In this document: positions 1 to 64,000 of the stretch, piece by piece
How the letters are laid out: each line of letters opens with the position of its first letter
How positions within the stretch are numbered: the stretch's first letter is position 1
IMG/VR virus record: IMGVR_UViG_3300011445_000001
Strand: one strand, 5' to 3'
DNA: 64,000 bases
DNA from: an uncultured virus (IMG/VR IMGVR_UViG_3300011445_000001)
Lineage: Duplodnaviria > Heunggongvirae > Uroviricota > Caudoviricetes
Made by a program: the position numbers and the translations under genes
The notes under the pieces: model-generated
What the model saw: the letters and a program-made list of their open reading frames with translations, nothing else
Databases searched by the model: none
What the model was told of the DNA's origin: nothing

Positions 1-123
1 GGATGATATCGCCCTCACACTCGTAGATCTGGCATAGCAGAACATGGAGTCGGACCCGCTGTGCTACCAGCAAGTCCTTCGCATGTCTGGCTACAAGATC
101 GACAGCCGTGGGCTGCTTCGACA

Positions 124-282
124 CTATAATCCCTCTACGACCCGGTTTGCAAGGGCAGCCAACAGAAAAGTGACGGTGGCGCCCAACCCCAATGAAGCCA
201 AAACCCCAAGCGGTGTGATCCAGTAGACCACGGCGCCGAACAGGGTCGTAAACCCAAGCCCAATTACGAAGCTCCAGATCAT
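124..282 (-). CDS. small membrane protein (2 predicted TM)
   Basis: MIWSFVIGLGFTTLFGAVVYW...; hydrophobic throughout; ATG just after the upstream stop. Confidence 0.5.
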   Translation of the reverse strand: MIWSFVIGLGFTTLFGAVVYWITPLGVLASLGLGATVTFLLAALANRVVEGL

Positions 283-283
283 G

Positions 284-550
284 TTATCCTTTCTCCGGAA
301 AGCCGTACTCGGCCTCCAGATGCCGATAGGTTTCAACCGCCCGGCGCGCGAACGGGATGGCTATAGTGCCGGGTTCGTCGCGTACCCACGTCAGCAGCCG
401 CTCCGACCACGTCCCGAGGTACGGCAGGGCCAACCCGCGACGCTCGAGGGCGCGGGCGCACCTTTCGCGGAGGGCGCGTTCAGAGTGGGGCCACGGCGTG
501 CGCTGGATCAGAAAGAAAGTATAGACGGCAAGCAACTTGGCCTTCTGCAT
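284..550 (-). CDS. hypothetical protein
   Basis: ORF from MQKAKLL; fits the minus-strand gene packing. Confidence 0.4.
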   Translation of the reverse strand: MQKAKLLAVYTFFLIQRTPWPHSERALRERCARALERRGLALPYLGTWSERLLTWVRDEPGTIAIPFARRAVETYRHLEAEYGFPEKG

Positions 551-626
551 TGCCACATCGGCCTCCCGGCGTAGGTTACGCCCGTTGGTCGTGATGTTTG
601 CGATTGATTCCATGCCACTCCTTGAG

Positions 627-965
627 CTAATGTGCTGTGCCTTCAACCGAGGCGACGACATGCTTGCCGTTGGACGTCTCAGTCAACCACGTCTCACCGT
701 TCTTGGTGACCCGGACCACAACCGACCCGAAGGTCGAATCAAGGCGCCGGGCCTCTAAATATACCCAATCGCCGTCCGCGCGTCTAAATACCGGCGATTC
801 CCACGGGGTTGTGGTCTGCTGCTGACCAAACCCCTCGGTGGTGATCACCACTTCGGAGCCATCAGATGTGGTGACGTAGTAGACGTACTCGTCATTAGAG
901 TCCAGTAGGCAGCCGTTTAACAGGCACACGGCCGCCGCGCAGGCCACAACCGACGCACTACTCAC
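627..965 (-). CDS. putative lipoprotein
   Basis: Hydrophobic N-terminus ending in lipobox-like LNG-C. Confidence 0.55.
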   Translation of the reverse strand: MSSASVVACAAAVCLLNGCLLDSNDEYVYYVTTSDGSEVVITTEGFGQQQTTTPWESPVFRRADGDWVYLEARRLDSTFGSVVVRVTKNGETWLTETSNGKHVVASVEGTAH

Positions 966-1218
966 TTTGGGTCTCCTTCCTACTACCCTTGATCCGAAAC
1001 TCGATCAGCGTTCTCGGGGTCCACGACGAGCCCAAAGCGGCATCGCCACGCATCTCCACCAAGCCCCGCTTAACCAACGAGCGCAAAGTGGACAAAGATT
1101 CTCGCAGACCATACGAGCAATGCCACGGCTCTGAAGTTGCGGCCTCAAGAGCGGCCAGCCTTTCGTACGCTCGACGCTGGGTGGGCGACAGCCTATCGTA
1201 GTCTACGAGGCCCCTCAC
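958..1218 (-). CDS. hypothetical protein, possible winged-helix
   Basis: LSPTQRRAY...STLRSLVKRGLVE pattern; overlaps neighbouring genes. Confidence 0.45.
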   Translation of the reverse strand: MRGLVDYDRLSPTQRRAYERLAALEAATSEPWHCSYGLRESLSTLRSLVKRGLVEMRGDAALGSSWTPRTLIEFRIKGSRKETQSE

Positions 1219-1568
1219 TTTTGCCCCCTATCACAGGAACCGCATCCGCCCGGATCGACCATGGCACCACACTTCAGGCACCGAAGGGTCGGTTCCTCTT
1301 TCTCGCGGGCATCGTGGAGGGCATCAAGGCAATCCTCACACTCGCAGTCGGACATGCCCATCGAGGCGCGATCCGCAATATCGGCGTACGCTTCGCTCAT
1401 AGGCCACCCATGACGACCCCGAACCGGGCAAAGGATGCTGTGCCCGGCATTGGCGTTCCATACCTTACCAGCGGGGGCGTCGATCCCAACCGTATAATCG
1501 TTTTCGTACAGGATGCCGCCCGACTTCTCGACGGCCACCAAGAATCGCTTCCGGGACATGCTAGACAC
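1215..1568 (-). CDS. hypothetical Cys-rich (Zn-binding) protein
   Basis: CECEDC, CLKC and CGSC motifs. Confidence 0.5.
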   Translation of the reverse strand: MSSMSRKRFLVAVEKSGGILYENDYTVGIDAPAGKVWNANAGHSILCPVRGRHGWPMSEAYADIADRASMGMSDCECEDCLDALHDAREKEEPTLRCLKCGAMVDPGGCGSCDRGQK

Positions 1569-1833
1569 TGGCTACCTCCTTTTGGGCCCTCTTCGCTTCG
1601 GCACGCTTCCGAGCCTCGCGTACCATCTCCTGCGCGCACTTCGCGCAAGTGCCATGGTCGGCATACTTCGGCCAATCAGCCGCAGCAATGGGAGCAACCG
1701 GGCGGTTGTGAATCATGGTGTGATGGCACCACGAACACGCCATGCCGGGCGAGCACTTCCGACGGGCAACCGTCAGCTGGCTCAGATGGCGGGCGAGTTC
1801 CCGCTGATCCTTCGTCCAACCTTGCCGTTCCAT
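1561..1833 (-). CDS. small Zn-finger protein, probably leaderless
   Basis: MERQGWTK...CSWC...CAKC; ATG 14 nt downstream of the -12 C of a sigma54-type motif; no SD. Confidence 0.6.
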   Translation of the reverse strand: MERQGWTKDQRELARHLSQLTVARRKCSPGMACSWCHHTMIHNRPVAPIAAADWPKYADHGTCAKCAQEMVREARKRAEAKRAQKEVASV

Positions 1834-1846
1834 GCCCCAATAAACC

Positions 1847-1862
1847 GCAAATCCAATGCCCG
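1847..1862 (-). promoter_or_regulatory. sigma54-type -24/-12 promoter
   Basis: Minus strand GGGCAT-TGGAT-TTGC (GG-N10-GC), intergenic. Confidence 0.7.
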
Positions 1863-2039
1863 GGGGGTATGCAAGGGAAGGGGCGGGGAGGCCTCCTAAG
1901 GGTGCAAAGGGATGCAGATCTGCACTGGGTGGGGGTAGAGGGCCCATAATCTGTGGGATGCGCAGATTAGAGCGAGGAACCGTGGGAGGCGGGGGCCCGA
2001 CGACCAGAAACAAGCCGCCCAAGCCCCGGCCTGCGCCAC

Positions 2040-2327
2040 CTACTTCTTAACCGCGACCTGAACGCCCGCCTCAAAGAGGCTCTGAATCTCGGCCCAAGAG
2101 TAGACGTTCTTCTCCGGGAAGTGATTCTGGAAGGCCGTAACGACGTAGCGGGTGTCCTGCGGAGGAAGCTCCTCGTTCTCGGCCCGGAACTGCACCTTGG
2201 CCGACGATCGCGCCACCGGACTCGAGCTGTCGGTTCTGAGGGTCTCCTCGATCTGTGCGCCTAAAGCAGCGAGGCCGCTGCTGGCGTCGCTTAGCTGGCC
2301 GGGGCCGTCGATAAAATCGTCGCTCAT
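2040..2327 (-). CDS. hypothetical protein
   Basis: 95-aa ORF with upstream AGGA and GTGTA motif. Confidence 0.55.
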   Translation of the reverse strand: MSDDFIDGPGQLSDASSGLAALGAQIEETLRTDSSSPVARSSAKVQFRAENEELPPQDTRYVVTAFQNHFPEKNVYSWAEIQSLFEAGVQVAVKK

Positions 2328-2362
2328 GTTTGGTATCCTACGTTAGGGTTCGTGGTACTTCA

Positions 2363-2380
2363 AGTAGGCGTTTAGTACAC
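2363..2380 (-). promoter_or_regulatory. GTGTA-type phage promoter motif (variant)
   Basis: GTGTACTA-N6-TACT just downstream of a terminator. Confidence 0.5.
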
Positions 2381-2390
2381 CGAGGGGCCG

Positions 2391-2432
2391 AAATTAAATA
2401 AGCCGGGTCCGTTATCTGGGGAGGACCCGGCT
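2391..2432 (-). terminator. intrinsic terminator
   Basis: AGCCGGGTCC/GGACCCGGCT inverted repeat followed on the minus strand by TATTTAATTT. Confidence 0.7.
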
Positions 2433-2529
2433 CTGGTTTGACCCCGCCTATTCTAGCGGAGCAACGTCAACGCGGCGGCCAGCTCAATGGTGGCCACCAA
2501 CGCCCACCAAATCTGTCTGCGAACGCGCA

Positions 2530-2763
2530 TCATATAGGCAACCCCCTTTCTGCCAGAAGCAGCACCCCAAGGTACTTGCGGAGGCCGTCAATCTTCTGGG
2601 CGTGGATTTCAATCTCGATCTGCGTGGTGACCACGTTATCCTCGAGAAGCTCCTCCGAGGAGTTAAAGCTGGCGGCTTCTAAGGCCCGTTGGGCGTCAGC
2701 CAGCTTCCGGATGGCCGAGTCCAGATGACAGGCGGCCTTCTTCATAAGATCGCTGTTCTTCAC
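2530..2763 (-). CDS. hypothetical coiled-coil protein
   Basis: ORF with GGAGG SD upstream. Confidence 0.5.
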   Translation of the reverse strand: MKNSDLMKKAACHLDSAIRKLADAQRALEAASFNSSEELLEDNVVTTQIEIEIHAQKIDGLRKYLGVLLLAERGLPI

Positions 2764-2774
2764 GTATGGCCTCC

Positions 2775-3014
2775 TTATCCGTTGACTTTTCTAAACTTGG
2801 TCACCGCGCGCAGCATGCCACGCAGCACCCGGCCAGAAAACCGAGCCTGCAGAACCTCCTCAAGCGGCCTAGACTCACGGCCGGACCCAAGGCCCTCCTC
2901 AACCTCGCTCAACACCTCGAGGTGTCGGGCCAGATTGTCGAGGCTTTTTACGTTGTCTGTGATGGCACACCGCAGGGCGGCGCCGAGGATCGGGTCTTTC
3001 AGCTTGTTCTTCAT
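2775..3014 (-). CDS. hypothetical protein, probably leaderless
   Basis: MKNKLKDP...; ATG 14 nt downstream of the -12 C of a sigma54-type motif. Confidence 0.55.
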   Translation of the reverse strand: MKNKLKDPILGAALRCAITDNVKSLDNLARHLEVLSEVEEGLGSGRESRPLEEVLQARFSGRVLRGMLRAVTKFRKVNG

Positions 3015-3027
3015 GCCCTTGTAGATC

Positions 3028-3043
3028 GCAAGGTTGGTGCCAG
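3028..3043 (-). promoter_or_regulatory. sigma54-type -24/-12 promoter
   Basis: CTGGCAC-CAACC-TTGC; the 28 bp at 3021-3048 are identical to 27692-27719. Confidence 0.8.
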
Positions 3044-3105
3044 CCCAAAGTGGCCTTGAGGGGGTTCTTGGGTCCTGTAGGATTGGGAAGACCCCACAGA
3101 TGGGG

Positions 3106-3528
3106 CTAGGAGGCCAAGAGGCGGTCGACAACCGCGTTAAGCTTCTGTAGGTCCTCGTAGACAAGGTCCCTCTTGTCTCGGGCTAGGTCGAGGGCCACAA
3201 AGACCCTCTTGAACCGGGCGGGGCTTTTGTTGGCCGACCGAATCTTAAGCAGGATCTGGTTCTCGAAGGCGTCGACCATCTCGAGGGCCGACTTGGGCTT
3301 AATTGCCCCGGCTTCCGGCTCGCCGCGCGCCGCCTTCTCAAATTGCTCCGGGGTCCACGAACGGCGGCAGGCGTAGCAGAAGGCCTGATTCTTGTCGAGG
3401 TCCAGCTTCATCGAGGGGGTGCTGTCCGGGTGAAATGGGCAGTGCACCATCTGCGACTGGTTAACGGGTCGGGTTAGCTCTCCGATCAAATCCTGAAAGA
3501 TCTCGGTGATTAGGATGTCGGTTTTCAT
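3106..3528 (-). CDS. stand-alone CHC2 zinc-finger (primase zinc-binding domain) protein
   Basis: CPFHPDSTPSM...FCYAC motif; ATGA overlap with the DnaB stop. Confidence 0.75.
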   Translation of the reverse strand: MKTDILITEIFQDLIGELTRPVNQSQMVHCPFHPDSTPSMKLDLDKNQAFCYACRRSWTPEQFEKAARGEPEAGAIKPKSALEMVDAFENQILLKIRSANKSPARFKRVFVALDLARDKRDLVYEDLQKLNAVVDRLLAS

Positions 3529-5003
3529 TCTGGTCTGTTGAAGCCTTCTTCGTTGCCTATGAACGAGTACTGGAAGCGGGTAGTCAGGTTGAAGGGCTTT
3601 CCAGATTCGCCTTCTCGGTTCTTCACAAACCCGGCGCGCACGTAATGGTTCTTCTTGTACTCTTCGCGAAGCAACAACCACAACGCCACATCGGCGCTTT
3701 TCTCAGCCTCTGACGTCCCGGCCAGCGAACGCATGGTGTACGGCACGATATCCTCGGGCGCATGGTCCGCCCCGCGCCGAGTAGATGGCTTCATTAGCCG
3801 GTCGGCTTCGTCTCGACTGACCCTATTCAGCTGGTGTGCGGTAACCACCGCTAGCTGGTCGCGCGTACCGAAATTAAGGGCCAGCATCTTACAGGCCCGA
3901 ATACGGGACGAGTACGACTCACGGATATCTGTAGTCTTCACGTGCTCGGCGAACAGCAGCGCATAGTCCAAGAAGACCGCGTCAATCTTGTGCATACGGT
4001 TCTTTGCCACCAGATAGTCGCCGAGGTCGGGGATGGTCATCTTGCCCGGGACCTGTAGAATATCAAGCAGCCCGTACTTCCCGGAGCGGTATCCGTCACG
4101 CATGTCATCCTTCGCCATGCGCAGCGTTTCCTCCTCTTCGACCGAGAGGCTTCCGTCGCGCATCCCCCGAAACGGCACCGGGGCAACCGCACACGGCGCC
4201 CACTTCGGACGCCCATCGCGGTGGTAGGTGTGACGAGAGATCATCATCTTCTCGATTTGCTGCTTGGTCATTTCGGCCGTGGCGTAAACCACGTTCTTGC
4301 CCTGCAGCACGGCCAGATTGTAAGCCATATTGCGCAGAAGGGTGCTTTTGCCCTCGCCCGAATAGGCGCCCACGATCCAGAACTCCCCGCCACCCATACC
4401 GTTCGTTAACGCGTCGATTTGTTGAATACCGGTCGACATTCGGCCCGGGACTTCCTTGTTCGGGCCCAGTTGGGACTTCAGTGTGTGATATCGCTCCCAT
4501 AGGCGCTCGGCGTTCTCAAATAGGTTGCCGGAATTGTCGACTTGATCGCGAACATCTGCGATCTTTTGCTTTACCTCCTGTAGGTACTGCCACGCGGCGT
4601 CAATGCCACGCATCTCCACGCGCCCCACCTTATACCCCGACACAACGATCTCTTGGGCAACCTTGGTGGAGGCGAGGGTAGTTCGCTCGATCCACTTATC
4701 GCGAAGAGCTTGCAAGGCGGTCGGGAAGAGATTTAGGTCGCCGACGTAGCCACGAAGGTCGTCGATGGCAATGCGGGCAGCGAAGGCGGGTCCGGTGTTC
4801 GCCGAGGCCACGTCGGCCTCAAGGACCTCGTAGTTGGGCAGCTTCTGGTCGTCCCGATACTTGACGACGAGGCCGAACAGCATACCCTGCGCACCGTCGA
4901 ACGGATTTACGCCCTTGAAAGTCTCTTTGAACTTAAGCCAACAAGACCCCTCCGGATCGTGGGTCAGGTGGTAGAGAACCTCGTTCTCGAGATTATATGC
5001 CAT
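3525..5003 (-). CDS. dnaB: DnaB-like replicative helicase
   Basis: STGIQQID, Walker A GAYSGEGKS, TAEM, FLDY, HQLNR, EKSAD, KNREG. Confidence 0.9.
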   Translation of the reverse strand: MAYNLENEVLYHLTHDPEGSCWLKFKETFKGVNPFDGAQGMLFGLVVKYRDDQKLPNYEVLEADVASANTGPAFAARIAIDDLRGYVGDLNLFPTALQALRDKWIERTTLASTKVAQEIVVSGYKVGRVEMRGIDAAWQYLQEVKQKIADVRDQVDNSGNLFENAERLWERYHTLKSQLGPNKEVPGRMSTGIQQIDALTNGMGGGEFWIVGAYSGEGKSTLLRNMAYNLAVLQGKNVVYATAEMTKQQIEKMMISRHTYHRDGRPKWAPCAVAPVPFRGMRDGSLSVEEEETLRMAKDDMRDGYRSGKYGLLDILQVPGKMTIPDLGDYLVAKNRMHKIDAVFLDYALLFAEHVKTTDIRESYSSRIRACKMLALNFGTRDQLAVVTAHQLNRVSRDEADRLMKPSTRRGADHAPEDIVPYTMRSLAGTSEAEKSADVALWLLLREEYKKNHYVRAGFVKNREGESGKPFNLTTRFQYSFIGNEEGFNRPE

Positions 5004-5532
5004 TTAGCACCTTCGGGGCCCAATCCTTAGATAGCACCTGCGGAAGCTGGCGCAACATGGCCGGGAAGTCCGTGTCGTGTACCTGCATCTTTGGTGTGTA
5101 GTGGTTATAGAGAATTGAACCACCAATGTGGGAGATTAGGTAGAGAGGCTTGCGCTTCGCGCGGCGGTAGAGCATGATCCGCCCCATCACCATAGATATG
5201 CCCTTGGGCTTCATTTCCCCGCGCTTCGGGTCTAGGGTAATGAACAAAAGGTCTGGGCGCATGAAGTCGAAGTGCCCCTCGCGGCCAAATTCGATATCCA
5301 CAATGGGCTGGGCGTGCTCGTGTCCCACCTGAATCTCCCACCCGTTGTCGTGGTAGCGGCCATAGTTCTGCTGCGAAAAGTTGAAGATGATGGAATTAAC
5401 GATCAGATCCGTATTCGGTGACTCCCCAACAATGACAGCCTGCTCACCCGGCGTGGTGAAGTCATCAAGGTAGCCGACCTCGGGGCGCTCGCACCAGCGC
5501 TTAAATTCGTCGGACTTAATGTGCTTTTGCAT
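4993..5532 (-). CDS. possible degenerate DnaC/IstB-like helicase loader
   Basis: Directly upstream of dnaB; PDLLFITLD and YRRAKRKPLYLISH resemble IstB/DnaC; no intact Walker A. Confidence 0.35.
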   Translation of the reverse strand: MQKHIKSDEFKRWCERPEVGYLDDFTTPGEQAVIVGESPNTDLIVNSIIFNFSQQNYGRYHDNGWEIQVGHEHAQPIVDIEFGREGHFDFMRPDLLFITLDPKRGEMKPKGISMVMGRIMLYRRAKRKPLYLISHIGGSILYNHYTPKMQVHDTDFPAMLRQLPQVLSKDWAPKVLNGI

Positions 5533-7186
5533 TAGCCATGGCCTCCAACAGCCCGACGCTGAAAGTCTGGTCCATCTCGTCCACCGAATCCATAAAGTCC
5601 TTTTTCCCAAACACGGCTTCGATCGTTAGTTTCTTTTGCTTAAGGATCGTCAGCACGTGCTCATCGAAGGTATTCTCGGCCACGAAGTAGCAGACCACCA
5701 CATGCTTGAACTCCGACCCCGCGCGACGAATGCGACCTATAATCTGGCCCAACTCGCCGAACGAGAACGGCATGTCTATCAAGAAAAGGGCCCGGGCTGC
5801 TTGTAGATTTAGCCCCATGCCCCCGGCTTGGCTCATCAACATCACCCTACACGTCGGATCGGTTGAAAATCTAATTTTGTTCTGTTCCCTTTGCTCTTGG
5901 GTCTCAGACCCGGTAATACGAACCGGGTTAAACCGCTTAAGGGCCTTCTCTAGGGCGTCAATATAAGTGCGGAACTTGGAGAAGATGACGACCTTCTCGC
6001 CGTCGAACTCACCATCCAGAAGCCGCTCGATCTCGTCCAGCTTGGGGTTCTCATCCAACCCAGCACGAAGATTCGGATCAAAGAAGCGCAGCCCATTGAC
6101 AATCCTTTGCATTTGCAGCATCTTGGTTAAGATGTTTTGCGGGCGGTCCATTTTGGTAAGCCGCAGGTGGCCCATGATCTCCTGAAAGAGGGCCGTGCCC
6201 AGCAGATCCTGTTCCGTCGCGTCGTACGCCTTGCGCTGATTCGGACCGAGCTGCAGAACCACCTGCTTTTCAATCAGGGCTGGAAGTTGGACACCCAAAT
6301 CTGAGTAGTTACGACCAAGGTAATAGGGCTTGATGCGCTCGGCCAAGAGGTTGAGGTTCTTGCCTCCGGCGTAGACGTAGATCTCGCCGCCCGAGGCCGT
6401 GCGGATTGCGCGCTGCTTGGTATAGAGACCCCGAAACAGCGACACGCCCATATAGTGCTGCGTGTGTCCGGCCCGGTCGGTTCTCGCCACACCGAAGAGA
6501 GACGGTACGATTACCGAATAGATGCCGAATATCTCTATGGGGTTGTTGCTCATGGCGTAGGCCGTCAGGGCCCACGCATACTTAGCCTTTGCGGCCAGCG
6601 TACGCGCTGCCTGAAACACAGCCGTTTGATAGTTCTTGAAGACGGCCGCCTCGTCGAATATGACAATATCGAAATCCAGCGTCTCGAGCCAGCCCTTCGA
6701 AACCTTAGTAGTCGGGGTGGTCAGCTTCGCTCCCTTACGCGGGCGAGTCCTTGACGAATAGGAGGTGTCGTTGCGCATAAGGGCGTAGTTGATTATCAGA
6801 ACGTCCCGGGGCTTTAGGGATTTGCAGATTTGATACCGCTGGGTTGGCGAATACTCGGAGGTCAGCACCACCGGTCGAAAGCCCCGCAGGAATCGACGCG
6901 CCTCGGACTGCCACTGTAGCACGGCGGAATTAACGGTTACTATCAGCACCTTGGGGTTTGGCGCCTTCCGGTCGTGAACGGTAGCCACGGCAAGAAGGGA
7001 TTCGATTGTCTTTCCAGCGCCGGTGGCATCGCCAAGCAGGGCGCGGTTGTTTGCGTAGAGGAAAGCGGCGCCCGAGAACTGATATCCGTAAGGAGTGCCA
7101 ACAAAAGAGGGAGGCAGCGGAAAAGAATCCGGCAGCTTCGGGCTTGCCCTAACTGCCGGAGTTACGTCGTCATCTAACAGCATCAC
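5516..7186 (-). CDS. SNF2-family helicase
   Basis: GDATGAGKT, IFDEA, VVIFS, GGMGLNLQ, QIIGRIRRAG. Confidence 0.9.
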   Translation of the reverse strand: MMLLDDDVTPAVRASPKLPDSFPLPPSFVGTPYGYQFSGAAFLYANNRALLGDATGAGKTIESLLAVATVHDRKAPNPKVLIVTVNSAVLQWQSEARRFLRGFRPVVLTSEYSPTQRYQICKSLKPRDVLIINYALMRNDTSYSSRTRPRKGAKLTTPTTKVSKGWLETLDFDIVIFDEAAVFKNYQTAVFQAARTLAAKAKYAWALTAYAMSNNPIEIFGIYSVIVPSLFGVARTDRAGHTQHYMGVSLFRGLYTKQRAIRTASGGEIYVYAGGKNLNLLAERIKPYYLGRNYSDLGVQLPALIEKQVVLQLGPNQRKAYDATEQDLLGTALFQEIMGHLRLTKMDRPQNILTKMLQMQRIVNGLRFFDPNLRAGLDENPKLDEIERLLDGEFDGEKVVIFSKFRTYIDALEKALKRFNPVRITGSETQEQREQNKIRFSTDPTCRVMLMSQAGGMGLNLQAARALFLIDMPFSFGELGQIIGRIRRAGSEFKHVVVCYFVAENTFDEHVLTILKQKKLTIEAVFGKKDFMDSVDEMDQTFSVGLLEAMANAKAH

Positions 7187-7198
7187 CCGCTTAGTACA

Positions 7199-8332
7199 CT
7201 AAGCCGGGGTCAGCTGCCCAACCGACTTCGCGGCCGTGGTGGCCGAGGAGGTGCGGAGCCCCTTGCTGTACTTGCGCGGGACGCGGTTCAGGTGCTTGAA
7301 CTCGGGGCCGGTGCCGATGAAGCCCACCTGTACGCCGGTCACTTCCTGTACCTTCTGCACGAACTCCCGGGTGGCCGGGGTCAACAGGTGGTAGCTGCCC
7401 CTACCGCGATTCTTGTAGTCGAGGTAGTCCAGCGCCACAAGGGCGATCTGTGTCGGACGGTTGATCAGGCACGCGCGCTTGGCCTGATCGTAATCGAATC
7501 GCCCAACCCGACGAACCTTCTTCGTCACCTGCGTCATTTCGGTGAGGTCACTGGGCGCCCCGCTTTCGGCCGTCACCTGAGCCCACGTCAGCTCATCCTT
7601 GATCGGCCCGGCCTGCTGGCCGGATACACGGATTGGGAAGGCGCGCATCACCAGAATCACATCGGTGACGAGGAACGGCGACAATCCCACCTCACTGACG
7701 AAGGCGGCGGCGCCAGTGTCGCGTGAGGTGGCGCAGGGATAGGATTCACCGTGGTAGAGCGACAACCCAAATCCCTGCGTGCCCTCGATCATGATGTTCT
7801 CACCGGCATCCACGGCGTCGTTCAGGATCTTGGCCGTGTCGGCCAGCATGGACGCCCACGGCAACCCATCGACCGTGATATCCTTGGCGAGCTTGACGTC
7901 CTTGCCGCGCATGATACGACGAGCCGAGGCTGCGCCCACGCCGCTCTGCGTAGACGAAATCTGGTCGAACATACCGGCGCCGGACTCGACCTCGATGTCC
8001 TGTCGTTCAATGATCATGGCGTTCCGGTCGACGAGGATGCGGTCGGCCGTGATCGCAAACCGCTCCATCTCCGCCTTCAAGATCTCCGGATTGATGAGCG
8101 ACCCGGCGGGAAGCACCAGCTTCACCGACTGACTGACCAACCCCGACACGGAAAGCTGTCTGGCCGACTGGATGGTACCATCGGCAGAGGTCAGAGAATG
8201 TCCGGCATTCGTACCACCGCAGCGCACCGCGTACGTACAGTTGTTCTCTACAACGATCTTGGCGGCAACGCGGCCCTTGCCTTCCGACCCGAACTGTCCG
8301 CCGCTGACAACAAACACTCTACCCTTCTTCAT
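7199..8332 (-). CDS. purZ: adenylosuccinate-synthetase-family protein, PurZ0-like (2-amino-dAMP succinate synthetase candidate)
   Basis: GGQFGSEGKG (Ser where PurA has catalytic Asp), GGTNAGH, EGTQGFGL, TSRD, FPIRV (Ile where PurA has Thr), RRVG, GTGP; AAGGAG SD. Family is certain; the PurZ0 subtype is inferred. Confidence 0.7.
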   Translation of the reverse strand: MKKGRVFVVSGGQFGSEGKGRVAAKIVVENNCTYAVRCGGTNAGHSLTSADGTIQSARQLSVSGLVSQSVKLVLPAGSLINPEILKAEMERFAITADRILVDRNAMIIERQDIEVESGAGMFDQISSTQSGVGAASARRIMRGKDVKLAKDITVDGLPWASMLADTAKILNDAVDAGENIMIEGTQGFGLSLYHGESYPCATSRDTGAAAFVSEVGLSPFLVTDVILVMRAFPIRVSGQQAGPIKDELTWAQVTAESGAPSDLTEMTQVTKKVRRVGRFDYDQAKRACLINRPTQIALVALDYLDYKNRGRGSYHLLTPATREFVQKVQEVTGVQVGFIGTGPEFKHLNRVPRKYSKGLRTSSATTAAKSVGQLTPA

Positions 8333-8337
8333 TCTGC

Positions 8338-8544
8338 CTAGCTCCTTTGTGTGCCCCACTTTATCCGTAGTTCTGTGATCCTCTTCAGCTTGCTGGTACA
8401 CTCGGCGCACCAGAGAGCCTCGGGTATCACTGAGTTAATGTTCGCGCCAAAGTCGTCGATAATCACCTGCCCGCCCTCGCATTCGGTGATCAAAGTCATT
8501 AGGCCGACTAGGGCCTGAAACTGTGCCTCATTGAGCGGTGCCAT
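8338..8544 (-). CDS. hypothetical protein
   Basis: MAPLNEAQ...CAEC; preceded by GTGTATAA. Confidence 0.4.
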   Translation of the reverse strand: MAPLNEAQFQALVGLMTLITECEGGQVIIDDFGANINSVIPEALWCAECTSKLKRITELRIKWGTQRS

Positions 8545-8551
8545 CTCATGA

Positions 8552-8749
8552 TTATACACCCATCCTGTCGTCCCACTCCCGCATCGCCATCCCAAGAATC
8601 GCCGAATTAGATGCGGCCTCTTGGTGTCGCTTCAACACCCGAACTATACTGCTCAAAACCGCCTCTCGCTTAGTCGGGTGGACCTTTAGGTAAAGCCAAT
8701 TCCGAAGTTCCTGTGCTTGGGGTCCGTTGAGTATCTTGGTGGCCGCCAC
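8552..8749 (-). CDS. hypothetical protein
   Basis: Packed ORF. Confidence 0.45.
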   Translation of the reverse strand: MAATKILNGPQAQELRNWLYLKVHPTKREAVLSSIVRVLKRHQEAASNSAILGMAMREWDDRMGV

Positions 8750-9222
8750 TAAACACCCTCCTCGAAGATGAACTTATCAAAGGCCTCTTGCCCGATCAGG
8801 GCAATCAGTCGCTTCTCCCACTGCGCAAGCGACCGGGCGGTTAAAGCGTGAAAGGAACCGCCCATTCTCTGTCTCTGTTCTCTCAACCGCTTCACATACA
8901 CCTTACAGGATTCGGGTGTAAAGCATCCCTCGCGCTCGACCTGAAGAATCGGCTGGGGCGGTTGGGGGGCAGCGCTGTCGTGTATCTCCCGGGCGAGCTT
9001 TTGGGCCGCCGGGCTGAGGTGCTGGGTCTTGTCGATCAGCTGGTCTAGCTCCTTTTTGGCTGCCTTATCCTTGCGCCGGTCGCGGTTCCGCTTAGCGGCG
9101 ATCTTACCACACGGCTTGCAGTACCAATGCTTACCATCCGGCTGCGACTTGTTGTTGCCGAAGTTCTCAATAGCAACCGGCAACTTGCACATCTTACAGA
9201 CCTTCGTAGTCTGCTCTTCCAT
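8749..9222 (-). CDS. Zn-ribbon protein
   Basis: CKMC...NF...DG...YCKPC N-terminal finger; strong SD. Confidence 0.6.
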   Translation of the reverse strand: MEEQTTKVCKMCKLPVAIENFGNNKSQPDGKHWYCKPCGKIAAKRNRDRRKDKAAKKELDQLIDKTQHLSPAAQKLAREIHDSAAPQPPQPILQVEREGCFTPESCKVYVKRLREQRQRMGGSFHALTARSLAQWEKRLIALIGQEAFDKFIFEEGV

Positions 9223-9255
9223 AGGCCCTCCTTCTAGAGTCCTACCCTAAATGTC

Positions 9256-9271
9256 GCAAACACCATGCCAC
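9256..9271 (-). promoter_or_regulatory. sigma54-type -24/-12 promoter
   Basis: TGGCAT-GGTGT-TTGC in an intergenic gap. Confidence 0.7.
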
Positions 9272-9334
9272 CCGGTAAGGCCTTGAGATGCTGGTGAAGC
9301 CAAAGGTATGGGAACGACACTGCACACCTTGGAC

Positions 9335-9565
9335 CTAAGACATATCTCGGGTAGATGCGTCGATCTCAAGGCCGTAGACTTCCCACAACTTACCATTGGC
9401 GTCGCACACCATGTAACGCATGCCTCCGCGCACCACCTCGTTGCCTGAAATTCGGAAGTCCTCGGTGAAGCCAACCTCAACCACAATCGCCACCTCAAAC
9501 CGCAGCCGGGCCCTTGTGTATTGCGAGGGCTCGACCCTCTGCCCAAGCTGAAACTTCTGCTTCAT
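9335..9565 (-). CDS. hypothetical protein (SH3/KOW-like)
   Basis: KFQLGQRVE start typical of small beta-barrel phage proteins. Confidence 0.45.
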   Translation of the reverse strand: MKQKFQLGQRVEPSQYTRARLRFEVAIVVEVGFTEDFRISGNEVVRGGMRYMVCDANGKLWEVYGLEIDASTRDMS

Positions 9566-9849
9566 AATGGCACCACCTTGTACTTCTGTCCGTCCGTAGG
9601 CCCGGTCTCTTTCATCTGGAGACCGACCCGCTTCAGAAGCCTAGCGGCATCCAAAAGGTCGGTTCGCATATGGCCATCTTGCAGAACCCGCTGCACCCGA
9701 ATGAGCTTACCCGGGGCCTTGGGTGGGCGGCGGGCAAAGGCGGCCATAACCGCCTCGAGGATCGTCGTCGCCTCCTGCCTCCACTGTTCGCTGCCGGTCT
9801 GGATTAGGTAGACGCGGCGGATCGGCCTTTCTGTTCGCTTTTTTGCCAC
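9562..9849 (-). CDS. hypothetical protein
   Basis: GGAGG SD, GTG start. Confidence 0.5.
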   Translation of the reverse strand: MAKKRTERPIRRVYLIQTGSEQWRQEATTILEAVMAAFARRPPKAPGKLIRVQRVLQDGHMRTDLLDAARLLKRVGLQMKETGPTDGQKYKVVPL

Positions 9850-9874
9850 CGTTTTGCCCTCCAGTGAAGAGGTA

Positions 9875-9898
9875 GGGGGCCGGGTCGCCCCAGCCCCC
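9875..9898 (-). terminator. GC-rich hairpin, possible terminator
   Basis: GGGGGCCGGG...CCCAGCCCCC imperfect stem after the DUF932 gene; weak U-tract. Confidence 0.4.
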
Positions 9899-9914
9899 GA
9901 TCCTTGGGGTTGTA

Positions 9915-10976
9915 CTACTTGATCAAGGCCAACGCGTGGGCGTAGGCCCGCTGCTTTTCCTTCGCGCGGTTGCCGAAGAGGACCGACGCGCCCACGTCCG
10001 AGCCAAAGGACTCGCGCCAGTCGGAGACTTCGGTTACCGCATTATACGCCGCCCACACCGAGCCACGAAGGTGGGCCGGGTCAAACGCCTCGAACTGCTG
10101 TACACCGGTGGCGCGCAAAGCGCGAGCATGGCGCACGTCCCGATGCCACACTTCCTTGGCCTTCACAACCGCATTGAGGCGCGTGCCGAACGCCGACGTC
10201 ACGATGTTCTCGTCGGACGTCCCGGAGGCCCGCTCAAGAAGACGGACTTCATTGGGCATCGGCGGATCGGGCCATGCCGCCAACAGAAGCTCCTGCAGGT
10301 TGGCCTCGGTGATCTGCACACTGGCGAACCGGTCGAAGACCTCTTTCGACTGGGCAGTGATGGTACGGAACTTCGCGATCAGCTCGGTGGCGAACTGCAG
10401 CCGCTCCTCAGCCTTGTCGTTGTGCGGGATCGCCAGATTGATGGAGGCACTGCTCTGGGCGATCAAGTTCGTGTTGTTGCACACCACGCGCACCTTCGAC
10501 GAAAACGCGCGATGGGCGGTGCCGGGCTGATTCGACAGGTTGACGATGTAGTAGTCCCGCATCTCATCGCCCTTCACATCGAAGTCGGGGCCCCGTAGCG
10601 ACAGAAAGCAGAGAGCGCCTTCCTTCAGAAGCCCAGCGGTTTCGACCTTGTAGGTCCCGGAAAGCAGGTCCAGCCGCTGGGCCAGCGCCACGTAGTCGAT
10701 GTACTGCCAGTCACCCGACACCACACCAAACACCCGATACTCCGGGTCGTCGGAGGTAGGGCGGCGGATGATGGCCCTATGCCCAGTCTCCATCGCGGTG
10801 GGCTGGTTTGGTAGATGGACAACGAGCGGCTGCGACACTATCTCAATGTCGCCTGCGACCTCGCGCACTGCGTCGCTAGCCGACACCGCCGCATCCTCAG
10901 GGAAGACGCGGCCAAGCTCGTGCCACGCCGGTTTGCTTCGCGCCAGAAAGCGCTTGCCGAGAATGTCATGTGCCAT
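9915..10976 (-). CDS. DUF932 family protein
   Basis: PAWHELG, ETAGLLKEG, VRVVCNNT, GSVWAAYNAVTEVSD; AAGGAG SD before MAHDI. Confidence 0.85.
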   Translation of the reverse strand: MAHDILGKRFLARSKPAWHELGRVFPEDAAVSASDAVREVAGDIEIVSQPLVVHLPNQPTAMETGHRAIIRRPTSDDPEYRVFGVVSGDWQYIDYVALAQRLDLLSGTYKVETAGLLKEGALCFLSLRGPDFDVKGDEMRDYYIVNLSNQPGTAHRAFSSKVRVVCNNTNLIAQSSASINLAIPHNDKAEERLQFATELIAKFRTITAQSKEVFDRFASVQITEANLQELLLAAWPDPPMPNEVRLLERASGTSDENIVTSAFGTRLNAVVKAKEVWHRDVRHARALRATGVQQFEAFDPAHLRGSVWAAYNAVTEVSDWRESFGSDVGASVLFGNRAKEKQRAYAHALALIK

Positions 10977-11055
10977 TTGCGGAATCTCCTTAGATTGGGG
11001 TGGGCCGAGGCTCTCATGGTAAGACCGTGACCTCGGCCCGCTCCCCTGTGGTTGG

Positions 11056-11334
11056 TTACTTGGTTTCGGTGATCGTCGTCTGGGTGTACTCCTTGATCCG
11101 CGCGTACGGTTCCTTGACTTCCTTCGGAACATCATACTGCGTCATGGTCTTTTTGACGTTCTGCACCACGAACCGGCCCACCTGCACGACCGGGCCCATC
11201 TCACGAAGCTCTTCCTTCACCTCGTCGTCAAGCTTCTTGAACTCCTTGGCGGCGGCTTCAAGTTCCGCGCGGCGTTCCAGCTTCTGTGCCAGCGCCGAGT
11301 TTCCGTGAACCTTCTCAATTTCAAGCGTCTTCAT
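11056..11334 (-). CDS. hypothetical protein
   Basis: GGAGG SD; first gene after a sigma54-type motif. Confidence 0.6.
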   Translation of the reverse strand: MKTLEIEKVHGNSALAQKLERRAELEAAAKEFKKLDDEVKEELREMGPVVQVGRFVVQNVKKTMTQYDVPKEVKEPYARIKEYTQTTITETK

Positions 11335-11377
11335 CTTGCCTCCACTTGGTTAGGGTCGCTTCTTGCGCTAAAAGACC

Positions 11378-11393
11378 GCAAACCCAATGCCGA
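11378..11393 (-). promoter_or_regulatory. sigma54-type -24/-12 promoter
   Basis: TCGGCAT-TGGGT-TTGC-GGTCTTTTA; downstream TTTGCGGTCTTTTA is shared with the 27276 promoter. Confidence 0.75.
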
Positions 11394-11501
11394 ATTGGTT
11401 GGGGGTCCAAGGTCCACAAGAGGGGCTAAAGGGCCAAACGGGGGCGCAACCGATTGCGAATCTAGAGCAAGGGAGGGGTAAGGGCTATGGGTGTAGGGTG
11501 G

Positions 11502-11786
11502 CTAGACCAAATCCCCGGGCGGGGTGGGCGGCAAGTCGCCGTTTTTGAGCATGGCCCCATCCTCGTAGGGGCCGAGGTGGCGGCGGAGGAACTCGACCTT
11601 AACGCACTCAAGCATACCGACTAGGTTGTTGGCGGTGGCATACCGGCGCTCCTGCTCCCATTTGTACCAGACAATTCTGGAGATCAGGTAATTCAGCTCG
11701 CCGGGGGTGGCAAACTTCAGAAGCGAAAGAAGGGGCTCGAGAGCGCGGTCAAATCTGACACGATCCTCCGGTGGAATATAGGGCAC
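11502..11786 (-). CDS. conserved phage protein (MPYI...GELNY...PYED...NGD family)
   Basis: Recognisable motif string; GTG start with AGGAG SD. Confidence 0.65.
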   Translation of the reverse strand: MPYIPPEDRVRFDRALEPLLSLLKFATPGELNYLISRIVWYKWEQERRYATANNLVGMLECVKVEFLRRHLGPYEDGAMLKNGDLPPTPPGDLV

Positions 11787-11890
11787 GGCTAGTCTCCTGA
11801 TCCGTCCCACTGGTAGAAAATTGGCACCGGGGTCGCATTGCAGCGGTAGGCGCCCCAGTCGAAATCGTGTTGGTAGTAAAGAATCAGCAT

Positions 11891-12562
11891 CTAGAATTCG
11901 CGGGGAGGTCTGGGCTGAAAGTCGAACTGCCCAAGCTCGTTGACGGAGTAGCAGTGGCCGTAGGGCTTGAACCGACGCTGAATTCGCTTGAGGGACTCAC
12001 GACCGAAGGGCCCGTAGGCAGAAATCAGCTTGCCCTCGAGATGGTCGTACTCGTGTTGGGCATGTCTAGCCTCGGGGCCGCTCAACACTCCCCGACGGGT
12101 CTGGCCATCCTCGGTCATATACTCGATCCGAACCTCGTTTGGCCGGAGCACAAGAGCCGAGAATTCGGGGATCGAGAAGCAATGCTCCCGCGCCGAAGTT
12201 AGCTGAGACCCCTCGATGGAGGAAAGCACCGGATTCTGCATAATCTCGAGGTTGCCGTCATTAAGCCGCACAATCATGACGCGCACGCTGTACCCCAGCT
12301 GGTTGGCTGCAAACCCAGCCGCGCCCAGTATCGCAGCAACGGCCTTCAGATCTTCAATAGCTTTCGGGGCCTCGGAGAGCGAACAGAGCACGTGATCTAT
12401 TGAGTCAACCGGCCCAAGACAAGCATTGCCATAGGTGGCAATGTAGAACTTCCGCAGTGGCTTAGGAGTAGTGGGGGCGGTCGGAGTCAGACCGAAACCC
12501 TCTTGCCCGGGAATGGTGGCGGGGGCTATGGTCTGCGGTGCGGGGGCCTTCTCTTCGTTCAC
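11891..12562 (-). CDS. def: peptide deformylase
   Basis: AGFAANQ (motif 1), EHCFS (EGCLS variant), QHEYDHLEG (HExDH). Confidence 0.8.
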   Translation of the reverse strand: MNEEKAPAPQTIAPATIPGQEGFGLTPTAPTTPKPLRKFYIATYGNACLGPVDSIDHVLCSLSEAPKAIEDLKAVAAILGAAGFAANQLGYSVRVMIVRLNDGNLEIMQNPVLSSIEGSQLTSAREHCFSIPEFSALVLRPNEVRIEYMTEDGQTRRGVLSGPEARHAQHEYDHLEGKLISAYGPFGRESLKRIQRRFKPYGHCYSVNELGQFDFQPRPPREF

Positions 12563-12855
12563 TCGGACTCCTCTGCCTTTGGGGCCTTTTTGCTTCGCGG
12601 CATCTTCAGCTCTACCTGCCTACGAATCCACGACTTCGGGATTGTGACGTCGCCATCGAAATGCTCAGCGTTGACACTCGAAGCGATGGTGATGGCATCG
12701 GTGTTTTCGTGCAAGAGCCAGCCAACAGACCAGCACACAACCGGATTGGGGTCGATGCTCTCAAGGGCCTTCCACCCGGGCTCAGATTCGGATGCGGCGT
12801 CGAGCCACTCCACAAAGAGTAATTTGCGTTTCGTTTCCATATTAGGCGTACCCAT
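12559..12855 (-). CDS. conserved hypothetical phage protein
   Basis: VEWLDA...SVGWL...IP..WI pattern. Confidence 0.6.
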   Translation of the reverse strand: MGTPNMETKRKLLFVEWLDAASESEPGWKALESIDPNPVVCWSVGWLLHENTDAITIASSVNAEHFDGDVTIPKSWIRRQVELKMPRSKKAPKAEESE

Positions 12856-13300
12856 AGCGGAAGATTTCGACTAGAAAATCGCACGCCGGAGCAAGGTCGC
12901 CGAACACGCCCACCGAGTGCTTCAGCACCCAAGGGCTTCGCTCATCGGCCTTTCCGAAGCATACCACCGGCATATTCAAGACGTGGTTAGCGTAAAAGAT
13001 CTCCATGGCCGTTCCCCAACTCGGGCGGCCAATGTTCACCAGCAGGCCTTGGCACTTCTTAATAATCTCAAGGTCCTTCCAGACGATGTAATTCACGCCC
13101 GGGATGTCGTAGGTCAGCTGGGATTCGTGCTCGGGCTTCGTGCCACCGCTCAGGCGGTCGTATACCGCGCCCTCGAGGCAAAGGGGCGAAATGCCCTCGA
13201 CCCCGCTCGATGCAAAGATGGCCGTGGCCTCATCACGCCAGCCGCGCGATTCCGAAAAGCCAAGCCCCTGAATTCCGCCAGCAAGGTATACCCTCTTCAT
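12842..13300 (-). CDS. nucleoside 2-deoxyribosyltransferase / dNMP N-glycosidase family
   Basis: VYLAGG...WR...DLEII...SWGTAMEIFYA. Confidence 0.8.
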   Translation of the reverse strand: MKRVYLAGGIQGLGFSESRGWRDEATAIFASSGVEGISPLCLEGAVYDRLSGGTKPEHESQLTYDIPGVNYIVWKDLEIIKKCQGLLVNIGRPSWGTAMEIFYANHVLNMPVVCFGKADERSPWVLKHSVGVFGDLAPACDFLVEIFRYGYA

Positions 13301-13331
13301 GGGATGTGGTACACCGGCGGTTGGCGGGCGG

Positions 13332-14180
13332 TTAATCATGGTACAGCGTGCCAACTTCGTCGCCATTTGCCTTGCGCACCAGATACCCCATCTCGCGGAT
13401 TCGGTCGCATAACTCGTCGAAGTAGTACACGCCATCGATCAGGCCCATCTGATACCCAACGTCGCTTGTATAGGCCGCTCCGTTGGCAACGGATAGCGTG
13501 TATTGAACCACCGATCCCGTATCTGACGCGCCGAGGGTTAACAGGGCGCGGGTCCGAAGCCGATCAAACCGGTGCACCAGAATCTGATTTACAAACTGCA
13601 CGTATGTGGGGCGCACGGCGTTCGAAAGCGACATCCACTCCTCTATGGTCAAAGGAGTGTGCGGGCTTCCCTCCATCTTTCGTGCGCCGCTGGTGAAGAA
13701 GTAGTAACGCAAACCGATCATAGAGTCTTGAGAAGTGGCATCGATTCGCACGATATAAACCCCAATAGACCCCACCAAGCTTACGGGAGATGCGAAGATT
13801 GAGTCGGCCCCACAAGCAACCCAATACGCACCGGAGGCCAGCATGTACTCTGAGTAGACCCAAATGGGCTTGTTGTATTTGGCCTTAAGAACCTCAAGTC
13901 CATGGGCCAGAAGCTTCGTGTTCTGAACAGTTCCACCGGGGGAATCAAGCCACAGCACCAGAAGCTTGGTTTCAGACTTCATAACCACCGACTCGATCTT
14001 GTGCAGCCACTCGGGCGTGACCGAACCCTCAAACTTGACCACCACGGCCACATCTGGACTCAGCACCTCGCCGATCCGAACGAAGGGCTTTGTTGGTCCA
14101 CAGCCAGCACAACTAAGCACGGCGGCCATCAAAACCGACGCAACCGCCAACCCCAAAACCAGCCGTAGTAACTTTCTCAT
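13332..14180 (-). CDS. S49 (SppA-like) serine peptidase with lipoprotein signal
   Basis: LDSPGG, ASGAYW, VGSIGV, SGARK; N-terminal MRKLLRLVLGLAVASVLMAAVLS-C. Confidence 0.85.
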   Translation of the reverse strand: MRKLLRLVLGLAVASVLMAAVLSCAGCGPTKPFVRIGEVLSPDVAVVVKFEGSVTPEWLHKIESVVMKSETKLLVLWLDSPGGTVQNTKLLAHGLEVLKAKYNKPIWVYSEYMLASGAYWVACGADSIFASPVSLVGSIGVYIVRIDATSQDSMIGLRYYFFTSGARKMEGSPHTPLTIEEWMSLSNAVRPTYVQFVNQILVHRFDRLRTRALLTLGASDTGSVVQYTLSVANGAAYTSDVGYQMGLIDGVYYFDELCDRIREMGYLVRKANGDEVGTLYHD

Positions 14181-14208
14181 GGTTTCCTCTCTATTCTCGT
14201 TCTTGTCC

Positions 14209-14709
14209 TTAATGCGGTCGAATGGCCTGCACACCCAAATCATACCTGTAGGCATTTGGGCGAGGCGCCCTACCCACCACCCGAAGACCGGCGTGATGCA
14301 CCAACGCAATTAGGCGGTTCTGGTCATATGCGGCGTGGTGCAAATTGAGATCGTACGTCTGTGCACCAAAGAAGAGCGTACTGAACTCCTCAATATCGAT
14401 GCGCCCCGTAACCAAGTCCTCAGCCAACAGTCGCGAGTCGGGGCAGTAAATTCGCAACAAACCGCCCGGCTTTAAAATCAGGGCCCAGCGCTTTACCGCC
14501 TCAATCGCGTCAGGGTTAGTCATGTGCTCAATAACGTGGGAGGCCCGGATCTCGTCAACCTGCCCCAACATAGTATCTGGGAGATTGCGGATGTCGCACA
14601 CGATATGCACACCCGGCAGCGGTCTGGCATCAACATTTACAAAATCAACCAAGCGGGGCGAGCCAGATCCTCCATCAAATTCCTCATTGCCACCGAGATT
14701 TAGGCGCAT
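14209..14709 (-). CDS. class I SAM-dependent methyltransferase (type 11-like)
   Basis: LNLGG, VNVD, SHVIEH, LKPGG.LRIYCPD. Confidence 0.8.
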   Translation of the reverse strand: MRLNLGGNEEFDGGSGSPRLVDFVNVDARPLPGVHIVCDIRNLPDTMLGQVDEIRASHVIEHMTNPDAIEAVKRWALILKPGGLLRIYCPDSRLLAEDLVTGRIDIEEFSTLFFGAQTYDLNLHHAAYDQNRLIALVHHAGLRVVGRAPRPNAYRYDLGVQAIRPH

Positions 14710-15683
14710 AGACCCTCAAAGAATTGAGTATATCGCTCACCGACGACAGGGTAGTCGTGCACGTCAAGAACGAACTGCCGCGCGCGTTTGGATAACACGT
14801 CGTAATCCTGTGCCAAGGCCGCCTCTAGCGCAAGGCGCATACTCGGCTCATGTGGAGTGATATCAAAGATCGGGATGTTCGGCCAAAGTTTCTTGGCCTG
14901 CCAGCAAACCGAATTGAAAACAGGGACACCGAGCGCCATAGCTTCAATGGCCGACTGCCCATAGGAGATCATACGACAATCCGTGTGCTGCATAAAGAAA
15001 TGGCACCGGGCCAAGCGCCTTAAATGCTCTTCGTGGGGCACCCGGGTTTTACAAGTCACCGACCAACCCGGAAAGTAATCGCGCAGCACTCCCTCGAGGT
15101 GCGCGATATCGCTATTGGCCGTGGTACTCAAATGTGGATACACACCGATGGTCTGCTGATGACGCCGCTCAAACGGTAGGGGCTCCAATACCTTGGCGTC
15201 AATGGCGTGTGGGATGAGAAACGAGTCGATTTCTTCAAAGCCAAGAAACGCCGGGGTCTCTACAACCAGTCGGACGTTCGTATCGTGCAGGCGCCGGTTA
15301 ATTTCAACGTGGTGCTGCCGATACCATGTGCCCGTAAACGTGACGGACCGGTACTTCTTGGGGTAATGCGGGAACTCGCCCGCAAACGCCTTGGTGGGAG
15401 TCTTGGCCCACCCAACAAAGTCATGGTACTCGTCGTTCCAGCAGTGGATGAAATCGGCTTGCTCAAGGACCTCGCAAGCTTCGTCGTAGGCAGGACCATC
15501 ATTTACCGGAGGCATGTCACGCCAGCCGCACACCGAATCGAACACCAGATCGGCAGCAAAGTTAAGGGGGTGTTTAAAGCAGGTGATGTGGCGGGCCTGA
15601 ATGCGACCCACCCGATTTACGGCCTGCGCTGCCTTATAAGCATTGCCCGCGTGATCAGCTTGACACAAGAATGCAACCCTCAC
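14700..15683 (-). CDS. GT-B glycosyltransferase
   Basis: IPHAID, SYGQSAIEAMALGVPV, ARQFVLDVHD. Confidence 0.75.
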   Translation of the reverse strand: MRVAFLCQADHAGNAYKAAQAVNRVGRIQARHITCFKHPLNFAADLVFDSVCGWRDMPPVNDGPAYDEACEVLEQADFIHCWNDEYHDFVGWAKTPTKAFAGEFPHYPKKYRSVTFTGTWYRQHHVEINRRLHDTNVRLVVETPAFLGFEEIDSFLIPHAIDAKVLEPLPFERRHQQTIGVYPHLSTTANSDIAHLEGVLRDYFPGWSVTCKTRVPHEEHLRRLARCHFFMQHTDCRMISYGQSAIEAMALGVPVFNSVCWQAKKLWPNIPIFDITPHEPSMRLALEAALAQDYDVLSKRARQFVLDVHDYPVVGERYTQFFEGLCA

Positions 15684-16885
15684 GAGTTGACCGCCTCCAA
15701 CAACTTTTCACTTACGTAATCCACCTCGTCGGTGGTTAGGGACGCCGACGACGGCAAATAAAACCCACACTCCATTAACCACTCAGAACGCGGGTAACGC
15801 TGGCCCTTGAACCGGTCGTAGTGCACAGGCTGTAGATGCATGGGGACAAAGAAGTTTCGAGTTTCAATTCCGGCCATCGCCAAATCACGGCGCACCCTAT
15901 TCTTAATCCCACGGCTCACCAAAACACCAAACATCCAACACACCGGACGAGTGATCGATGGAAAGTTGTAGTAACGACCACAATCAACCGCGCGAACACC
16001 GCGCAGATTCTGCAGATAGCGCTCCTGCACCAGCCTGCGTCTGCCGATCAGATCGTCCCACCTCGCCACCTGTGCACGACCCAGCGCCGCCTGTAGAGCC
16101 GTTAGGCGATAATTGTACCCAAGAAACCGGTGGCAGAAATGGCGCTCAGGAGAAAACGCGTGGTTCATCAACGTCCGGACCCGCTCGGCCAACTCCGGCT
16201 CATTGGTGGTGATCATACCGCCCTCGCCCGTTGTAATCAGCTTATTGGCGTAGGAGGAGAATGCGCCGATATCTCCAATAGACCCGGTTACTTTGCCATC
16301 GTACTTGGCGCCATGGCTTTCGGCCACGTCCTCAATGACCCACAGACCGTGCTGCTTGGCCACGTGGTTGACGGCCAACATGTTGCAGGGCATGCCGTAG
16401 ATGTGGACAACAACAATAGCCCGGGTGCGATCCGTTACCGCTGCCTGCAGTTGGCTAACATCGAGGTTAAAGCTGGCGTCGGCGTCCAGCAGAACAGGAG
16501 TTGCTCCACAGTAGAGCACCGCATTAAGGGTAGCCACCATGGTGAAAGTGGGCAAGATCACCTCATCGCCCGGCCCAATACCAAGGGCGGCGATGGCTAG
16601 ATGCAGGGCCGCCGTTCCGCTAGTACAGGAAACGGCGTGCCGCACGCCGATCTTCTCTGCAAACTCGGTCTCGAACTGCCGGACGGCCGGGCCCAAGGAA
16701 GACACCCACCCCGAATCTATTACCCGCTGCATGTACCTCCGCTCCAAAGATCCAATGACCGGTTCGCACACCGAGATCTTAGAATGGGTCTTGGTGCAAA
16801 TGGGCGGCTCAGACTCAGGAAAGATCAAGCCCATCTCCGATTCAAAGGCCATCGAAGCGGGTTCGGGTATCGGCCTTTTCAGCAT
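15680..16885 (-). CDS. DegT/DnrJ/EryC1/StrS sugar aminotransferase (perosamine synthase-like)
   Basis: SGTAALHLA, EDVAESHG, FSSYANKLITTGEGG, GYNYRL, LPS. Confidence 0.92.
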   Translation of the reverse strand: MLKRPIPEPASMAFESEMGLIFPESEPPICTKTHSKISVCEPVIGSLERRYMQRVIDSGWVSSLGPAVRQFETEFAEKIGVRHAVSCTSGTAALHLAIAALGIGPGDEVILPTFTMVATLNAVLYCGATPVLLDADASFNLDVSQLQAAVTDRTRAIVVVHIYGMPCNMLAVNHVAKQHGLWVIEDVAESHGAKYDGKVTGSIGDIGAFSSYANKLITTGEGGMITTNEPELAERVRTLMNHAFSPERHFCHRFLGYNYRLTALQAALGRAQVARWDDLIGRRRLVQERYLQNLRGVRAVDCGRYYNFPSITRPVCWMFGVLVSRGIKNRVRRDLAMAGIETRNFFVPMHLQPVHYDRFKGQRYPRSEWLMECGFYLPSSASLTTDEVDYVSEKLLEAVNS

Positions 16886-17931
16886 GCAATGGTCTCCAGC
16901 TTAGTGAGTATCTTTTGGGCAACCACGGATGGTGCCAAGTTTGCCGCCACCCACGCGCTCCCAAGGGTGGCCTGCTCCACAGCCGATCCGTAGTCTTTGT
17001 ACACACCCAAAATGGCCTCTCCCATCGCGCGCCAATCGCCCGGCTCTACATAGATGGAATAGCCCCCCTCAATGGCCCGCTGGGCGGGGTAGTCGAAGAT
17101 GATGGAGGGCTTCCTGCAGTACAAGGCTTCAGCCGACGGGATGCACGGAGCCTCTGCCCACATCTGGGTAAAGATATGCAACTTGCATCGGCGCAGCAGG
17201 GAAGCCTTGACCCGATCAGACGCAAGGGGTATGAACTGAAAATCTGGAGTACCGGTGCCTGCCTCATGAAAACCAAGCTCACGCGCAAGATTATGTAGGG
17301 TCTGGTGGTGGTCATCCTGCGTAACCAGAACGATGCTCTTTTTCGCGTAGGCGCACGCGCGCAGCGCCAAATCAACCCTCTTAAAGTCGGTATGGCGGCT
17401 GACGATAAGAACGAAGTCCTCGGTTTGGGCCTCGGGCGCCGAGTCAAGAAGTTCGGTGTCCACAGGATAGAACACACAATCACAGTCGGTTCGACCGGTC
17501 AGGGCCTCGATCTGTGGGGGGATGGCCGGATTGATTCCGGTCAGGTGCCGGATTTTCGAGTAGGTGGCAATTAGCGGGGCTTGTGCGGCGAGAATGTCGG
17601 GTAAATTGCTGTCCGCAATGTCGAGAATCTGTAGCAACGCTGGAATCCCAAGACGATCTTGGTACTTCAGGACCTCGAGGGCGGCCCCATGCTGCGTCCC
17701 GAAAATCACATCGAAACGACCACATGACCGCATCCGGTACGAATGGTCAAAATCGGCCCACGTCGAGAATCTCACATTTAGACCACCGAACTCGTCCTCG
17801 AACGTCCGGCCACAGAGGGCATTGCGCCAAGATGGGTTGGTGAATACAACCTCATGCCCCATCTTCGCAAAATGGCGGGGATACTTAGCCAGCTGAACGA
17901 TATTGCCGCTAGATGCGACCAGAATTCTCAT
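16879..17931 (-). CDS. GT4-like glycosyltransferase
   Basis: YPVD, VSR..DFKR, EAPCIPSAEA (ExxxxxxxE). Confidence 0.75.
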   Translation of the reverse strand: MRILVASSGNIVQLAKYPRHFAKMGHEVVFTNPSWRNALCGRTFEDEFGGLNVRFSTWADFDHSYRMRSCGRFDVIFGTQHGAALEVLKYQDRLGIPALLQILDIADSNLPDILAAQAPLIATYSKIRHLTGINPAIPPQIEALTGRTDCDCVFYPVDTELLDSAPEAQTEDFVLIVSRHTDFKRVDLALRACAYAKKSIVLVTQDDHHQTLHNLARELGFHEAGTGTPDFQFIPLASDRVKASLLRRCKLHIFTQMWAEAPCIPSAEALYCRKPSIIFDYPAQRAIEGGYSIYVEPGDWRAMGEAILGVYKDYGSAVEQATLGSAWVAANLAPSVVAQKILTKLETIAC

Positions 17932-18898
17932 ATCTCTGTCCTTTGGTGGTTAGCATTCTCTCCATGAAACTCCAGCACTCCCCTGCTCGATGTACATCCA
18001 AGTGAGACCGGTAGACGGCGTCTTGTCCAGCCTTAGCGATTATACCCCGCAGATCCGGCTCTTCGTATAGGAACCGGCGGGCGATGTCGATCAGGCCGTG
18101 CGCCCCATGAAACATAACCAGATGCTTACCGTCCCTAAATGGGATATTGGCGTGTCGAATGCCCGACATCAGATAGAACGACCCCGATCCAAGCACCTGC
18201 CACAACCGGTCGGAGGTTGCGGCGTGCTGATTGGGCAATCGTGGCAACCCAACCACTATCCGACATCGCGCATAGAAATTCCCAACCTCGGCACCAAGCA
18301 AAAGCCCATCAGCTGCGGGGTTGTGAATTACCCAGTTAGAGGAAATGCGAGGAAACGCCTCCATCAAGATGCGACGCCGGTAGTCATTAACATAACCCAA
18401 AAAGCCGATATCATAGATCTTGTCTGTGGTGGTGGGCTCAAGGCAGCGGTTAAAAGACGGCGGCAACCAGTAGGCCCCAAGGGGGTAGGCCCGCGCTCGC
18501 GCGTCTGCTATACTTTTGTGCTCCTGCAACAGCATAGCAGCACTGCGTTGAAGCTCGTTCAAGATTGCGTCGTGAGACGGATGAATTACCTCGTCGGAGT
18601 CGTGCACAACCACGTTGGTGAACCCATAGCGACGCAAGTGGCGCACCAGATCGAAATCCGACCGAGACGCAACCACAATCCAGTCCGGCTGCGACTTCTG
18701 AATATCGCGCAAAATCTCGGGGAATTGGGCTTGGTCTACGCGAAAGGACGTGGCTCGGCGGGTGGAATTGGAAAGGGACAGGTGGACATCGCGGCCCTGC
18801 TGCTTATAGAGTTCAAAGAATCGCTGCGTACCAGAGGCGCCGCATCCGGGCTCCCATGGACGACAAACAAAATGGAGTCTCACGCTGGTTTCTGACAA
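17909..18898 (-). CDS. CgeB/Glyco_trans_1_2-like glycosyltransferase
   Basis: YDIGFLG...RR, SDRLWQVLGSG, IAKAGQ..V...H....RA. Confidence 0.75.
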   Translation of the reverse strand: MSETSVRLHFVCRPWEPGCGASGTQRFFELYKQQGRDVHLSLSNSTRRATSFRVDQAQFPEILRDIQKSQPDWIVVASRSDFDLVRHLRRYGFTNVVVHDSDEVIHPSHDAILNELQRSAAMLLQEHKSIADARARAYPLGAYWLPPSFNRCLEPTTTDKIYDIGFLGYVNDYRRRILMEAFPRISSNWVIHNPAADGLLLGAEVGNFYARCRIVVGLPRLPNQHAATSDRLWQVLGSGSFYLMSGIRHANIPFRDGKHLVMFHGAHGLIDIARRFLYEEPDLRGIIAKAGQDAVYRSHLDVHRAGECWSFMERMLTTKGQRYENSGRI

Positions 18899-19371
18899 TA
18901 AACCACGAGATTGGTGCGGGCGTCATGGCGCGAGTAACAGGCCTGCGGGCCTTCGTGGATATTACTAAACCCGGCACTAAACAAGAGATCATGCAAATAC
19001 ACCCAGTCAAACATCAACGTTTGTCTGAGGCCGGGCTCGTTCACACCGTAAATACCCTGAATTACGGTTTCGGCCCCAATCCGGCCCGACAAATACTCGC
19101 GCAACAAGGGCTTAGAATCGGGAACCTCAATGTTGAGGGTCCCGCCGGGACGCAACACCCGGAACCACGAGGCCAGCGTCGTTGGCACCAAACTGCGATC
19201 AGGGAGGCACTGCAAAGCGTGGGCGGAATAAATGGCGTCCACGCTTTCGGTCTGGATAAGACGGAGGTAGCAAATATCACAAGCAATCTCCGCCGCATCA
19301 CCCAGCTCGATGTCGACCCCAACAAAGCCGTCTACGCGCTGGTTGCCACACCCAACATTAAGCCTGTACAT
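18880..19371 (-). CDS. class I SAM-dependent methyltransferase (type 11-like)
   Basis: LNVGCG, GVD, WFRVLRPGG.L.IEVPD; paralog of 14209-14709. Confidence 0.82.
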   Translation of the reverse strand: MYRLNVGCGNQRVDGFVGVDIELGDAAEIACDICYLRLIQTESVDAIYSAHALQCLPDRSLVPTTLASWFRVLRPGGTLNIEVPDSKPLLREYLSGRIGAETVIQGIYGVNEPGLRQTLMFDWVYLHDLLFSAGFSNIHEGPQACYSRHDARTNLVVYCQKPA

Positions 19372-20377
19372 GCACCAAAACCCCAGCCTTCATAAGGTAG
19401 CCGTTCAACTCATCGAAGTAGGCCTTCTTGTCAATATAGGGCAAGAAGGACGCGTTGATATTGCGCCTCAAAAATCCAACGGTACGCGCCTCGCCAAGCT
19501 CTCCCATCAACAGACATAACTCGTCGGTCAGAGTTGTATCGAACATCGTCGGGTCGTCCGAATGCACGGTTACGTTAAGGCCCCGGCGCTCCATCTCCAA
19601 GATGGGGTGGTTGGCGAACCGATCTACCAAGCCTACGCGGATGTTGGACATTGGGCAGACCTCAATCGGTATCTGCGTGATAGCCAGAAAGTCCATTAGC
19701 TGCGGGTCCTTCACGGCCGTGATACCGTGCCCAATCCGCTCCACGTTGAGATTGCGCACTACATCCCAGATCACCTGTGTGTCTTTCCATTCACCGGCGT
19801 GGGCCACAACCCGAAGGCCCGAATCGGCCGCCGTTTGGAAGATACCGGCAAATCGCTTCGAATCACCGCGCTCAGACCCACCCAAACCAAGGCCAATGAT
19901 GTACTCGCTTTTCTTGCGGATCGTGGCCTTCAGTGCATCTAGAGCCACCCCAACATCCCGGTCGCGGGACACGTCGGGGATGCAGCGCAGCTTGATATTG
20001 TACTTGATCTCGGCCTGTCGACACGCCCGGGCAATCACAGATAGGGCCTCTTCCGGGTTTACCTCGTGCAGGATGTGCAGCGCCAACGACACAAAGAACT
20101 CACAGTAGCGAATGTTCTCATCGGCTCGAGATTTAGCGAAGCGGTCCACCAGCAGATAAAAATCCTCGGGCTTCCGGATGGCGGTGGTGCAGGTATGGTA
20201 AACCTCAAGGAAATGAACGAGGTTCTTGTACTGAAAATACCGCTCCCCCTCCGCAACGGTAGTGAACGGAAGGTTAACGCCGTTCTCGCGCGCAAGCTGA
20301 AGGTAGGTCTCGGGGGTAGTGGCGCCCTCGAGATGGCAATGCAGCTCAACCTTAGGAGCTTCGCTAAGCCAGCTCAT
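19358..20377 (-). CDS. add: adenosine/adenine deaminase family
   Basis: PKVELHCHLEG, AHAGE, ERIGHG, EVCPMSN, SDDP; all metal and catalytic motifs present. Confidence 0.92.
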   Translation of the reverse strand: MSWLSEAPKVELHCHLEGATTPETYLQLARENGVNLPFTTVAEGERYFQYKNLVHFLEVYHTCTTAIRKPEDFYLLVDRFAKSRADENIRYCEFFVSLALHILHEVNPEEALSVIARACRQAEIKYNIKLRCIPDVSRDRDVGVALDALKATIRKKSEYIIGLGLGGSERGDSKRFAGIFQTAADSGLRVVAHAGEWKDTQVIWDVVRNLNVERIGHGITAVKDPQLMDFLAITQIPIEVCPMSNIRVGLVDRFANHPILEMERRGLNVTVHSDDPTMFDTTLTDELCLLMGELGEARTVGFLRRNINASFLPYIDKKAYFDELNGYLMKAGVLVHVQA

Positions 20378-21300
20378 GAGTGTGCTTCCATCAAGGCCCA
20401 GTACTGGTCGATGCGCGTGCGCAAGGTGTGGTTGGCCTCAATTTCCCGCTGACCATTTAGCGCCACCAGTTCCCGTTCGACTTCGTGCTTCAAGTACTCT
20501 CGAATCTTGAAGACCATATCGCCATAACTGCCGTAGGTAATTAAATGCCGATCGGGCATGAAGAGACGTTCGATCTTCGGAATCCCGAAGGTCAAGTACA
20601 TAGCCCCGCACCCCATGGCCTTGTAAATTCGGTCGGACGTCGTAAAGTCGCCATATTCAAAGTTGCCCCGCTTGATGTCAATGGCAATCTTGCTTTGGCG
20701 GTAAAGATTGGCCATCTCGGTGCCGAATGCCGGAGTCATAGTGCCATCCGCAAGGCGATTAGACCCACGAATACAGCACTTAAACCCCTCCCTTCGCAGG
20801 AGGCGCAACCAAGTCTGTCGCGTATCGTCATGATCCGAATCGCCAAAGAAGGCCACGTCGAAGATCTCGTGATCGGGACTTAGTCGGGAGATTGTAGGGG
20901 CGTAATAATCACTGTCATAGTACTGCGGCACCCACTCCAAGCACCGCGCCAGACCCTTGTACCGATTCACCACATCTAGGGTGGAGTTAACTACGACGTG
21001 CGGGACCCCAACCGTTTCGCGCCAAATGGAGTCACGCGTGGCATCTACGGCGTCGGCGTCCCAAACCATAAGCTTGTAGGTGGAAGCAAGGCGTCTCAAC
21101 ACAGGAAGACCGAGACTGCGGATGCCGGTCACAAACACCCAGTCCGGCTTGTTGGCCTCTACCGTATTCCAGAGGCGGTGATCAGGCAGTCCGGCGTAAC
21201 TAACAAACCCGACGTGCTTCTGGCGAGCAAGCGCCGCGTGGTAAATCAAGAGCCCATTCTGCCAAGGCGTCGACCCATTTCCGAGGATTACCACCTTCAT
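20374..21300 (-). CDS. CgeB/Glyco_trans_1_2-like glycosyltransferase
   Basis: FDVAFFG, YRQSKIAI, SDRIYKAMGCG, NHTLRTR. Confidence 0.78.
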   Translation of the reverse strand: MKVVILGNGSTPWQNGLLIYHAALARQKHVGFVSYAGLPDHRLWNTVEANKPDWVFVTGIRSLGLPVLRRLASTYKLMVWDADAVDATRDSIWRETVGVPHVVVNSTLDVVNRYKGLARCLEWVPQYYDSDYYAPTISRLSPDHEIFDVAFFGDSDHDDTRQTWLRLLRREGFKCCIRGSNRLADGTMTPAFGTEMANLYRQSKIAIDIKRGNFEYGDFTTSDRIYKAMGCGAMYLTFGIPKIERLFMPDRHLITYGSYGDMVFKIREYLKHEVERELVALNGQREIEANHTLRTRIDQYWALMEAHS

Positions 21301-22340
21301 GCGGCCACTGCCTCAAAAATGTCTTTCATGATGGGGCCAAGGGTCGTCCACGAGTGACATCGCTCAATGTGCGCGCGGGCGCGGGACGAGCGTTCGGGAA
21401 GGTTATTACAGGCCTTGGCGGCAAGCATCTTCATCATCAAGCTTCCGGTGTTTGGCTGGTAGACCAATCCGTTTTGAACTCGGCCGATAGGGCCGCTGGC
21501 GGGAGCCTCCACGAGCCAATCGACGTCGGGAATAACCTCGTTCAGTGGCGGTATGTTGGAACCGATAACGGGAATGCCACACGACATCGCCTCACGGAAG
21601 GGAAGACCAAGCCCCTCGCGCCGAGATGGAGACAGGTAAACGTCGCCCTCTTTATAGAGGTCAACGGCCTGAGGAAAGTTACCAAGGCGAAAGTCTACAT
21701 TGCGCAGCAGGCCCGGGTCTACTGGGATTTGCGAGTGCACAATCAAACGGCACCCAGACTGATCAATTCGGCGCCAAGCCTGAAACACAAAATCCCACCC
21801 CTTGCGCATGCCATCGCCGCCGTGGCCTATGTTGTGCAGGAAAGTTAGAGGGCGGTCGACCCCGCGCGGGGTGAAAGCGAAGTACTCAGTGTCAATCGGC
21901 CACGGCAAGTAGACCGACGGCAATCCCTCTTGTGTCAGGGTATTGTGGCAGTACTGCGACGGGGAAACGAACAAATCAATTAAGCCGATGTACCCCGACT
22001 TGCGAATCCACGGCGTACCAACGCTGTCGATCATCGGAAACCACACAATCTTGATGCCAGCGGCCTTTAGCTGCGGAAGGAAGTGCCAGTTGTACGGGTA
22101 CTCGAATATGACCGCGATATCCGGCTTAGAAGCAAGGAATCTACGAAAGTTGGCGTCGAGCGAGGCGTCCCACTGGTCGGCGACGATATAATCACCCCGC
22201 ACAAACTCGAGATCGGTGCCCTTCTCGTGATGTGGGATCACAAAGTGCATGTAGACGTCGACATTTCGGTGAAACTGCTTCGCCATCTGTCCGAGGCCGG
22301 AGTTGTTGATGGTGGCGATCAGGCCGATCTTAGGGCTCAT
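21297..22340 (-). CDS. GT4 glycosyltransferase
   Basis: RKG, PSRREGLGLPFREAMSCGIPVI. Confidence 0.85.
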   Translation of the reverse strand: MSPKIGLIATINNSGLGQMAKQFHRNVDVYMHFVIPHHEKGTDLEFVRGDYIVADQWDASLDANFRRFLASKPDIAVIFEYPYNWHFLPQLKAAGIKIVWFPMIDSVGTPWIRKSGYIGLIDLFVSPSQYCHNTLTQEGLPSVYLPWPIDTEYFAFTPRGVDRPLTFLHNIGHGGDGMRKGWDFVFQAWRRIDQSGCRLIVHSQIPVDPGLLRNVDFRLGNFPQAVDLYKEGDVYLSPSRREGLGLPFREAMSCGIPVIGSNIPPLNEVIPDVDWLVEAPASGPIGRVQNGLVYQPNTGSLMMKMLAAKACNNLPERSSRARAHIERCHSWTTLGPIMKDIFEAVAA

Positions 22341-22447
22341 GGGTCTGAGCAGTCCCGTTTAAATCCGCAGTTGTCGCAGACGAGCTTGCACGCCCGAGTC
22401 GACATGGGAGATCCGCAAAGATCGCACGTTGGTGTTTCGTCTGCCAT
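22337..22447 (-). CDS. small Zn-ribbon protein
   Basis: MADETPTCDLCG...CKLVCDNCGFKRDCSDP. Confidence 0.6.
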   Translation of the reverse strand: MADETPTCDLCGSPMSTRACKLVCDNCGFKRDCSDP

Positions 22448-22451
22448 AAGC

Positions 22452-23222
22452 CTAGACGCCCACCCTCGGCTTAATCTCTTGGACGTTCTTGGTATCGCGG
22501 CCCCATCCACCACACTCAGTACAGGAGAACGCATGGTACTTGGTCGTTTTGTTCCTGTACCAGCCCTCCCACTTCAGCACGCCCGGACCACCGGCCCCAC
22601 ACTTAGGGCAAGTGTCGCCGGGGCGGTCCATCGCCATGTTCGGGTGGCTGACCATCCATGGACGGATCTTGAGGTACAACTGCTCGAGAATCGTGACGTC
22701 CCTCTTGTTATATCGAAGCATCTCACGCCACGCCGATGGGTCTCCCTTCATGCAGCGCGTCCAGCACGAGAAACCGCCGTGACCCATCTTTCTTGGAATG
22801 CCGAAGTAGGAGCACAGATCGTCGAGGCTGTGGCTGGGCAACCTGACGTACTTCTTGGCTTCGATCTTCGTGTCAATCACCCTGTATGGTGAAGGTGGGG
22901 TTAGGCCATGCGCAATAAACCGGGCGTTAACGACCTTGACGTCGAAATCCCGGCCGTTGTGGGCAACGACGGCGTCGGCTTGATTGAAGAACGACCGAAT
23001 GTCGGCCACAATCGCCTTGTCGTTCATCGCCCCGGCTTTGTATCCCTTGTAGTTTGGCCAGCCCCTCGTGATGTGGGAGCCACCAAGCCACTTAGCGGAA
23101 AAGCTTAAGATCCGGGTGTGAGCCAGCACCTCAATAAGGTTGGTTTGCCATTTGGGCCCCCACGTGTAAGCCACCAATGGCGTGGTCTCAATATCGAAGA
23201 ACAGAATCTTGGGTTGGCTCAT
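22452..23222 (-). CDS. RNase H-like (DnaQ/YprB-type) 3'-5' exonuclease with C-terminal Zn ribbon
   Basis: FFDIET, AHNGRDFD, YNKRDV, CPKC...CTEC. Confidence 0.85.
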   Translation of the reverse strand: MSQPKILFFDIETTPLVAYTWGPKWQTNLIEVLAHTRILSFSAKWLGGSHITRGWPNYKGYKAGAMNDKAIVADIRSFFNQADAVVAHNGRDFDVKVVNARFIAHGLTPPSPYRVIDTKIEAKKYVRLPSHSLDDLCSYFGIPRKMGHGGFSCWTRCMKGDPSAWREMLRYNKRDVTILEQLYLKIRPWMVSHPNMAMDRPGDTCPKCGAGGPGVLKWEGWYRNKTTKYHAFSCTECGGWGRDTKNVQEIKPRVGV

Positions 23223-23238
23223 CGTGCCTACTTTTACA

Positions 23239-23499
23239 CTATTGGGGTTGGGTGGGTAGGGGGCCCAAAACTCTCTGTTTCCACTCGGGCCACGACTTAA
23301 CCATCTTAGAGCAGTATTCTAGATGGTGTTGGAAGTGAAGAGCATCTCGCTCTTCCCAAGACCCGTCGGTCATAAGAGGCGCCAGTCTGTGTGCTAGAGT
23401 CACGGCCTCGTCTTCGGCCAAGTAAACCTGTCCATCCCAAGAATGACGAAAGGACCGCAACCACGCAATTAGTTCAGAAAAGTTCTTGTCGTTCAACAT
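23239..23499 (-). CDS. hypothetical protein
   Basis: Packed ORF. Confidence 0.45.
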   Translation of the reverse strand: MLNDKNFSELIAWLRSFRHSWDGQVYLAEDEAVTLAHRLAPLMTDGSWEERDALHFQHHLEYCSKMVKSWPEWKQRVLGPLPTQPQ

Positions 23500-23732
23500 T
23501 ACTCAGGTCGTCCCCTCTGAATCCACTCATACAGCAGCTGTTCCATCTGATCTGCACCAAATTTCCGGTAAAACTCAGAGACATTGCCCAGCTCGGCCAT
23601 CCCGGAGGTGCTGGCATCCGCGTTGGCTTGCTGCATCAGGTGCCAGTTCACCATACGGCGTATGTCCTTGTGGACGTGCACAACATAGTTAACTTTCAGG
23701 CGCATGGGGTCACTCGTACAACGACGGATCAA
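23499..23732 (-). CDS. hypothetical protein
   Basis: Packed ORF. Confidence 0.4.
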   Translation of the reverse strand: MIRRCTSDPMRLKVNYVVHVHKDIRRMVNWHLMQQANADASTSGMAELGNVSEFYRKFGADQMEQLLYEWIQRGRPE

Positions 23733-23895
23733 ATTGAGACTTCGGTCCGGTAGAGGAATGGTGCTGCATTTTCCGCTCCGTCACCATAGTGGTGGTAACG
23801 TCTCGGATGAATCCAGAAGACTTGATCTCCTCGAGCAGGGGTCGGAGCTTTTCAACCACCCGATCGGCAATCTTGTCGATATCAGAGTCGTCCAT
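23710..23895 (-). CDS. hypothetical protein
   Basis: MDDSDIDKIAD..., GGAG upstream. Confidence 0.45.
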   Translation of the reverse strand: MDDSDIDKIADRVVEKLRPLLEEIKSSGFIRDVTTTMVTERKMQHHSSTGPKSQFDPSLYE

Positions 23896-23896
23896 G

Positions 23897-24490
23897 CTAC
23901 TCGGGGTCTCCTCCACTGATGGTGATGGGCGGCGGATTTTCAATGTTGCGAAGGATGGTGATCAAGCTGTGGGCCGCCTTATGATCACGCTCGAACACCT
24001 CACTAATGTCCTTGTAGTAGTTAAGCTTAAACTCCCGGACGGACGATACACCCATGTGCTTCAATCGAGCAACAGCAAGGCCAGAACCGTGCAAGCCTTC
24101 GGGGTCGTTGTCAGGCACAAGAACTACCCGTTCGTAGAATCTCGAGACCACACGAAGCTGGGCACCAAGCAACGTGTTGTTGATGTAGGCGGCAGCATGA
24201 AGCCCGGCCGTAAGTAGCCAGCCGACGTCAAACACGCCTTCAACAAGGAAGAGAACACGGTCGGACTCAACTCCGCGCCAGAGAAAGTAGCCATGCGATG
24301 ATTTCTGGATCTTGATGTTGTAGGATTTGTGGGTTATGCTGCGACCAATCACCCCAACCACGCGGTCGGTATAATCGCGCAAAGGGAAGTAGACTACATC
24401 GCCCTCAGAGTAGACGCCAAGGTGCTCGTAATCGGCAGGGGACCAGCCTCGACGCTCGATGTAATCTTTGGCGGCCTTGCTTAGGCTCAT
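23897..24490 (-). CDS. DnaG-type primase catalytic/TOPRIM core lacking zinc-binding domain
   Basis: YIERRG, YFPLRD...VVGVIGR, LVEGVFD, VPDNDPEG, KDISE. Confidence 0.8.
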   Translation of the reverse strand: MSLSKAAKDYIERRGWSPADYEHLGVYSEGDVVYFPLRDYTDRVVGVIGRSITHKSYNIKIQKSSHGYFLWRGVESDRVLFLVEGVFDVGWLLTAGLHAAAYINNTLLGAQLRVVSRFYERVVLVPDNDPEGLHGSGLAVARLKHMGVSSVREFKLNYYKDISEVFERDHKAAHSLITILRNIENPPPITISGGDPE

Positions 24491-24651
24491 ATCGCTAGCT
24501 TTTTGAACCAACCACGGAGGGTCTTTATGCTAACGCGAAATACGATCGTGATGTCAATGTTGGTCTTACCTTCCGATCGCAATTCGCGGATCAAGGCGCG
24601 GAGGGCGGCGGGATTTGCTTCAATGCGGTTTTCACGACAAACACGCCGCAT
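24487..24651 (-). CDS. small HTH protein
   Basis: EGKTNIDITIVFRVSIKTLRGW helix-turn-helix pattern. Confidence 0.55.
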   Translation of the reverse strand: MRRVCRENRIEANPAALRALIRELRSEGKTNIDITIVFRVSIKTLRGWFKKLAI

Positions 24652-24664
24652 GGCGTCCGTTAGT

Positions 24665-24862
24665 TCAATCAAGGGACCACCCAGCCCAGTTCTTCGCCAT
24701 GTTCGCCGCCACGTCGTTGCATACACGACGGGCGAATCCCTTGCACATAGCACCAGAACAAAGACGAGTTCGACATTCTTGTGGGCGGTTGCGATCAGCA
24801 ATTGCCACCAGATCTTCAAACTCTTTACCACAGGCCGGGCATTTGTAAGTATAGAGCGGCAT
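24665..24862 (-). CDS. FmdB-family zinc ribbon protein
   Basis: MPLYTYKCPACGKEFE. Confidence 0.75.
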   Translation of the reverse strand: MPLYTYKCPACGKEFEDLVAIADRNRPQECRTRLCSGAMCKGFARRVCNDVAANMAKNWAGWSLD

Positions 24863-24863
24863 T

Positions 24864-24882
24864 GTGCGTGTGGTAGCGCGAC
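24864..24882 (-). repeat. 19-bp dispersed repeat, copy 1
   Basis: GTCGCGCTACCACACGCAC (minus strand), identical to 56560-56578. Confidence 0.75.
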
Positions 24883-24885
24883 AAA

Positions 24886-25014
24886 CTAGCCTGTGGTGTA
24901 AAGGCGCCTTGTGGATTCGACCAGAAGCTGGTGCTGAATGAGAACCAGCTGCGCGTGCGAGAGGGTAGGCACCACCGCGAGGAAGTCCGCTACCGCTTTA
25001 TTGGTGTCAGCCAT
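24886..25014 (-). CDS. small hypothetical protein (42 aa, below ORF-track cutoff)
   Basis: MADTNKAVADF...YTTG with AGGAG SD. Confidence 0.5.
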   Translation of the reverse strand: MADTNKAVADFLAVVPTLSHAQLVLIQHQLLVESTRRLYTTG

Positions 25015-25065
25015 TTTTATCTCCTGTGCTATTGCTCTCAAGTGTCTGAGCAGGTTTGTGTGCAT

Positions 25066-25473
25066 CTACTTCTTACCACCAAACTTTTCCATCATCGATG
25101 GTGCAACCTTCTCAACCGACCGCCCGATCACGTAGCCGCCGAGACCAAGCTGAAGGAGCGTCCACGCCTCTGGAGCGAGGCGATTAGACAACCAACCGAA
25201 GGAGTCGCACACAACGAGAACCAAAAACGTAAGCATCGTGACGGGGCGCCAATTGCGCTGCATCCACGACGCGCCGGTGGCCTCGGACTTGATAACCGAG
25301 GTTTGGAGGTCCAGAACCTTGGCCTCATACTCAAGCATCTTAGAGGCAATATCGTTCTGGAGTTTCTGCATCTCATTGACGAGCTTGCCCTTTTCCTCGG
25401 CCGAAGTGTGTATGCTGCCAATAAGCTCCGTAACCGGCTTAATCGCGTCCCCAAGAAATGCAAAGAGCCCCAT
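25066..25473 (-). CDS. 3TM holin (GTA-type)
   Basis: IKSEA...SWMQRNWRP...LGLGGYVIGRSVEK. Confidence 0.8.
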   Translation of the reverse strand: MGLFAFLGDAIKPVTELIGSIHTSAEEKGKLVNEMQKLQNDIASKMLEYEAKVLDLQTSVIKSEATGASWMQRNWRPVTMLTFLVLVVCDSFGWLSNRLAPEAWTLLQLGLGGYVIGRSVEKVAPSMMEKFGGKK

Positions 25474-25492
25474 AGACTACCCCCACTAAAGG

Positions 25493-25509
25493 TGTAGCCA
25501 ATTTTACAC
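25493..25509 (-). promoter_or_regulatory. GTGTA-type late promoter motif
   Basis: GTGTAAAA-TTGGC-TACA upstream of the holin. Confidence 0.6.
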
Positions 25510-26204
25510 TAGGCAATAGGGTCTTTAGGCTTCCAATCGGCGTAGCTGGTCGCCCGGTCGTCTTGCTCGGGGTGGGTGGACTCAAACTCCAGAAGCACGG
25601 CTGCATTCCACATCAGCTGGCCGAGGTGATGACATCTAGGAAGCTCCTCGTCGCGCCTCGACCCGGCGAGCCACTTCAACCAATGGCGCCAGAGAGGGCC
25701 GATTACCTTGGACCACGGCATGCCCTTCTCCCAATTACGGGCCGGGTACTTCTTAACCCCCTCGGTGAACACCAATCCAAGCTCTCGGATAGCGCTCTTC
25801 GGGATGAGGTCAATGCGGAGATCGGGGTTCTCGGTCATAACCTCGGCGATCATAGACAGAAACTCGGGGTGGATGAGGTCGGTGCGCAGCTTACCTTCGG
25901 TATATCGAAGGCCGACCGGCGATGCTTCCTGCTGGGCGTCGGTCACAACCACGACGTCATACGCCCAATCCCGAAAGTTCCGGACCTCGATCCGATACTC
26001 AACCTTGATGGTCTGCTGGTGGCAGAAATAGAGATTCGGCGGAGCATCTGCGGCAGCCAACAGCGCCGACGAGCCATCAGCAAACTGAACGATGAAATGC
26101 TCTGGTGTGGGGGGCGTATCGAACAGCGTGTCGAGGGTAGCGGGGTGCACCAGCACCGCGTGCCTGATGATACCAAATCGCTTTTGAGGGAGGGTTGCGT
26201 CCAT
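25509..26204 (-). CDS. dATP/dGTP diphosphohydrolase (DUF5664) with N-terminal extension
   Basis: GKLRTDLI, GVKKYPARNWEKGMPWS, RH, D.E....HHL...WNA; start uncertain. Confidence 0.8.
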   Translation of the reverse strand: MDATLPQKRFGIIRHAVLVHPATLDTLFDTPPTPEHFIVQFADGSSALLAAADAPPNLYFCHQQTIKVEYRIEVRNFRDWAYDVVVVTDAQQEASPVGLRYTEGKLRTDLIHPEFLSMIAEVMTENPDLRIDLIPKSAIRELGLVFTEGVKKYPARNWEKGMPWSKVIGPLWRHWLKWLAGSRRDEELPRCHHLGQLMWNAAVLLEFESTHPEQDDRATSYADWKPKDPIA

Positions 26205-26217
26205 AGGTCCTTGTACC

Positions 26218-26484
26218 CTAACGGGCGCCGGATGGAAAGGGAGGGCAGACCGATCCGTGGTCCTGCGCCTCCGCGTGTTCACGGAGGGCCTTGCGGGCGC
26301 AGTCGATGCCAAACTCGAACCACCCCTGTGAGAACCCGGGCGGGATGTTCTCTGCGTCCGTGAACGTCCCGGTTCGTTGGTCTAGCTCGAGCGACGCGAC
26401 CCGCTGACCGGTTAGGTCAACCCCACATCTCTCACAGGCGGAGTGGGCGTGGGCCGCCGGGCCGATGAATTTGGGCTTGGTCAT
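26218..26484 (-). CDS. hypothetical Zn-binding protein
   Basis: CERC...SQGWFEFGIDCA. Confidence 0.55.
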   Translation of the reverse strand: MTKPKFIGPAAHAHSACERCGVDLTGQRVASLELDQRTGTFTDAENIPPGFSQGWFEFGIDCARKALREHAEAQDHGSVCPPFPSGAR

Positions 26485-27023
26485 GTGGCCACCGACCTAT
26501 GGGTTCTGAGAGCCAGTGAAAGCTGCTTACAGTCCTTAACCAACTGAGCGTGCGAGTACCGGGCGTCTAGCTCAGCCCAGATCTGCCGAGCCAACTCGGG
26601 CGTAAGACCGAATTGCTCCATCTTCGCAAGGCATGTCTCGGCATAGTTGTCCACTTGACCATTCCGGCGCCAGGCAACCTGAAGATTCTCAAAATCCTCT
26701 GGCGAATCTGGCAGGCACCAGTGGTCGTGCTCAAGCAGGCCAAGGAACTTGGGGTCGTGCAGCACCAAAGCGACCTTGAAGCGGACGCGTTTGCCGACGA
26801 TCGACAGTAACTCTCTATCGGCCATGTTGTAGCTGCGGCTGTGTCCCATCCGTTCGGTGCCCACGGCCTCACCCACAAGGATCTGGTCGCTCTTCAACAT
26901 CCACTGCTTCCAGTGGTTGTGAGGCACCGTGTTTTCCCACTTACCATCAGAAAGCTGGCCTTCCATCTCGTAGAGGAAGATCACCTTCTGGGCCAGATTC
27001 GATACGGTTAAGGTGGCGTTCAT
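26481..27023 (-). CDS. hypothetical protein
   Basis: MNATLTV...EGQLSDGKWEN; GGAGG SD. Confidence 0.6.
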   Translation of the reverse strand: MNATLTVSNLAQKVIFLYEMEGQLSDGKWENTVPHNHWKQWMLKSDQILVGEAVGTERMGHSRSYNMADRELLSIVGKRVRFKVALVLHDPKFLGLLEHDHWCLPDSPEDFENLQVAWRRNGQVDNYAETCLAKMEQFGLTPELARQIWAELDARYSHAQLVKDCKQLSLALRTHRSVAT

Positions 27024-27024
27024 G

Positions 27025-27246
27025 TTAGTTCCCCTCCATTTGGTAGTCGTTAGTGCTGAAGATGCGGTACTCGTTCTGGTCGAGGTAGTCCTCGGGGCCG
27101 GTGAACACCTGTTGAAGGTCCGGCGACAGATCCCGGAGGTCCTCAACAAAGGCCTTAATCTCTGACTCCTGCGTGTTGATGCGGACGCCCATCTTCGCGT
27201 CGCCCTGCAGGTTGTACTCGATCACCCAAAAGATCTCGTTGCTCAT
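27025..27246 (-). CDS. hypothetical protein
   Basis: MSNEIFW..., GAGGAG SD, first gene after a sigma54-type motif. Confidence 0.6.
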   Translation of the reverse strand: MSNEIFWVIEYNLQGDAKMGVRINTQESEIKAFVEDLRDLSPDLQQVFTGPEDYLDQNEYRIFSTNDYQMEGN

Positions 27247-27275
27247 CGTAGTATCTCCTCTTGCCGTAAAAGACC

Positions 27276-27291
27276 GCAAAATCAGTGCCAA
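27276..27291 (-). promoter_or_regulatory. sigma54-type -24/-12 promoter
   Basis: TTGGCAC-TGATT-TTGC-GGTCTTTTA. Confidence 0.8.
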
Positions 27292-27415
27292 CCACAGATC
27301 CGGGCTTTGGGGCTTTGAAGGGCTTTTCGCGGGGCTTGATTGTGCGCCTATGGGCTTGAAGCTGTGGGACTATTGTGGTGTCCCCACACCCCATATGCTC
27401 AGAGGTTGAGCAGTT

Positions 27416-27455
27416 AAAAAGGCCAGCCGCCGGGAGGAGGTGGCCCAGCGGCTGG
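27416..27455 (-). terminator. intrinsic terminator
   Basis: CCAGCCGC...GCGGCTGG stem followed by TTTTT on the minus strand. Confidence 0.7.
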
Positions 27456-27478
27456 AGCAGGATGCTAAGAGTCCCCGC

Positions 27479-27685
27479 CTAGCATCCAGTCAGATCAAGT
27501 GCTTTTCGACGACGCTCTTCCTGACGCTTTTGGGCGCGTAGGACGGCACGCCGCATGGCATACCTTAAGGCCTCTTTGATGTCCGCGTTGCGCTTGTCCA
27601 GCCAAGCGCAGAGGCGCTCGACCCGTCTTTGGTTCGCGGCCGCTACGGCTGCGCTGACCCTGAACTGGCTTCTGGTTGTCTTCAT
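27479..27685 (-). CDS. small basic protein, probably leaderless and monocistronic
   Basis: MKTTRSQF...; between a sigma54-type motif and a terminator. Confidence 0.6.
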   Translation of the reverse strand: MKTTRSQFRVSAAVAAANQRRVERLCAWLDKRNADIKEALRYAMRRAVLRAQKRQEERRRKALDLTGC

Positions 27686-27698
27686 GCCTAAGTAGATC

Positions 27699-27714
27699 GC
27701 AAGGTTGGTGCCAG
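27699..27714 (-). promoter_or_regulatory. sigma54-type -24/-12 promoter
   Basis: CTGGCAC-CAACC-TTGC, identical to the 3028 copy. Confidence 0.8.
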
Positions 27715-27792
27715 CCCAAGGTCTGCGAAAAGGCCTTGGAAGGCCACGCCGCTGTGCAGGTAGCTGCACAATATAGAGCAGATCCCATCACC

Positions 27793-28485
27793 CTATGGGC
27801 CCGGCATATTCACGACGTCGGCCCGGATCTCAAACCCACCCGGTGTGGGGCGGTAGGTCCGGTGCTCGGCCCCGGCGTGGTCGATGACGGTTTCTACCAT
27901 CGAGCCGGACCAGCACCCAAAGGCGGAGGCCACTTTCTGTGGTGGGCCCTCGACGAACCCGATTGGCTTTTGGGTGTCGTTGGCGCCGAAGTGCTTTAGG
28001 GCGTGCTCCCAAGCCACAAGGAGACAGCACCCGGGGCAGTAGGTTTGGCGAAGGACCTCTAGCCCACCCAAGCCAATCTTCGGACAGCGGTCCGAGGACA
28101 CGTGCCTGAAGCCCGAAAGGGCCCGCAAACCTAGCGGAAAGAAGCGGGAGTACACTTCTAACATCGCCTTTCCCCAGCCCGGCGAAAAAACGACGTCGTC
28201 GTCGCAGAACAGGGCGTGCGTTGGGGGGCTTTCGTAGCCGGTTCGCAGGGAAGGCTCGCCGAGAATCTTCAGGCCCACGTTCCACGCGTAGCCCTTACCG
28301 TAGTTGATGGGAAGCATGAGGGTGGTCACGGGCTGAGTGAGGAGCCACTCCCGGGTCCCGGCCTCTGTAGCCCCCTGCTCGACCACCACAACCCGACCAG
28401 TGAAGCCGGAGTCAAAGAGGGTTCCTAGCGACTGCTTCAAGAGGGGAAGGCGCCCCATGGACACCATCAGCACCGCCAGACCCAT
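27793..28485 (-). CDS. GT2 (GT-A) glycosyltransferase
   Basis: VVVEQG, NYGKGYAWNVGL, FCDDD, GCCLL, IDHAG. Confidence 0.8.
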   Translation of the reverse strand: MGLAVLMVSMGRLPLLKQSLGTLFDSGFTGRVVVVEQGATEAGTREWLLTQPVTTLMLPINYGKGYAWNVGLKILGEPSLRTGYESPPTHALFCDDDVVFSPGWGKAMLEVYSRFFPLGLRALSGFRHVSSDRCPKIGLGGLEVLRQTYCPGCCLLVAWEHALKHFGANDTQKPIGFVEGPPQKVASAFGCWSGSMVETVIDHAGAEHRTYRPTPGGFEIRADVVNMPGP

Positions 28486-28491
28486 ATAGGG

Positions 28492-28713
28492 CTACGGCTC
28501 GAGCTGGTGTTGTAGGCGGCGGTAGAGGAGGCCGATCACGGCATAAGCCTCGAGAAGAGTGGTACCACCCCGAAGATGAAGGCCACAAGCGCCCTTCTCA
28601 TCGGCGAAAAGAAACACACCGCGTTCGGGAGCGGGTAGCTTTTGCTTCTCGTGAATGATCTGGTCGTGAATGGTCCTGATGGGCTCTGCTGGCTTGTTGT
28701 CGGTGTTGGTCAT
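28492..28713 (-). CDS. hypothetical protein
   Basis: AAGGAG SD. Confidence 0.5.
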   Translation of the reverse strand: MTNTDNKPAEPIRTIHDQIIHEKQKLPAPERGVFLFADEKGACGLHLRGGTTLLEAYAVIGLLYRRLQHQLEP

Positions 28714-28814
28714 CTCACTCCTTCATTTGGAATCATCTTTGTTGATGTTGTTCTCAATTTCAACAACACATAACGCGTACACCTAAGAAAGCGAAGTTGT
28801 TAACCGCGCGCCTC

Positions 28815-29741
28815 TTAGACCTCTGATGAGGCAATGACGTCCCCGAAGGTATAGGTATCTGGGGTCGGATCTTCATTCTCTTGCTCAATATCCTCGAACG
28901 GAAACGCGACGGGCACCAGCTCCTCGTTCGCCTGAGTCGTATCTCCGAAGTCAAACGCATCGGGCGTCGGATCCTCGTTGTCTTGGATGTGGTTCCCAAA
29001 GTCGTAAACATCTCCAATCCCGAGGGTCTCCTCTGAGACGACACCAATCGGGACGATAGCCGCCCCTAGTACGAAGGTATAGGTATCACCGAAGGCTTCG
29101 GACGAGAGCGCCCCCACGGCGTTGATCTGCTGATTAAGCTGCGGCGTTCCGAAGGCTTCTGCCGACGGGACACCGGTTTCCTCGGTCTCTTGGTTAGCGG
29201 ACGGGGTTCCAAACGCCTCTGCCGAGGGGATGCTGGTACAGTTTATCTGCTGATTGAGCTGAGAAGTTCCAAAGGCCTCTGCACTGGTGACACCCGCTAG
29301 ATAGAGGATTTGGCCCGCAACAGCCTCGACGAACGGGGTTCCAACGGCTTCTGTGCTTGCAATCCCGGTACAATTGATCTGCTGATTAAGGCGGGTGGTT
29401 CCAAAAGCCTCTGCACTAGAGATTCCAGACGGTACAATCTGAAGATTGAGGGTAGCGGTACCAAAGGCCTCGGCTGTGGGGATGCCGGTACAGTTTATCT
29501 GCTGATTGAGTTGGGCTGTACCAAATGTCTCTGCGCTGACAATGCCGGTGGCTAAAATTTGCTGGTTGAGTTGGGCCGTGCCGAACGCTTCAGCCGATGC
29601 TATGCCGACGGTGGTGATGGTCGAGGCTTCCGTTCCGGCGGTCAGGAGAGCTTCGTCGAATATACCCTCGTTTTGCAGAAGGGGGTCGAACATCCCCTCG
29701 TTGTCTAGGGACGGATCAAATAGGCCGGTGTTGTTCGCCAT
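28815..29741 (-). CDS. virion fibre-associated protein with ~10 x 20-aa GIxSAEAFGT repeats
   Basis: Tandem repeats; acidic C-terminus shared with 31751-34189. Confidence 0.65.
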   Translation of the reverse strand: MANNTGLFDPSLDNEGMFDPLLQNEGIFDEALLTAGTEASTITTVGIASAEAFGTAQLNQQILATGIVSAETFGTAQLNQQINCTGIPTAEAFGTATLNLQIVPSGISSAEAFGTTRLNQQINCTGIASTEAVGTPFVEAVAGQILYLAGVTSAEAFGTSQLNQQINCTSIPSAEAFGTPSANQETEETGVPSAEAFGTPQLNQQINAVGALSSEAFGDTYTFVLGAAIVPIGVVSEETLGIGDVYDFGNHIQDNEDPTPDAFDFGDTTQANEELVPVAFPFEDIEQENEDPTPDTYTFGDVIASSEV

Positions 29742-29743
29742 GA

Positions 29744-30298
29744 CTACCCAGTCTTCCAGACCACCAACGAGGACCCGGCCTTAAGCGTAGTGGCGGCTGC
29801 AACTTCAGATCCGTGGTATAGTTCGATATCACCAGCAACGGTAACCACCATCACCCCATCGATGCGGATCATTAGATCGGAATTTGCTGCGTCTACTGAC
29901 ACCGAGGTTCCCCAGCCAGCGGTCGATTTCGCGCGAGCGGCCATAACCGTGAACACCTGCCCAGCACCGCCCGCCCCGGCCTGAGTGGCGGCAGCCGTTG
30001 CGCCCGTAGCCTGTGTGTCGCAGAAATGGAGGTTTGCGACAAACGCCGTGACGGTGCCGGTGAAGTTCACAGAGAACCGAATTCCTGTCGTAGTCGCCGC
30101 CGCCTGATACCTTAAGTAGTACTGGAAAGCATACGTGCCTACAGGCAAGGATAGGCTCATCGAGGTGGCTTCAGAGGGCGTCGTCGAGCTAGTGCTCTTG
30201 TCCGAAAAGAGGAAGGAGCGCCACACCTGATTGTTGGTGACGGTGAGATTCTTCTTAGTGGCGCCGGTCGTGGCCAAAGGCCGAAATCCCTTACTCAT
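29744..30298 (-). CDS. fibre tip/receptor-binding-like protein, paralog 3
   Basis: Shares YxFQY, AARA and GDIELY motifs with the two upstream genes. Confidence 0.55.
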   Translation of the reverse strand: MSKGFRPLATTGATKKNLTVTNNQVWRSFLFSDKSTSSTTPSEATSMSLSLPVGTYAFQYYLRYQAAATTTGIRFSVNFTGTVTAFVANLHFCDTQATGATAAATQAGAGGAGQVFTVMAARAKSTAGWGTSVSVDAANSDLMIRIDGVMVVTVAGDIELYHGSEVAAATTLKAGSSLVVWKTG

Positions 30299-30849
30299 TA
30301 GCCCACCCTATGGAGGTAAAGTGTCGATCCCGTAGAAATCGTAAGCTGGTTGCCGCCCCCGTCTGAGGATTGGTAGAGTTCAATATCGCCCGGAGAGATT
30401 ACCGACACCATGCCTTCGATGCGCGTGAACATATCGGCGTTGGCCGTGTCTACGTTGCCAATGGTGTTTACAGACACCGTGCCTGCGGCCCGAGCCGAAT
30501 TTACGCAATAACACTGTCCGGCAGCACCAACCGCGTCTTGGTCGGCTACAAGTGTGGAGGCCGTCGCGCTTGTATCAACGAGGAAGAAGTTGTATATGAA
30601 GAAGTCGGTTGTGCCGGTCGAGAAATTGACAGACAGCTTAAACCCTGCGGCAGTATTGTTGGACTGCCAGATGATGAAGTACTGAAAGATATAAACCCCG
30701 GGGGTTAGGGTTGTACTCAGCCCCGTAACTTCCGCCTGGGTGGCGCTCGTCGTTACGTGGTCAGCGGCCAGCCGCACGAAGGTAAGATAGGGGTTGGTTT
30801 CCTGTACCACCACTACCGGGATACCGTTTGCGTCATATTGTGTGAACAT
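30298..30849 (-). CDS. fibre tip/receptor-binding-like protein, paralog 2
   Basis: LTPGVYIFQYFII...ADQDAV...NADMF...GDIELY. Confidence 0.55.
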   Translation of the reverse strand: MFTQYDANGIPVVVVQETNPYLTFVRLAADHVTTSATQAEVTGLSTTLTPGVYIFQYFIIWQSNNTAAGFKLSVNFSTGTTDFFIYNFFLVDTSATASTLVADQDAVGAAGQCYCVNSARAAGTVSVNTIGNVDTANADMFTRIEGMVSVISPGDIELYQSSDGGGNQLTISTGSTLYLHRVG

Positions 30850-31400
30850 TAGACCACCTTCATCAGGACTAGCGATGTGCCCGGACGCACTGAGGTTGCG
30901 GTGGCGTCTTCAGAACCGTGGTACAGGCGAATATCACCCTGAGTGGTTACGACCATAATTCCCTCAACCTTAGCGAACATATCGGCATTTTGCGTATCTA
31001 CCGAGATCGTGGTGCCCCAACCAGCCGAGGACTTCGCGCGCGCGGCAAACGCGCAATACACCTGCCCGCCCGCAGCGACTGCGTCTTGATCGGCTGCCGC
31101 AGTAGAAGCAGCGGCCGTGTTGTCGCACACGTGCCAGTTGGCCACGAACTTCGAAGTCGTTCCAGTATAATCAACCGAAAAGCGAACCCCGGTGCCGGTG
31201 GCTGTGGACTGGTATATGATGAAGTACTGAAACACGTATGTGCCGGGCTGCAGCGTCAGGCTAAGAGCCACAACCTCGGTGGGCGAAGCCGTACTATTCG
31301 ACTGGGAAGCCGACAACGACACCGCCGCGATGCGCGGATCAGACACGGCCTGGGCTTCTTTCAGCTGGCCAAGGGCGTCTCGATATGAGAAATTACCCAT
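30849..31400 (-). CDS. fibre tip/receptor-binding-like protein, paralog 1
   Basis: LQPGTYVFQYFII...ADQDAV...NADMF...GDIRLY. Confidence 0.55.
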   Translation of the reverse strand: MGNFSYRDALGQLKEAQAVSDPRIAAVSLSASQSNSTASPTEVVALSLTLQPGTYVFQYFIIYQSTATGTGVRFSVDYTGTTSKFVANWHVCDNTAAASTAAADQDAVAAGGQVYCAFAARAKSSAGWGTTISVDTQNADMFAKVEGIMVVTTQGDIRLYHGSEDATATSVRPGTSLVLMKVV

Positions 31401-31719
31401 CGTAAGAGAACGACTCCCCGGCGGCTAAAGTCACCTTATAGAGGTTGGCACCAACCGATCCGTCGTAGATCTCGACCGTGACTGTGTTCGGGGTGCTGGC
31501 ATCAGTGTTGAACACAAACAGGGACTTGACGTTGCGCTGCACAGAGCTAGCGGGCGCGGCTACCACGGTGGTAGTGGTGTTGGTCGAGATTGAGGTGTTG
31601 GTGCTTCCGGGAGTTGAGGTGGCGCCGTCCCAGTCAACATAGGATGCGTGGACTTCAACTACCGTAGAGGCCGATGTGACGATTCGAATGACCTTGCTGG
31701 TTGTGTCTAAGATAACCAT
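31393..31719 (-). CDS. small beta-rich virion protein
   Basis: Thr-rich; TTTTVVAAPASSVQRNVK; AAAGGA SD. Confidence 0.55.
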   Translation of the reverse strand: MVILDTTSKVIRIVTSASTVVEVHASYVDWDGATSTPGSTNTSISTNTTTTVVAAPASSVQRNVKSLFVFNTDASTPNTVTVEIYDGSVGANLYKVTLAAGESFSYDG

Positions 31720-31750
31720 AGTAATTCCTTTCTAACTCCTACACGAGGGG

Positions 31751-34189
31751 CTAAACCTCCTCGCTCTCTTGTACTAGGTCTCCGAAATCATAGACGTCGG
31801 GTACGGGATCTTCGTTATCTTGAATGATGTCGCCATAGTCAAACAACAGGCCAACCCCAAAGGCTTCAGCCGAAACCACACCCACCGGAAATACCGAGAA
31901 ATTTAGGGTTAGAGTTCCGAACGCCTCGGCCGTGGGGATACCGACGGCGTAAACCAATGGGCGGACAGAAGTCGTACCGAACGCCTCTGCTGAAGCAATT
32001 CCGGCGGTGTTAATTTGTTGATTTAAAGTGGCCGTGCCGAAGGCTTCAGCCGAAGGAATGCCCGACGGGGATATGGACGACCGGACCGATGCCGTTCCGA
32101 CCGCTTCGGCCGAGGGAATACCGGTACAATTTATCTGCTGATTTAGTTGGGGTGTTCCAAACGCTCCCGCACTCGCAATTCCGGTGCACACAATCTGTAG
32201 ATTTAACTGAGCCGTACCAAAGGCCTCGGCGCTGGCCACCCCAGTAGCACGGATCTGCTGATTTAGTTGGGGCGTTCCGAACGCTTCGGCCGAGGGAATA
32301 CCCGACGGGGATACGAGTTGGGCCTCCGTCTCTACGGACGGCGTACCAAACGCCTCAGCACTTGCAATACCGGTACAATTTATCTGCTGATTTAGTTGGG
32401 GTGTTCCAAACGCCTCTGCACTAGCAACGCCGGTACAATTTATCTGCTGATTTAGTTGTGGAGTTCCAAACGCTTCTGTGCTCGCGATTCCCGATGGGGA
32501 GATACTCAGCCCAATGGAAGCTGTACCAAACGCTTCTGTGCTCGCGATTCCTGCACAAACAACCTGCTGGTTTAATTGTGCGGTTCCGAAAGCTTCGGCG
32601 CTCGCGATGCCGGAAGGTGAAATAGCCGGATTGATGGACGCAGTGCCAAAAGCTTCCGCTGAAGCAATGCCGTTAGCGCCTGTATCTAGACTGATGCCCT
32701 GATTAAAGGCGGGGAGTCTGAACGTAACACCAAGGTACGCGTAAAAGCCTTGGGCCGGAGCAGAGGCAGAGGGGGTTGTGGCAACCTGCGCAGCCGAAAT
32801 GTCGTCTTTGCGTATGGTTTGAAACGAGGCGTCTGTACCTGTGGTGGTGCTGGCCGCTGTACCTTCATCCCAACCACTGTTCACCATGGAAAACGCCTGA
32901 TCGTCCAGCGAAATACCAAATTGAATAGCAGTACGCGCGGACGCGCCACTAGAAAGCTGGGTGACAGGGCCGTTTTGATTGGCGGTGGTGTACGGGTTGG
33001 AAGCGACAGCAAAGTCCCACGGCGTTTGCGCAAACGCCGCATTCCGGACTACGTAAGCGCGACCAGCAAAGCAGGTATCAGTGCCTGTGTCCCACCCGGC
33101 CCCGCGCGTACACACCGGATTTGTTTCCGACGAAGACGCCGCCACTTTATAAAACCAAGCCACCCAACCATCAACGTCAGCGCCGGGTCCATCTCCCACC
33201 TGACTTACAATCGCCGTATACCCAGAGGGTGTGGGAATTTCTAAAATTTCATCATCCAAGGAATTAGGCGCCCAGATACCCAAAGCCAAAACAATGATGT
33301 CGTTGGTGGCGTGCTCGGGAAGGGTAACGGTCAAGCTACCGGAAGTGTTCGAAGCTACTGCGCCTTCGCGGAACAAATACGGGGCGTCCAAGTGCCGCGC
33401 CAAAGAACCAAAAGCCTCAGCAGAAGCAATGCCATCAGCCGAGATAGTCTGTGCAAAGGGCTTTTTAAACGAAATACCCATGAAGCAGTAATAGCCCGTA
33501 CCAACCGCCGAGACCACAGACGCGGTTTCGGACGTCGAGGCGTTTATGTTTTCTTTTCTAGCAGTCTGGAAAGCGCAATCAGTACCGGTAGTGTCGTTTA
33601 CTTCGAGTCCGGGAGTCCACCCGGTCGGCGCCATGGAAAACGCGGTGTTGTCCATGCACACGCCGAACACGATACCGGTACGCTGCTCACCATTAACGTC
33701 CATGCCCGGCATGTTTTGGTTGGCGGCTGTGTAGGCACCGTTGATATCTGTTTCATCAAAAGAACCATTGGCGCCTATCGTCATGCTCCCATGTGCAGCG
33801 CCGCGAATCGTATACGCACGACCAGCAAAGCAGGTGTCGGTGCCTGTGTCCCAAGCCACAGGAAGAGTAAACGATGGGTTGGTTTCAGATGAGGACTCGG
33901 CGGCCTTAGCTATCCAAAAGGCTATGCCGTCAAGGCTTCCCTCAGCTATGTAATTAGAAAGCAGCGTCCAACCAGCGGGGTAGGCGATTACGTCAAAATC
34001 CGGGGAGTTTGGCGCCCACAACCCGAGGCTGACAATTAAAACGTCGCCTGATTGGTGGGCGGGCAGAGTTACAGTAAGGGCGCCAGTGGTGCTAGCGGCA
34101 ATCGCGCCTTCTGCAAATAGAAACGGTGCGCCATGTGGCGTAATTTCACCAAACGAGGACGAGCAAAAACTGCCTTGCCCAAAACACAT
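31751..34189 (-). CDS. virion fibre-associated protein: two tandem globular domains plus ~14 x 20-aa GIxSAEAFGT repeats
   Basis: Duplicated APxLFxEG...WDTGTDTCFAGRAY domain, repeat array, acidic QDNEDP...DFGD tail. Confidence 0.7.
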   Translation of the reverse strand: MCFGQGSFCSSSFGEITPHGAPFLFAEGAIAASTTGALTVTLPAHQSGDVLIVSLGLWAPNSPDFDVIAYPAGWTLLSNYIAEGSLDGIAFWIAKAAESSSETNPSFTLPVAWDTGTDTCFAGRAYTIRGAAHGSMTIGANGSFDETDINGAYTAANQNMPGMDVNGEQRTGIVFGVCMDNTAFSMAPTGWTPGLEVNDTTGTDCAFQTARKENINASTSETASVVSAVGTGYYCFMGISFKKPFAQTISADGIASAEAFGSLARHLDAPYLFREGAVASNTSGSLTVTLPEHATNDIIVLALGIWAPNSLDDEILEIPTPSGYTAIVSQVGDGPGADVDGWVAWFYKVAASSSETNPVCTRGAGWDTGTDTCFAGRAYVVRNAAFAQTPWDFAVASNPYTTANQNGPVTQLSSGASARTAIQFGISLDDQAFSMVNSGWDEGTAASTTTGTDASFQTIRKDDISAAQVATTPSASAPAQGFYAYLGVTFRLPAFNQGISLDTGANGIASAEAFGTASINPAISPSGIASAEAFGTAQLNQQVVCAGIASTEAFGTASIGLSISPSGIASTEAFGTPQLNQQINCTGVASAEAFGTPQLNQQINCTGIASAEAFGTPSVETEAQLVSPSGIPSAEAFGTPQLNQQIRATGVASAEAFGTAQLNLQIVCTGIASAGAFGTPQLNQQINCTGIPSAEAVGTASVRSSISPSGIPSAEAFGTATLNQQINTAGIASAEAFGTTSVRPLVYAVGIPTAEAFGTLTLNFSVFPVGVVSAEAFGVGLLFDYGDIIQDNEDPVPDVYDFGDLVQESEEV

Positions 34190-34207
34190 GGCGCGTGTTC
34201 CATCTTT

Positions 34208-34399
34208 CTAAGTAAGTGGGACAACTCTAAGGTTTGATATATCTGCAAGAGTGAAAGTCCTATTTGGGTCTTCCCTCTGTATGGTGCTAACCACCGATGC
34301 CCTCAGTGTGGACTTGGATGCTGGCAAATCAACCGGGTCCGTAGAAACGTCGCGCCCCAGCCTAACAATCCAAGCAGTGAACATGACCAACATGGCCAC
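34208..34399 (-). CDS. small hypothetical protein
   Basis: Fills the gap between fibre genes. Confidence 0.4.
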   Translation of the reverse strand: MAMLVMFTAWIVRLGRDVSTDPVDLPASKSTLRASVVSTIQREDPNRTFTLADISNLRVVPLT

Positions 34400-34402
34400 A
34401 CC

Positions 34403-35488
34403 CTAGGTGCCCGACAACCTACCACGTCGGTCAATCCACCCGAAAGTTGAAATATCGAACGTTTCACCAGTGGACCCCGCAGCAATCGCCGCGTCCCACT
34501 CGATTTGCGAGCTTGAGCTTACACGCAATTCAAAGTGGCCTGAGGCTCCAGAGTCATTGGCGCCCGCTGTACCGTCGCCCTCTCTCATCATTAAAGACGC
34601 AATGCCGGTAGTTGACGCTGGGGTGACGTTGCCCTCGACCAACTCCGAAAATACGATGATGGTTTCGCCCCCAACGTTCATAGCCGTACACGAACACGCT
34701 GCACGAAACCTCGCAATTGACGAGGGTGGTGCAGTTAGAGTCACTGCCGCAGCGGTTGAAGTTGGGGTCTGTGATAGGTCGTTTACCTGCGTTGTGAGAG
34801 TAAAGTGGTCATCGATCTGCGTAAACTGCAGAATGTTGCCGCTGCCGTCGTTACGAATCCAGCCAATGCGGCGCTGCACCGTATAGCTGGCCGGAAGAGT
34901 GGCCCTATTTGCGGTGGTGGTGAACATCACATCAACCACACCAGTGTCCAGCCGCTTGATTAGGTGGACCTCATACCACGTGCTGTTGGCTTCGGCGCCT
35001 GTGTTGATGCCGCCGTTACCGGTACCAACCGCCCAAGCCGCATCCAGCCGCTTGGTTATCGCGGCAGTCAAAACCATATCGTGGTTGCCGTTTTCGTCGC
35101 GGCATTCACCAGCGGCAACGGTTATGTCGTTAGCAGTATCGGCCGCATTCGACATGGTGAGGCCCCAAATATGGCCTCGGGGCATAAAGCCCGTTGCAGG
35201 CAGAGCGCAGTAAATGAAGCGAGTACCTGCGGCCCAGCTTACAGCCGCATTGGAATTGCTGGACGCTATAATGGTGGTGCGAGCTAGGGTATCAGTGCCA
35301 GCGTCTGTTACGGTCCCTACGCCGATTTCCCAATTAGTGCCGTCCTCAGCAACATAATAGCACGTGTTGGTATTGCCGATACCCGCAACAAACGTCTGAA
35401 AACCAGTAACGGCACCTCCAAGATTGTAAGTGCCGGTGCCGGTTGTGGTCGAAGTTTCCTTAACTCGATTAGCGTGAACTAAAGCCAC
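34403..35488 (-). CDS. tail/fibre protein
   Basis: ALVHANRVKETSTTTGTGT N-terminal domain typical of phage structural proteins, followed by a TKRLDAAWAVG fibre-like domain. Confidence 0.65.
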   Translation of the reverse strand: MALVHANRVKETSTTTGTGTYNLGGAVTGFQTFVAGIGNTNTCYYVAEDGTNWEIGVGTVTDAGTDTLARTTIIASSNSNAAVSWAAGTRFIYCALPATGFMPRGHIWGLTMSNAADTANDITVAAGECRDENGNHDMVLTAAITKRLDAAWAVGTGNGGINTGAEANSTWYEVHLIKRLDTGVVDVMFTTTANRATLPASYTVQRRIGWIRNDGSGNILQFTQIDDHFTLTTQVNDLSQTPTSTAAAVTLTAPPSSIARFRAACSCTAMNVGGETIIVFSELVEGNVTPASTTGIASLMMREGDGTAGANDSGASGHFELRVSSSSQIEWDAAIAAGSTGETFDISTFGWIDRRGRLSGT

Positions 35489-35528
35489 AAACAATCCTCA
35501 CAATTCTGGGGGCCGTAATACAAACGCT

Positions 35529-35580
35529 AATACAAGCCAAAGAGCTTGTATCGGGCCAATACAAGCCAAAGAGCTTGTAT
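35529..35580. repeat. tandem duplication of a 23-bp palindrome
   Basis: AATACAAGC-CAAAGA-GCTTGTAT at 35529-35551 and 35558-35580. Confidence 0.85.
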
Positions 35581-36008
35581 TACAGCTTGAAGATCTTGTT
35601 TGCTCCGTTGTCCCATACCACGGTGATATCACCACCGTTGGGAGTGATCGGCAGACCGGTAGCCGTGTCGATGTACGCGATCAGAAGATCGGTCGTACCC
35701 GAAGCGGACGTACCACCGCCACCACCATCCTTCCAGATGATGAGGGCTTCAGACTGGTCGCCAGACACCGTGCTGAAGACCGCGTCTGTGGCGTCAGCAA
35801 CCCCCAGCGCCGCAGATTTACCGGAGAGGGTGGCCGTAGCGACTTTGGCCGCCGCAGGCACCGTATCGGTGTTCATGTACTGGTGCACATCGATCGAAAC
35901 CGCGTAGTCGGCCGCATCGATCAACGTTACCTTGATAGTGTCAGCGACCCAGTCGATATCGCCCAGAAGGAAGGCGTTTCGCCCGAGACCATAGAGTGCA
36001 TTTGCCAT
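35580..36008 (-). CDS. conserved 142-aa virion structural protein
   Basis: MANALY...DTIKV...LIAYIDTATGLPITPNGGDITVVWDNGANKIFKL; own promoter motif and strong SD. Confidence 0.7.
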   Translation of the reverse strand: MANALYGLGRNAFLLGDIDWVADTIKVTLIDAADYAVSIDVHQYMNTDTVPAAAKVATATLSGKSAALGVADATDAVFSTVSGDQSEALIIWKDGGGGGTSASGTTDLLIAYIDTATGLPITPNGGDITVVWDNGANKIFKL

Positions 36009-36026
36009 GACTAGTATCCTTTCCTA

Positions 36027-36043
36027 AGTACCCGATTTTACAC
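36027..36043 (-). promoter_or_regulatory. GTGTA-type late promoter motif
   Basis: GTGTAAAA-TCGGG-TACT. Confidence 0.65.
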
Positions 36044-37794
36044 TAGGCTGGGAATACCGGGATTCGCCAGCTAGTACCGTTGAGGTTAACCAGAATATAG
36101 TCGTCAAAGGAGACCATCGGAGACGCGGTTGTGCTTGGGGTTTGGTCGATTCGAAGGCTGTCGCACCGGGCCTCGCCCGATACGTCTGAAGAGGTGCCCA
36201 AAAGCGCCCCGGTGGCCGTAAGGTCGCCGGTTACGGTAAGCGGCTGGTTCATGATGAACTGCCCGACTCCGTTGTTCCACTGGAGATATGACCCGGTGGG
36301 GGTGGAGTTATAGAAATAGAGGTGGGCGTTACCGTTAGGACCGTCGTAGTTGGCATAGATACTGCCATTCGACCTAAGCTCGGATGCGGTTGCCACACCG
36401 TTTACAAACAACGCTTCACTAAACTCAAACCGATCGTCGACATCGTCCCACTTCAGGTGCGCACCGGTTGGAGACCCGCCTTCAAAGAAGTAGAGGAAGC
36501 CATCCTCATCCGGGTTTGGGTAGCCCCACGCCTCAACTTCGGTGCAGTTAAGTTGGTCGCCATTGAACGCCGCGATCGCATTTTCGGGGGCGTGCATCTT
36601 CCAGTAGCGGGCGGCTGCTGGCGTGGTTAGCGTAAGCTCGACGTAGTGCACGTTTCCGCTACCGGTGTCTATGCGAACCACCGGATTGTACGTCTGGTGG
36701 AGCGTCCACGTTGAATTATCGTCGCTAGAATAAATTGCCAATGAATCAAACCCGCCGCCTGTGTAGATGTTGTCACTGGCCGAGTTGCCATCGTAGCGGC
36801 GCATTCTAGTTACGGTCTTCGACACACCGAGGTCAAACCCAACCGAGTCCTTGTTCACAGAAAAGGCAACCGCCTCTGTGGCAAGATTACCGTTGACTAG
36901 GGCCGCAATCCCCGTCGTCAAGACGCTTGAGGTCGGGGTGTTGTCTGAGTCCTTGTAGAGACCGTCTGTTAAAGTGAACTGCATCTCAGTGCTGGTGTCG
37001 GCCCCGTCGTAGTTGATGTGCACGTTGCTGTTAGCCCGGATATCTCCGTTCACCACCAGCAATTTTGAGAAGTAGAATCCCGTATAAGCGTCAACCCACT
37101 GTAGGAAAGCGCCTCGCGGTGACGCGCCCTCATAGAAGTAGATGAACGAGTTCCCATCAACCCCATCGTAGTTGACTTCGATGTTTCCGTTAGATCGAAA
37201 CCCGGCGGCTGTAATGATCTGGTCTGTGGTTGCACCCCGGTCGCATACGTCATCAAGGTCGTCGGTTGAAGATCCTGAGTCTACCATAGTATCGACTTCG
37301 ATGACCGGCATGTAGAGGTAGCCGTGCACCGGCTCGTCTTGGAAGGACGTCACATCAAAGATCAGGTCTACCCGAATCTCGAGGTTATCGCCTTCAATAA
37401 ACCCATTACCAGCCAGCGCTCTGGTGATTTCGACCACTTCAGATGGATTGGCGTACTCGGTCGTTACGACCTGATCGGAGTACACAGTGTCCACATAAAG
37501 ACGCACCGTATAGGACCCAGAAATATCCGCCGTGCGCCACGCTAGACCGTGAAGCACCACCTCGGTGTGGTCTTCATGATAGATATAGGGAAGGCGGATT
37601 GCTGTGCGGGTCTGGGTGCTTTTGCCCTGCGCCGCGTTGGCCGACACCGTATAGAGTCGGTTCGGGAAGTTGGCGTCATCTCCGTCTGTGATAAGCGACG
37701 GACTGCTCTCTACGGCGGCGCCCAATCCAACGTACGGACTGTGAATCCCGGCGCCTAATTCGCGCGTATCTTCGTTGAATAAGACAATCCGCAT
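36043..37794 (-). CDS. tail fibre/spike protein with discoidin (F5/8C)-like domain
   Basis: FDLG...YSSDDNSTWT...ARYWK...EVEAWG; internal RSNG..VNYDG repeats; follows tail tip genes. Confidence 0.65.
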   Translation of the reverse strand: MRIVLFNEDTRELGAGIHSPYVGLGAAVESSPSLITDGDDANFPNRLYTVSANAAQGKSTQTRTAIRLPYIYHEDHTEVVLHGLAWRTADISGSYTVRLYVDTVYSDQVVTTEYANPSEVVEITRALAGNGFIEGDNLEIRVDLIFDVTSFQDEPVHGYLYMPVIEVDTMVDSGSSTDDLDDVCDRGATTDQIITAAGFRSNGNIEVNYDGVDGNSFIYFYEGASPRGAFLQWVDAYTGFYFSKLLVVNGDIRANSNVHINYDGADTSTEMQFTLTDGLYKDSDNTPTSSVLTTGIAALVNGNLATEAVAFSVNKDSVGFDLGVSKTVTRMRRYDGNSASDNIYTGGGFDSLAIYSSDDNSTWTLHQTYNPVVRIDTGSGNVHYVELTLTTPAAARYWKMHAPENAIAAFNGDQLNCTEVEAWGYPNPDEDGFLYFFEGGSPTGAHLKWDDVDDRFEFSEALFVNGVATASELRSNGSIYANYDGPNGNAHLYFYNSTPTGSYLQWNNGVGQFIMNQPLTVTGDLTATGALLGTSSDVSGEARCDSLRIDQTPSTTASPMVSFDDYILVNLNGTSWRIPVFPA

Positions 37795-37803
37795 TGGTCT
37801 TCC

Positions 37804-40290
37804 CTAGGCGTACAGTTGAATGGCTTCGATTTTGGTGCCACCCATTTCATGGGTCACACGGTTCACAAGGAACTTCAACCCGGCCCACGTCTCTCCGTAG
37901 AACAGGAATCTTGCATCCCAACTGTTTGAATCCAGCTCAATCCAGTCGCCCGGCTCGAGATCGATTCCGAATGTGTCAATCAACGTAAGCGCGATCGTCT
38001 TGTGGGTCCGAGCCAGTAGAGAGTTGGAGTCGGTAATTAGGAGGTCCGTCACGGTTTTGACCGAAGCGTCCCCTACTCCGTCGGCGGGGCCCGCAATATT
38101 AGCCCACGACTGGGCGTATTGACGCTCACCATTATCATCGATCGAGTCTTGGTTTTCAAAGATGTTGATATCCGCAAACGATCCTTGCTCCTGCCAGAAA
38201 CGGGAGTTGATCTCCATGGAGTTGTAGATCTCCTCGGTCTGGGACAGGCTAACGCGCCCATTCAGGACCTGATGGAACAGGATCGTTTTGTTGACGGTGG
38301 GGCTTGTATTGTTCAGGGCAATGGCCCGCGCGCGGCCAAACGCCGACACCGCGAACACAAAGGTCGACTGAATGGAGAGGTTCTGAATGGCGTTCGCGGC
38401 CGACATCTCATTGTCGGAGTGGAAATTGATGCGGGCCTGTACGCTAGAGTTGGCTGCGGCATCGAAGGAAGCTGTGTCGATGTCTGCGGTCTGGCCAACA
38501 AAGGAGGTGTGGCTGCGGAGGAGGTCTTCGATGATATAGACCGGGTCCTCAATTAGGTCGCCCTCATCGTACGAGTTTGATCTGCCCCCCGCATCGATCC
38601 ACGATCCGAACGTCTTACCGGCGCACTTAACCCAGTACTCAGAAATGTTCACCGGCTCATACTCGAGCTGCAGGTAAGCCGAGTACACCTTCAGGATGTA
38701 AGTGGGGGTGCCAACAACACTCCCATCAGAGTTGCTGTCAATGAAGGTCTGTGTGGGAAAGGCCGTGATCAAAAACAGCCACGGCTGGATTCTCCTGCTT
38801 CCGGGAAAGAACCGATCGCCCAATCGCCACCCGTAATCAGACGCTATGTAAAGGTTGCTGGAAGATCCGGGCTGAATGTCGGTTGTTTCATCGAAGGTGG
38901 TTGTTACGGTGCTGGGGGTGGTTGAGGTGCCGATGACCGCAAAGCTAGCAATGAACCGATCGGCCGACATGTTAAACCCATCCGCACCAGCCGCCAAGCA
39001 ATAAGCATCAACCTTCCCGGAGTTGATCGACCCAGTAGTATAAGCCGCCGTTCGCACGGAAAAGGTGCCAGTCCCGACCATGCGACCGATACCGTTTGTT
39101 GCATCGATGGCCCTCTCATTCCCTAAGCTAGGGAAGATCAGGGGGAAATGAGAGGCAAGCTTCTTAGGGGCCGTGTTCTTATCGAACGTATCTCGCTGAA
39201 AGGCGAAGGTGGTCTCATCGTCGTCGTAGATGTTGGAGAGATCCTCGGGCTCGCGGATCTGGTAAACCCCGTTGACGTCTCCGGGCAGAGAATAAGTATA
39301 GAGGTGGTATGATGTCTCTTTTCCGGCCTGAATCTCCTCTGCGCTCAGGCCCTGCTCGAAGTCACCGGGCTTCCAGTCGCAGGGCTTCACACGCACATAG
39401 GCGCGTAGGCCGGGCGTAATAACGGCGCGAAAGACCGCGTCGTCCTGCTCCTCGTTCACATCGATGGTCAATAGGCTCGTCTTGAACCACTGCAGGCCGT
39501 GCGTGAAGCTGGACTTTTCAATGGTAGGCTGGCGACACCAGAGCGGAGACGTGTTTCCGGACGGGTCGCTGATCGAGTAGATCGGATGGTCGGCCACCAC
39601 AAGCTTCGGGCGATTGGTGCCCGTCATGTCGTCGGTGGCTAGAGCAACAGCCATCCCCGTACCGGGCGTGGTGAGCCACGGCTCGGATCCAGTGAAGGAG
39701 CCGTAGACAATGGGGATCTTGCGAGACAGAACCACCCGCTTGTTCCGCGTATCCTGCGACCCGAGAACGTCATTGTTCGGGTTGACCGGGGCATTGGGGT
39801 AGGCGCTACGCAGGGTGCGGCGAGGCAACGGAGTCTCTGAGATCAGAGGCACGCGGCTGGTTGCCAAAAGCTGTACTTCGTCCCGGTTTACGCTCTTACA
39901 ATCCAAGAGAAATCCCCGAAACACCAGCAACATCGAATCGGCCACGGTATCTTCGCCTTTGAGGCGCCACACGTTAACCGGGTAGCCCTTCCAGTTCTTC
40001 ATTTGCTCGTCGATGTAGAGCGGGCCACCGTTCGAGTCCATAGAGTACTGGTGATTGAACAGCGAGAAGGTCACGTCGTTGACCCGAAATTCCTTGCCGA
40101 AGAGCGGGTCTATGCTCGCATCGATTGCGGAGATGCGCTTGAGGAAGGGGTGGGTTAGGTACGTAGTAAGATTGCGGAATTCCTCAGAATAGTAGAAGGT
40201 CGTCGTCCCGTTCGTGAACGACACCACCCACCCTGAAGCCACCCCCGACCTCAGCATATTGTTCGCAAATCCAGACGTGGTGGTTAGCAT
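37804..40290 (-). CDS. tail tip/baseplate hub protein
   Basis: KIPIVYG, IEDPVYIIEDLL, DLEPGDWI; position after the distal tail gene. Confidence 0.65.
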   Translation of the reverse strand: MLTTTSGFANNMLRSGVASGWVVSFTNGTTTFYYSEEFRNLTTYLTHPFLKRISAIDASIDPLFGKEFRVNDVTFSLFNHQYSMDSNGGPLYIDEQMKNWKGYPVNVWRLKGEDTVADSMLLVFRGFLLDCKSVNRDEVQLLATSRVPLISETPLPRRTLRSAYPNAPVNPNNDVLGSQDTRNKRVVLSRKIPIVYGSFTGSEPWLTTPGTGMAVALATDDMTGTNRPKLVVADHPIYSISDPSGNTSPLWCRQPTIEKSSFTHGLQWFKTSLLTIDVNEEQDDAVFRAVITPGLRAYVRVKPCDWKPGDFEQGLSAEEIQAGKETSYHLYTYSLPGDVNGVYQIREPEDLSNIYDDDETTFAFQRDTFDKNTAPKKLASHFPLIFPSLGNERAIDATNGIGRMVGTGTFSVRTAAYTTGSINSGKVDAYCLAAGADGFNMSADRFIASFAVIGTSTTPSTVTTTFDETTDIQPGSSSNLYIASDYGWRLGDRFFPGSRRIQPWLFLITAFPTQTFIDSNSDGSVVGTPTYILKVYSAYLQLEYEPVNISEYWVKCAGKTFGSWIDAGGRSNSYDEGDLIEDPVYIIEDLLRSHTSFVGQTADIDTASFDAAANSSVQARINFHSDNEMSAANAIQNLSIQSTFVFAVSAFGRARAIALNNTSPTVNKTILFHQVLNGRVSLSQTEEIYNSMEINSRFWQEQGSFADINIFENQDSIDDNGERQYAQSWANIAGPADGVGDASVKTVTDLLITDSNSLLARTHKTIALTLIDTFGIDLEPGDWIELDSNSWDARFLFYGETWAGLKFLVNRVTHEMGGTKIEAIQLYA

Positions 40291-40291
40291 T

Positions 40292-41155
40292 CTAGTACGT
40301 CGATCCGTCCTGCACGTATGGCAGGGTGGTGAACTTCAGCTGATACTTGCGAACCTCGAACTCGAGGTCCTCCCAGTTCGGAACGTCCTTGTCGAAGCGG
40401 CAAAGGAACGCGTCATAGATGGTGGTTCCCTCGTTGTAGATGAAGGGAAGGAGCGACCCCCGGCAGTTGTTGAAGAGGGTCTCGATCATCTCTGCGTTCG
40501 TGTCGTCCGTGGCCGGGTTGTCGAACGTCAGGATGTTGCGCTCAAAGTGGATCACAGGCTGGCGCGCGTCGGCGATGAAATGGCGGCTTCCGTCCCGGGC
40601 CTTGAACTCAGTGTTCATGTACTCCGGGAGATCTGATATCGGGTATTCGCCAGTGGCTGTGGTCTCATACTCCTTCATCAAGAAGATTTCGCCGAATTCC
40701 GGGATGCCCGGGAAATCAAGAGAGAACGGGGCGGCGGTGCTGAAAGAGAACTTCCACCACACAGCCGTTACGATTATCGGGTCTTGTACGATGGTATACC
40801 ACAGTGGAAACCGGTTGTTGGACGCGTCGGTGTTGTCGACCGGGATGTCGGCCACCAGCTCGTTCCATATGGCCCCATCGTCCGACCACGACACCGTGAG
40901 AAGCATGGTCTGCCAGATCGTGTCGTAGTGGGTAAGCCATACACCGAAAGTATCCCACGGAGGTGGGGTGGTGGCGGTGAACTTGACGACGATCTCCTGC
41001 GGCGGACTGGTTAGCCCAGATGCCTTCCACGTAGCGGCGAGATGGCCATCGAGTAGGTGGTTCTTGTTGTACTGCGAACCCGTGAACGTGCTCGTCACGC
41101 TGTAGACGATCGTCTGGCCAAAGCCTACCGGCGTATAGAACTTAATGAACCCCAT
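40292..41155 (-). CDS. distal tail-like protein
   Basis: Directly after the tape measure; SWSDDG.IW beta domain. Confidence 0.55.
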   Translation of the reverse strand: MGFIKFYTPVGFGQTIVYSVTSTFTGSQYNKNHLLDGHLAATWKASGLTSPPQEIVVKFTATTPPPWDTFGVWLTHYDTIWQTMLLTVSWSDDGAIWNELVADIPVDNTDASNNRFPLWYTIVQDPIIVTAVWWKFSFSTAAPFSLDFPGIPEFGEIFLMKEYETTATGEYPISDLPEYMNTEFKARDGSRHFIADARQPVIHFERNILTFDNPATDDTNAEMIETLFNNCRGSLLPFIYNEGTTIYDAFLCRFDKDVPNWEDLEFEVRKYQLKFTTLPYVQDGSTY

Positions 41156-41164
41156 AGTCGTCTC

Positions 41165-43393
41165 CTACGAGAAGCTCTCTTCGGCATCGGTTTGGCCGCC
41201 CTTACCGCCGCCACCCGCGCCACCACCGCCCGGGATGCCGTTGAATCCGCTACGGTAAGAGGCGCTGGGCCCTCCAAGGGGGTTGCGGCTCCGGGCCAAT
41301 ACGCGCGTCTGATTTACGTCAGCGGCGCGAACCACCTCAGGCAACACTGTCCGACGAACGAACTCCTCATCGGCCATGCCACTGAAGTTCAGCTGGATCA
41401 TCTGAACCATACCTCCCCCAGCAACAGCACCTCCCGACTGAGACGCGACCACCGAGCGACCGAACTGCGGGGCGCCCGTCACGGACTTAAACCCCTGCAT
41501 ATACTGATTCCCCGCGTCGCGACCCCACTTGCGTGCGATAGCGTCGTTGCGTGGGTCATCGAATCCAGCGATGAGAGCAGTCAGGCCCCCAGCCACTGCA
41601 ATACCGGCTGCAACCGCAAGGGCAGGACCGACGATCGGAATGCTCGCTACGGCCTTGGCAGCGAGGACCGCTGCGTGGGCGATGTACTTCATCGTCGACA
41701 GGATCAAGGCAGCGACTTCCTTACCCAACTGAATCACGAACTTGGCCGAAGCAACGATGGCTTCGCCAATCCCGCCAGTCACAGCCTTCAGGGCTGAGCC
41801 CATGGCGCCCAACACGTTCTTGACTGTGTTGCCGATTTGGATGGTTCCACTAAAGGCGGTGTTCAGGGTCTTAACCCCGTTGATCATGGCATTAACGCTA
41901 TTGCCAATGGTCTCCATCTGCTGAATCAGTTGGGGCGAGATATCGGCTCCAAACACGTTCGAAAGATCAACGAACCCGCCCATGGCATCGGTCAGGGCGA
42001 AGTACGCGTCGCGCTGTGCCTCCTGCTGAGCGAGGATCTCTGCGTTCTGGTCCTTGAGGATCTTGTCTGCGTCGGCCTTGTTTTTGGCGTTTTGGATCAG
42101 CCCCTCTGTGATCTCATCATCCGTGGCGGCGTACCTCTTCAGGTCAGCCTCGAGGTCAGCGGTCCAGTTCGTCTTGGTCTTCGTTGCCCCGGCTTTCATT
42201 TCGATCTTGAGAGGTGGCGGCTTGAACTCCGCAAGCGTCTTGTTGATGTCGGCCATCGCTTCCTGATGAATATCAAGACGCTTGGCGGAGGTGTCAGACT
42301 CTTCCTTCAGCATGGCCTTGTTGATGGTGCGTAACGTACCTAGCCTCTCAAACAGGGCGTCGGCTTCTACCTTCAGCCCGGCGGCGCTGTTCTTGACGGC
42401 CATCTCATAGAGATTGTGGAGGTAGGCTTCCTGCTCCTTGGTGTTCAACTTGCGGAAGTTGTTTTGCTCGGCGATCATGCCCTTATTCTTGTCGATAGAC
42501 GCCTGCAGCTCCTCCTGCGACACGGTAAGGAAGACCTTAAGGGCGCCAAACAAGCCGTCGGCGTTGGACATCTGCCGGAACTGCTCGGCAGTTAACTCGG
42601 CGAGACTGCTCAGGACCGGGATCAGCTTCCCGCCTACGACCTCCTTCAGGTCATCGTAGTTCTCGGACAGCAGCCGGACCTTGCCCGCGTAGGTGTTGAG
42701 ATCGGCTTGGGCCGCCCCAGCAAAGCGTTCGCCAATGGCCCGCTGTAGCTCGGCCATACGCTCTTGGGTTGAGGAAGCGGCGGTGATTTCGGTCTTCAGG
42801 CCCCGGATCTCGTTCGACGCGCCCGAGATAAACTTAGTCATTTTATCGACCGTAGAGAGCAGATCCTCACCTGTACCCGCAGCCAGATCGGCGGCGGACG
42901 CCATAAGGGCCAAGGATGCTTGCACCCCGAGGCCCGCGTCGTGGAGCCTCTGGAACGCCTGTCCGGACATCTCGTCGGAGATCCCGGTCAGCTGCTGCAT
43001 CCCTGTGGCGAACTGCTGTACCAGTCGGGTGTTCGCCCCGGTTTCGTCGCCGTGGCGCTTCAGAGATGCCGTTACCGAATTCCAAACCTTCTCGGATTCG
43101 ACGGCCGCCCCGATAGTGCTGGCGATCTCATTCTTGAGGAAGCTGAACGCCTTGGTCACGGCATTAGCCACAATCGTACCGACTGCGATGCCCTGTGTGA
43201 AGCGGGTCCAGAGAGGCGAACCGGTCTTGGCCTCCCCGTTCAAGAGGCGGATTTCGCGGTTGAGCTTGTTGATTTCCTTCTGCGAGGCGACGGCGGCTTC
43301 ACCACCCAGCTTGACCAGCTCGTTCTGTAAACGCTGAATCTCGGCGCTTGCCGAGTTCGAGGCTTCTAACGAGATTTTATACTTATCAGCCAT
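41165..43393 (-). CDS. tail tape measure protein
   Basis: Ala/Gly-rich helical protein, SIPIVGPALA motif, follows the tail chaperones. Confidence 0.85.
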   Translation of the reverse strand: MADKYKISLEASNSASAEIQRLQNELVKLGGEAAVASQKEINKLNREIRLLNGEAKTGSPLWTRFTQGIAVGTIVANAVTKAFSFLKNEIASTIGAAVESEKVWNSVTASLKRHGDETGANTRLVQQFATGMQQLTGISDEMSGQAFQRLHDAGLGVQASLALMASAADLAAGTGEDLLSTVDKMTKFISGASNEIRGLKTEITAASSTQERMAELQRAIGERFAGAAQADLNTYAGKVRLLSENYDDLKEVVGGKLIPVLSSLAELTAEQFRQMSNADGLFGALKVFLTVSQEELQASIDKNKGMIAEQNNFRKLNTKEQEAYLHNLYEMAVKNSAAGLKVEADALFERLGTLRTINKAMLKEESDTSAKRLDIHQEAMADINKTLAEFKPPPLKIEMKAGATKTKTNWTADLEADLKRYAATDDEITEGLIQNAKNKADADKILKDQNAEILAQQEAQRDAYFALTDAMGGFVDLSNVFGADISPQLIQQMETIGNSVNAMINGVKTLNTAFSGTIQIGNTVKNVLGAMGSALKAVTGGIGEAIVASAKFVIQLGKEVAALILSTMKYIAHAAVLAAKAVASIPIVGPALAVAAGIAVAGGLTALIAGFDDPRNDAIARKWGRDAGNQYMQGFKSVTGAPQFGRSVVASQSGGAVAGGGMVQMIQLNFSGMADEEFVRRTVLPEVVRAADVNQTRVLARSRNPLGGPSASYRSGFNGIPGGGGAGGGGKGGQTDAEESFS

Positions 43394-43395
43394 AG

Positions 43396-43875
43396 CTACC
43401 TCCGCTTACCGCTAAGCTTCCTTTGCGCTGCTTCCACGTCGTTCTTTTCCTTCTTCGCCTTCACCCGGTTGATCTCGTTTAGCTCAGCCGTGATAACGTC
43501 AATTGCATCGTCAATGATGCAAGGAAAGTTGAGGTACTCCTCGGTTGAGTTGAATGACTTCGACCAAATCCGCTGGTAGAACTTCAGAAGCTGCCACGAC
43601 AGCGGGGTGACCAGCGACTCCACACACACGCTGTAGTATAGGGTCAGAGCGACGAGGGGTGGTACGGGGCGTCCGGCTGAGCAGGACGCGTGCTCGACGC
43701 AAACCAACCAATGCTGCTTGTCCAGATCGACCGGAGGTAGCTTTCCACCGATAGCCGTCGCAATGTGGTTGCTGCATCTCAGACAGGCTCGGCGGCCCTT
43801 CTTGCACGTCTCCGAATGCTTGTTTTCCTCACCAACAGCGGAGTTGACTAGGCTGGTGAGGATACGGAGTTTCCC
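43396..43875 (-). CDS. tail assembly chaperone, -1 frameshift extension (gpGT-like)
   Basis: -1 frame is open from the slippery site to 43396. Confidence 0.75.
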   Translation of the reverse strand, partial: GKLRILTSLVNSAVGEENKHSETCKKGRRACLRCSNHIATAIGGKLPPVDLDKQHWLVCVEHASCSAGRPVPPLVALTLYYSVCVESLVTPLSWQLLKFYQRIWSKSFNSTEEYLNFPCIIDDAIDVITAELNEINRVKAKKEKNDVEAAQRKLSGKRR

Positions 43876-44186
43876 GCTTCGGCCTCCGTAAGACCGGCCT
43901 CAGACATCAGGGTCTGGGCCACCTTAAGAATGTCGCGCCAAGACTCGAAGTCCGAGATGATGGTCTTGGGGTCGCCCTCAATGCCCTCGATGGAGACGAT
44001 CTGCTCGGCGAGGATGTCAATCAGGGAGTCGCAGCGTTGGATGGGGGAGTCCGAGCTGTTGGTTTCAAGCTCGGCGATCCGGGAGGCCAGTATCATCTTA
44101 TCCCGGACCGACATGGGCTTGACGGTGAAGACCGTACCGTCTACCGTCATGGTTCTGTTCTTGGAACGATCGATGATGCGGAGCAT
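43848..44186 (-). CDS. tail assembly chaperone (gpG-like)
   Basis: Between tail tube and tape measure; ends EAGN. Confidence 0.8.
   Translation of the reverse strand: MLRIIDRSKNRTMTVDGTVFTVKPMSVRDKMILASRIAELETNSSDSPIQRCDSLIDILAEQIVSIEGIEGDPKTIISDFESWRDILKVAQTLMSEAGLTEAEAGNSVSSPA
43869..43875 (-). other. programmed -1 frameshift slippery site G GGA AAC
   Basis: XXXYYYZ heptamer in the correct frame near the end of the chaperone gene. Confidence 0.8.
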
Positions 44187-44241
44187 TGTACCACCTTCCA
44201 CTTAGACCACATTAACCGCTTGCCCGGCTCGAGCCGGGAGT

Positions 44242-45234
44242 TTACCAGCCGCGCAACTCGGAGTTGGTGATCGTCACCACCAGAGCATCGTTGGCGGTAT
44301 GGGACGATGCCTCGCCCACGATGGTGATGGTCGCACCATACGAGCCGTCAGTCGTCGAAGCAACGTCCGTGATCTTGCCCTTGAGGGTGACCGTAACGTT
44401 ACCAAAATCGACGTCGAGGGTGATGTCAGTACCCGCCTGCAGAGCGTCGTTCGAGTCGTTGTAGTTCTCATCGTAGAGGATGCTCAGCGACCCCGAGATG
44501 GTGCGGTTCGTGAACCCCACACTCAGGAAGCCCCCAATACCGTCGATACCCACCGGGGTAACGTCGTGGGTGGCTTCAACCGAGAACCCCGAGATCAGCA
44601 CGTCGGTCAGGCCCGCGCCCGTATTCAACTGGGCGCTCAAAATGTTGTCATCATAAAGGCGGCCATAGGAGTCGGTGCCTTCGGGGGTTGGGGTGATGTT
44701 GCTGGGGTTCGAAGTCGTCGACAGGGTCGATCCGTTGGCCACCACATCAGCCGCGAACTTGAGGGGGTTGCCCCGCTCCCAACTGAGCATGAAGCGCTTC
44801 GTGACGGCGCCCCCTACCTTGTGAGACTTGGATGCGTCCGGGCTGACCTTCACAAAGGACAGAAAGTGGCCCGCGTCGGCCCCAAAGTCGGGATTTGTCG
44901 TGAAGTACGAGAACGACTTCGTATAGTCCGGAGATACACCCTCCGTGACGTTCTGGAAGTGGGCCGCCGCCAGCAGGTCGAGGACATGGACATCCACGTC
45001 GCCCGACACGGTGAAGTTCGGCATGGCTCCACCGTCCTTGTGGACCGTGTTCCGGGTGGTCTGGTTCTTGTTGGCGTGAACCCCCGGGGTCGTATAGATC
45101 TTGGTGTCGAACTTGATGTCGAAATGCTCGCAATCAAGCCCCTGCCACGGCCCGGCATCAACGGTAGCGGCTGCGAAGTCGGTGCCCTCGGCAACCGCGT
45201 ACTGTAAGTCTCTTGCTTCTCTAAAAGTCGTCAT
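44242..45234 (-). CDS. major tail tube protein
   Basis: Position, size, beta-rich (RTISGSLSILYD); strong SD and own promoter motif. Confidence 0.75.
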   Translation of the reverse strand: MTTFREARDLQYAVAEGTDFAAATVDAGPWQGLDCEHFDIKFDTKIYTTPGVHANKNQTTRNTVHKDGGAMPNFTVSGDVDVHVLDLLAAAHFQNVTEGVSPDYTKSFSYFTTNPDFGADAGHFLSFVKVSPDASKSHKVGGAVTKRFMLSWERGNPLKFAADVVANGSTLSTTSNPSNITPTPEGTDSYGRLYDDNILSAQLNTGAGLTDVLISGFSVEATHDVTPVGIDGIGGFLSVGFTNRTISGSLSILYDENYNDSNDALQAGTDITLDVDFGNVTVTLKGKITDVASTTDGSYGATITIVGEASSHTANDALVVTITNSELRGW

Positions 45235-45251
45235 GGCAGTATTCTCCTGAT

Positions 45252-45268
45252 AGTATTCGGTTTTACAC
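45252..45268 (-). promoter_or_regulatory. GTGTA-type late promoter motif
   Basis: GTGTAAAA-CCGAA-TACT. Confidence 0.65.
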
Positions 45269-45276
45269 CGGTCTTC

Positions 45277-45702
45277 TTAGACTTGGGTGTGCCTCTGGAC
45301 CTTGAGGATAGTGGCTAGGACCTCACCGCCCCGGGTCTTGGAATCGTCGAACTCGGCGTCCATACTCGTGACCTTCACCTCGAGGACGCGGTAATTGTCG
45401 CCTAGGTCGACGTTGGCCTTTAGGACCTCAACCACCCGGTCGATGTTCGCGCGGGTTGAAGGGTTGTTTCGGGCGAACCCAATGAAGGATGAGTGCACAT
45501 GGATCGAGATTACTATCTCGTGTCGGTTTAGAATGTCGTTCGACCACCCCTCGTGGTTGGTGTCCTCACCCACAACCTGAACCGTCACCGAAGGTAGGGT
45601 GAGATGGGCCAGCGCATGGTAGTTAGCCGACTGGGTAAGGAACTCCCCATCCATCAACGAGTAGATCTTGTTGTGGGCGATATTGAGTACATTGAGGGCC
45701 AT
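45277..45702 (-). CDS. tail completion/terminator-like protein
   Basis: Position and size. Confidence 0.5.
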   Translation of the reverse strand: MALNVLNIAHNKIYSLMDGEFLTQSANYHALAHLTLPSVTVQVVGEDTNHEGWSNDILNRHEIVISIHVHSSFIGFARNNPSTRANIDRVVEVLKANVDLGDNYRVLEVKVTSMDAEFDDSKTRGGEVLATILKVQRHTQV

Positions 45703-45703
45703 G

Positions 45704-46114
45704 TTAGTTCTCGTCCCTCGGGGCCCAATAGACCATCGCCACCGTAAAGCGTGCGCTGCTGTTTTGGTTATTCTCCCAAAGCTCGGGCCCCGCTACCGAC
45801 ACCAGCTCGAACCCCAAGCAATGTTCGCCTAGGTCAATGGGCTCGAGGATCGCATTCTTGATTTCGGCGACCAGTTCCTCAATGGCGTTGTAATTCTCCT
45901 TCGTGAACACGATCAGCTCGATACGCGCCATGAACCGGGAGTCCGTAGCATCGATCACTAGGGTAACCTCATCTCCGGGCACGACCGCTACGTAGGGGGC
46001 TAGGTTCTCAATCACAGGCTGATCATCCACAAAGCGCGAGGCCTTGTTGACAAGGGGCAGCGCCTCGAGCGAGGTCACTATCGAGTTCAGCAAATCAATT
46101 CGAGTACTAGGCAT
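45704..46114 (-). CDS. tail terminator-like protein
   Basis: R..LL.SI...L...PYVAVVPGDE pattern; position. Confidence 0.5.
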   Translation of the reverse strand: MPSTRIDLLNSIVTSLEALPLVNKASRFVDDQPVIENLAPYVAVVPGDEVTLVIDATDSRFMARIELIVFTKENYNAIEELVAEIKNAILEPIDLGEHCLGFELVSVAGPELWENNQNSSARFTVAMVYWAPRDEN

Positions 46115-46484
46115 TGTCTCGATCCACGAACGGCGGGGGTACCCGCTTCTGAATTTCGTCTAACCGCTCCCGAAGAGCGGGGGCCAGCTTGGGTATGTTG
46201 GTTGTCGGTACGTAGACCGGCTCCTTGGTGATCTCGACGGGCGGATCTCCCGGGGCGGTTCTCGGTGACGCTTCCTCGACGAAGTAGTAGGCCATGGTGT
46301 CGGTCCAGACGCAGTCGGGCGCCCGCATCGTGCGGCCCCGCCGAAGCTGCTCGAAGGCCTGTAAACGCTTCAGCCCGAACAGGGGGCGCAGGGCAACCTC
46401 GATGAACTTCCGGCAGAGGGGGTTGCGGTTCGACATGCTCTTGTACTTCGCCAGCGCCGCGTCGTTTAGCTTAATATACCTCAT
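46107..46484 (-). CDS. hypothetical protein in head-tail module
   Basis: ATGA-coupled ORF. Confidence 0.45.
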   Translation of the reverse strand: MRYIKLNDAALAKYKSMSNRNPLCRKFIEVALRPLFGLKRLQAFEQLRRGRTMRAPDCVWTDTMAYYFVEEASPRTAPGDPPVEITKEPVYVPTTNIPKLAPALRERLDEIQKRVPPPFVDRDNA

Positions 46485-46879
46485 CGGAATAGCTCTCCCA
46501 ATTTCCGCTCAAGAATCCTCAGCACGAAGTCATTGTCGAATTCCTTGCTGAAGTAGCGGCTGGGCCGAATGCGTGTGCGATGACCCCTGCCTGTCAGACC
46601 ACCCAGATCCTGAATACGGGCGTAGGGCATGTTCGATTCTACGGTCAGGGTCGTAATTAAGCCCTTCTCGGTGACCGAGCTTTTGATCGAGCGACCAAGG
46701 CGCCCGGTTATTGGGCCGATCACCCGCCCCATGGCGTTGAAGGAGATGAGATCTTCGAGCTTGACCGCCGCCTCTTCCATCCCATCGAAGACGTACTTCT
46801 TGAAATTCTTCTGAATGTTGGCCAGCTGCGGGGGCGTGGTCTTGGGAACCTTGATCTGGAGGAACACTAGAACGTCCAC
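46481..46879 (-). CDS. HK97 gp10-like / virion morphogenesis protein
   Basis: TGRLGRSI...SNMPYARIQDLGG...RPSRYF. Confidence 0.7.
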   Translation of the reverse strand: MDVLVFLQIKVPKTTPPQLANIQKNFKKYVFDGMEEAAVKLEDLISFNAMGRVIGPITGRLGRSIKSSVTEKGLITTLTVESNMPYARIQDLGGLTGRGHRTRIRPSRYFSKEFDNDFVLRILERKLGELFR

Positions 46880-47352
46880 CCTAGAAATCCCGGCTGCGAT
46901 AGGAACGCTCCCACGTCGGGCATGAGGTCAAGGGGGCTGCCAAAATAGCGGTAGGGCTCGAGCATTTCTTTGATTTTGGCTGGCTCGGCGAGATTTAGTG
47001 ACCGCTGCTTGTCTCCATCGGCCCAAGAAGCGACCCCGATGTTCGAAGCCACAAGCATACGCCAGTCGACCAGCAGGTGGCATGCGTCCTTGATATCAAG
47101 AGGGAGTTCATCTACGTCCGCATAGGGGGCGTAGGAAATGCCCGGGTTGGGCGACATTGGCTCCGGGATTGTGCTATCTGGAAGGAGGGGGCGCTTGAGG
47201 TAGAGCTCAATCGCGCGCGAGGCGCGGTTAATGAAGAACTCAAAGCGGGCGCATTCCGCTACTGAAAGTTCCCGCGTGATTCCCTTGTATAGCGCATGTT
47301 CTTCGGCGGTGACAAGGGCTATAGGCGTTAGGTCCGAACCTGAACAGGCCAC
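46867..47352 (-). CDS. head-tail adaptor (gp6/gp15-like)
   Basis: ASRAIELYLKR...LPLDIKDAC...MLEPYR. Confidence 0.7.
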   Translation of the reverse strand: MACSGSDLTPIALVTAEEHALYKGITRELSVAECARFEFFINRASRAIELYLKRPLLPDSTIPEPMSPNPGISYAPYADVDELPLDIKDACHLLVDWRMLVASNIGVASWADGDKQRSLNLAEPAKIKEMLEPYRYFGSPLDLMPDVGAFLSQPGFLGWTF

Positions 47353-47393
47353 CGTCGTTGCTCCAGTTGAAAGGTTAGATAAGATACGCGACA

Positions 47394-47411
47394 GGGGGCC
47401 ATTCGGCCCCC
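47394..47411 (-). terminator. hairpin after the capsid gene
   Basis: GGGGGCC-ATTC-GGCCCCC. Confidence 0.55.
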
Positions 47412-47435
47412 TTCATTATCGCGTTACTGGAGCTA

Positions 47436-48320
47436 CTACACGACCTCGGTGACGAGGCGGTAGGCCGCACGCTTGGAGCCGTACACCAGCTGCGAGCGCA
47501 GCACTACGTCCCACACCTCGGACAGATTTCCGGCGGTCTGCTTCGGTCCATCGACCAAGAACAGGCCCCCGTCAGCCGACACCATCTCGCAACCTTCCGG
47601 CCCAATGTTGTAGAAATTGAAGGCCATGCGGTTGGAGGCGTCAGCGGTGATCTGATCCGCGTTGAAGAACAGCACGCCGTCGTTGTGGATGGTCGAGAAG
47701 CCGAAATCCTGCATCGCAAGAATCGCGGCCGTGTTTCCACCTGCAGCGGCGCGGAGTGCACGCTTGACGCAGTTGTAACCTGCGTCACCGGTGATGCAGA
47801 CGTTGTAACCCGACTTGGGCAGACTGGTCAGCACACCGTCAAGGACGTCCAGAATGTCCGCAGCCTCGCCACCCACCAGATCGGTCTGGAGGGGAGCATT
47901 GGCCACGAAGTCCTGAATGCCCCACATATCGAACGCCGTGCCGTCGCCTGACCCAACGATCTGGGCCACCGTGGTACGGTAGATCTGTGCCACCGCAGCC
48001 TCGCTCGAGCGGGCCGACTGGAAGCCATCTTCCGTCGCCTTGGAGCGGTAAGCCTGCGATGCGATCTGGCCGAGCCCGAGGGTGAACGTATCGTCCACCT
48101 GAGCGGCCACACCGGAGTTGGGAATGCCAGCGGACGTGCCGAGTGAAGCGGCCGTCGCACCGTCAGTCCAGTTGATGCGGAGTCCCGCAAGCGGAACCGG
48201 ACGCGGTACGCCCAGCGCCATCACGATCGGCGCCTGACCCATCAGAGCCTGACCGAGAGAGGGGTAAACGGTCAAACCCTCGATGGCGGCGTCCCACTGT
48301 GCCTTTGTAGGATAAGCCAT
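47436..48320 (-). CDS. major capsid protein (HK97 fold inferred)
   Basis: Follows scaffold; IVGSGDGTAF..GI and LDVLD patterns; terminator downstream. Confidence 0.7.
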   Translation of the reverse strand: MAYPTKAQWDAAIEGLTVYPSLGQALMGQAPIVMALGVPRPVPLAGLRINWTDGATAASLGTSAGIPNSGVAAQVDDTFTLGLGQIASQAYRSKATEDGFQSARSSEAAVAQIYRTTVAQIVGSGDGTAFDMWGIQDFVANAPLQTDLVGGEAADILDVLDGVLTSLPKSGYNVCITGDAGYNCVKRALRAAAGGNTAAILAMQDFGFSTIHNDGVLFFNADQITADASNRMAFNFYNIGPEGCEMVSADGGLFLVDGPKQTAGNLSEVWDVVLRSQLVYGSKRAAYRLVTEVV

Positions 48321-48442
48321 GTGAAACCTCTTGTGTTAAGTGCTTCGGGTTGATCGCTACTTGCTCCCGGCCGAATCTCCATTCGGGCCTAGCAAATGAA
48401 CGAAGTTAATTCTTGCCTTCCGGCAAACGCCAAATCTGAAAT

Positions 48443-49156
48443 CTACTTCGACGCCGCTACCGGCTTGGCCGGGAACAGGGCGTTGAACTGCTTCTCCTGC
48501 GGAGTCCGACCGGGCGTGCCCTCGGGGGCGTCGTCGGCCTTGGCCTGTACCTGCGCCCACGGATTCGCGGGCTTCGGCTTCTCGGCAGGAGGCGCCGGAG
48601 CGAGGGTATCCTTCCACTCGGCGGCGAATTCCTTGATGAAATTCTCGGCGGTATCCTCTGACAGGTTGGGGGCGGTCGAGATTGCCATCTTGACAATCTT
48701 CGGGGCGAAGCCCTTGCCAACCAGCGCTTCAGTCACCTTCGACACCACCCTGTCACGGACGATCGAACCCTCGAGGTTACTGTACTTGGTCTTCAAGTCG
48801 AGGATCTCCGCGTCACGCTTGGCGAGCAATTCGACAGCTCGCATGTCTTCCTCGGAAGCCAACTTCTCGGCCTCCTCATACTTTTCCAGCTTCTTCTGCA
48901 TCTCATCGATCTTGATCCGACGGGCCTTTGCTTCCGCATTGGCGGCGAGCTTGGCGTCCCGTTCCGCGTTCAGAGCATCGAGCATGTCCTTCTTGCTCTT
49001 GCTTTCCCATTCCTTGACACGTGCTTCATCGGCTGCCTTCTGATCGGCTGCCTTCTGTTCCTCTGCCTTCGCTTCGGCTGCTTTGGCCTCGGCGGATTGG
49101 GTTTCGGCTGCCTTTGCGTCGGCTGCCTTTTGCTCGGGAGTCTGTTCGTCGGCCAT
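48443..49156 (-). CDS. capsid scaffolding protein
   Basis: Charged coiled coil with Pro-rich C-terminus, between portal and capsid. Confidence 0.75.
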   Translation of the reverse strand: MADEQTPEQKAADAKAAETQSAEAKAAEAKAEEQKAADQKAADEARVKEWESKSKKDMLDALNAERDAKLAANAEAKARRIKIDEMQKKLEKYEEAEKLASEEDMRAVELLAKRDAEILDLKTKYSNLEGSIVRDRVVSKVTEALVGKGFAPKIVKMAISTAPNLSEDTAENFIKEFAAEWKDTLAPAPPAEKPKPANPWAQVQAKADDAPEGTPGRTPQEKQFNALFPAKPVAASK

Positions 49157-49194
49157 TATTTACTGCTTTCTGCCCATCCGGGCGATTCACGGTT

Positions 49195-49211
49195 AGTAGC
49201 ACCTTGTACAC
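49195..49211 (-). promoter_or_regulatory. GTGTA-type late promoter motif
   Basis: GTGTACAA-GGTGC-TACT upstream of scaffold/capsid. Confidence 0.65.
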
Positions 49212-49219
49212 ACTAGGAA

Positions 49220-50740
49220 TTAATATGCTTCCTCTGAGGAGGTATCTCTGGGGGGCTTGGGAGGACCGGGGGGCGGCGTTGGTGTTTCGTTCGGGGGCGT
49301 CTCATCCTCCGGGGTTTCCCCTTTGGCTTGGGGCTTGGCCGCGTCGTTGATCTTCTTGTTCTCGTCGATGCGCTCCTGCGCCGCTTCTACGGAGAGGTCG
49401 GGGTTCTCTCGGCGACCTATCTCAGCGGCCGTGATCAGGTTATTAGCCAGCATGAACTCGTAGTAGGCAATCTTCTCCGGGATTGAGGCAAAGACGTTCG
49501 TCTCGTCCGGGGCGAAGTCAATAGTTAGCTCGATACCCGGGGGTATCTGAACCGCACCCTCTTCCTTGTTGGCCTCTACCCAGATCAGCTCCCAGAGTTC
49601 CTGCTCAAAGGATGAGAGGATTGGGCGCCGGGACCGTACGAGATCAAGCAGCCCCGACTGAGAGTTCTGTAGGGATTCGGCCGTCTGGACCTGTGCACTG
49701 TTACCCTCGAAATTCTTGAGAGCATGGCCCCGCATCGAGAGCATGGTGCGGTAGATGTTTTGCAGAAGCTCGAATACCACCGCTGGCTCAGTTTGAGATG
49801 GGCCGACGTAGGAGATCTCCTTGGGTAGGGGCTTGCCTTCGTCGTCAAGCTGATTCTCGTAGTTGATCTGGCGACACCCCGACACGATCTTCTGGGCTAT
49901 AGAAGTAGCCTCAACGTGTGAGAACCCGCCCAGCACTAGGAACTCGAATAGGGAGGTCTGGGTGGTCATGACCGAGTGCGAGGCGAGCAGGGATCGCACC
50001 TTGCAGAACGACAGCAGGCCCCCGTCAACCGGGCCCCAAAATCGCTTCGAATCGGGCGTCAGGCGGAGGACAGCCCACGGAAGTCGGTCGTGTCCGTGTG
50101 GCTCGGTGATCACCTGCGGCTCCTGCTGCTTGACCTTGATGGTGGTCACCACATTCTCTTCATCCCACACCACTTCGACCGAAGCGACCTTGCCCTCGGG
50201 GGTCTTAGTCTTGTACTTGTATATCACCTTGGCGGCGATAGAGGGGCGCATCATGTCCACCTCTACATCAAGACCCCGGTATGACGGACACTCCTTGACC
50301 AGCTCCATTTTGCCGGTAAACTGGTTGTAGGTAGGTCGCACAAGCACGGTGCCCTCGTAGGCAGCCTGTCGCTCGTACTGGAGCATCCACATGTCGAAGT
50401 CCATCTCCTTGTAGATCTCCTCGATGCGCTCGAGCACCTCTTCGGACGGCTCCTCACCGTCGATGAGGAAGTAGCGAATGGGGGGTCGAATATAGGTCTT
50501 GCACTCGGCGTCGATGATCTTGCGGACAACCGACAGGTAGAGCGAGTAGATTGTCAGTCGCTCCTTGTTGACCAACGACCGGACCCGCTCGTCGATGTTG
50601 ACTTCATCAACCCCAACGCCCGAACCCCGGTACTCGATATCGAGCATCAGGGCGTCGCACGCTAGCTGGGATCGGGAGGGGTCTCGGGCTTCGAACTTTG
50701 CCGGATAGGGCATGCCCATAAAGCTAAACGGTTCGGCCAT
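49220..50740 (-). CDS. portal protein (SPP1-like)
   Basis: 506 aa after terminase; ENPDLS.E.A...I.EN C-terminus. Confidence 0.75.
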   Translation of the reverse strand: MAEPFSFMGMPYPAKFEARDPSRSQLACDALMLDIEYRGSGVGVDEVNIDERVRSLVNKERLTIYSLYLSVVRKIIDAECKTYIRPPIRYFLIDGEEPSEEVLERIEEIYKEMDFDMWMLQYERQAAYEGTVLVRPTYNQFTGKMELVKECPSYRGLDVEVDMMRPSIAAKVIYKYKTKTPEGKVASVEVVWDEENVVTTIKVKQQEPQVITEPHGHDRLPWAVLRLTPDSKRFWGPVDGGLLSFCKVRSLLASHSVMTTQTSLFEFLVLGGFSHVEATSIAQKIVSGCRQINYENQLDDEGKPLPKEISYVGPSQTEPAVVFELLQNIYRTMLSMRGHALKNFEGNSAQVQTAESLQNSQSGLLDLVRSRRPILSSFEQELWELIWVEANKEEGAVQIPPGIELTIDFAPDETNVFASIPEKIAYYEFMLANNLITAAEIGRRENPDLSVEAAQERIDENKKINDAAKPQAKGETPEDETPPNETPTPPPGPPKPPRDTSSEEAY

Positions 50741-50742
50741 CT

Positions 50743-50988
50743 CTACTTCCAGTGCAGCTTATCGAAGAAGGTTAGAATTAGCCCAGCAATTGTCACAATT
50801 CCGGCGCCTATCCACCGGATGGTCCGGGTCGTGGCATCCAAACGAATAAGGGACTTCTCACAGTCCTCTACCCGTTCGGTTAGCTTCTCCATGACCGGAG
50901 CGTGGGCGGCGAGGGCCTTTTCTGCGCCCTTAGAAGCCGCAAGCTCCACCCACAGCGGGATCTCGTGGTCGGACATGCTGTCGGACAT
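50743..50988 (-). CDS. small coiled-coil protein with C-terminal TM
   Basis: IRWIGAGIVTIAGLILTFF. Confidence 0.55.
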   Translation of the reverse strand: MSDSMSDHEIPLWVELAASKGAEKALAAHAPVMEKLTERVEDCEKSLIRLDATTRTIRWIGAGIVTIAGLILTFFDKLHWK

Positions 50989-51228
50989 CTACCTGCCCTT
51001 AAGCCAGTCCAGTACGGCCTCTGCCTTGAGCCGGACCCACAGCGCCACGGCGCGCACAGCATCGCGCACCTTGTCCCACTGGTCGAGTAAGAACCACTTC
51101 ACGCGGTCAAGCCACGTGGGCGGCAGGAAATAGACGTCGATCTCGGGATCGGGTAGGGGGGTTCTCTTCGCCGCGCGTTTGCGCGGGACTAGAGACCGGG
51201 TCTTCCTTGTGGATTTGCGCTTGGCCAT
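50989..51228 (-). CDS. small basic hypothetical protein
   Basis: MAKRKSTRK..., AGGAG SD. Confidence 0.5.
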   Translation of the reverse strand: MAKRKSTRKTRSLVPRKRAAKRTPLPDPEIDVYFLPPTWLDRVKWFLLDQWDKVRDAVRAVALWVRLKAEAVLDWLKGR

Positions 51229-51235
51229 GTTGCTC

Positions 51236-51379
51236 CTACTTGGGTTTGCGGACGTGCTTGAACATCTGCATCTGCCGTTCGCGTTCTTTGGCGTCGTCCT
51301 TGGTGGAATAAACCTTGGGGTAGAGATGGCCGGTAGACTTCGACCGGATTCTGTACCCACCCTTTGCTTTCTCGATCAT
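51236..51379 (-). CDS. small conserved-type phage protein (47 aa, not in ORF track)
   Basis: MIEKAKGGYRIRSKSTG...AKERERQMQMFKH; directly downstream of a GTGTA motif. Confidence 0.6.
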   Translation of the reverse strand: MIEKAKGGYRIRSKSTGHLYPKVYSTKDDAKERERQMQMFKHVRKPK

Positions 51380-51394
51380 TTCGGGCCTCGTGGG

Positions 51395-51411
51395 GATACG
51401 CCCTTGTACAC
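51395..51411 (-). promoter_or_regulatory. GTGTA-type late promoter motif
   Basis: GTGTACAA-GGGCG-TATC. Confidence 0.6.
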
Positions 51412-51415
51412 CCGG

Positions 51416-53098
51416 TTAGCCGAACGCTTGGTTAAACAAGGCAACCTCAGCGGCCGTGAGTACGTGTGGTTCCGCCTGTGCGCCCCGATTCTTGTAGATA
51501 AGCGAGGCTATGAGGGCATAGTTGTCTGCGTGGCGGTAATCGTCGCCGTGGGGGCCCTTGTTCCATCGGGGCCACCGGAACTCACCTTTGTCTACCATCA
51601 CCCGGACCGACGACAGGAGGTGGGATACAAACTCCCCATTGCAGATCTGGGTCACGAAAGTGGGCAGTGCTATACCCCCGTTGCGATAGGCCTGTGCGGT
51701 GAAGTCAAGAGACTCTTGTCGGTTGGCGATGATGCGGCCCCCGGGTTCGTGGTGGTACATGCGCTTATTGTCTTCCTTGCCGAGGTCGGTATACTTGCAG
51801 GTGAATACCCGATTGGGGTGGCGCTTACGCAAGGCTTGGGCGCCCTCACCCGCTAGCCAATCGCCGCCGCCTTCGTCGATCACGACTACTGCGGCATTGA
51901 ACACGGCCATGGCCTCCTCGAGGTCGGCCCACCGGCTGAACTTGCTGGCGTGGATCAGCTGGCGTTGACCATCTCGGATCTGCTCTATGGCCATATAACC
52001 GGGCTGGTCAACCCCAATGACGACGGGATACTCGAACCGGGTGCCCTTGGCTTGCTCTACCGTCGGGTAGTAGACGACCTTCGGAGTGGCGGCCTTCAGG
52101 ATGTCAGAGATTCCAATCTTGGCGGTGGCCTCGACGTAGGGCAGCCCGAGATCGAACCGGTAGAAGATCGCCAGCTTGTGGGGCGAGCCTTGGGCCTTGA
52201 TCCACCGGTCGAGCATCTCGTGGATGGTGCGTTCCTGTGGGGCGGCGAAGAGCTTGGGGATGTGGTACCCCGATGTCGTGCTCTCGGGGTTCTCGGCCAC
52301 CCACGTCCCTGCGCCTAACCTATCGAATGGGTCTCCACACTTGATGCAGACCGGCTGACCCGATGGGTGGTTCAGTACCCACTGGTCGTTCTCGAGGTGG
52401 ACGAAGTGGATGAGCCAGTCGAGCTCTTGGGGGTGGCCACATTGACAACGAACGTGCCATTTGTTGCGGGTCGTCTCTTCCTCGAAGATCTTGTGTAGCC
52501 CCATACCCGGGTGGGTTGGATTTCCAAGGCGAATTGTGTGCGGGTTGTCTGAGGCGCCTTGGCGGGTATAGGCGAGGTCGAGGTTACCACCGGCCAAGCA
52601 GAGGTCGTACTCGTCGATGAACACCACGTCGGTAGCGTTGACGAAGAAGGTCTTCTCGGTTGTTGCGCCGCCGAACATCCACCCGGTACCATAGATCGAC
52701 TTCAAGGCGGACGAGTCGGCTGCCTTCTTGGATTGCTGCATCTCTCCTACCGCCGACCGATACTCGGGTACCCGGGCGACAAGGCCGTCTAGGCGGTCAC
52801 GGATGAAGTAGCGCATCAGAGTCACGTCGGGCAGTAGGTAGATTCCGCGCAAACCTCGCTTAGCAAAGCTGAACATCGAGGCAAAGGCCAAGGTAGACAT
52901 GCCTATCTGCGATGCCTTCATCCAAACTTGATTGGGGTTGTTATCCTTGAGGATGTCGACCATCCACAGGCGGTTATCAAACTGAAGTGGTGCGTGTCGA
53001 GTGCTTAGGTGGTAGAAGTGAGCATAGAAGAGCTTGGGGTACTTCTCCCATAGCTCCGATGCGACCTGTGCGTCGTCGAGCACCTCCGGTTGCGACAT
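51416..53098 (-). CDS. terL: terminase large subunit (GpA-like ATPase)
   Basis: MKASQIGMST, VFIDEYD, GNPT, CQC/CIKC Zn motif, IGVDQ, DDYRHADNY. Confidence 0.88.
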   Translation of the reverse strand: MSQPEVLDDAQVASELWEKYPKLFYAHFYHLSTRHAPLQFDNRLWMVDILKDNNPNQVWMKASQIGMSTLAFASMFSFAKRGLRGIYLLPDVTLMRYFIRDRLDGLVARVPEYRSAVGEMQQSKKAADSSALKSIYGTGWMFGGATTEKTFFVNATDVVFIDEYDLCLAGGNLDLAYTRQGASDNPHTIRLGNPTHPGMGLHKIFEEETTRNKWHVRCQCGHPQELDWLIHFVHLENDQWVLNHPSGQPVCIKCGDPFDRLGAGTWVAENPESTTSGYHIPKLFAAPQERTIHEMLDRWIKAQGSPHKLAIFYRFDLGLPYVEATAKIGISDILKAATPKVVYYPTVEQAKGTRFEYPVVIGVDQPGYMAIEQIRDGQRQLIHASKFSRWADLEEAMAVFNAAVVVIDEGGGDWLAGEGAQALRKRHPNRVFTCKYTDLGKEDNKRMYHHEPGGRIIANRQESLDFTAQAYRNGGIALPTFVTQICNGEFVSHLLSSVRVMVDKGEFRWPRWNKGPHGDDYRHADNYALIASLIYKNRGAQAEPHVLTAAEVALFNQAFG

Positions 53099-53569
53099 CT
53101 AGTTCAAGAACCCGCGTGCGGCTTCGAGGCGTTCGGGCGTAGACTGGATGGTTAGGGTCCGAACCGAGCCGGACTGCTGGACGGCCGCATTGCGCTCCCG
53201 CTCGCTCATCATGTCGTGGATGGCCCGGAGTGCGTGAACCTTAAGGGCCGTCTTGATTGAGGGGGAAGTGGCAATTTCGCTAAGCTTCTTGACCCGCTGA
53301 AAGAGGCTGGCGAACTGGACCCGGTTCAAGATGTCTTCGGCCGCGCGCCTACGTTCCTCGAGAATACGGGCTGGCCATCCCTCGGGCCCGGTGTTCTTCA
53401 TGTAGAGGCCACAAGAGGTTCTGAAGGACTGGTATGAAACGGAAAGCGGAGGCTTACCTGAGTCCTCTGTCCACTGGGGCGAGGTTAGGTAACCGTAGAT
53501 GTCCTTCGGCCTTTCGAAGCTTGCTAAGGCCGTTATGATGTGGTCTATGTGGGCTTTTGTGAGTCGCAT
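53099..53569 (-). CDS. putative terminase small subunit
   Basis: Immediately upstream of terL; helical. Confidence 0.55.
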   Translation of the reverse strand: MRLTKAHIDHIITALASFERPKDIYGYLTSPQWTEDSGKPPLSVSYQSFRTSCGLYMKNTGPEGWPARILEERRRAAEDILNRVQFASLFQRVKKLSEIATSPSIKTALKVHALRAIHDMMSERERNAAVQQSGSVRTLTIQSTPERLEAARGFLN

Positions 53570-53592
53570 CGTGGTACCCCTCCGGGTTGTTC

Positions 53593-53609
53593 ACTAGCGA
53601 CTTGTACAC
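53593..53609 (-). promoter_or_regulatory. GTGTA-type late promoter motif
   Basis: GTGTACAA-GTCGC-TAGT at the head of the virion module. Confidence 0.6.
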
Positions 53610-53716
53610 GGCCCGGATGTGTGTCGGGGGCCTACGACGGTACTACGAAGGGCGGTTTAGGCGGTCTTGGGGGGCCCTGAACCGGGTCTGAAGCGGCTTT
53701 AGAGGGGCGTCAGGGG

Positions 53717-53836
53717 CTACTCTTTGCGTCTTGGGTGGCAGATGGGACAGTCGTCACCACAGCATGAGAAGACCCCGCCAAGCACAAGCGCAACTAAGAT
53801 TACGATGGCGGTGCAAATGGCCTGCGTGGCGCTCAT
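53717..53836 (-). CDS. 39-aa membrane peptide with Cys cluster (not in ORF track)
   Basis: MSATQAICTAIVILVALVLGGVFSCCGDDCPICHPRRKE. Confidence 0.4.
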   Translation of the reverse strand: MSATQAICTAIVILVALVLGGVFSCCGDDCPICHPRRKE

Positions 53837-53975
53837 GTCGTTCGATCACTTCTCGAAGGTCGGCTTGCCACAAGCTGGGCATCTAACGGGCGGATACTGA
53901 TCCAAGAAGGCGTCCCCGCATGCGGTCTGGTAGATGCCGTCGTTGTCTAGCTCCCATCGGCAACGGCTAAGTGAG

Positions 53976-54791
53976 TTATCGGCCACTGTAGTCGTACTGC
54001 GATCCTTCGTCCGAACCGGGAAAGCTGTCGGGGTGGGTCGGCACTTCCGCGAGATTGCCGACGTTTTGCCAGCCGGGTTCATAGGCGAATAGGCACTCGT
54101 TACATGCGGTCTCCTGCTTGTGGGCGACCGCGATGGTATCTCCGAACTGAACTACCGGCTTCCAGTTGGGGGGTGCGATGAACTCTGAGGCGGTGACGTG
54201 GTTGGCCTTGGTGAGATGTTCGGCAAAGGCCCAGTACGCTTGGCTGTCGAACTTGCCCTTGGGTCCGGGTGCTGAACGACCGGCATAGGGCGGATCGAGG
54301 TAGAAAGTGGCGCCCGTATAGTTCTCGTAGGTGAGGTAGTCGACACAGACGAGGGTGATTTGGTCACGGTGGGCCTTGAGGATGTCTACCTTCTTGGTCC
54401 ACATGCGCTTGAGCGAGGCGCTCATGTCGCCCTTCTTGCTACGAGCATAACCACCGAACCACGAAGCCGCGAAAGCCATTCCGAAGCCGACGTAGGCCGT
54501 CATTGGGTCGTTCGGGTCGCGTATGGCCTTGTATTGCTTGAAATCGGCCTCAGATACGGTGTCAGGAGGAACCCACCCGTCGAGTGACGCCATCCATGTC
54601 GTCATCAACGCCGGGTGGAGGTCGGATAGAACAATGCGGACGTCCTTGGGCAGTTGGGGGATCACCTTCATGGCGGCTCCCAAGGCGCCGCAGAACGGCT
54701 CAACGTAGAGCTTGCATTCGGGGTCCCAGTTGGCAATGATATAGTCGGCGATTCGGCCGCCCTGTCGCATCTTTCCGCCCAAATATCGCAT
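53976..54791 (-). CDS. D12-class (Dam-like) DNA N6-adenine methyltransferase
   Basis: MRYLGGK, YVEPFCG, LSD, YLDPPY, SE. Confidence 0.85.
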   Translation of the reverse strand: MRYLGGKMRQGGRIADYIIANWDPECKLYVEPFCGALGAAMKVIPQLPKDVRIVLSDLHPALMTTWMASLDGWVPPDTVSEADFKQYKAIRDPNDPMTAYVGFGMAFAASWFGGYARSKKGDMSASLKRMWTKKVDILKAHRDQITLVCVDYLTYENYTGATFYLDPPYAGRSAPGPKGKFDSQAYWAFAEHLTKANHVTASEFIAPPNWKPVVQFGDTIAVAHKQETACNECLFAYEPGWQNVGNLAEVPTHPDSFPGSDEGSQYDYSGR

Positions 54792-54962
54792 CTAGTACCT
54801 CGGGTCCCAACGCTTGAGGGCGTCGATGAAGGTGAGTTCAGGAACTACGGTTTTCGCGTACTTGCCGGTCGTCACGGCCGCACCAAGCCGAATTGCGGCG
54901 AAGTATACCACTCGACGGGGCAGCATGGCGGCAACGGTGGCCGCAAGCCAGTCTTTGATCAT
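54792..54962 (-). CDS. small hypothetical protein (56 aa, not in ORF track)
   Basis: MIKDWLA...LPRRVVYFAAIR...ALKRW; GAGGAG SD. Confidence 0.5.
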   Translation of the reverse strand: MIKDWLAATVAAMLPRRVVYFAAIRLGAAVTTGKYAKTVVPELTFIDALKRWDPRY

Positions 54963-55162
54963 GTCGTCTCCTCAACTTTGATGGTTACTAGGCGCGGCAT
55001 CAATTCGCCGCCATATCTGGTATAGTCGCGGCCACCGTCAACGAAGGACTTGCCGCACGGACAGTGGCGAAAATCGTGCCGATGCCTCGACCATACGATC
55101 TCATGGCACTCTCGGCAGATGATGCCGGTGAACTCGGTCGGGATCACAGACTGGTAGGCCAT
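54959..55162 (-). CDS. small Zn-binding conserved phage protein
   Basis: CREC...SRHRHDF..CPCG...VDGG.DY.R. Confidence 0.7.
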   Translation of the reverse strand: MAYQSVIPTEFTGIICRECHEIVWSRHRHDFRHCPCGKSFVDGGRDYTRYGGELMPRLVTIKVEETT

Positions 55163-55341
55163 GGCGAGACGCGCTTCGAATCGCGACCCTTCTTCTGGCG
55201 CTTCTGGAGGATCTTTATGGCCGCTTTAGCGTGCTTGACGACCGATCCGGGCAGGGCGTCGCGGTTGAGCTTGTCGAGGGCTATGATCTGTGATAGCAGG
55301 CGCAGGGCCCATGCCTCGTGATTGTGGCTAACGTGAGGCAT
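55144..55341 (-). CDS. hypothetical protein
   Basis: Packed ORF. Confidence 0.4.
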   Translation of the reverse strand: MPHVSHNHEAWALRLLSQIIALDKLNRDALPGSVVKHAKAAIKILQKRQKKGRDSKRVSPWPTSL

Positions 55342-55436
55342 TTAGGGCCTTCTTCCGATTCGGGCCTTGATTATGGGGGCGGCCACAGCGCACACCGCCA
55401 CTCCAGCGACTACGACTTCAGTGCAGACGAAGCACA

Positions 55437-55805
55437 TTAGCGGTTATCTCCATCACCATGAAGGGTGTCCTTCTTGGCGCGTTCGTCGAGCTTCTTGATG
55501 TTGGCGGCGGCGACGTCCGATAGCTTGGCGCCTATTTCGTCGCAAGTGGCCGAGAGATACCACAAGGCGTCTCCCAACTCCTTGAGAATGGCCTTGCGGT
55601 TCTCCTCGGTAATCTCCCCGCCTTGGTCGCGCGCGATCTTCTTGACCTTACCAGCAACCTCGCCAGCCTCGTTGGTTAGACCGAGGACCGTATACTCAAG
55701 AGCCCCAAGCGGATCGGCATGCTTACAGTGGCAGTAGTCGCAAAACCGATGGCGCGGGTAGATCTTGAACCGGCGGGCTTTCTGCTGGTAGTCGTTGAAA
55801 TTCAC
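55437..55805 (-). CDS. MazG-like NTP pyrophosphohydrolase
   Basis: MNFNDYQ, LGLTNEAGEV, KELGDALWY, NIKKL..R, GDGDNR. Confidence 0.88.
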   Translation of the reverse strand: MNFNDYQQKARRFKIYPRHRFCDYCHCKHADPLGALEYTVLGLTNEAGEVAGKVKKIARDQGGEITEENRKAILKELGDALWYLSATCDEIGAKLSDVAAANIKKLDERAKKDTLHGDGDNR

Positions 55806-56194
55806 TGCGCGACTACGATTGGCAGGTTACAGTTCTCGCCGAGCGGGTACCCCGGGGTCAGGTCGAGTGTCAGATTGGTGCCCGGCGCCAGCCACACGCC
55901 AACGAGGCAAGGGTCGGTGGGGTGGTGTCGCATATTCACCACTTGTGGCTGATCACAGGGCGAAAGCTCGGTGGTCGTGAAATACTGAATCTGGTGGGCC
56001 GTATTGCCAACCAACCGCCAATTGCATGGTTCTGCCTCAGGAGGTGGTGCGGCCGAGGTGGTCGGCTCGGTCATCGACCTGTGGTGGTCTACAGGGCTCA
56101 CGGAGTTCGAACAGCCGGTCGGTCCGGCGCTGATAAGCAGCAAGAGGACCAAAATCAGCACAAACAGGGCGATCATCTTCACGTATTTGGACAT
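55802..56194 (-). CDS. putative lipoprotein
   Basis: Signal peptide followed by TG-CSN. Confidence 0.55.
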   Translation of the reverse strand: MSKYVKMIALFVLILVLLLLISAGPTGCSNSVSPVDHHRSMTEPTTSAAPPPEAEPCNWRLVGNTAHQIQYFTTTELSPCDQPQVVNMRHHPTDPCLVGVWLAPGTNLTLDLTPGYPLGENCNLPIVVAQ

Positions 56195-56242
56195 TAGTTC
56201 TTTCTCCTTGTTGGCACACGTACACCCCTCTGGGCCAAACGC

Positions 56243-56545
56243 TTAACTGGGCGGCTTCTGGACGGCCCCAAGGGCCCGAATCAGGGCAAGCTTCCGCTGC
56301 AAGCGCCACTTCTTGGCCCGTCGTCGGGCCTTTTCCTTAGCAACAGCCCCTTGCCGGTAGATGCGGGCATTCTCCGCTCTGCACTCTAAGCATACCGAAT
56401 TGCGCTGATCCTTATAGCGGGCGTCCATGCCGAAGGCCGAGAGGGGCTTTCGGGTCCGGCAATGTGGGCATGGCTTAGATTGCCCCTCCTGCTGCTGGTC
56501 CAAAAGCCTGCGCATCTCGAGATTAATTCTCTGAGATTGGTTCAT
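56243..56545 (-). CDS. Zn-ribbon basic protein
   Basis: CPHC...KPLSAF...CLEC; similar finger to 8749-9222. Confidence 0.55.
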   Translation of the reverse strand: MNQSQRINLEMRRLLDQQQEGQSKPCPHCRTRKPLSAFGMDARYKDQRNSVCLECRAENARIYRQGAVAKEKARRRAKKWRLQRKLALIRALGAVQKPPS

Positions 56546-56559
56546 GGCCGGGAATTCCC

Positions 56560-56578
56560 GTGCGTGTGGTAGCGCGAC
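56560..56578 (-). repeat. 19-bp dispersed repeat, copy 2
   Basis: Identical to 24864-24882. Confidence 0.75.
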
Positions 56579-56583
56579 TCGGT

Positions 56584-57300
56584 TCACAAGCCCTCGTCCG
56601 GCTTATCAACAATCAGCCGCCGTGGGCGTTTAGTCCCCGGGTGCCAAGAGCGCTGCTTGGACCCGGCGTGATCGATGAGACTGGTGGTGGTCGAGGCGCA
56701 CCAGAACCCCTCATGGTGGATGCGGCGCATGACGGCACCCTCGACGTCGCCTATAAGTCTATCGGTTGGGAAGGGATGGCCGAATCGCATAGCATCATCG
56801 AACCGCATCAGAAGGCAGCACCCCGGCACGAAGGGTCGAACCCCGCCCTCGACCACCTGAAGCGGGCCCGCATCAAACACCCGGGCCTCCTCTTGCGAGG
56901 AGTGCCTAAATCCCGATAGAGCTCTTAAACCGGTCGGGTAGAATCGCTCGAGAGTGGCGACCATGGTGGACTCCCACTCATGCGAGAAGGTGAGATCGTC
57001 ATCGCACAGCAAGACGTAATCGGGCGGACAACCAGCAGGAACCACATAGCAAGCCTCAGTCAGGAAAGATAGGCCCACGTTCCACGCGTAGCCCTTACCG
57101 TAGTTGTCATCGAGGAGGATGGCGGTCAACGGGAGGGTCTCAAGGTACTTTCGGGCGGTGGAGGTTCGAACCCCCTGCTCGACCACCACCAGCGGACCCG
57201 CAAACTCCGAATCAAAGAGGGAGGTCAGAGTAGCCCGAAGAAGGGCCGCCCGCCCCATGCTGGCCATTACAACGCCGACGGTACCGTCTTTAGGCGGCAT
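56584..57300 (-). CDS. GT2 (GT-A) glycosyltransferase, paralog of 27793-28485
   Basis: NYGKGYAWNVGL, LCDDD, LRALSGFRH, PGCCLL, IDHAG. Confidence 0.8.
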   Translation of the reverse strand: MPPKDGTVGVVMASMGRAALLRATLTSLFDSEFAGPLVVVEQGVRTSTARKYLETLPLTAILLDDNYGKGYAWNVGLSFLTEACYVVPAGCPPDYVLLCDDDLTFSHEWESTMVATLERFYPTGLRALSGFRHSSQEEARVFDAGPLQVVEGGVRPFVPGCCLLMRFDDAMRFGHPFPTDRLIGDVEGAVMRRIHHEGFWCASTTTSLIDHAGSKQRSWHPGTKRPRRLIVDKPDEGL

Positions 57301-57360
57301 CTCGGTGCCCTTTCAGACCGGCGCGCGCGACGTCGCGGCTTTTTGGCCGCCCCTTGTGGC

Positions 57361-57383
57361 AACAAAAGGCGCCCCCGGGCGCC
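57361..57383 (-). terminator. intrinsic terminator after endolysin
   Basis: GGCGCCC/GGGCGCC stem plus TTTTGTT on the minus strand. Confidence 0.55.
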
Positions 57384-57386
57384 GCC

Positions 57387-57950
57387 TTAGCCAATTTGAA
57401 TTCTCTTCAGCCAGCCTCGGGCGAAGGCCTCTTGGGTTGGGTTGGCCCGCATGATATCGAGGTAGAACGCGCCGCGCAGCACGACAACCACCTTCTCGAT
57501 CAGCTCGTAGTCCTCTTTCCGCTCAAGGAGCTGGGCGCGGGTAACAGGTCCAAAGAGCCCGTCCACCTTCAGGTCGGGGTAGAGGGTCTGGTTACGGTTC
57601 AACACATTCAGGGCCTCCTGCAAGAACTTAATGGCCCTTCCGTTGCCCATATTAACCGCGATATCGAACAACTCGTCGGCAAGCGGCTGGTGGTCTATCT
57701 CATCGAGACTCATCAAATCCCAGATCACCTTGTAGAAGGACTCAACATGAAAGCGCAAGTCGATTCCTACTTGGATCCAATCAACATCACCCTTCGTTGC
57801 CGCCCGGTCAAGGTACGCCCACCCCGACCACTCCGGAAAGTGAACGCGCGAGATGCCCTTGTAGGTTTCGCCGCCCTTGTCGTTGGGGTGGTTCGAGTAG
57901 CCGCCCTCGTACTGAAGCGTCTTGGTCAGTGCAACCGAGAACATCACCAT
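57387..57950 (-). CDS. endolysin, glycoside hydrolase family 108 with PG-binding domain
   Basis: EGGYSNHPNDKGGETYKGI, FDIAVNMG, VDGLFGPVT, FARGWLKR. Confidence 0.92.
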   Translation of the reverse strand: MVMFSVALTKTLQYEGGYSNHPNDKGGETYKGISRVHFPEWSGWAYLDRAATKGDVDWIQVGIDLRFHVESFYKVIWDLMSLDEIDHQPLADELFDIAVNMGNGRAIKFLQEALNVLNRNQTLYPDLKVDGLFGPVTRAQLLERKEDYELIEKVVVVLRGAFYLDIMRANPTQEAFARGWLKRIQIG

Positions 57951-57962
57951 GGTTAAGTCCTT

Positions 57963-58433
57963 TCAGCCCACAAGCGTGACGGAGGCCACCCCATTCGGGA
58001 TGCGATTTTGGAGCTTCTCGTACGCCGCTTGTAGAGACGGGTCCGGGTAGGTCCAGCCGTCACGGTAATACACCTTGACGATTCCGGCTTGTATCAGCTC
58101 CTTCGTGCAGCCAAAGCAGGGGCGCATCGTACAGAACATCTCGCCACCCTCGACGGCAATACCAAACCGAGCCGCAGATAGGAGGGCGTTCTGCTCGGCG
58201 TGCACACAAACACAAATGTCGTAATTCGTACCGGATAGGTACTTCACGCTATCTGCGCACCGATCGCAACCACCGTCAAGGCAGTTGGTCATGTTCGAAG
58301 GTGTGCCATTGTATCCAGTCGAGACCACGCGATTGCCAACCACGATAACGGCCCCGACGCGGCGGCCCAGACAATTAGCCTTGGTCCCAACCGCCACCGC
58401 AATCCCCATGAAGTACAAGTCACGATTCTGCAT
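57963..58433 (-). CDS. dCMP deaminase family
   Basis: VGAVIV, TGYNG, HAEQNA, PCFGC. Confidence 0.9.
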   Translation of the reverse strand: MQNRDLYFMGIAVAVGTKANCLGRRVGAVIVVGNRVVSTGYNGTPSNMTNCLDGGCDRCADSVKYLSGTNYDICVCVHAEQNALLSAARFGIAVEGGEMFCTMRPCFGCTKELIQAGIVKVYYRDGWTYPDPSLQAAYEKLQNRIPNGVASVTLVG

Positions 58434-58704
58434 CGCGGCCCTTCTGCTCTTCCTTAGCGACCATCAGCTTCATCTCCTCGGCCCTATCAAATACCATCAG
58501 CATCTTGTGGCAATTAGAGCATTCGGCGTTCGGCTCAAGGGCAATCGGACTTGGGCAAACCAAAATCGCCACAAAATCGCACGCAATGCAGTGGGCCTTG
58601 CCCACCAGCCAAAGCGGCTCGCCGGATTCTAACATCCGCTCGGCCATACGCTTGGCCCATTCTTCGTCTAACTCATCGGCCACGAGACAGATCCTCAATC
58701 TCAT
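58420..58704 (-). CDS. hypothetical Zn-ribbon protein
   Basis: CIAC...CSNC. Confidence 0.5.
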   Translation of the reverse strand: MRLRICLVADELDEEWAKRMAERMLESGEPLWLVGKAHCIACDFVAILVCPSPIALEPNAECSNCHKMLMVFDRAEEMKLMVAKEEQKGRDAES

Positions 58705-59983
58705 GTAGCCGCTCGAGAGTGCGTCGAGACTCCCACTGCCCGGGGGTGCTGTAGTACAGACTTTCTAAGTCGATGTTGTGCTTTGCACACACCTGTTCAG
58801 CAAGCCTCTTAATGCGAGCCCGCCAAATAGCCACAGCCCCGCGCGAGGATTGAAATCTCGCAGCAATCTCCTTCGATTCGTACCCCAGATAGAACAGGGC
58901 GTTCACCGCCGTCAAGCTTTTGATGGTGCCTCTATGGTCTCGCCATGGCTTGGTTTGCTCTAGCTCTGCCTGCAGGAGCGTAAGGAACCGCTCAAGGGGC
59001 GAAGACACCACATCACCATTATCGCAAAGCTTACTGACCTCGGGGTGCAGGAACTCCTCGCCGTCGTTGCCTGTGAAGAACAGGGGCTCGGCTTGTGACA
59101 GAACATTGCGGACCGGGCGCTCCCTCTCGTCGCGACAAGCCCGACAGACCCTACAGTCGACGCACACCTTCCGGTTCTTGCACTGCTTACACAGAGTGAA
59201 CTGGTAAGAGTCGTCACACGTCAAACACGCCGGAGCCTTGGCGGGCTTATGGCCCACGCAATCGGGGCAGTGATTGCACGCCTTACATACTCGACACATG
59301 GAATTGGGCCGTGCCGGGCTACAAGACTTACATTTCTCACAGAAGCCGGGCGTCAGACACCCCCCATGGATGGCGCACCTCGAACATTCCTTGGTGCGGC
59401 CGTTATCGCGAAGATGGTTGAGGCAGACGGTGCGGATGACTCCAAACACGTGGGTGGTGAAAGAAGCGCCCACCGGACTGGGTAAAGCGCATATACACTC
59501 CTCGATAACGCGGAACTTGATCATACGAACGTAGACGTTCTGCTCTAAATCGTCTATTAGGCTTGAGTCCCGCACCCCGAAGTTCTTGATGGCAGCACGA
59601 ACCCGATCCTTCCACGTCCGATAGAAGGTGTCCATGTCCATGGCGTGATCACACTTACACCGCTTACGGGCATCGCTTTTCTTGACAAACTGCGGCGTCT
59701 TCTCGCCGTGCTTGGGCGTCGGGGGCGTAGAGCCGAGGAAGGTGGCCGTATCGGGGAAGCGCCCCCGATGCGCCTTGCTGATCTTGCCAACACCATAAAC
59801 AAACGCCGTCCGAACTTCATCGGTATCCAACATCCGGAATGTGTAGGACTCTCGTTCTTCTGCTGGGCAATCCTTCAACACGCCCTCAAGGTCGGCCGAG
59901 AGGTAAAGTGAGAAGGCCTCTCCGTTGACAATGATGTAATCCTCGGGGCTGGTCTGTAGCTTAGAGATTAGGGACTTTTTCAT
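58673..59983 (-). CDS. ECF-like sigma70-family factor with Cys-rich insertion
   Basis: Region 2 DDLEQNVYVRM...SFTTHVFGVIRTVCLNHLR; region 4 LGYESKEIAARFQSSRGAV...RAR; 19-Cys insert between them. Confidence 0.7.
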   Translation of the reverse strand: MKKSLISKLQTSPEDYIIVNGEAFSLYLSADLEGVLKDCPAEERESYTFRMLDTDEVRTAFVYGVGKISKAHRGRFPDTATFLGSTPPTPKHGEKTPQFVKKSDARKRCKCDHAMDMDTFYRTWKDRVRAAIKNFGVRDSSLIDDLEQNVYVRMIKFRVIEECICALPSPVGASFTTHVFGVIRTVCLNHLRDNGRTKECSRCAIHGGCLTPGFCEKCKSCSPARPNSMCRVCKACNHCPDCVGHKPAKAPACLTCDDSYQFTLCKQCKNRKVCVDCRVCRACRDERERPVRNVLSQAEPLFFTGNDGEEFLHPEVSKLCDNGDVVSSPLERFLTLLQAELEQTKPWRDHRGTIKSLTAVNALFYLGYESKEIAARFQSSRGAVAIWRARIKRLAEQVCAKHNIDLESLYYSTPGQWESRRTLERLHEIEDLSRGR

Positions 59984-60443
59984 TCAACTCCTGAAGAACT
60001 TCGAAGGCGTGGTACTTCTTCCACAACTCCGAGTCATCGTAGAAGGGATAGCGCCGAGCCATTCGCAGGAAGACGGCATCGTGCGGATTGATTAGGTCGA
60101 ACCCACGGTGCAGGTGAATTAACTCCTCCAACAGCGTCGAGTAGACGACCTCGGTTGGTACCATCGGTAGAAATAGGGCAAGGTTGATGCGCAGCACCGG
60201 AGGTAAGTCATAAGCCGCCCGCCCGGGCAAGTGGATCTGCCTCCGCTTAACCTCGGCCCAACACAGTTCCTTATCTCCCGGCTTAGAGGCGAACAGATCG
60301 ACCACGAACTCCGGCGTTGGGTGGTTGCAGACCTCCACGAAGATAGCACAAGCATCGGAGATCAGCCCAACAGAACCCGGGCGGATCGCATGCAAGACAT
60401 GCCTGTGCCGCAGAAACATCCGCAGCCCGTCATCACCGGGCAT
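59961..60443 (-). CDS. SprT-like zincin-fold protein with EELIH in place of HExxH
   Basis: LRINL...STLLEELIHL...PHDAVF. Confidence 0.5.
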   Translation of the reverse strand: MPGDDGLRMFLRHRHVLHAIRPGSVGLISDACAIFVEVCNHPTPEFVVDLFASKPGDKELCWAEVKRRQIHLPGRAAYDLPPVLRINLALFLPMVPTEVVYSTLLEELIHLHRGFDLINPHDAVFLRMARRYPFYDDSELWKKYHAFEVLQELNEKVPNL

Positions 60444-60444
60444 A

Positions 60445-60891
60445 CTAGCCCTCAATGTCATTTGGGGCATCAGCCTCGTTGTACTGCTCCGGCTTGGGCG
60501 CTGAAGCGTCAGACATGGAGTTCTGTATTTCCTCGATCTCCTTGTTGATGTGGGCACGCTGCTCAGCATCAACCCCCTCACTGGCCAAGACCTCCTGCAG
60601 GAATTTAACGCGATCCCGTTTGATCTCGTCTCGGATCTCGATGATATTGGGGATGGTCGCACCGAGGGCCGCAGCCAAGTGCTTGAACATGTAGACAAAC
60701 TCCAAGTGCGCCACTTGAAGATGCGCGATCTGCTGCTGGGTCACGTGCTCCATATGCGCCAGCTGGTTCATGCCCGTCGCCATCTTCGGCGTGATGGCCC
60801 ATACCTGCTCAATCATGGAGGGGATGGGAGGAAGAATGGAGGTGGGGGCGGGAGCCGCTTGCTGTCCCGGGATTTGAATTTTAGTGCTCAC
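60445..60891 (-). CDS. hypothetical protein
   Basis: Packed ORF, helical. Confidence 0.55.
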   Translation of the reverse strand: MSTKIQIPGQQAAPAPTSILPPIPSMIEQVWAITPKMATGMNQLAHMEHVTQQQIAHLQVAHLEFVYMFKHLAAALGATIPNIIEIRDEIKRDRVKFLQEVLASEGVDAEQRAHINKEIEEIQNSMSDASAPKPEQYNEADAPNDIEG

Positions 60892-61522
60892 GTGGGGTTT
60901 CTCGTTTCTTGATGGTGGTTGGTCCGTCGTTCTTCTTTTCCACTTGATATACCGTGTTAGCGAAGGCCAGCAACTCCTCCGAATGCGTAATGAGCAAGAT
61001 GGTAATTCCCAGCTTCTCGGTCAGGAAGTGCAGGAAGTCGCCCACTTTCTCGAGATGCTCCCGGCCAACTTCGGCGAAGGCCTCATCAAGCACCAAGAAC
61101 CGCTGCATGTCCTTCCGCTTCTGAAGGATTAACACAAGAATGGTCAGCACGGAGATGATGTCCACGTAGCCGCCACCGCGACTGTCCATGATGTCGGTCT
61201 TAGTGTCCTTGCCCAGCCGCATGTAAGCATATACAGACCGAACCTTGGTTTCCATATCGATCGAGAAGGTATCTTGCTCGTCGAAAATCACGCGGAGGCC
61301 GTGGTTAACGATATTCTCCATCACCTGCTTAGATGACATCTCACAGATCTCGGCCACTTTCTTCAAAAGCTGGGTTGCCTCTCCGGCTGTTGCCTCGAGG
61401 GCGGACAGCCTCTCTAGAGTGGCTCCTAGCGTGGCGACTTCCGACAACAAGGCCGCCCGGCGCTTCTGTAGCATGCCGAAGGTGGTTTGAAGGGCCACCA
61501 ACCGCTCTAGGTGGGTGGGCAT
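60881..61522 (-). CDS. SbcC/Rad50-like ABC ATPase, C-terminal half
   Basis: Coiled coil, SRGGG signature, LVLDE Walker B, LITH. Confidence 0.85.
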   Translation of the reverse strand: MPTHLERLVALQTTFGMLQKRRAALLSEVATLGATLERLSALEATAGEATQLLKKVAEICEMSSKQVMENIVNHGLRVIFDEQDTFSIDMETKVRSVYAYMRLGKDTKTDIMDSRGGGYVDIISVLTILVLILQKRKDMQRFLVLDEAFAEVGREHLEKVGDFLHFLTEKLGITILLITHSEELLAFANTVYQVEKKNDGPTTIKKRETPREH

Positions 61523-61756
61523 TTACTTAATGGCGCCTAACTCGGATTCGGCCTTGGAGATCTGGGCCTCGAACTCGGTGATGCGCCTCTCAACTTCGGC
61601 CCGCAGAGCGTCCAAGTCCTGCTCGGTGTCGATGCCCAAAGCCTTCAGCTCGACTAGGGTTTCATCCAGCTGCTTCTGAGCGAGGTCCGCTTCCGCCTTA
61701 GCGGCGGCCCGCTTTTCCTTCAGCGAATCTAACCGGGCTAGTAAGTCTTGAGCCAT
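61523..61756 (-). CDS. small coiled-coil protein
   Basis: Heptad pattern, AAGGAG SD. Confidence 0.65.
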   Translation of the reverse strand: MAQDLLARLDSLKEKRAAAKAEADLAQKQLDETLVELKALGIDTEQDLDALRAEVERRITEFEAQISKAESELGAIK

Positions 61757-61784
61757 GTTGGTATCTCCTTAAGGGCAAACGAGG

Positions 61785-61800
61785 GCAAACCGCGTGCCCG
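61785..61800 (-). promoter_or_regulatory. possible sigma54-type -24/-12 promoter
   Basis: GGGCAC-GCGGT-TTGC in a short intergenic gap. Confidence 0.45.
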
Positions 61801-61802
61801 GG

Positions 61803-62747
61803 CTAAATGTCGATACTTCCGCCGTCAAGATAGGTCCGGGCCAGCTCTCGGACCGCGTCGGGCACGTCCAGCCCATCTAGGACCACCACAGGATCTGAAG
61901 ACGAAGTCACATGTGCAGAATCATCGAGCATCTCTACGAACGACTCGATCTGGGTGTCGTGTGCATCCCTGCGCTCCTTCTTCTCTAAATCAAACACCTG
62001 CGCCGAGGGCGCGACATCAAGAGCGAACTTCTTGTATTGAATGGCCTCATCGAACTTGAACAGCACCACGCACACTTCCCGGTCAAGGTTGTCCTTATGG
62101 AGGGTGCCGCGCATCAGCGCCCCGGGGTTGACGAACCAAATGCCATTAACCTTGGTGATCACCGTCGGGGTGTGGATGTGCCCAAAGGCCAACACGTCGA
62201 TCTGGGCGTCGATCTCGTTAAAGTTAATGGTCGGCTCATTCGGCAGCTGACCCTTCTCCATAAAGTTCTGATGGGCACACACAATCAGGTACTTCTCGTC
62301 GCCGCGTTGGTACCGGTGCAGGTCCTGCTTGGTGAAGGCCGGATCGAAGTCGTGCGCTACAATCCGCATGGAAGGATCAGCAAGGATAAGATCGCGCCTA
62401 ACAAACGGCTGAGCCAGTATAGTCCCAATAGGCTGAGACTCGACAAAATCAACGTTCCCATAAGGGACATCATGATTACCCACCACAACGACGATCTTGC
62501 AGCCATTCGCATCGACTTCCTTTAGCCAGTTAACGAACCGGTTCGTTAACCAATAGGGGTTCTTGGTCCACGACTTCAGATGGAAGATATCGCCGAGGAC
62601 TACAAGGACATCCACATCCAACCGCCGAATCAGGTCTGATACCTGCGCCAGCTTGGCGAAAGCGGCCTCGGCGTAATTGTCGGTGCGGGAACCTGGAGAT
62701 ACCGAGCTTAGGTGTAGATCCGCGAGAAAGAGGACTTTCTTGCTCAT
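61803..62747 (-). CDS. sbcD: SbcD/Mre11-like metallophosphoesterase nuclease
   Basis: ADLH, GDIF, GNHD, AH, GHIH, NPGALMR. Confidence 0.88.
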   Translation of the reverse strand: MSKKVLFLADLHLSSVSPGSRTDNYAEAAFAKLAQVSDLIRRLDVDVLVVLGDIFHLKSWTKNPYWLTNRFVNWLKEVDANGCKIVVVVGNHDVPYGNVDFVESQPIGTILAQPFVRRDLILADPSMRIVAHDFDPAFTKQDLHRYQRGDEKYLIVCAHQNFMEKGQLPNEPTINFNEIDAQIDVLAFGHIHTPTVITKVNGIWFVNPGALMRGTLHKDNLDREVCVVLFKFDEAIQYKKFALDVAPSAQVFDLEKKERRDAHDTQIESFVEMLDDSAHVTSSSDPVVVLDGLDVPDAVRELARTYLDGGSIDI

Positions 62748-63847
62748 TGTGGTTCCCCCGACTTGATCAGGCCCTGTCCGTCACAAGCCGGACATTCCAC
62801 AAACCCCTCCGCAGCCATCGACTCGTAGAGGGCCCGCAGATTCTCCTCGGCCGTTGCGTACCCCGCTCGGGAACGCAGCACCGCCGCAATTTGAAGGCGG
62901 GCGCGCGCGAGATCTTTATACTCCCCGAGATCGGGCAACCCAACAGATACGGCGGGGCGCCGGGAGTACTTCACAAAGGCGGCGCGGGCAGAGAGGTACG
63001 TGAAGATGTCTTGCTTGGTGGGTAGGTCGGTCACAGCCTTCACCTGAAGCGGGTTCAAGCGCAGGCGCAAGGCCCGCCACCGGCTTATCAGGCTCAGCGT
63101 CCCCAACTCTCGGGATACGTCGCCGGACTGGGGAATGGGGGTGTTCAAAGCATTCAGGCGTTCAGCTTTGGTGAACAGCGCTTGGCGCTGAACAACAAGG
63201 GCTTCGGCCCGGGCAAGCTTATCTTGGGCCTCTTTCACTGGGGCGTAGTTGATAGCAGCAATGGTAGAACCCACCAAGTCGAGGGCAGAGAGGGATTCCA
63301 ATTCCCTCCGCTTAGAGAGGACAAGCAACTCGATCTGCCCCCGCTTGGTGCGAATTTGGGCCGCATCACCTTGCAAAGCCTTGATGGCAGCGTAGACCTT
63401 CTCAGTCTGAACCAACGACCCCACCACCTTACCGAGGTCAGGGGCCGACAAGATAAGGGGCCAAGCCTTATCGAACTGCTTTCGGATCTGGGGCTTGACC
63501 GTGATGTCTTGCATCTCCAACTCATAGAACCCCAACGCCGCAATCTCTTCCGGTACGGCGCGGCCGACCTTGTCGAACTTTACCCCGTCGATAACATATC
63601 CGTTGACTGCGTCACCCTTAACCCACGAGATGCTGTGGTTGTCCCACTGGATGGTGACGGCTGCCGCCTTGGCGCCATTACGAACAATCCCGCGCGGGGC
63701 ATTTCCAAACAGCACGGCATCGATGGCCCGCACCACGGCCGACTTGCCAATCGAGGAGTGTGGTCCCCAGATGACTGTCAGGCCCGATACCTCAAGATTG
63801 GCGGACTCGATTGATTGGAAGTTGCGGATATTAATCTGGTATGTCAC
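62744..63847 (-). CDS. SbcC/Rad50-like ATPase, N-terminal half ending in CxxC hook
   Basis: IRNFQSI, GPHSSIGKS Walker A, Q-loop KQFD, C-terminal CPAC. Confidence 0.85.
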   Translation of the reverse strand: MTYQINIRNFQSIESANLEVSGLTVIWGPHSSIGKSAVVRAIDAVLFGNAPRGIVRNGAKAAAVTIQWDNHSISWVKGDAVNGYVIDGVKFDKVGRAVPEEIAALGFYELEMQDITVKPQIRKQFDKAWPLILSAPDLGKVVGSLVQTEKVYAAIKALQGDAAQIRTKRGQIELLVLSKRRELESLSALDLVGSTIAAINYAPVKEAQDKLARAEALVVQRQALFTKAERLNALNTPIPQSGDVSRELGTLSLISRWRALRLRLNPLQVKAVTDLPTKQDIFTYLSARAAFVKYSRRPAVSVGLPDLGEYKDLARARLQIAAVLRSRAGYATAEENLRALYESMAAEGFVECPACDGQGLIKSGEPQ

Positions 63848-64000
63848 CGGCTACCTTTGACAGAACGTCCTTCATGGCCGCCGAAATGGCGTTGCGAAAG
63901 GCTGGGTCCTCGGCAATCCGCTTGCGGGTGCCCTCCTTGCCGTTGATTTTGACCTCGGTGCCGTCTGGCATGATGAACACGAAGAACGAGCTACGCTGCT
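63831..64000 (-). CDS. C-terminus of a possible RecA-like recombinase (partial)
   Basis: QRSSFFVF...KINGKEGTRKRIAEDPAF resembles the RecA C-terminal domain; truncated by the window edge. Confidence 0.4.
   Translation of the reverse strand, partial: QRSSFFVFIMPDGTEVKINGKEGTRKRIAEDPAFRNAISAAMKDVLSKVAGDIPD

Follow-up and report, generated by a model that had tools for sequence, protein, structure and literature searches.

Seven intergenic gaps on the minus strand of a phage genome carry boxes resembling -24/-12 promoters, raising the question of which transcription machinery reads them and whether the genes behind them depend on the regulatory state of the host. We analyzed a 64-kb stretch (the window) of this 71,142-bp genome. 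The source phage is uncultured and comes from groundwater. Our main reading, to which we assign a probability of about 0.6, is that host sigma-54 together with a host activator fires accessory genes through six of the seven boxes.

Placement and spacing of the -24/-12 boxes

The initial annotation had described seven minus-strand boxes with exact spacing, oriented with their genes and lying before gene starts. We found exact matches to GGCAY-N5-TTGC at all seven coordinates, and no further match on either strand of the window. The downstream genes, including DUF932, small Cys-rich proteins, and a PurZ-like synthetase, were also as first described. Boxes and genes are as follows:

1847..1860, minus strand: P1 -24/-12 box; start codon 14 nt past the -12 C, near-leaderless; orthologous promoter and gene in a distant relative
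1561..1833, minus strand: first gene after P1, a 90-aa CxWC..CxxC protein whose closest homolog starts at the same Met-Glu-Arg
3028..3041, minus strand: P2 -24/-12 box; ATG 14 nt past the C; upstream palindrome not recognisable (p 0.34)
2775..3014, minus strand: first gene after P2, a 79-aa protein without known family
9256..9269, minus strand: P3 -24/-12 box; 33 nt to the ATG, including a Shine-Dalgarno-like GGAGG; precedes the run from 9222 to purZ
7199..8332, minus strand: PurZ-like adenylosuccinate synthetase homolog, with Ser at the PurA Asp position
11378..11391, minus strand: P4 -24/-12 box; heads a 92-aa gene and DUF932
9915..10976, minus strand: DUF932 protein
27276..27289, minus strand: P5 -24/-12 box; precedes a 73-aa gene that has a Shine-Dalgarno-like GAGGAG; partial upstream element (p 0.008)
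27699..27712, minus strand: P6 -24/-12 box; ATG 14 nt past the C
27479..27685, minus strand: first gene after P6, a 68-aa basic protein
61785..61798, minus strand: P7 -24/-12 box, atypical; precedes a tight run of five genes, the last of which is the phage sigma gene

The raw motif count is modest evidence alone (7 vs. a shuffle mean of 1.47, with one of 100 shuffles reaching 7). All seven boxes are non-coding, sense to a gene, and upstream of its start codon, and the non-coding share, taken from a hand-drawn gene model, amounts to 2,631 nt or 4.1% of the window. Against these seven intergenic sense matches, a first-order Markov model of the non-coding DNA averaged 0.02, and none of its 2,000 runs gave more than 2; no match of the motif fell in a coding or antisense position. 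When 16 spacer lengths (0–15) were tried, length 5 gave seven intergenic matches, length 15 gave one, and the others none. A near-match at 11823, on the plus strand, is probably contained in a small opposite-strand ORF.

The window motif matches the published sigma-54 consensus TGGCAC-N5-7-TTGCT (PMC12316311), with the first T of TGGCAC present at four of the seven boxes. Judged by their letters, all seven boxes, and both of those in the relative, fit the RpoN -24/-12 consensus with fixed GG-N10-GC spacing as putative promoters. P1 to P6 form one family with a conserved downstream block ending in A at +14, and they also share stretches that the host consensus lacks, namely GRTYT..GGCA on the downstream side and GGCC/CCCG 9 nt past the palindrome described below. 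The shared stretches noted initially proved exact, with 28 identical bp between P2 (3028) and P6 (27699) and 14 bp between P4 (11378) and P5 (27276). P7, already considered weaker, fits the -24/-12 consensus but has neither the block that the family shares downstream (p 0.29) nor its upstream element (p 0.11), and its first G comes 4 nt past the preceding stop codon; whether it acts as a promoter for the operon with the phage sigma gene is doubtful.

Start codons lie 14–44 nt past the -12 C at all seven boxes. At three of them (P1, P2, and P6) the distance is exactly 14 nt, and the A at +14 is the first base of the start codon, which implies near-leaderless mRNA; the lack of room for a ribosome site there fits transcription starting at this point. 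Such starts would represent a compact sigma-54 promoter design, as predicted from the geometry. The GGCA at +11..+14 is more fixed than expected among host sigma-54 promoters, a sign, perhaps, of recent copying or of a reader specific to the phage.

Conservation in a distant relative and the upstream palindrome

Scans of viral contigs with the sigma, DUF932, SbcC-like, and zinc-finger genes recovered the phage's own population or a single distant relative (G003), and promoter conservation was assessed in this one genome. The relative has 41% GC, differing from the window by 16 points, is ~60% complete, and carries genes that we read as contractile-tail type, along with SNF2 (72%) and purZ (73%). 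It has two intergenic boxes of the form TTGGCACG-N4-ATGCT, orthologous in position but altered in the spacer, including a promoter at the place matching P2, after a primase zinc-finger gene. Across the nine aligned sites (seven in the window, two in the relative), GGCA..TGC is invariant and the spacer variable. A wider metagenome scan for relatives returned 35 loci at identities of at most 35%, and the nearest virus record spans only 21.5–61.5 kb of the window.

The initial reading of the boxes as sigma-54 promoters is supported by the consensus, the orthologous boxes, and the palindrome, while its link of the promoters to purZ had no counterpart seen in the relative. The repeated blocks raise the alternative that the boxes are mostly relics of intergenic cassettes, copied to let accessory modules recombine, and contribute little as promoters, as the P2/P6 identity and the family similarity flanking the box on both sides could suggest. 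We regard this as the least probable of the readings considered, given that identity is confined to functional positions and that the spacer differs both among copies and between phages so far apart in GC content.

For the preferred reading, by host sigma-54, an activator site would be expected upstream of the boxes, and a palindrome there is the candidate. Like the leaderless geometry, it was missed by the initial annotation and is new here. The upstream elements are as follows:

1903..1916: candidate activator site of P1, a perfect TGCA-N6-TGCA at -56..-43 from the first G of P1
1947..1969: inverted repeat TAATCTG-N9-CAGATTA, a possible second site
9311..9324: degenerate palindrome of P3 (TGCA in the left half only) at -55..-42, p 0.03
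11445..11458: palindrome CGCA-N6-TGCG of P4 at -67..-54, p 0.007
27755..27768: perfect TGCA-N6-TGCA of P6 at -56..-43, with arms extending to 7 bp

Both window copies of TGCA-N6-TGCA and both copies in the relative lie upstream of a box, 42–54 nt away. A full palindrome is present at three of the seven window boxes and at both boxes of the relative, a partial one at two, and none at P2 and P7; P2 lacks it although its core is almost identical to that of P6. The P4 palindrome lies one helical turn farther upstream than those of P1 and P6. The chance of YGCA-N6-TGCR in a random 17-nt window is ~0.001, and leave-one-out scoring supported an upstream element at seven of eight family sites (p 0.0003–0.03, with offsets picked after seeing the data). 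An 11-mer overlapping the gene-proximal arm of the 1947..1969 repeat has an exact copy, on the other strand, upstream of the ortholog in the relative. No IHF consensus without mismatch was found between palindrome and box.

The palindrome-plus-box pattern gave at least 120 matches in GTDB, a comparison set dominated by related Bacillaceae. Among the matches listed, a GAFTGA-type gene occurred in 22 of 72 loci over 4 kb, and all eight such genes scanned were Sigma54_activat proteins. For the 23 listed matches with an activator gene, the gap between palindrome and box was 41–46 in 16 cases, 47–50 in none, and 51–54 in seven; on the same scale, the five phage palindromes stand at 41, 41, 52, 52, and 53. 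The palindrome may therefore be an activator (enhancer) site placed in the registers of bacterial sigma-54 promoters. Letter for letter, one palindrome of the relative recurs at three Bacillaceae ptb loci (L109, L116, L143). Since the palindrome is present in unrelated regulons, it cannot name the activator. Among viruses, the pattern matched 99 loci (62 distinct sites), with two matches per locus in the relative only, and so we saw nothing to suggest that phages commonly share this exact layout. An extended family pattern matched 19 viral loci, of which three were the same phage and 16 unrelated single matches at a chance-like level.

Candidate readers of the two box classes

A search for an RpoN or activator (bEBP) gene, using PHROGs/Pfam on 102 ORFs, family searches, and 1,988 six-frame segments scored with an activator HMM, found none in the 64 kb of the window or in 42.5 kb of the relative, which includes its DNA polymerase and sigma region. 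This absence in the sequence covered fits dependence on the host. The AAA ATPase in the DNA polymerase/sigma region of the relative was ruled out as a sigma-54 activator, as it is a classic CDC48-like AAA protein without GAFTGA. These results also bear on the possibility that the boxes are sigma-54-type promoters served by a phage-borne activator, sigma-54-like factor, or polymerase, encoded in the remaining ~7.1 kb or carried as a virion protein, without host gating. The sequence outside the window leaves space for such a gene, and the family blocks beyond the host consensus could point to a dedicated reader. The negative searches and the nature of that ATPase speak against it, and given that no DNA polymerase gene was found in the window, one probably fills part of the remaining stretch; we consider a phage-borne reader unlikely. 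A contig scan with the right-end gene found none extending into the remaining 7.1 kb.

The sigma-70 consensus showed no excess in the three box-holding regions (5 vs. 4.2, 1 vs. 4.2, and 1 vs. 2.5) and was absent from the seven box-bearing gaps, and no repressor or integrase was found among the 102 ORFs. It is conceivable that host sigma-54 holoenzyme, or a repressor, occupies the boxes and that they never fire, serving as operators, roadblocks, or a sink that keeps the accessory genes off until a different promoter takes charge. A sigma-54 closed complex is inert without activator (PMC12316311), and P2 has no palindrome. However, all seven boxes are oriented with their genes and none against, three start codons leave no ribosome-site room, the gaps offer no sigma-70 consensus promoter to block, and no repressor was detected, which makes this account very unlikely.

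The window also encodes a sigma factor of its own and a second box class, both overlooked by the initial annotation:

58673..59983, minus strand: phage sigma-70-like factor, with region 2 and a Cys-rich insert; 436 aa
49204..49211, minus strand: example of the probable second promoter class, GTGTA(A/C)AA
23232, 25502, 36036, 45261, 51404, 53602: further GTGTA(A/C)AA boxes
2373-2380 and 7192-7199: GTGTACTA variants of the GTGTA box

GTGTA(A/C)AA has eight matches vs. 1.75 expected, a count reached by none of 100 shuffles; all eight are on the minus strand and seven lie at gene boundaries. They are probably promoters, and the phage sigma-70-like factor would read them before helicase, terminase, and virion genes. 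The factor has three homologs at 38–46% identity and weak family matches. This unusual character, with its Cys-rich insert, makes its specificity hard to predict, and it might instead read the -24/-12 boxes, which would then merely resemble sigma-54 sites. We find this improbable, slightly more so than non-firing boxes, because the separate GTGTA motif, like AATGTA read by phiEco32 gp36 (PMC12276001), already fits the factor, and because the geometry (GG 12 nt before GC, start 11–14 nt after) and the palindrome are those of sigma-54.

In the reading we prefer, P1 to P6 would be read by host RNA polymerase with host RpoN. A host AAA+ enhancer-binding activator with a Fis-type helix-turn-helix would bind the YGCA-N6-TGCR palindrome 42 or 53–54 nt upstream of GG, centred near -75 or -85, contact the closed complex, and open the DNA with ATP. 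Transcription would start at the conserved GGCA, 11–14 nt past the -12 C, so that three cassettes would yield leaderless or near-leaderless mRNA and three mRNA with short Shine-Dalgarno leaders. Small accessory genes, DUF932, and the run to purZ would thereby be expressed from the boxes, presumably early in infection. RNA data consist of 20 low-depth contig pieces from four runs, 19 of them below 11378, in runs chosen with 1-10,000 that hold no start or level information. No Rfam or tRNA matches were found.

A sigma-54 promoter gives no transcription before an activator has worked on it with ATP, and by keeping both box and activator site the phage would tie part of its programme to host physiology, so that whether infection gets under way may hinge on a regulatory signal of the host. 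This would offer a route to timing lysis without lysogeny, of interest where hosts grow slowly in the subsurface. A fully signal-gated lytic cascade, from host activator and host RpoN to phage sigma and virion genes, with no sigma-70 early programme, repressor, or integrase, is a more tentative and rather doubtful proposal; the first genes and, via 61785, the phage sigma would then fire only with one host sigma-54 activator on. If true, a borrowed enhancer would let the phage respond to a metabolic or stress signal of the host, and it could remain silent in a sediment cell before such a signal appeared. Accounts of early transcription in phages usually involve host sigma-70 or a phage polymerase. 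Thanks to the palindrome, the idea could be tested even without the host, which the motif may in turn help to identify.

As to that host, terminase and purZ had no close cultured match, and Atlas taxa gave no pointer. Among ten genomes, copies of the layout numbered one to two in each except one deltaproteobacterial MAG with five, which does not identify the host. The lysis genes presumably point to a diderm host, not Bacillus. The PurZ-like protein scores 216 bits, below the NCBIfam PurZ cut-off of 300. The idea that Z-substituted DNA strictly requires opening by ATP was abandoned, since purZ phages infect Arthrobacter and Microbacterium, and Actinomycetota are without RpoN (PMC12316311).

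Comparison with known systems

The closest layout is that of the Bacillus bkd (ptb/bcd) promoter and BkdR, which shares the -24/-12 box; ptb is under BkdR control (PMC4428206). Among the matches listed, many Bacillota have TGCA-N6-TGCA 41–45 or 53 nt upstream, adjoining a PAS-AAA-HTH activator gene, as in the phage spacing. BkdR is presumably the protein that binds TGCA-N6-TGCA, judging by our scan. Unlike bkd, the phage boxes have no adjacent PAS-PAS activator gene and three have leaderless starts. A second, tandem site was present in 41 of the 120 bacterial matches listed, with -19 as the commonest offset (11/41), whereas phage sites are mostly single and no tandem TGCA-N6-TGCA pair ~19 nt apart, as in the BkdR regulon, was found at them.

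Short interrupted palindromes upstream of the box also occur at the PexR-dependent katB/ahpC promoters of Myxococcus xanthus (CACCG-n6-CGGTG; PMC12754779) and at PrsR-type PEP-CTERM promoters (motif 1 ~63 nt upstream; PMC1569441), but the half-sites CACCG and TTTACA differ from those of the phage, and these systems are chromosomal with the regulator known or adjacent. Acidobacterial PEP-CTERM-like genes have TGCA-N6-TGCA 52–54 nt before GG.

Among phages, phiEco32 gp36 is a sigma factor reading AATGTA middle/late promoters (PMC12276001), and both phages combine a sigma-70-like factor with a TGTA-core box before replication and virion genes. In contrast, the early genes of phiEco32 use host sigma-70, while the other promoter class of the window phage is sigma-54-type, and the window factor differs from gp36 in its 436 aa with a Cys-rich insert. 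The only published phage with sigma-54-like promoters that we found was Pseudomonas phage YuA, with loose late-region sites: its GenBank record annotates three -24/-12 promoters, which lie among virion genes, while none of the seven window boxes heads virion genes, and its genome holds neither GGCAY-N5-WTGC nor TGCA-N6-TGCA. Unlike YuA, the window phage has six near-consensus copies before accessory genes, accompanied by a palindrome.

Genomic setting of the promoter-like boxes

The window represents 64,000 bases (57% GC) of a 71,142-bp contig, and its DNA was contained in groundwater and freshwater-sediment sequencing runs. All modelled window genes lie on the minus strand and include a tailed-phage set (terminase, tail tube, tape measure, SNF2 and DnaB helicases), as well as a PurZ-like synthetase, a glycosyltransferase block, a GH108 endolysin and a sigma-70-like factor. 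The 102 window ORFs yielded no integrase, repressor or DNA polymerase. No close cultured phage was found, with terminase identities of 21–26% among the matches listed (best 20). The lysis genes suggest what we take to be a diderm host. The features discussed here are:

1847, 3028, 9256, 11378, 27276, 27699, 61785 (−): GGCAY-N5-TTGC boxes P1 to P7
1561–1833 (−): P1 gene
2775–3014 (−): P2 gene
27479–27685 (−): P6 gene
7199–8332 (−): PurZ-like synthetase
25509–26312 (−): dATP/dGTP diphosphohydrolase
55437–55805 (−): MazG
57963–58433 (−): dCMP deaminase
11891–12562 (−): peptide deformylase, among the accessory genes
13332–14309 (−): S49 peptidase (likely lipoprotein-type N-terminus), among the accessory genes
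14209–22340 (−): block of eight genes, comprising four glycosyltransferase-like, two methyltransferase, one DegT aminotransferase and one adenosine deaminase gene
27793–28485 and 56584–57300 (−): two paralogous GT2-like genes outside that block
35500–35580: short direct repeat (~22 nt, ATACAAGCTCTTTGGCTTGTAT-type) between two virion genes, the repeat itself a hairpin
58673–59983 (−): sigma-70-like factor in which a long Cys-rich insert separates region 2 from the C-terminal part, most cysteines being kept in three homologs

A PurZ-like synthetase, dATP/dGTP diphosphohydrolase, MazG and dCMP deaminase are all present and the window shows no HD-domain dATPase, which makes substitution of the phage DNA with the base Z plausible. 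The glycosyltransferase block and the two GT2-like genes could possibly serve DNA or surface sugar modification additional to Z.

Box conservation and relation to gene starts

The seven boxes noticed in the initial annotation proved to be the only exact GGCAY-N5-TTGC matches in the window, each on the minus strand, and the identities it described (28 bp between 3028 and 27699, 14 bp between 11378 and 27276) are both exact. The raw count is weak against shuffled controls, 1 of 100 shuffles reaching seven, but all seven fall within the 4.1% non-coding fraction of the gene model, where 0.02 were expected. A spacer of 5 gave seven intergenic matches, and the other 15 lengths together gave one.

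Five of the seven sites share a downstream block, G-R-T-Y-T...GCA, whose final A lies 14 nt past the −12 C (leave-one-out p = 0.0001 at each of the five); P3 is weaker (p = 0.07), and P7 does not fit (p = 0.29). At P1, P2 and P6 this final A is also the A of the start codon, and the nearest homolog of the P1 gene starts at the same residue. A sigma-54 start ~12 nt past the C would leave these three with a leader of 0–3 nt. P3, P4, P5 and P7 have a start codon 29–44 nt distant and a Shine-Dalgarno-like word. We consider it likely that the boxes represent some form of sigma-54-type promoter, improbable that they are operators that do not fire, and very improbable that they are relics of recombination.

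G003, a distant relative phage (42.5 kb, ~60% complete, 41% GC), has SNF2 (72%), DnaB (59%), primase finger (66%) and purZ (73%) in common with the window, while its virion genes differ and appear contractile-tail-type from the ORFs. It carries two intergenic boxes, each TTGGCACG-N4-ATGCT, one ahead of the P1-gene ortholog and the other after the primase finger region, which is P2's place; GGCA at +11..+14 is retained at one of them, and no such intergenic box precedes its purZ. An alignment of nine sites shows GGCA and TGC unchanged throughout, with a spacer that varies freely. The same-strand gene run downstream of the P1-type promoter in G003 reaches an ECF sigma, an AAA ATPase and a DNA polymerase ~4–6 kb on. 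At L045:1691–3950 (−), the ECF-type sigma gene is directly followed by the 572-aa CDC48-like AAA ATPase, a member of a large uncharacterised family, and then by DNA polymerase A; being CDC48-like, the ATPase was rejected as a sigma-54 activator.

An upstream palindrome and its bacterial counterparts

Exactly two copies of TGCA-N6-TGCA occur in the window, each at −56, ahead of P1 and P6. G003 likewise has exactly two, one ahead of each of its boxes (−68 and −67, counted from the first G), and P4 has CGCA-N6-TGCG at −67. Two copies per 64 kb are ordinary (23/100 shuffles); their position is not (chance ~0.001 per 17-nt stretch), and the two registers lie one helical turn apart. With offsets chosen after data inspection, leave-one-out p values for this upstream element were 0.0003–0.03 at seven of the eight family sites (P1–P6 and the two G003 boxes), 0.34 at P2 and 0.11 at the atypical P7.

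This palindrome, 41–54 nt ahead of a sigma-54 box, was found at no fewer than 120 GTDB loci. Among the matches listed, 22 of 72 loci longer than 4 kb held a GAFTGA-type gene, compared with none across 737 kb of the remaining loci retrieved, a mostly viral and lenient control; all eight GAFTGA-type genes scanned were sigma-54 activators. Gaps at the 23 listed matches with an activator gene, many from related Bacillaceae, were 41–46 (n = 16), 47–50 (n = 0) and 51–54 (n = 7), and the phage gaps on the same scale are 41, 41, 52, 52 and 53. Genes downstream include phosphate butyryltransferase, leucine dehydrogenase, aldehyde dehydrogenase and transporters; in Bacillus thuringiensis, the ptb promoter is activated by BkdR (PMC4428206). 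The same arrangement is seen ahead of PEP-CTERM-like genes in Acidobacteria and ahead of an element present five times in a deltaproteobacterial MAG. The palindrome therefore resembles an activator site without pointing to any one activator.

In the Acidobacteriaceae MAGs (L072, L081, L123, L287, L288, L293), TGCA-N6-TGCA lies 52–54 nt upstream of the sigma-54 box, unlike the TTTACA-ending motif 1 of Proteobacteria, and a conserved ~100-nt leader follows. The deltaproteobacterial element (G013; L295, L299, L301, L302, L303) runs from TCCGGA-rich repeats through TGCA-N6-TGCA, an IHF-like stretch and the sigma-54 box to conserved GC-rich sequence in which no ORF is clear; it may be a non-coding RNA driven by sigma-54 or the end of a mobile element. 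Six loci (L191, L193, L208, L211, L235, L240) from viral records of 92–95 kb have one palindrome-plus-box site in common, ~140–190 nt ahead of a gene.

Candidate readers and comparison with known phages

PHROGs, Pfam, family searches and a custom profile revealed neither RpoN nor an activator in the window or in G003; two of the family searches covered G003 and G002 (a viral record matching window 21.5–61.5 kb), and another the whole window. A phage-made activator or sigma-54-like reader, which would be encoded in the contig beyond the window, is in our view unlikely. It is more doubtful still that the phage sigma-70-like factor reads the boxes. P7 heads a five-gene run ending in the gene of this factor. 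Matches to the sigma-70 consensus showed no excess in 1–14,000, 23,000–30,000 and 53,000–64,000, and none occurs in the seven box gaps.

A second motif, GTGTA(A/C)AA, has eight matches against 1.75 expected (0/100 shuffles), all on the coding strand and seven at gene boundaries, several of them ahead of virion genes and terminase; in the window as in G003, variants lie in front of the helicase gene and the 2327 gene. The wider GTGTA class spans 2373–53609 (−) at ~13 gene boundaries ahead of helicase, terminase and virion genes. The box resembles that read by phiEco32's own sigma (PMC12276001), and GTGTA boxes are probably promoters of the phage sigma encoded at 58673–59983.

We favor, with a probability of roughly 0.6, a scheme in which host RpoN holoenzyme would occupy the boxes, a host activator at the palindrome would open them, the opened boxes would yield short or leaderless accessory-gene messages, and the phage sigma would afterwards drive the GTGTA promoters. 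We hypothesize that infection may be gated by a host signal, as first suggested.

A phage sigma-54 strategy is scarcely described in print. YuA was the sole precedent found in the literature searched, and Table S3 of PMC10914365 may hold more. One sigma-54-like promoter of YuA was confirmed by sequencing (PMC10914365), and its GenBank record marks three, all among virion genes; its genome has no match to a GGCAY-N5-TTGC-type motif or TGCA-N6-TGCA. The window boxes are real, conserved and more elaborate than first noted, and would represent an already described kind of promoter in an unusual context.

Follow-up and report, generated by a model that had tools for sequence, protein, structure and literature searches.

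A Ser-type adenylosuccinate synthetase homologue of a third, PurZ-like phage lineage, and a candidate 2-aminoadenine route, in an uncultured freshwater phage

An uncultured freshwater tailed phage encodes a Ser-type homologue of adenylosuccinate synthetase (377 aa; 7199..8332, minus strand) that represents a third phage lineage. Judging from its sequence and company, we lean towards assigning it a PurZ-like function, as a succino-amino-deoxyadenylate synthase for dZTP in a phage that would make Z-DNA. PurZ is the enzyme that enables the replacement of adenine by 2-aminoadenine (Z) in the DNA of some phages. The stretch analysed here (hereafter the window) comprises 64 kb of the ~71-kb genome. 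All the genes listed in the initial annotation are present at the coordinates given below, on the minus strand, and neither an HD-domain protein nor a polymerase catalytic domain was found among the window ORFs scanned (60 with Pfam, 90 with PHROGs), as that annotation had also observed. One of the listed genes, a dCMP deaminase (57963..58433, minus strand; PF00383 7.4e-21; phrog_174 5.2e-43), is peripheral, with a role in generic dTTP supply. Positions 53976-54791 encode a Dam-like N6-adenine methyltransferase, which is counted against a Z-DNA reading.

The synthetase ORF spans 7199-8410, with Met27, at 8332, as the likely start, and contains both GGQFGSEGKG and FPIRV, the motifs on which the initial annotation had remarked. 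It matches PF00709 (2.2e-41) and phrog_1211, '2-aminooxy adenylosuccinate synthetase' (3.1e-66). The catalytic Asp is replaced by Ser, which is invariant across a nine-row alignment of the protein and its closest relatives. Ser or Gly occupies this position in 120/120 of the best database matches listed (by pattern 94 Ser and 24 Gly, the remaining two reading GGQTGSEGKG), whereas 38/38 housekeeping enzymes extracted for comparison have Asp; the substitution is not accidental. A list of discriminating residues, with W252 ranked top, is given in the accessible text of bioRxiv 10.1101/2025.10.22.683976. The window enzyme is PurZ-type at phiVC8 positions 12, 14, 252 and 262 (F12, S14, W252, T262); the four housekeeping PurAs aligned with it carry D at 14, G at 262 and Q, P or E at 252. 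It also shares with PurZ and PurZ0 a loop insertion after 'PIRV' and the motif 'VTKKVRRV', in place of which housekeeping enzymes have 'VTGRxRRxGW'. These residues support the view that the enzyme carries a PurZ-type substrate signature. The PurZ-only Y244 insertion is missing, and Ala stands where PurZ has the ATP-stacking F295. Among NCBIfam models the archaeal-type PurA NF003295 fits best, and the curated cut-offs of both this model (293.9<368) and the PurZ model NF038379 (216.3<300) are missed; the Ala and the missed PurZ cut-off are both counted against Z-DNA. The best PDB sequence match is the PurA of Pyrococcus horikoshii (2.2e-57). In metatranscriptomes, short contigs fall on the synthetase gene at ≥99% identity in 4/4 runs, a weak hint of expression because DNA carry-over is possible.

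Phylogenetic trees placed the window synthetase and six metagenomic relatives in a clade sister to a cellular Ser/Gly-type synthetase (support 100), and a single group joining this clade to the sampled PurZ/PurZ0 sequences was rejected (AU p 7e-6). Identity as PurZ or PurZ0, which the initial annotation had entertained, is thereby ruled out in favour of a separate third lineage. The cellular enzymes are the nearest relatives (45-55% identical), a point counted against Z-DNA. They belong to a four-gene cassette of soil bacteria, found mostly in Acidobacteriota, for example Granulicella sp. S190, and in scattered archaea and bacteria. Neighbours in the cassette are an RNase_H_2+DUF429-like protein, a P-loop kinase, a DCD-fold membrane protein and a divergent HTH gene. 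A separate Asp-type PurA is kept in 10/10 cassette-bearing genomes tested, so the housekeeping role does not fall to the Ser/Gly type. A dUTPase/DCD-fold protein and also a nucleotide kinase are paired with the cellular synthetase or fused to it, which parallels the combination of PurZ0 with DutZ and is counted in favour of Z-DNA. The accessible literature yielded no mention of Z-DNA in the organisms carrying these relatives. The caveat, raised at the outset, that Ser-type homologues also occur in cellular genomes gains weight, since the window synthetase belongs with a large cellular family.

Several genes that might assist the synthetase are encoded in the window. A 231-aa protein (25509-26204/26312, minus strand) carries at its C-terminus DUF5664, an N-terminal-type domain of dATP/dGTP diphosphohydrolase (PF18909 3.6e-26, 91.5 bits with a cut-off of 27; phrog_801 2.9e-30), 41% identical over 90 aa (E 3e-18) to Wayne gp51, which hydrolyses dATP, dGTP and dUTP to dNMPs according to the accessible part of PMC12884076. 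A MazG-like pyrophosphatase of 122 aa is encoded at 55437..55805 (minus strand; PF03819 1.1e-9; phrog_229 3.6e-35); a MazZ-like identity for it is not backed by BLAST. An enzyme of 152 aa (12842..13300, minus strand; ORF extending to 13435) appears to belong to the NDT superfamily, with the nucleoside deoxyribosyltransferase/dNMP N-glycosidase fold. It had no match in the first Pfam and PHROG scans, and PF05014 scores it at 25.1 bits (E 2.1e-5), below the cut-off of 28.8; PF05014 is present in two near relatives of the protein (71% and 64% identity). Y5, D76, E100 and P56, corresponding to the Tyr/Asp/Glu triad and the Pro, are invariant in a 12-row alignment, and the AlphaFold model (pLDDT 88.4) has DNPH1, nucleoside 2'-deoxyribosyltransferases, YtoQ and MilB as top Foldseek matches. 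BLAST detected no similarity to DmtZ of Wayne or to Archimedes gp52, taken as its DmtZ, and this is counted against Z-DNA. One contig of 18,060 b is listed with a homologue of the NDT-like protein as well as one of the synthetase.

Beyond the window, the search for DatZ and DpoZ proposed in the initial annotation yielded a polymerase that is not DpoZ-like. Contig L097 is 100% identical to window positions 15702..1 and extends 2,799 b further, where a family A DNA polymerase (L097:16905-18500, 3'-open, minus strand) starts ~1.2 kb beyond window position 1. In the PDB it matches E. coli Klenow (2.2e-60) and Taq best, phiVC8 DpoZ not being among the best 60 of the 72 PDB sequences matched, and it is only 24-25% identical to the polymerases of PurZ0 phages, which is counted against Z-DNA. 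An RNase_H_2-type 3'-5' exonuclease ('DNA polymerase exonuclease subunit'; PF13482 1.3e-13; phrog_403 3.1e-76) lies at 22452..23222, and domain matches in Pfam and PHROGs identify a DnaB-like helicase (3525..5003) and a SNF2 helicase (5516..7186), all on the minus strand. The two helicases share 59% and 72% identity with their counterparts in a relative, G007, which also retains the synthetase (73%) and the polymerase (68%); the synthetase is thus co-conserved with the polymerase and helicases, a point in favour of Z-DNA, while the structural genes differ and the GC content is 40.7% in the relative vs ~57% in the window phage. No DUF5664, NDT, HD or MazG was found in the 30 ORFs scanned of the 42.5 kb of this relative, estimated to be 60% complete, an observation counted against Z-DNA. 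So is the result that DatZ, MazZ and the dUTPase-family DutZ were not found in the 66.8 kb seen of the ~71.1-kb genome (~4.3 kb lying outside); tblastn with S-2L DatZ and MazZ gave no match (best E-values 0.27 and 0.43).

From this gene content we infer a route in which the DUF5664 protein, and perhaps also MazG, would strip pyrophosphate from dGTP and dATP, and the synthetase would condense dGMP with aspartate. Host PurB and kinases would complete dZTP, and the family A polymerase, helped by the separate RNase_H_2 exonuclease, would incorporate Z into what becomes virion DNA. Adenine would be taken off dAMP or dA by the NDT-fold enzyme, and its loss may become irreversible through an adenosine deaminase (ADA). 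The predicted DUF5664, NDT-fold and family A polymerase proteins belong to families tied to Z-DNA phages, and their company with the synthetase supports this proposal. The interpretation first given stands as regards the PurZ-type signature and the Z-phage-linked gene families. Its adenine-removal variant, with DUF5664 and an NDT fold instead of DatZ, was already published in 2025-2026 and is therefore not undescribed: in PurZ0 actinophages, DUF5664 was shown to convert dATP to dAMP and an NDT-fold enzyme to release the base, with DmtZ, DutZ and DUF5664-1 as components (accessible part of PMC12884076), and NDT (PF05014) was also linked to dZ contigs (accessible text of bioRxiv 10.1101/2025.10.22.683976).

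The ADA (339 aa; 19358..20377, minus strand; PF00962 2.2e-71) is real and rare in phages, with matches in only 9/50,697 phage records, and because of this rarity its presence calls for a reason. It probably serves the surrounding glycosylation/methylation operon or another process, with no part in removing adenine for Z-DNA. Its ORF abuts or overlaps both a methyltransferase-like gene and a glycosyltransferase within a glycosylation-type operon of abutting or overlapping ORFs (14209..22340, minus strand). By Pfam this operon also holds a further methyltransferase-like gene, one unknown, three more glycosyltransferases and a DegT/LegC-like aminotransferase (305 bits with the LegC-family model, cut-off 420); this sugar-modification setting of the ADA is counted against Z-DNA. 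The Z-associated domains listed in the accessible parts of PMC12884076 and bioRxiv 10.1101/2025.10.22.683976 do not include ADA, the word 'deaminase' has 0 occurrences in the accessible text of the latter, and the viral-contig relatives of the protein are only fragments of the same phage. A role in adenine removal would fit better with its passing the TIGR01430 equivalog cut-off (248.5 bits > 216.55), with its rarity, and with its conservation among 13 close homologues that form a clade apart from bacterial ADAs (~40% identity).

It is possible, though we consider it rather unlikely, that the deoxynucleotide pool is reprogrammed by the synthetase but the genome is not fully Z-substituted, the helper genes being generic nucleotide housekeeping. 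In variants of this explanation the substitution might be partial, the enzyme might act as a dGMP/dGTP sink or yield another N6-succino product, or there might be interplay with the homologous cassette of the host. The sister relation to the cellular cassette, the score under the PurZ cut-off, the lack of a dATPase detectable with S-2L DatZ, the polymerase type and the helpers missing from the available part of G007 would all agree with it. Against it, phage Ser-type enzymes are taken as Z-genome markers in the accessible part of PMC12884076. DUF5664, the NDT fold and the polymerase co-occur with the synthetase, and its signature residues are common to both experimentally characterised clades, PurZ and PurZ0. 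ADA and PurA-type enzymes both catalyse purine interconversion steps; nevertheless, an ordinary adenylosuccinate synthetase acting as an auxiliary metabolic gene, and with ADA boosting adenine or guanine nucleotides by salvage or interconversion, is very improbable despite the best PDB and NCBIfam matches being archaeal PurA, given the Ser for Asp, the PurZ-type T262 and W252, the sub-threshold NF003295 score and the separate PurA of all cassette-bearing genomes tested.

Returning to the PurZ-like function that we favour, the synthetase resembles the archaeal short PurA (Pyrococcus horikoshii, PDB 2D7U/5K7X; NF003295) in overall length and fold class, but the latter retains the catalytic Asp, lacks the insertion ('FPTRVG-SGPFPTE'), reads 'VTGRRRR' and defines a family whose cut-off the window enzyme does not reach. 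The cellular cassette shares the signature residues and the sub-threshold NCBIfam scores, whereas its partners are missing in the phage except for a weak RNase_H_2 match (E 1.5e-5). By its description in the accessible text of bioRxiv 10.1101/2025.10.22.683976, NDT-M2 is likewise a PF05014-type enzyme of PurZ-bearing phages with a proposed role in dA depletion, although it co-occurs on predicted dZ contigs with DatZ, not found here in 66.8 kb. The PurZ/DatZ/MazZ cluster of cyanophage S-2L, Vibrio phage phiVC8 and Acinetobacter phage SH-Ab 15497 (PDB 6FM1, 7ODX; PMC8342488) has F12, S14, T262 and W252 in common with the window synthetase, and the route proposed here would share its logic of obtaining dGMP from dGTP while removing dATP. 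It differs in its DatZ and MazZ, without tblastn match in the window phage, in the Y244 insertion and F295, in PDB E-values (4e-31 and 3e-21 vs 2e-57 for archaeal PurA) and in its clustering, the genes of the window phage being spread over 50 kb. The PurZ0 system of Arthrobacter phage Wayne and Gordonia phages Ghobes and Archimedes (PDB 7VF6; accessible part of PMC12884076) has a synthetase only ~30-33% identical, in a separate clade, a DmtZ without BLAST similarity to the NDT-like protein, a polymerase 24-25% identical and a DutZ not found in the 66.8 kb, and ADA is an extra of the window phage. Nevertheless, a family A polymerase is common to the two, as is the lack of DatZ (for the window phage, in 66.8 kb). 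Each also combines a DUF5664 diphosphohydrolase (domain 41% identical) with a Ser-type synthetase that has the loop insertion and the TK(K)xRR motif, and with an NDT-fold enzyme bearing the Pro and the Tyr/Asp-Asn/Glu triad.

All the genes named in the initial annotation of this DNA were recovered in the window. The one on which its interpretation turned, a Ser-type homologue of the PurA family (7199-8332, minus strand, 377 aa), is complete, aligning end to end with its homologues at 99% coverage. The serine at the position of the catalytic Asp is a trait of the family and not a random substitution. All nine of the closest sequences carry it, and among the best 120 matches listed from a 5.8-billion-protein search the position is held by Ser in 96 and by Gly in 24. 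Pattern scoring of the best 150 representatives of a 1.84-billion-protein library assigned Ser to 106, Gly to 4, Asp to 2 and Leu to 1, the 37 unmatched by the pattern being fragments or variant loops. The synthetase carries the PurZ residues F, S and T, plus W at 252 (PurZ numbering), which in the available text of a recent preprint (bioRxiv 10.1101/2025.10.22.683976) is the top-ranked residue separating the enzymes of dZ-modified contigs from those of unmodified ones; the four housekeeping enzymes aligned carry D at 14, G at 262 and Q, P or E at 252. Likewise, an insertion after 'PIRV' and a 'TKKVRRV' motif are common to the window protein, PurZ and PurZ0, the housekeeping counterparts being 'FPTRVG-SGPFPTE' and 'TGRxRRxGW'. 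According to the S-2L paper (PMC8342488), the exclusion of the ribose 2'-OH is linked to this insertion loop and to the position of Arg303. At the positions of PurZ-only features, the window protein has a gap at 244 (no Y244 insertion), A at 295 (F295 in PurZ) and Y at 298. By its F, S, T and W residues, the active-site signature is of the PurZ type.

Family scores were less partisan. The best solved-structure match of the synthetase was PurA of Pyrococcus horikoshii (2.2e-57), followed by the weaker matches to phiVC8 PurZ (4e-31), Archimedes PurZ0 (2.5e-30) and S-2L PurZ (3.4e-21). The protein fell under the curated PurZ cut-off (NF038379, 216.3 bits against 300) and also under those for housekeeping PurA (archaeal-type NF003295, 293.9 against 368; TIGR00184, 195.3 against 395.55), and by sequence it stands between the families. 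A plain housekeeping PurA, carried by the phage as an auxiliary gene, was rejected on the Ser at catalytic Asp13, on these scores below the cut-offs and on the Asp found in 38 of 38 housekeeping sequences. No GenBank phage record contained a protein more than 60% identical to the synthetase, the best of the 205 matching records reaching ~33%; no relative was recovered when viral and genome contigs were scanned with single proteins, and no PADLOC (2023) model fitted this enzyme or the NDT-like and DUF5664 proteins discussed below. In four of four freshwater-sediment metatranscriptome runs, short contigs matched the synthetase gene at ≥99% identity over positions 7327-8196, the only part of a 10-kb stretch covered in all four, uncovered parts being uninformative; these contigs may represent DNA carry-over.

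The position of the synthetase was resolved in a 118-row tree (IQ-TREE, LG+C20 PMSF, quick search, SH-aLRT support only) comprising the window protein and six close metagenomic relatives, 36 enzymes of the cellular cassette described below, 44 library representatives, 11 enzymes of named phages and 20 housekeeping PurAs, the sets having been thinned to one in three of the Acidobacteriota loci and of the full-length representatives and to one in two of the housekeeping sequences. The window protein and its six relatives formed one clade (support 100), two of whose seven members are shown to be phage-borne, and this clade was sister to one of Acidobacteriota cassette enzymes (support 96), with a joint support of 100. 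PurZ (support 99) and PurZ0 together with the enzyme of Streptomyces phage Keanu (support 100) fell in a different group (support 96), and the housekeeping enzymes, whether of the archaeal short form or of the long form, lay on one side of a branch with support 94. A tree constrained to unite the window clade with the 11 named-phage synthetases (PurZ, PurZ0, Keanu and Bacillus phage 140) was rejected at a cost of 136.5 log-likelihood units (p-AU 7.4e-6; 51-row subset with the window protein and four relatives, LG+G4), a p-value that is optimistic because the group was chosen after the tree had been seen. Hence, the PurZ or PurZ0 membership that the initial annotation had proposed to settle by phylogeny did not hold, the window protein lying outside both clades. 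The synthetase of Bacillus phage vB_BpsS-140 (positions 5956-7077 of its locus) is also of the Ser type, with GGQVGSEGKG; no other GenBank phage matched with a better E-value (1e-42), and in our tree it lies outside the PurZ and PurZ0 clades and adjoins the PurZ group.

The cellular relatives were collected by a profile scan, one genome per species, which returned 200 sequences, 80 of whose loci were kept. They belong mostly to Acidobacteriota (Terriglobia, including the isolate Granulicella sp. S190), others coming from Nitrospira, Dehalococcoidia, Halobacteria, Archaeoglobaceae, an Asgard archaeon and further taxa, and the caveat that Ser-type homologues also occur in cellular genomes was thus well founded. 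Clustering of the ORFs revealed a conserved cassette: of the 80 loci, 74 contain the synthetase, 69 a ~525-aa protein that joins an RNase_H_2 exonuclease domain to a DUF429-like tail, 69 a DCD/dUTPase-fold protein, 51 a P-loop kinase and 40 a divergent HTH gene, many loci being interrupted by contig ends. In Granulicella sp. S190 the cassette spans positions 7343-12117 of the locus analyzed (L017), with the synthetase at 9962-11101, and its DCD-fold protein ends in a hydrophobic C-terminal stretch, membrane-spanning by eye. Pfam confirmed the cassette domains, and fused kinase-synthetase and synthetase-DCD forms occur (P0164, P0150). At the catalytic position the 68 cassette enzymes extracted carry Ser (51) or Gly (17), against Asp in all 38 housekeeping enzymes, and a separate Asp-type housekeeping PurA was present in 10 of 10 cassette-bearing genomes tested. 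The cassette is patchily distributed: of 61 genomes sampled within the class to which Granulicella belongs, 4 carry it (E <= 1e-60, centre genome counted). PADLOC (2023) has no model for its synthetase or DCD-like protein, the other two proteins giving weak partial matches, and the cellular partners are absent from the window. No description of this cassette surfaced in the literature searches run, though the work of Tong et al. 2023 (Nat Microbiol 8:1330) on archaeal and other cellular Ser-type enzymes may bear on its novelty. PMC12884076 mentions four archaeal sequences with Ser or Gly, placed basally to PurZ and PurZ0, and describes actinophages that pair PurZ0 with DutZ, much as the cassette pairs a Ser-type synthetase with a dUTPase-fold protein. 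Since these pairings are parallel, we lean towards a dNTP->dNMP->succino-nucleotide logic for the cassette as well.

The window itself is organized as a tailed phage, as follows from its structural block and its replication and nucleotide genes. The long ORFs lie nearly all on the minus strand, at a GC content of 54-60%. Structural genes fill 28-53 kb, among them those of the terminase large subunit (51416-53098), minor tail proteins, a tape-measure protein and neck proteins; the majority of structural proteins matched no PHROG family, and megablast of this region against phage records found no relatives. Replication genes comprise a DnaB-like helicase (3525-5003), an SNF2 helicase (5516-7186), an RNase_H_2-type 'polymerase exonuclease subunit' (22452-23222), a Toprim primase (23897-24511) and SbcCD-like genes (60.9-63.8 kb), and host contamination was rejected because phage structural and replication genes flank the synthetase gene on both sides. 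The SbcC-like ATPase is encoded by two minus-strand ORFs, its N-terminal part at 62744-63847 and its C-terminal part at 60881-61522, between which lie an SbcD-like phosphoesterase (61803-62747) and a 77-aa ORF. Genes for a DUF932 protein, a DUF6899 protein, a peptide deformylase and an S49 peptidase occupy 9915-14309 on the minus strand, between the synthetase and a glycosylation operon; an endonuclease VII/HNH-like gene is present in two copies (8749-9222 and 56243-56587), and a search for tRNA genes was negative. A Dam-like N6-adenine DNA methyltransferase (53976-54791, minus strand; phrog_56, 2.5e-16, with a weak PF02086 match) is encoded by a phage whose DNA may hold little or no adenine.

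The genome extends beyond the window. A 71,134-b metagenome contig (L097) is 100% identical to positions 15702..1 and continues for 2,799 b past the left edge, and an identical NDT-like protein is recorded on eight contigs, the longest of 71,124 b. These two assemblies of near-equal length, broken elsewhere than the window, suggest a genome of ~71.1 kb, of which 66.8 kb, bounded by the polymerase gene described below and the SbcC-like gene, was examined and is the extent of every genome-wide negative reported here. The nearest virus record corresponds to positions 21517-61471 at 99.99% identity and adds no sequence beyond the window, and exact-word scans of viral contigs from both ends of the seen sequence found no continuation. 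DNA of the phage was present in 20 DNA runs of freshwater-sediment and groundwater metagenomes, five of which are possibly the source itself.

No polymerase is visible within the window, as was rightly noted at the outset, and the search of the remaining genome for DatZ and DpoZ that had been advised gave a mixed outcome: a family A polymerase came to light outside the window, which is not DpoZ-like, and no HD/YfbR-like protein that could represent DatZ was found in 66.8 kb of the ~71.1-kb genome. The polymerase gene starts ~1.2 kb beyond position 1, on the contig that continues past the left end, is 3'-open in the available sequence, and encodes a 3'-5' exonuclease motif and DYSQIELRVAA. Among solved structures it comes closest to E. 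coli Klenow (2.2e-60) and then to Taq, phiVC8 DpoZ not appearing among the best 60 of 72 PDB matches, and it is 24-25% identical to the Pol I of the PurZ0 actinophages Wayne and Archimedes. Relatedness to DpoZ-1 or DpoZ-2 was rejected on this low identity and on Klenow and Taq being closest in the PDB. The second phage-borne member of the synthetase clade resides on a related 42.5-kb viral contig (G007), with a GC content of 40.7% (~57% in the window) and estimated to be 60% complete. The two share the synthetase (73% protein identity), the SNF2 helicase (72%), the polymerase (68%) and DnaB (59%), while their structural genes are unrelated, which argues that the synthetase travels with the replication module; this module, synthetase included, seems to move between very different phages. 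No DUF5664, NDT, HD or MazG domain was found in the 30 ORFs scanned on this incomplete contig. A sigma-70-like gene adjoins its polymerase region, and two sigma-factor-like genes, one with a weak Sigma70_r2 match, were observed in the window phage (58673-59983, minus strand, and positions 15832-16689 of contig L097).

Concerning the helper genes, the DUF5664 protein (25509..26204, minus strand) carries its domain well above the Pfam cut-off (PF18909, 91.5 bits against 27), 41% identical to that of Wayne gp51 and preceded by ~128 residues. Membership of PurZ0 was rejected, as the synthetase lies outside the PurZ0 clade and no dutZ was found in the sequence scanned: none of 60 ORFs searched with Pfam, in the 66.8 kb of ~71.1 kb seen, matched PF00692 or PF22769, and dutZ occurs in 98 of 98 PurZ0 genomes according to the available text of PMC12884076. 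The NDT-like protein (12842..13300, minus strand, 152 aa) scored under the PF05014 cut-off (25.1 against 28.8), and Foldseek on its predicted model gave DNPH1 and NDTs as best matches (E 1.5e-5, TM 0.60-0.68). The triad Tyr5/Asp76/Glu100 and Pro56 are invariant in 12 aligned rows and correspond to Tyr6/Asn77/Glu103/Pro57 of DmtZ as given in the same source. By its modelled fold and its triad, the protein belongs to the NDT superfamily (PF05014/DNPH1 fold). Its identification as DmtZ was rejected, since BLAST gave no alignment of note with Wayne gp53 or Archimedes gp52. For one homologue of the NDT-like protein (53% identity) and one of the synthetase (64%), the longest contig on record measures 18,060 b in both cases, which suggests that they may share one contig. 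The MazG-like pyrophosphatase (55437..55805, minus strand) is of a generic kind, and BLAST revealed no similarity between it and the MazZ of S-2L.

The adenosine deaminase (19358..20377, minus strand) exceeds its equivalog cut-off (TIGR01430, 248.5 against 216.55) and has 13 close relatives at 46-82% identity, after which identity drops to ~40% with ordinary bacterial enzymes. Among 50,697 phage records only nine had a match to it, several of them resembling bacterial or mixed assemblies and none sharing a name with the PurZ matches listed; scanning viral contigs with this clade retrieved fragments of the same phage and distant deaminases only. The ORF abuts or overlaps a methyltransferase-like gene and a glycosyltransferase, in the midst of nine abutting or overlapping minus-strand genes (14209-22340) that include two half-size methyltransferase-like ORFs, a 327-aa ORF, a DegT/LegC/PseC-like aminotransferase and four glycosyltransferases, an arrangement that looks like a glycan or protein-glycosylation operon. 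A putative role of the deaminase as an adenine or deoxyadenosine sink would be chemically sensible. Adenosine deaminases also convert 2,6-diaminopurine nucleosides to guanine nucleosides, and therefore the effect of the enzyme in a Z-phage could go either way.

As for the genome system as a whole, we incline, with some reserve, to the view that this phage makes Z-DNA. Were this so, it would represent a third, independent assembly of the system, in which a synthetase of cellular kind is combined with a Klenow-like polymerase, an adenosine deaminase and an NDT-fold enzyme without sequence kinship to DmtZ. We also considered, as an improbable extension, that the cassette constitutes a self-contained cellular pathway for 2-aminoadenine-type deoxynucleotides, perhaps antiviral or nucleotide-poisoning, whose synthetase was captured by a phage lineage for an independent Z-genome system. 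The cellular parts would be the RNase_H_2/DUF429-like protein, the kinase, the Ser/Gly-type synthetase and the DCD-fold membrane protein, with their fused forms, and around the captured synthetase the phage would have placed a third type of PolA, with the NDT-fold enzyme and the deaminase purging adenine. If so, Z-type nucleotide synthesis would not have been invented by phages. Irrespective of this extension, the window synthetase ties the Z-DNA enzymes of phages to a large cellular family that stands beside the normal PurA, as seen in the 10 genomes tested, and whether, and why, cells make the Z nucleotide becomes directly testable in cultured Granulicella.

The initial annotation had interpreted these genes as a candidate, undescribed variant of a Z-genome system. 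The PurZ-type signature and the presence of the helper families support that view in part, and its claim to novelty must be narrowed, as helpers of the DUF5664 and NDT types have already been published (PMC12884076; bioRxiv 10.1101/2025.10.22.683976). In the accessible text of the former (NAR 2026), DutZ, DmtZ and DUF5664-1 are described in PurZ0 phages, and two DpoZ groups match PurZ and PurZ0; that of the latter (October 2025) links a PF05014 NDT to dZ contigs and shows its preference for dA. As far as the open literature consulted goes, the PurZ-type enzymes of phages fall into a PurZ and a PurZ0 clade, and each clade has a polymerase and helpers of its own. Compared with these accounts, to the extent of their available text, what remains new is a third lineage of phage synthetases and the cellular family that is sister to it, a third type of polymerase as partner, a separately descended NDT-fold enzyme and the adenosine deaminase.

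Follow-up and report, generated by a model that had tools for sequence, protein, structure and literature searches.

A phage adenosine deaminase-family gene set in a sugar operon as a possible adenine sink for a PurZ0-like pathway

To our knowledge, the exclusion of adenine in Z-DNA phages is the work of hydrolases and transferases only (DatZ, MazZ, DutZ, DmtZ and DUF5664). One of the closest described systems is the PurZ0 pathway of Arthrobacter and Gordonia phages, the published account of which names PurZ0, DutZ, DmtZ and DUF5664, reports the conversion of dATP to dAMP by a DUF5664 homolog, and counts 481 PurA-family proteins in 53,887 NCBI viruses (PMC12884076). The word "deaminase" is absent from the main text of this paper and from that of bioRxiv 2025.10.22.683976, although the supplements of either could list such a domain. 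In the open-access literature, to which the search was confined, no report was found that brings together a phage adenosine deaminase (ADA) and PurZ, 2-aminoadenine or a glycosyltransferase. The ADA fold itself acts on adenine compounds in phage-host conflict. Examples are Cad1, which is fused to a CARF domain, and KomA, the dAMP deaminase of the Kongming operon, which is accompanied by the HAM1-like KomB and the SIR2 protein KomC.

The DNA considered here (the window) is a stretch of 64,000 nucleotides from an uncultured groundwater virus, IMG/VR record IMGVR_UViG_3300011445_000001. It represents most of a siphovirus-like genome, with genes for the terminase, tail tube, tape measure, holin and lysin. 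The same DNA lies within a contig of 71,134 bp, and the window leaves approximately 7 kb of the genome outside. The genes that relate to a Z-DNA pathway are the following:

7199..8329, minus strand: PurZ0-like synthetase of the PurA/PurZ family, in whose GSEGKG motif Ser replaces the catalytic Asp (profile and sequence comparison)
12842..13309, minus strand: candidate dNMP N-glycosidase of the NDT superfamily (PF05014 at E=2e-5, short of the cut-off)
25509..26312, minus strand: DUF5664 dATP/dGTP diphosphohydrolase (PF18909, E=4e-26; match to Bennie gp48, E=3e-19)
53976..54791, minus strand: D12-class adenine DNA methyltransferase, apparently intact, with a DPPY motif (Pfam)
55437..55805, minus strand: MazG-like pyrophosphatase (Pfam)

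The Ser-type synthetase, DUF5664 and the NDT-like gene are shared with the described PurZ0 pathway (PMC12884076). The window differs in that its genes lie scattered, that a dUTPase-like DutZ was not seen among them, that the NDT-like protein lacks the Asp of DmtZ, and that an ADA is present. The synthetase carries Ser15 together with the loop VTKKVRRV of phiVC8 PurZ rather than the VTGRRRRV of archaeal PurA, and its GSEGKG motif is invariant in nine of nine close relatives. Its score is nevertheless higher against archaeal PurA (198 bits) than against PurZ0 (109 bits), and "PurZ0-like" is a label that we infer for it. More than 100 PurA-family proteins (P0279-P0389) are about 50% identical to the synthetase, and some of them are named from Acidobacteriota MAGs; all of the best 120 of 4888 PurA-family matches have GSEGKG or GGEGKG in place of the catalytic Asp. 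The NDT-like protein shares a Tyr and the SWGxxxE motif with the N-terminal domain of Bennie gp50, with Gln for Asp and no phmmer match, and gave no sequence match in the PDB. It is flanked by a peptide deformylase gene (11891-12562) and by an S49 peptidase gene (13332-14309) whose product has a signal-peptide-like N-terminus.

From this gene content, the phage may replace adenine by 2-aminoadenine in its DNA. No HD/YfbR match indicative of DatZ was found among the window ORFs scanned, and the roughly 7 kb outside might hold one; this part of the genome is also the probable place of the polymerase, no domain of which occurs in the window. The DatZ family was likewise found in none of 14 viral records tested, among them all seven in which ADA is accompanied by a PF00709 synthetase, five of these seven being less than 90% complete. 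The D12 methyltransferase is awkward for a fully adenine-free genome. The window also encodes a dCMP deaminase and, at 58673-59983, a sigma-70-like protein whose regions 2 and 4 are separated by a long insertion rich in cysteine. The avoidance of restriction sites (GCCGGC and CCGCGG absent, CCWGG 4 times against 107 expected) was considered as a sign of Z and rejected as non-diagnostic, since CCWGG is avoided in phiVC8 and SH-Ab 15497 too, and GATC in phiVC8. This pattern points to host restriction or C5-methylation systems that have those sites.

The ADA gene lies 11 kb from purZ, outside any Z cluster, within a run of nine genes devoted mainly to sugar transfer:

21297..22340, minus strand: GT4 glycosyltransferase that opens the module (Pfam)
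20374..21300, minus strand: GT-B glycosyltransferase (PF13524), overlapping the ADA start by 4 nt, ATGA (Pfam; model pLDDT 95.6)
19358..20377, minus strand: ADA-family (cog1816-type) metal-dependent deaminase, 339 aa, ATG start
18880..19371, minus strand: class I methyltransferase (PF08241), overlapping the ADA end by 14 nt (Pfam)
17909..18898, minus strand: second PF13524 glycosyltransferase (Pfam)
16879..17931, minus strand: GT4 glycosyltransferase (Pfam)
15680..16885, minus strand: DegT/DnrJ sugar aminotransferase (Pfam, E=7e-109)
14700..15683, minus strand: conserved module gene with no significant Pfam match, putatively GT-like, 55% identical in the related phage L182
14209..14709, minus strand: second class I methyltransferase, closing the module (weak Pfam match, E=6e-4; 65% identical in L182)

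The earlier note had described a full ADA-family gene that overlaps its two neighbors, and the reading frame, profiles, model and catalytic residues agree with this description. Residues 8-324 match PF00962 (E=2e-71, 241 bits against a cut-off of 27), and the score against TIGR01430 (248.5 bits) exceeds the curated cut-off of 216.55. The AlphaFold model has a pLDDT of 92.8, and its best solved fold matches are 3rys and 3ou8 (TM 0.86-0.90). The HxH, HxxE, H and DD catalytic residues of the amidohydrolase barrel are all present, and H13, H15, H193, E196, H217, D274 and D275 are invariant in all 14 sequences of the ADA clade discussed below. The gene is thus intact and retains its metal and catalytic residues; its predicted activity is the deamination of adenosine or deoxyadenosine. 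An assembly chimera or artefact at this locus is ruled out, because the ADA DNA is covered, with no differences listed, in all four public runs examined (groundwater and freshwater sediment, two of them possibly the source), and one contig spans positions 7000-26500 unbroken. Scans for promoters and terminators gave chance levels only.

The claim that such a gene is unusual both in phages and in sugar clusters was also borne out. Only nine of 50,697 INPHARED records match, and the two that were opened proved to be host chromosome. The relatives of the ADA were sought among 5.8 billion proteins, from which 8000 candidates were scored and the best 120 of 909 matches were listed. Among these 120, 13 relatives are 46-82% identical to the window ADA, and the identity then drops to 43% or below. 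A profile-free search of 50% representatives returned one member of this group, the ESM Atlas gave PF00962 clusters and nothing beyond, and scans of viral, metagenome and genome contigs yielded, among the matches listed, this phage or matches of at most 43% alone. The window ADA and its 13 relatives fall together in a single clade, which has an SH-aLRT support of 99 and a stem 0.52 changes per site long in a quick tree of 72 rows, and none of the 13, among the matches listed, comes from nr or UniRef. Sequence comparison thus identifies a new clade of a known family, and a distinct, old and conserved lineage. It nests within the "IPD" group of bacterial cog1816 proteins (Chloroflexota, Bacteroidota, Acidobacteriota, Actinomycetota), which holds its nearest relatives, at up to 43% identity, and with which it shares the IPD motif, also found in the actinobacterial members, and E17; the Pa0148-type and E. 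coli-type enzymes lie apart from it. Two AT-rich viral contigs, one of them a giant-virus bin, carry divergent ADAs of the IPD group (L004 and L005) on long branches near the clade. A recent and isolated capture from a host, which the earlier note had set up as the contrary case, is excluded by the 14-member clade, by the low identity of the nearest cellular-type matches, and by a codon usage within the range of the genome (GC3 0.70, codon score 0.73).

The earlier note had further proposed that the deaminase is functionally tied to glycosylation, and this proposal did not survive the survey of related loci. The eight other genes of the module recur in the phage L182 with their order kept and with identities of 47-67%, and there the stop of the glycosyltransferase gene overlaps the start of the methyltransferase gene directly, with no ADA between them. 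The S49-NDT pair follows the sugar operon there as well. PF00962 was found in none of the seven other viral records that carry the flanking glycosyltransferase, three of which are at least 90% complete. In the opposite direction, an IMG/VR motif scan gave 54 stretches, reduced to 44 viral ADA loci by the removal of nine without a tblastn ADA match and of this phage; in none of the 44 was a homolog of the window glycosyltransferase, DegT or methyltransferase genes found in up to 10 kb of DNA on each side. Among 162 loci of more distant, nearly all bacterial, ADA relatives, one has a DegT homolog and one a GT4 homolog. A Logan contig of 3540 bp is listed, among the best matches, both for the closest ADA relative (82%) and for the closest glycosyltransferase relative (77%), and the arrangement is therefore probably kept in one near relative. 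For the other 12 of the 13 clade members no listed contig is shared with any of the 22 glycosyltransferase matches, a proxy that covers the listed rows and the longest contig of each cluster.

The simplest reading of these comparisons would be the insertion of ADA at a gene boundary of an older, pre-existing glycosylation operon, with which it may share only transcription; its position there is probably incidental. The listed fold matches of the glycosyltransferase at 20374..21300 are GT4-like sugar and small-molecule transferases of 9-14% identity, with no DNA glucosyltransferase among them. Since, in addition, head genes precede the operon in L182, the operon more likely glycosylates virion proteins. 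In three siphoviruses related by their head and tail genes (L187, L188 from G008, and L190 from G021), a PF13524 glycosyltransferase precedes a compact PolA-DUF5664-NDT-PurZ0-like cluster at about 9800-17000 of each locus, and its distance to the Z genes is 4.5-5 kb in each of these phages. Elsewhere in the window, an exact repeat of 36 bp (28271-28306 and 57071-57106) is common to two GT2-like genes, at 27793-28485 and at 56584-57300, whose identity is about 42%; this suggests duplication or gene conversion.

The other half of the neighborhood survey, the association with purZ, was upheld at the level of the family. The search covered 36 ADA-bearing viral records drawn from the 44 loci, and the controls were picked by neutral DNA words: 17 were all of the non-self matches, and 43 came from 46 of 80 listed, at least 13 kb long and with giant-virus bins left out. 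PF00709 occurs in seven of the 36 records and in none of the 60 controls (0/17 and 0/43; Fisher p=7e-4), the controls being unmatched for lifestyle and kinship. In records longer than 90 kb the counts are five of six and none of seven (p=0.005). Six of the seven partner synthetases have Ser at the catalytic position (GSTGKG in G053, the genome of locus L251), and one, from G044 (L232), keeps Asp (GDTGKG). Many of the 29 records without PF00709 are fragments, Kongming-type proviruses or host DNA; six of them group with Kongming-type proviral genes (neighbors checked for two) and six with E. coli Add, and PF00709 is present in both of the non-proviral ADA records with a completeness of 90% or more. 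The ADAs associated with purZ belong to at least three lineages split by starred branches, namely the IPD type of the window, the Pa0148 type of L251, and a third group (L237, L247 and L260), while the placement of three further rows is less sure. The link to purZ is best described as suggestive and convergent.

Within the window clade itself, no listed contig is shared between the 13 relatives and the best 120 of 4888 PurZ-like matches, a proxy based on the longest contigs of the clusters, so that, within the clade, the purZ link was observed for this genome. PurZ0-like relatives without ADA exist (G008 and G021, both 100% complete, G020 at 86% and G004 at 60%), and the annotations of four reference PurZ/PurZ0 phages include no ADA; the gene is therefore an optional accessory in PurZ0-like phages. 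One of these relatives, the myovirus-like G004 (L169, L191, L192), shares the synthetase (73%), DnaB, an SNF2 helicase and a primase zinc finger with the window phage and has none of the tested structural genes of the window siphovirus, which indicates module exchange. The viral ADA loci show other arrangements as well. An IMPDH/GMPR-family gene stands directly upstream of a Pa0148-type adenine deaminase gene in the purZ record L251 (8332-10435) and in L217 (1084-3169). A group of large phages carries a short ADA (L214, L220, L222, L228, L232), which adjoins a DnaE-type polymerase gene in the first three, and Kongming-like ADA-HAM1-SIR2 cassettes occur in proviruses (L209 and L211, with the near-identical L216, L238, L252 and L259).

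The clues to the substrate come from single positions of the ADA fold. E17 of the window ADA is acidic at the position that presumably binds the 5'-OH, which in the proviral KomA-type proteins is occupied by Asn (HVHLNG). S97, invariant in all 14 clade sequences, is aligned with Asp100 of Pa0148, a residue of the F-F-D-P-Q-x-H motif which we take to act in base binding. D135 is aligned, in a weak local alignment, with Asp172 of Plasmodium vivax ADA, which presumably permits the turnover of MTA. Together, the three residues suggest a nucleoside substrate, possibly 5'-substituted, rather than a free base or a nucleotide. The adenine deaminases Pa0148 and AAur1117 (PDB 3ou8 and 3rys) are the best solved sequence matches (160-167 bits) and share the HxHxEG, HAGE and DD motifs. 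They differ from the window ADA in having Asp100 for Ser97 and an IxxFLR strand for CIPDVSR, and occupy a separate, fully supported branch, and the assignment to the Pa0148 type was rejected on these grounds. E. coli Add, mammalian ADA and the Plasmodium ADA/MTA deaminases have the same catalytic set, with Ser97 as in RYSP/RFSP, and are 24-28% identical to the window ADA; their 5'-binding Asp is Glu in the phage protein. The identities of KomA, Cad1 and RADAR RdrB were likewise rejected: KomB and KomC homologs, present in L209 and L211, are absent near the gene, the protein has no CARF domain and matches only the ADA part of CARF_ADA, and, at 339 aa, it scores 21.8 bits against 800 for RdrB and falls short of the 800-aa RADAR architecture. 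The suggestion of the earlier note that the enzyme depletes dA stands in part, since the removal of dA is a plausible role and the association with purZ holds at family level, while the substrate is predicted from residues and context.

The reading that we favor, tentatively and with our confidence just short of an even balance, is that ADA is an optional sink converting (d)adenosine to (d)inosine in the service of a PurZ0-like, Z-DNA pathway. The gene, its fold, its catalytic residues, the insertion and the family-level co-occurrence are observed here. In such a pathway, DUF5664 would turn dATP into dAMP, from which the NDT-like protein or host nucleotidases might release adenine or dA. Phosphorylases are known to interconvert base and nucleoside, and a host enzyme of this kind would do so here. 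The ADA step, from dA or A to dI or I, would then make the loss of adenine irreversible, and the ring could be led back, by way of hypoxanthine, IMP and GMP, to dGMP, on which PurZ acts. The joint presence of the Ser15 synthetase, DUF5664, MazG and the NDT-like protein in one window counts in favor of this role; the habit of large phages of collecting nucleotide genes counts against it, as does the naming of some of the 50% synthetase relatives as bacterial proteins.

General purine salvage, in which an ordinary ADA is carried as cargo raising the supply of inosine and guanine nucleotides with no tie to Z-DNA, and the PurA-like co-occurrence reflects purine-rich toolkits, is unlikely though well short of remote. 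The IMPDH/GMPR family is found in three of 18 phage-type ADA records searched against none of seven non-ADA relatives, the Asp-type partner of G044 fits this reading, and the nearest bacterial ADA relatives have no functional neighborhood in common, with homologs of PurZ, NDT or DUF5664 in none of the 162 loci; the Ser-type residue of the other partners and of the window synthetase, and the absence of PF00709 from the controls, argue the other way. We also regard as quite unlikely the view that the enzyme deaminates 5'-substituted adenosines (SAH, MTA, 5'-dA) and frees the two operon methyltransferases from inhibition by their products. The 14-nt overlap with one of them, the alignment of D135 and the shared 3540-bp contig are consistent with it, and a clade member, P0002, is named by JGI as an aminodeoxyfutalosine deaminase, a name that also occurs in the bacterial IPD group. 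Aminodeoxyfutalosine deaminase is weakly active on MTA and SAH. However, the same methyltransferases occur without ADA in L182, G018 and G019, and a listed contig joins ADA to a glycosyltransferase match for only one clade member. Co-occurrence with the futalosine pathway was itself not seen: no mqn family was found among the window ORFs scanned, and the MqnE cut-off was reached in none of seven genomes from or near the ADA sister group (G120-G126, one just under it, these MAGs being possibly incomplete), compared with seven of 17 others.

A sanitising or counter-defence function, which would remove N6-methylated adenine nucleosides from degraded DNA or drain the adenine-derived precursors of immune signals, appears improbable. 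The phage has its D12 methyltransferase, and in L228/L232 a gene of this kind immediately precedes ADA; E. coli Add is described as supporting growth on N6-methylated purines (PMC13296781), and phages as depleting dAMP against Kongming (bioRxiv 2024.12.20.629578). Yet the window ADA has Glu in place of the KomA-type Asn, neither a HAM1/SIR2 partner nor a CARF domain accompanies it, and the inosine nucleotides produced would be fuel for Kongming, not an obstacle to it. The link drawn in the earlier note, by which a purine nucleotide made or trimmed by ADA is then glycosylated by the neighboring transferases, is very improbable in our judgment. Translational coupling at both ends of ADA, the constant distance of the flanking-glycosyltransferase homolog from the Z genes in three other phages, and a GDP-mannose dehydratase gene 2.3 kb from ADA in another purZ phage (G051, with a PF13524 gene elsewhere) would fit, but the operon is complete without ADA, and its place after the terminase and portal genes of L182 is a better fit to virion glycosylation. 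As the operon is found elsewhere without ADA, adenine disposal is likelier than a part in glycosylation. A combined scheme for DatZ-free Z-DNA, in which the clade deaminase removes adenine nucleosides and spares those of 2-aminoadenine, while the PF13524 transferase glycosylates the product to give glycosylated Z-DNA, is similarly far-fetched; stripped of the DNA glycosylation, it is the reading favored above.

If the proposed sink is real, purZ phages would have recruited unrelated deaminases of the ADA family more than once, and deamination would join the known means of excluding adenine, with the ring recycled into dGMP. The making of Z-DNA would also profit from an enzyme able to distinguish dA from dZ.
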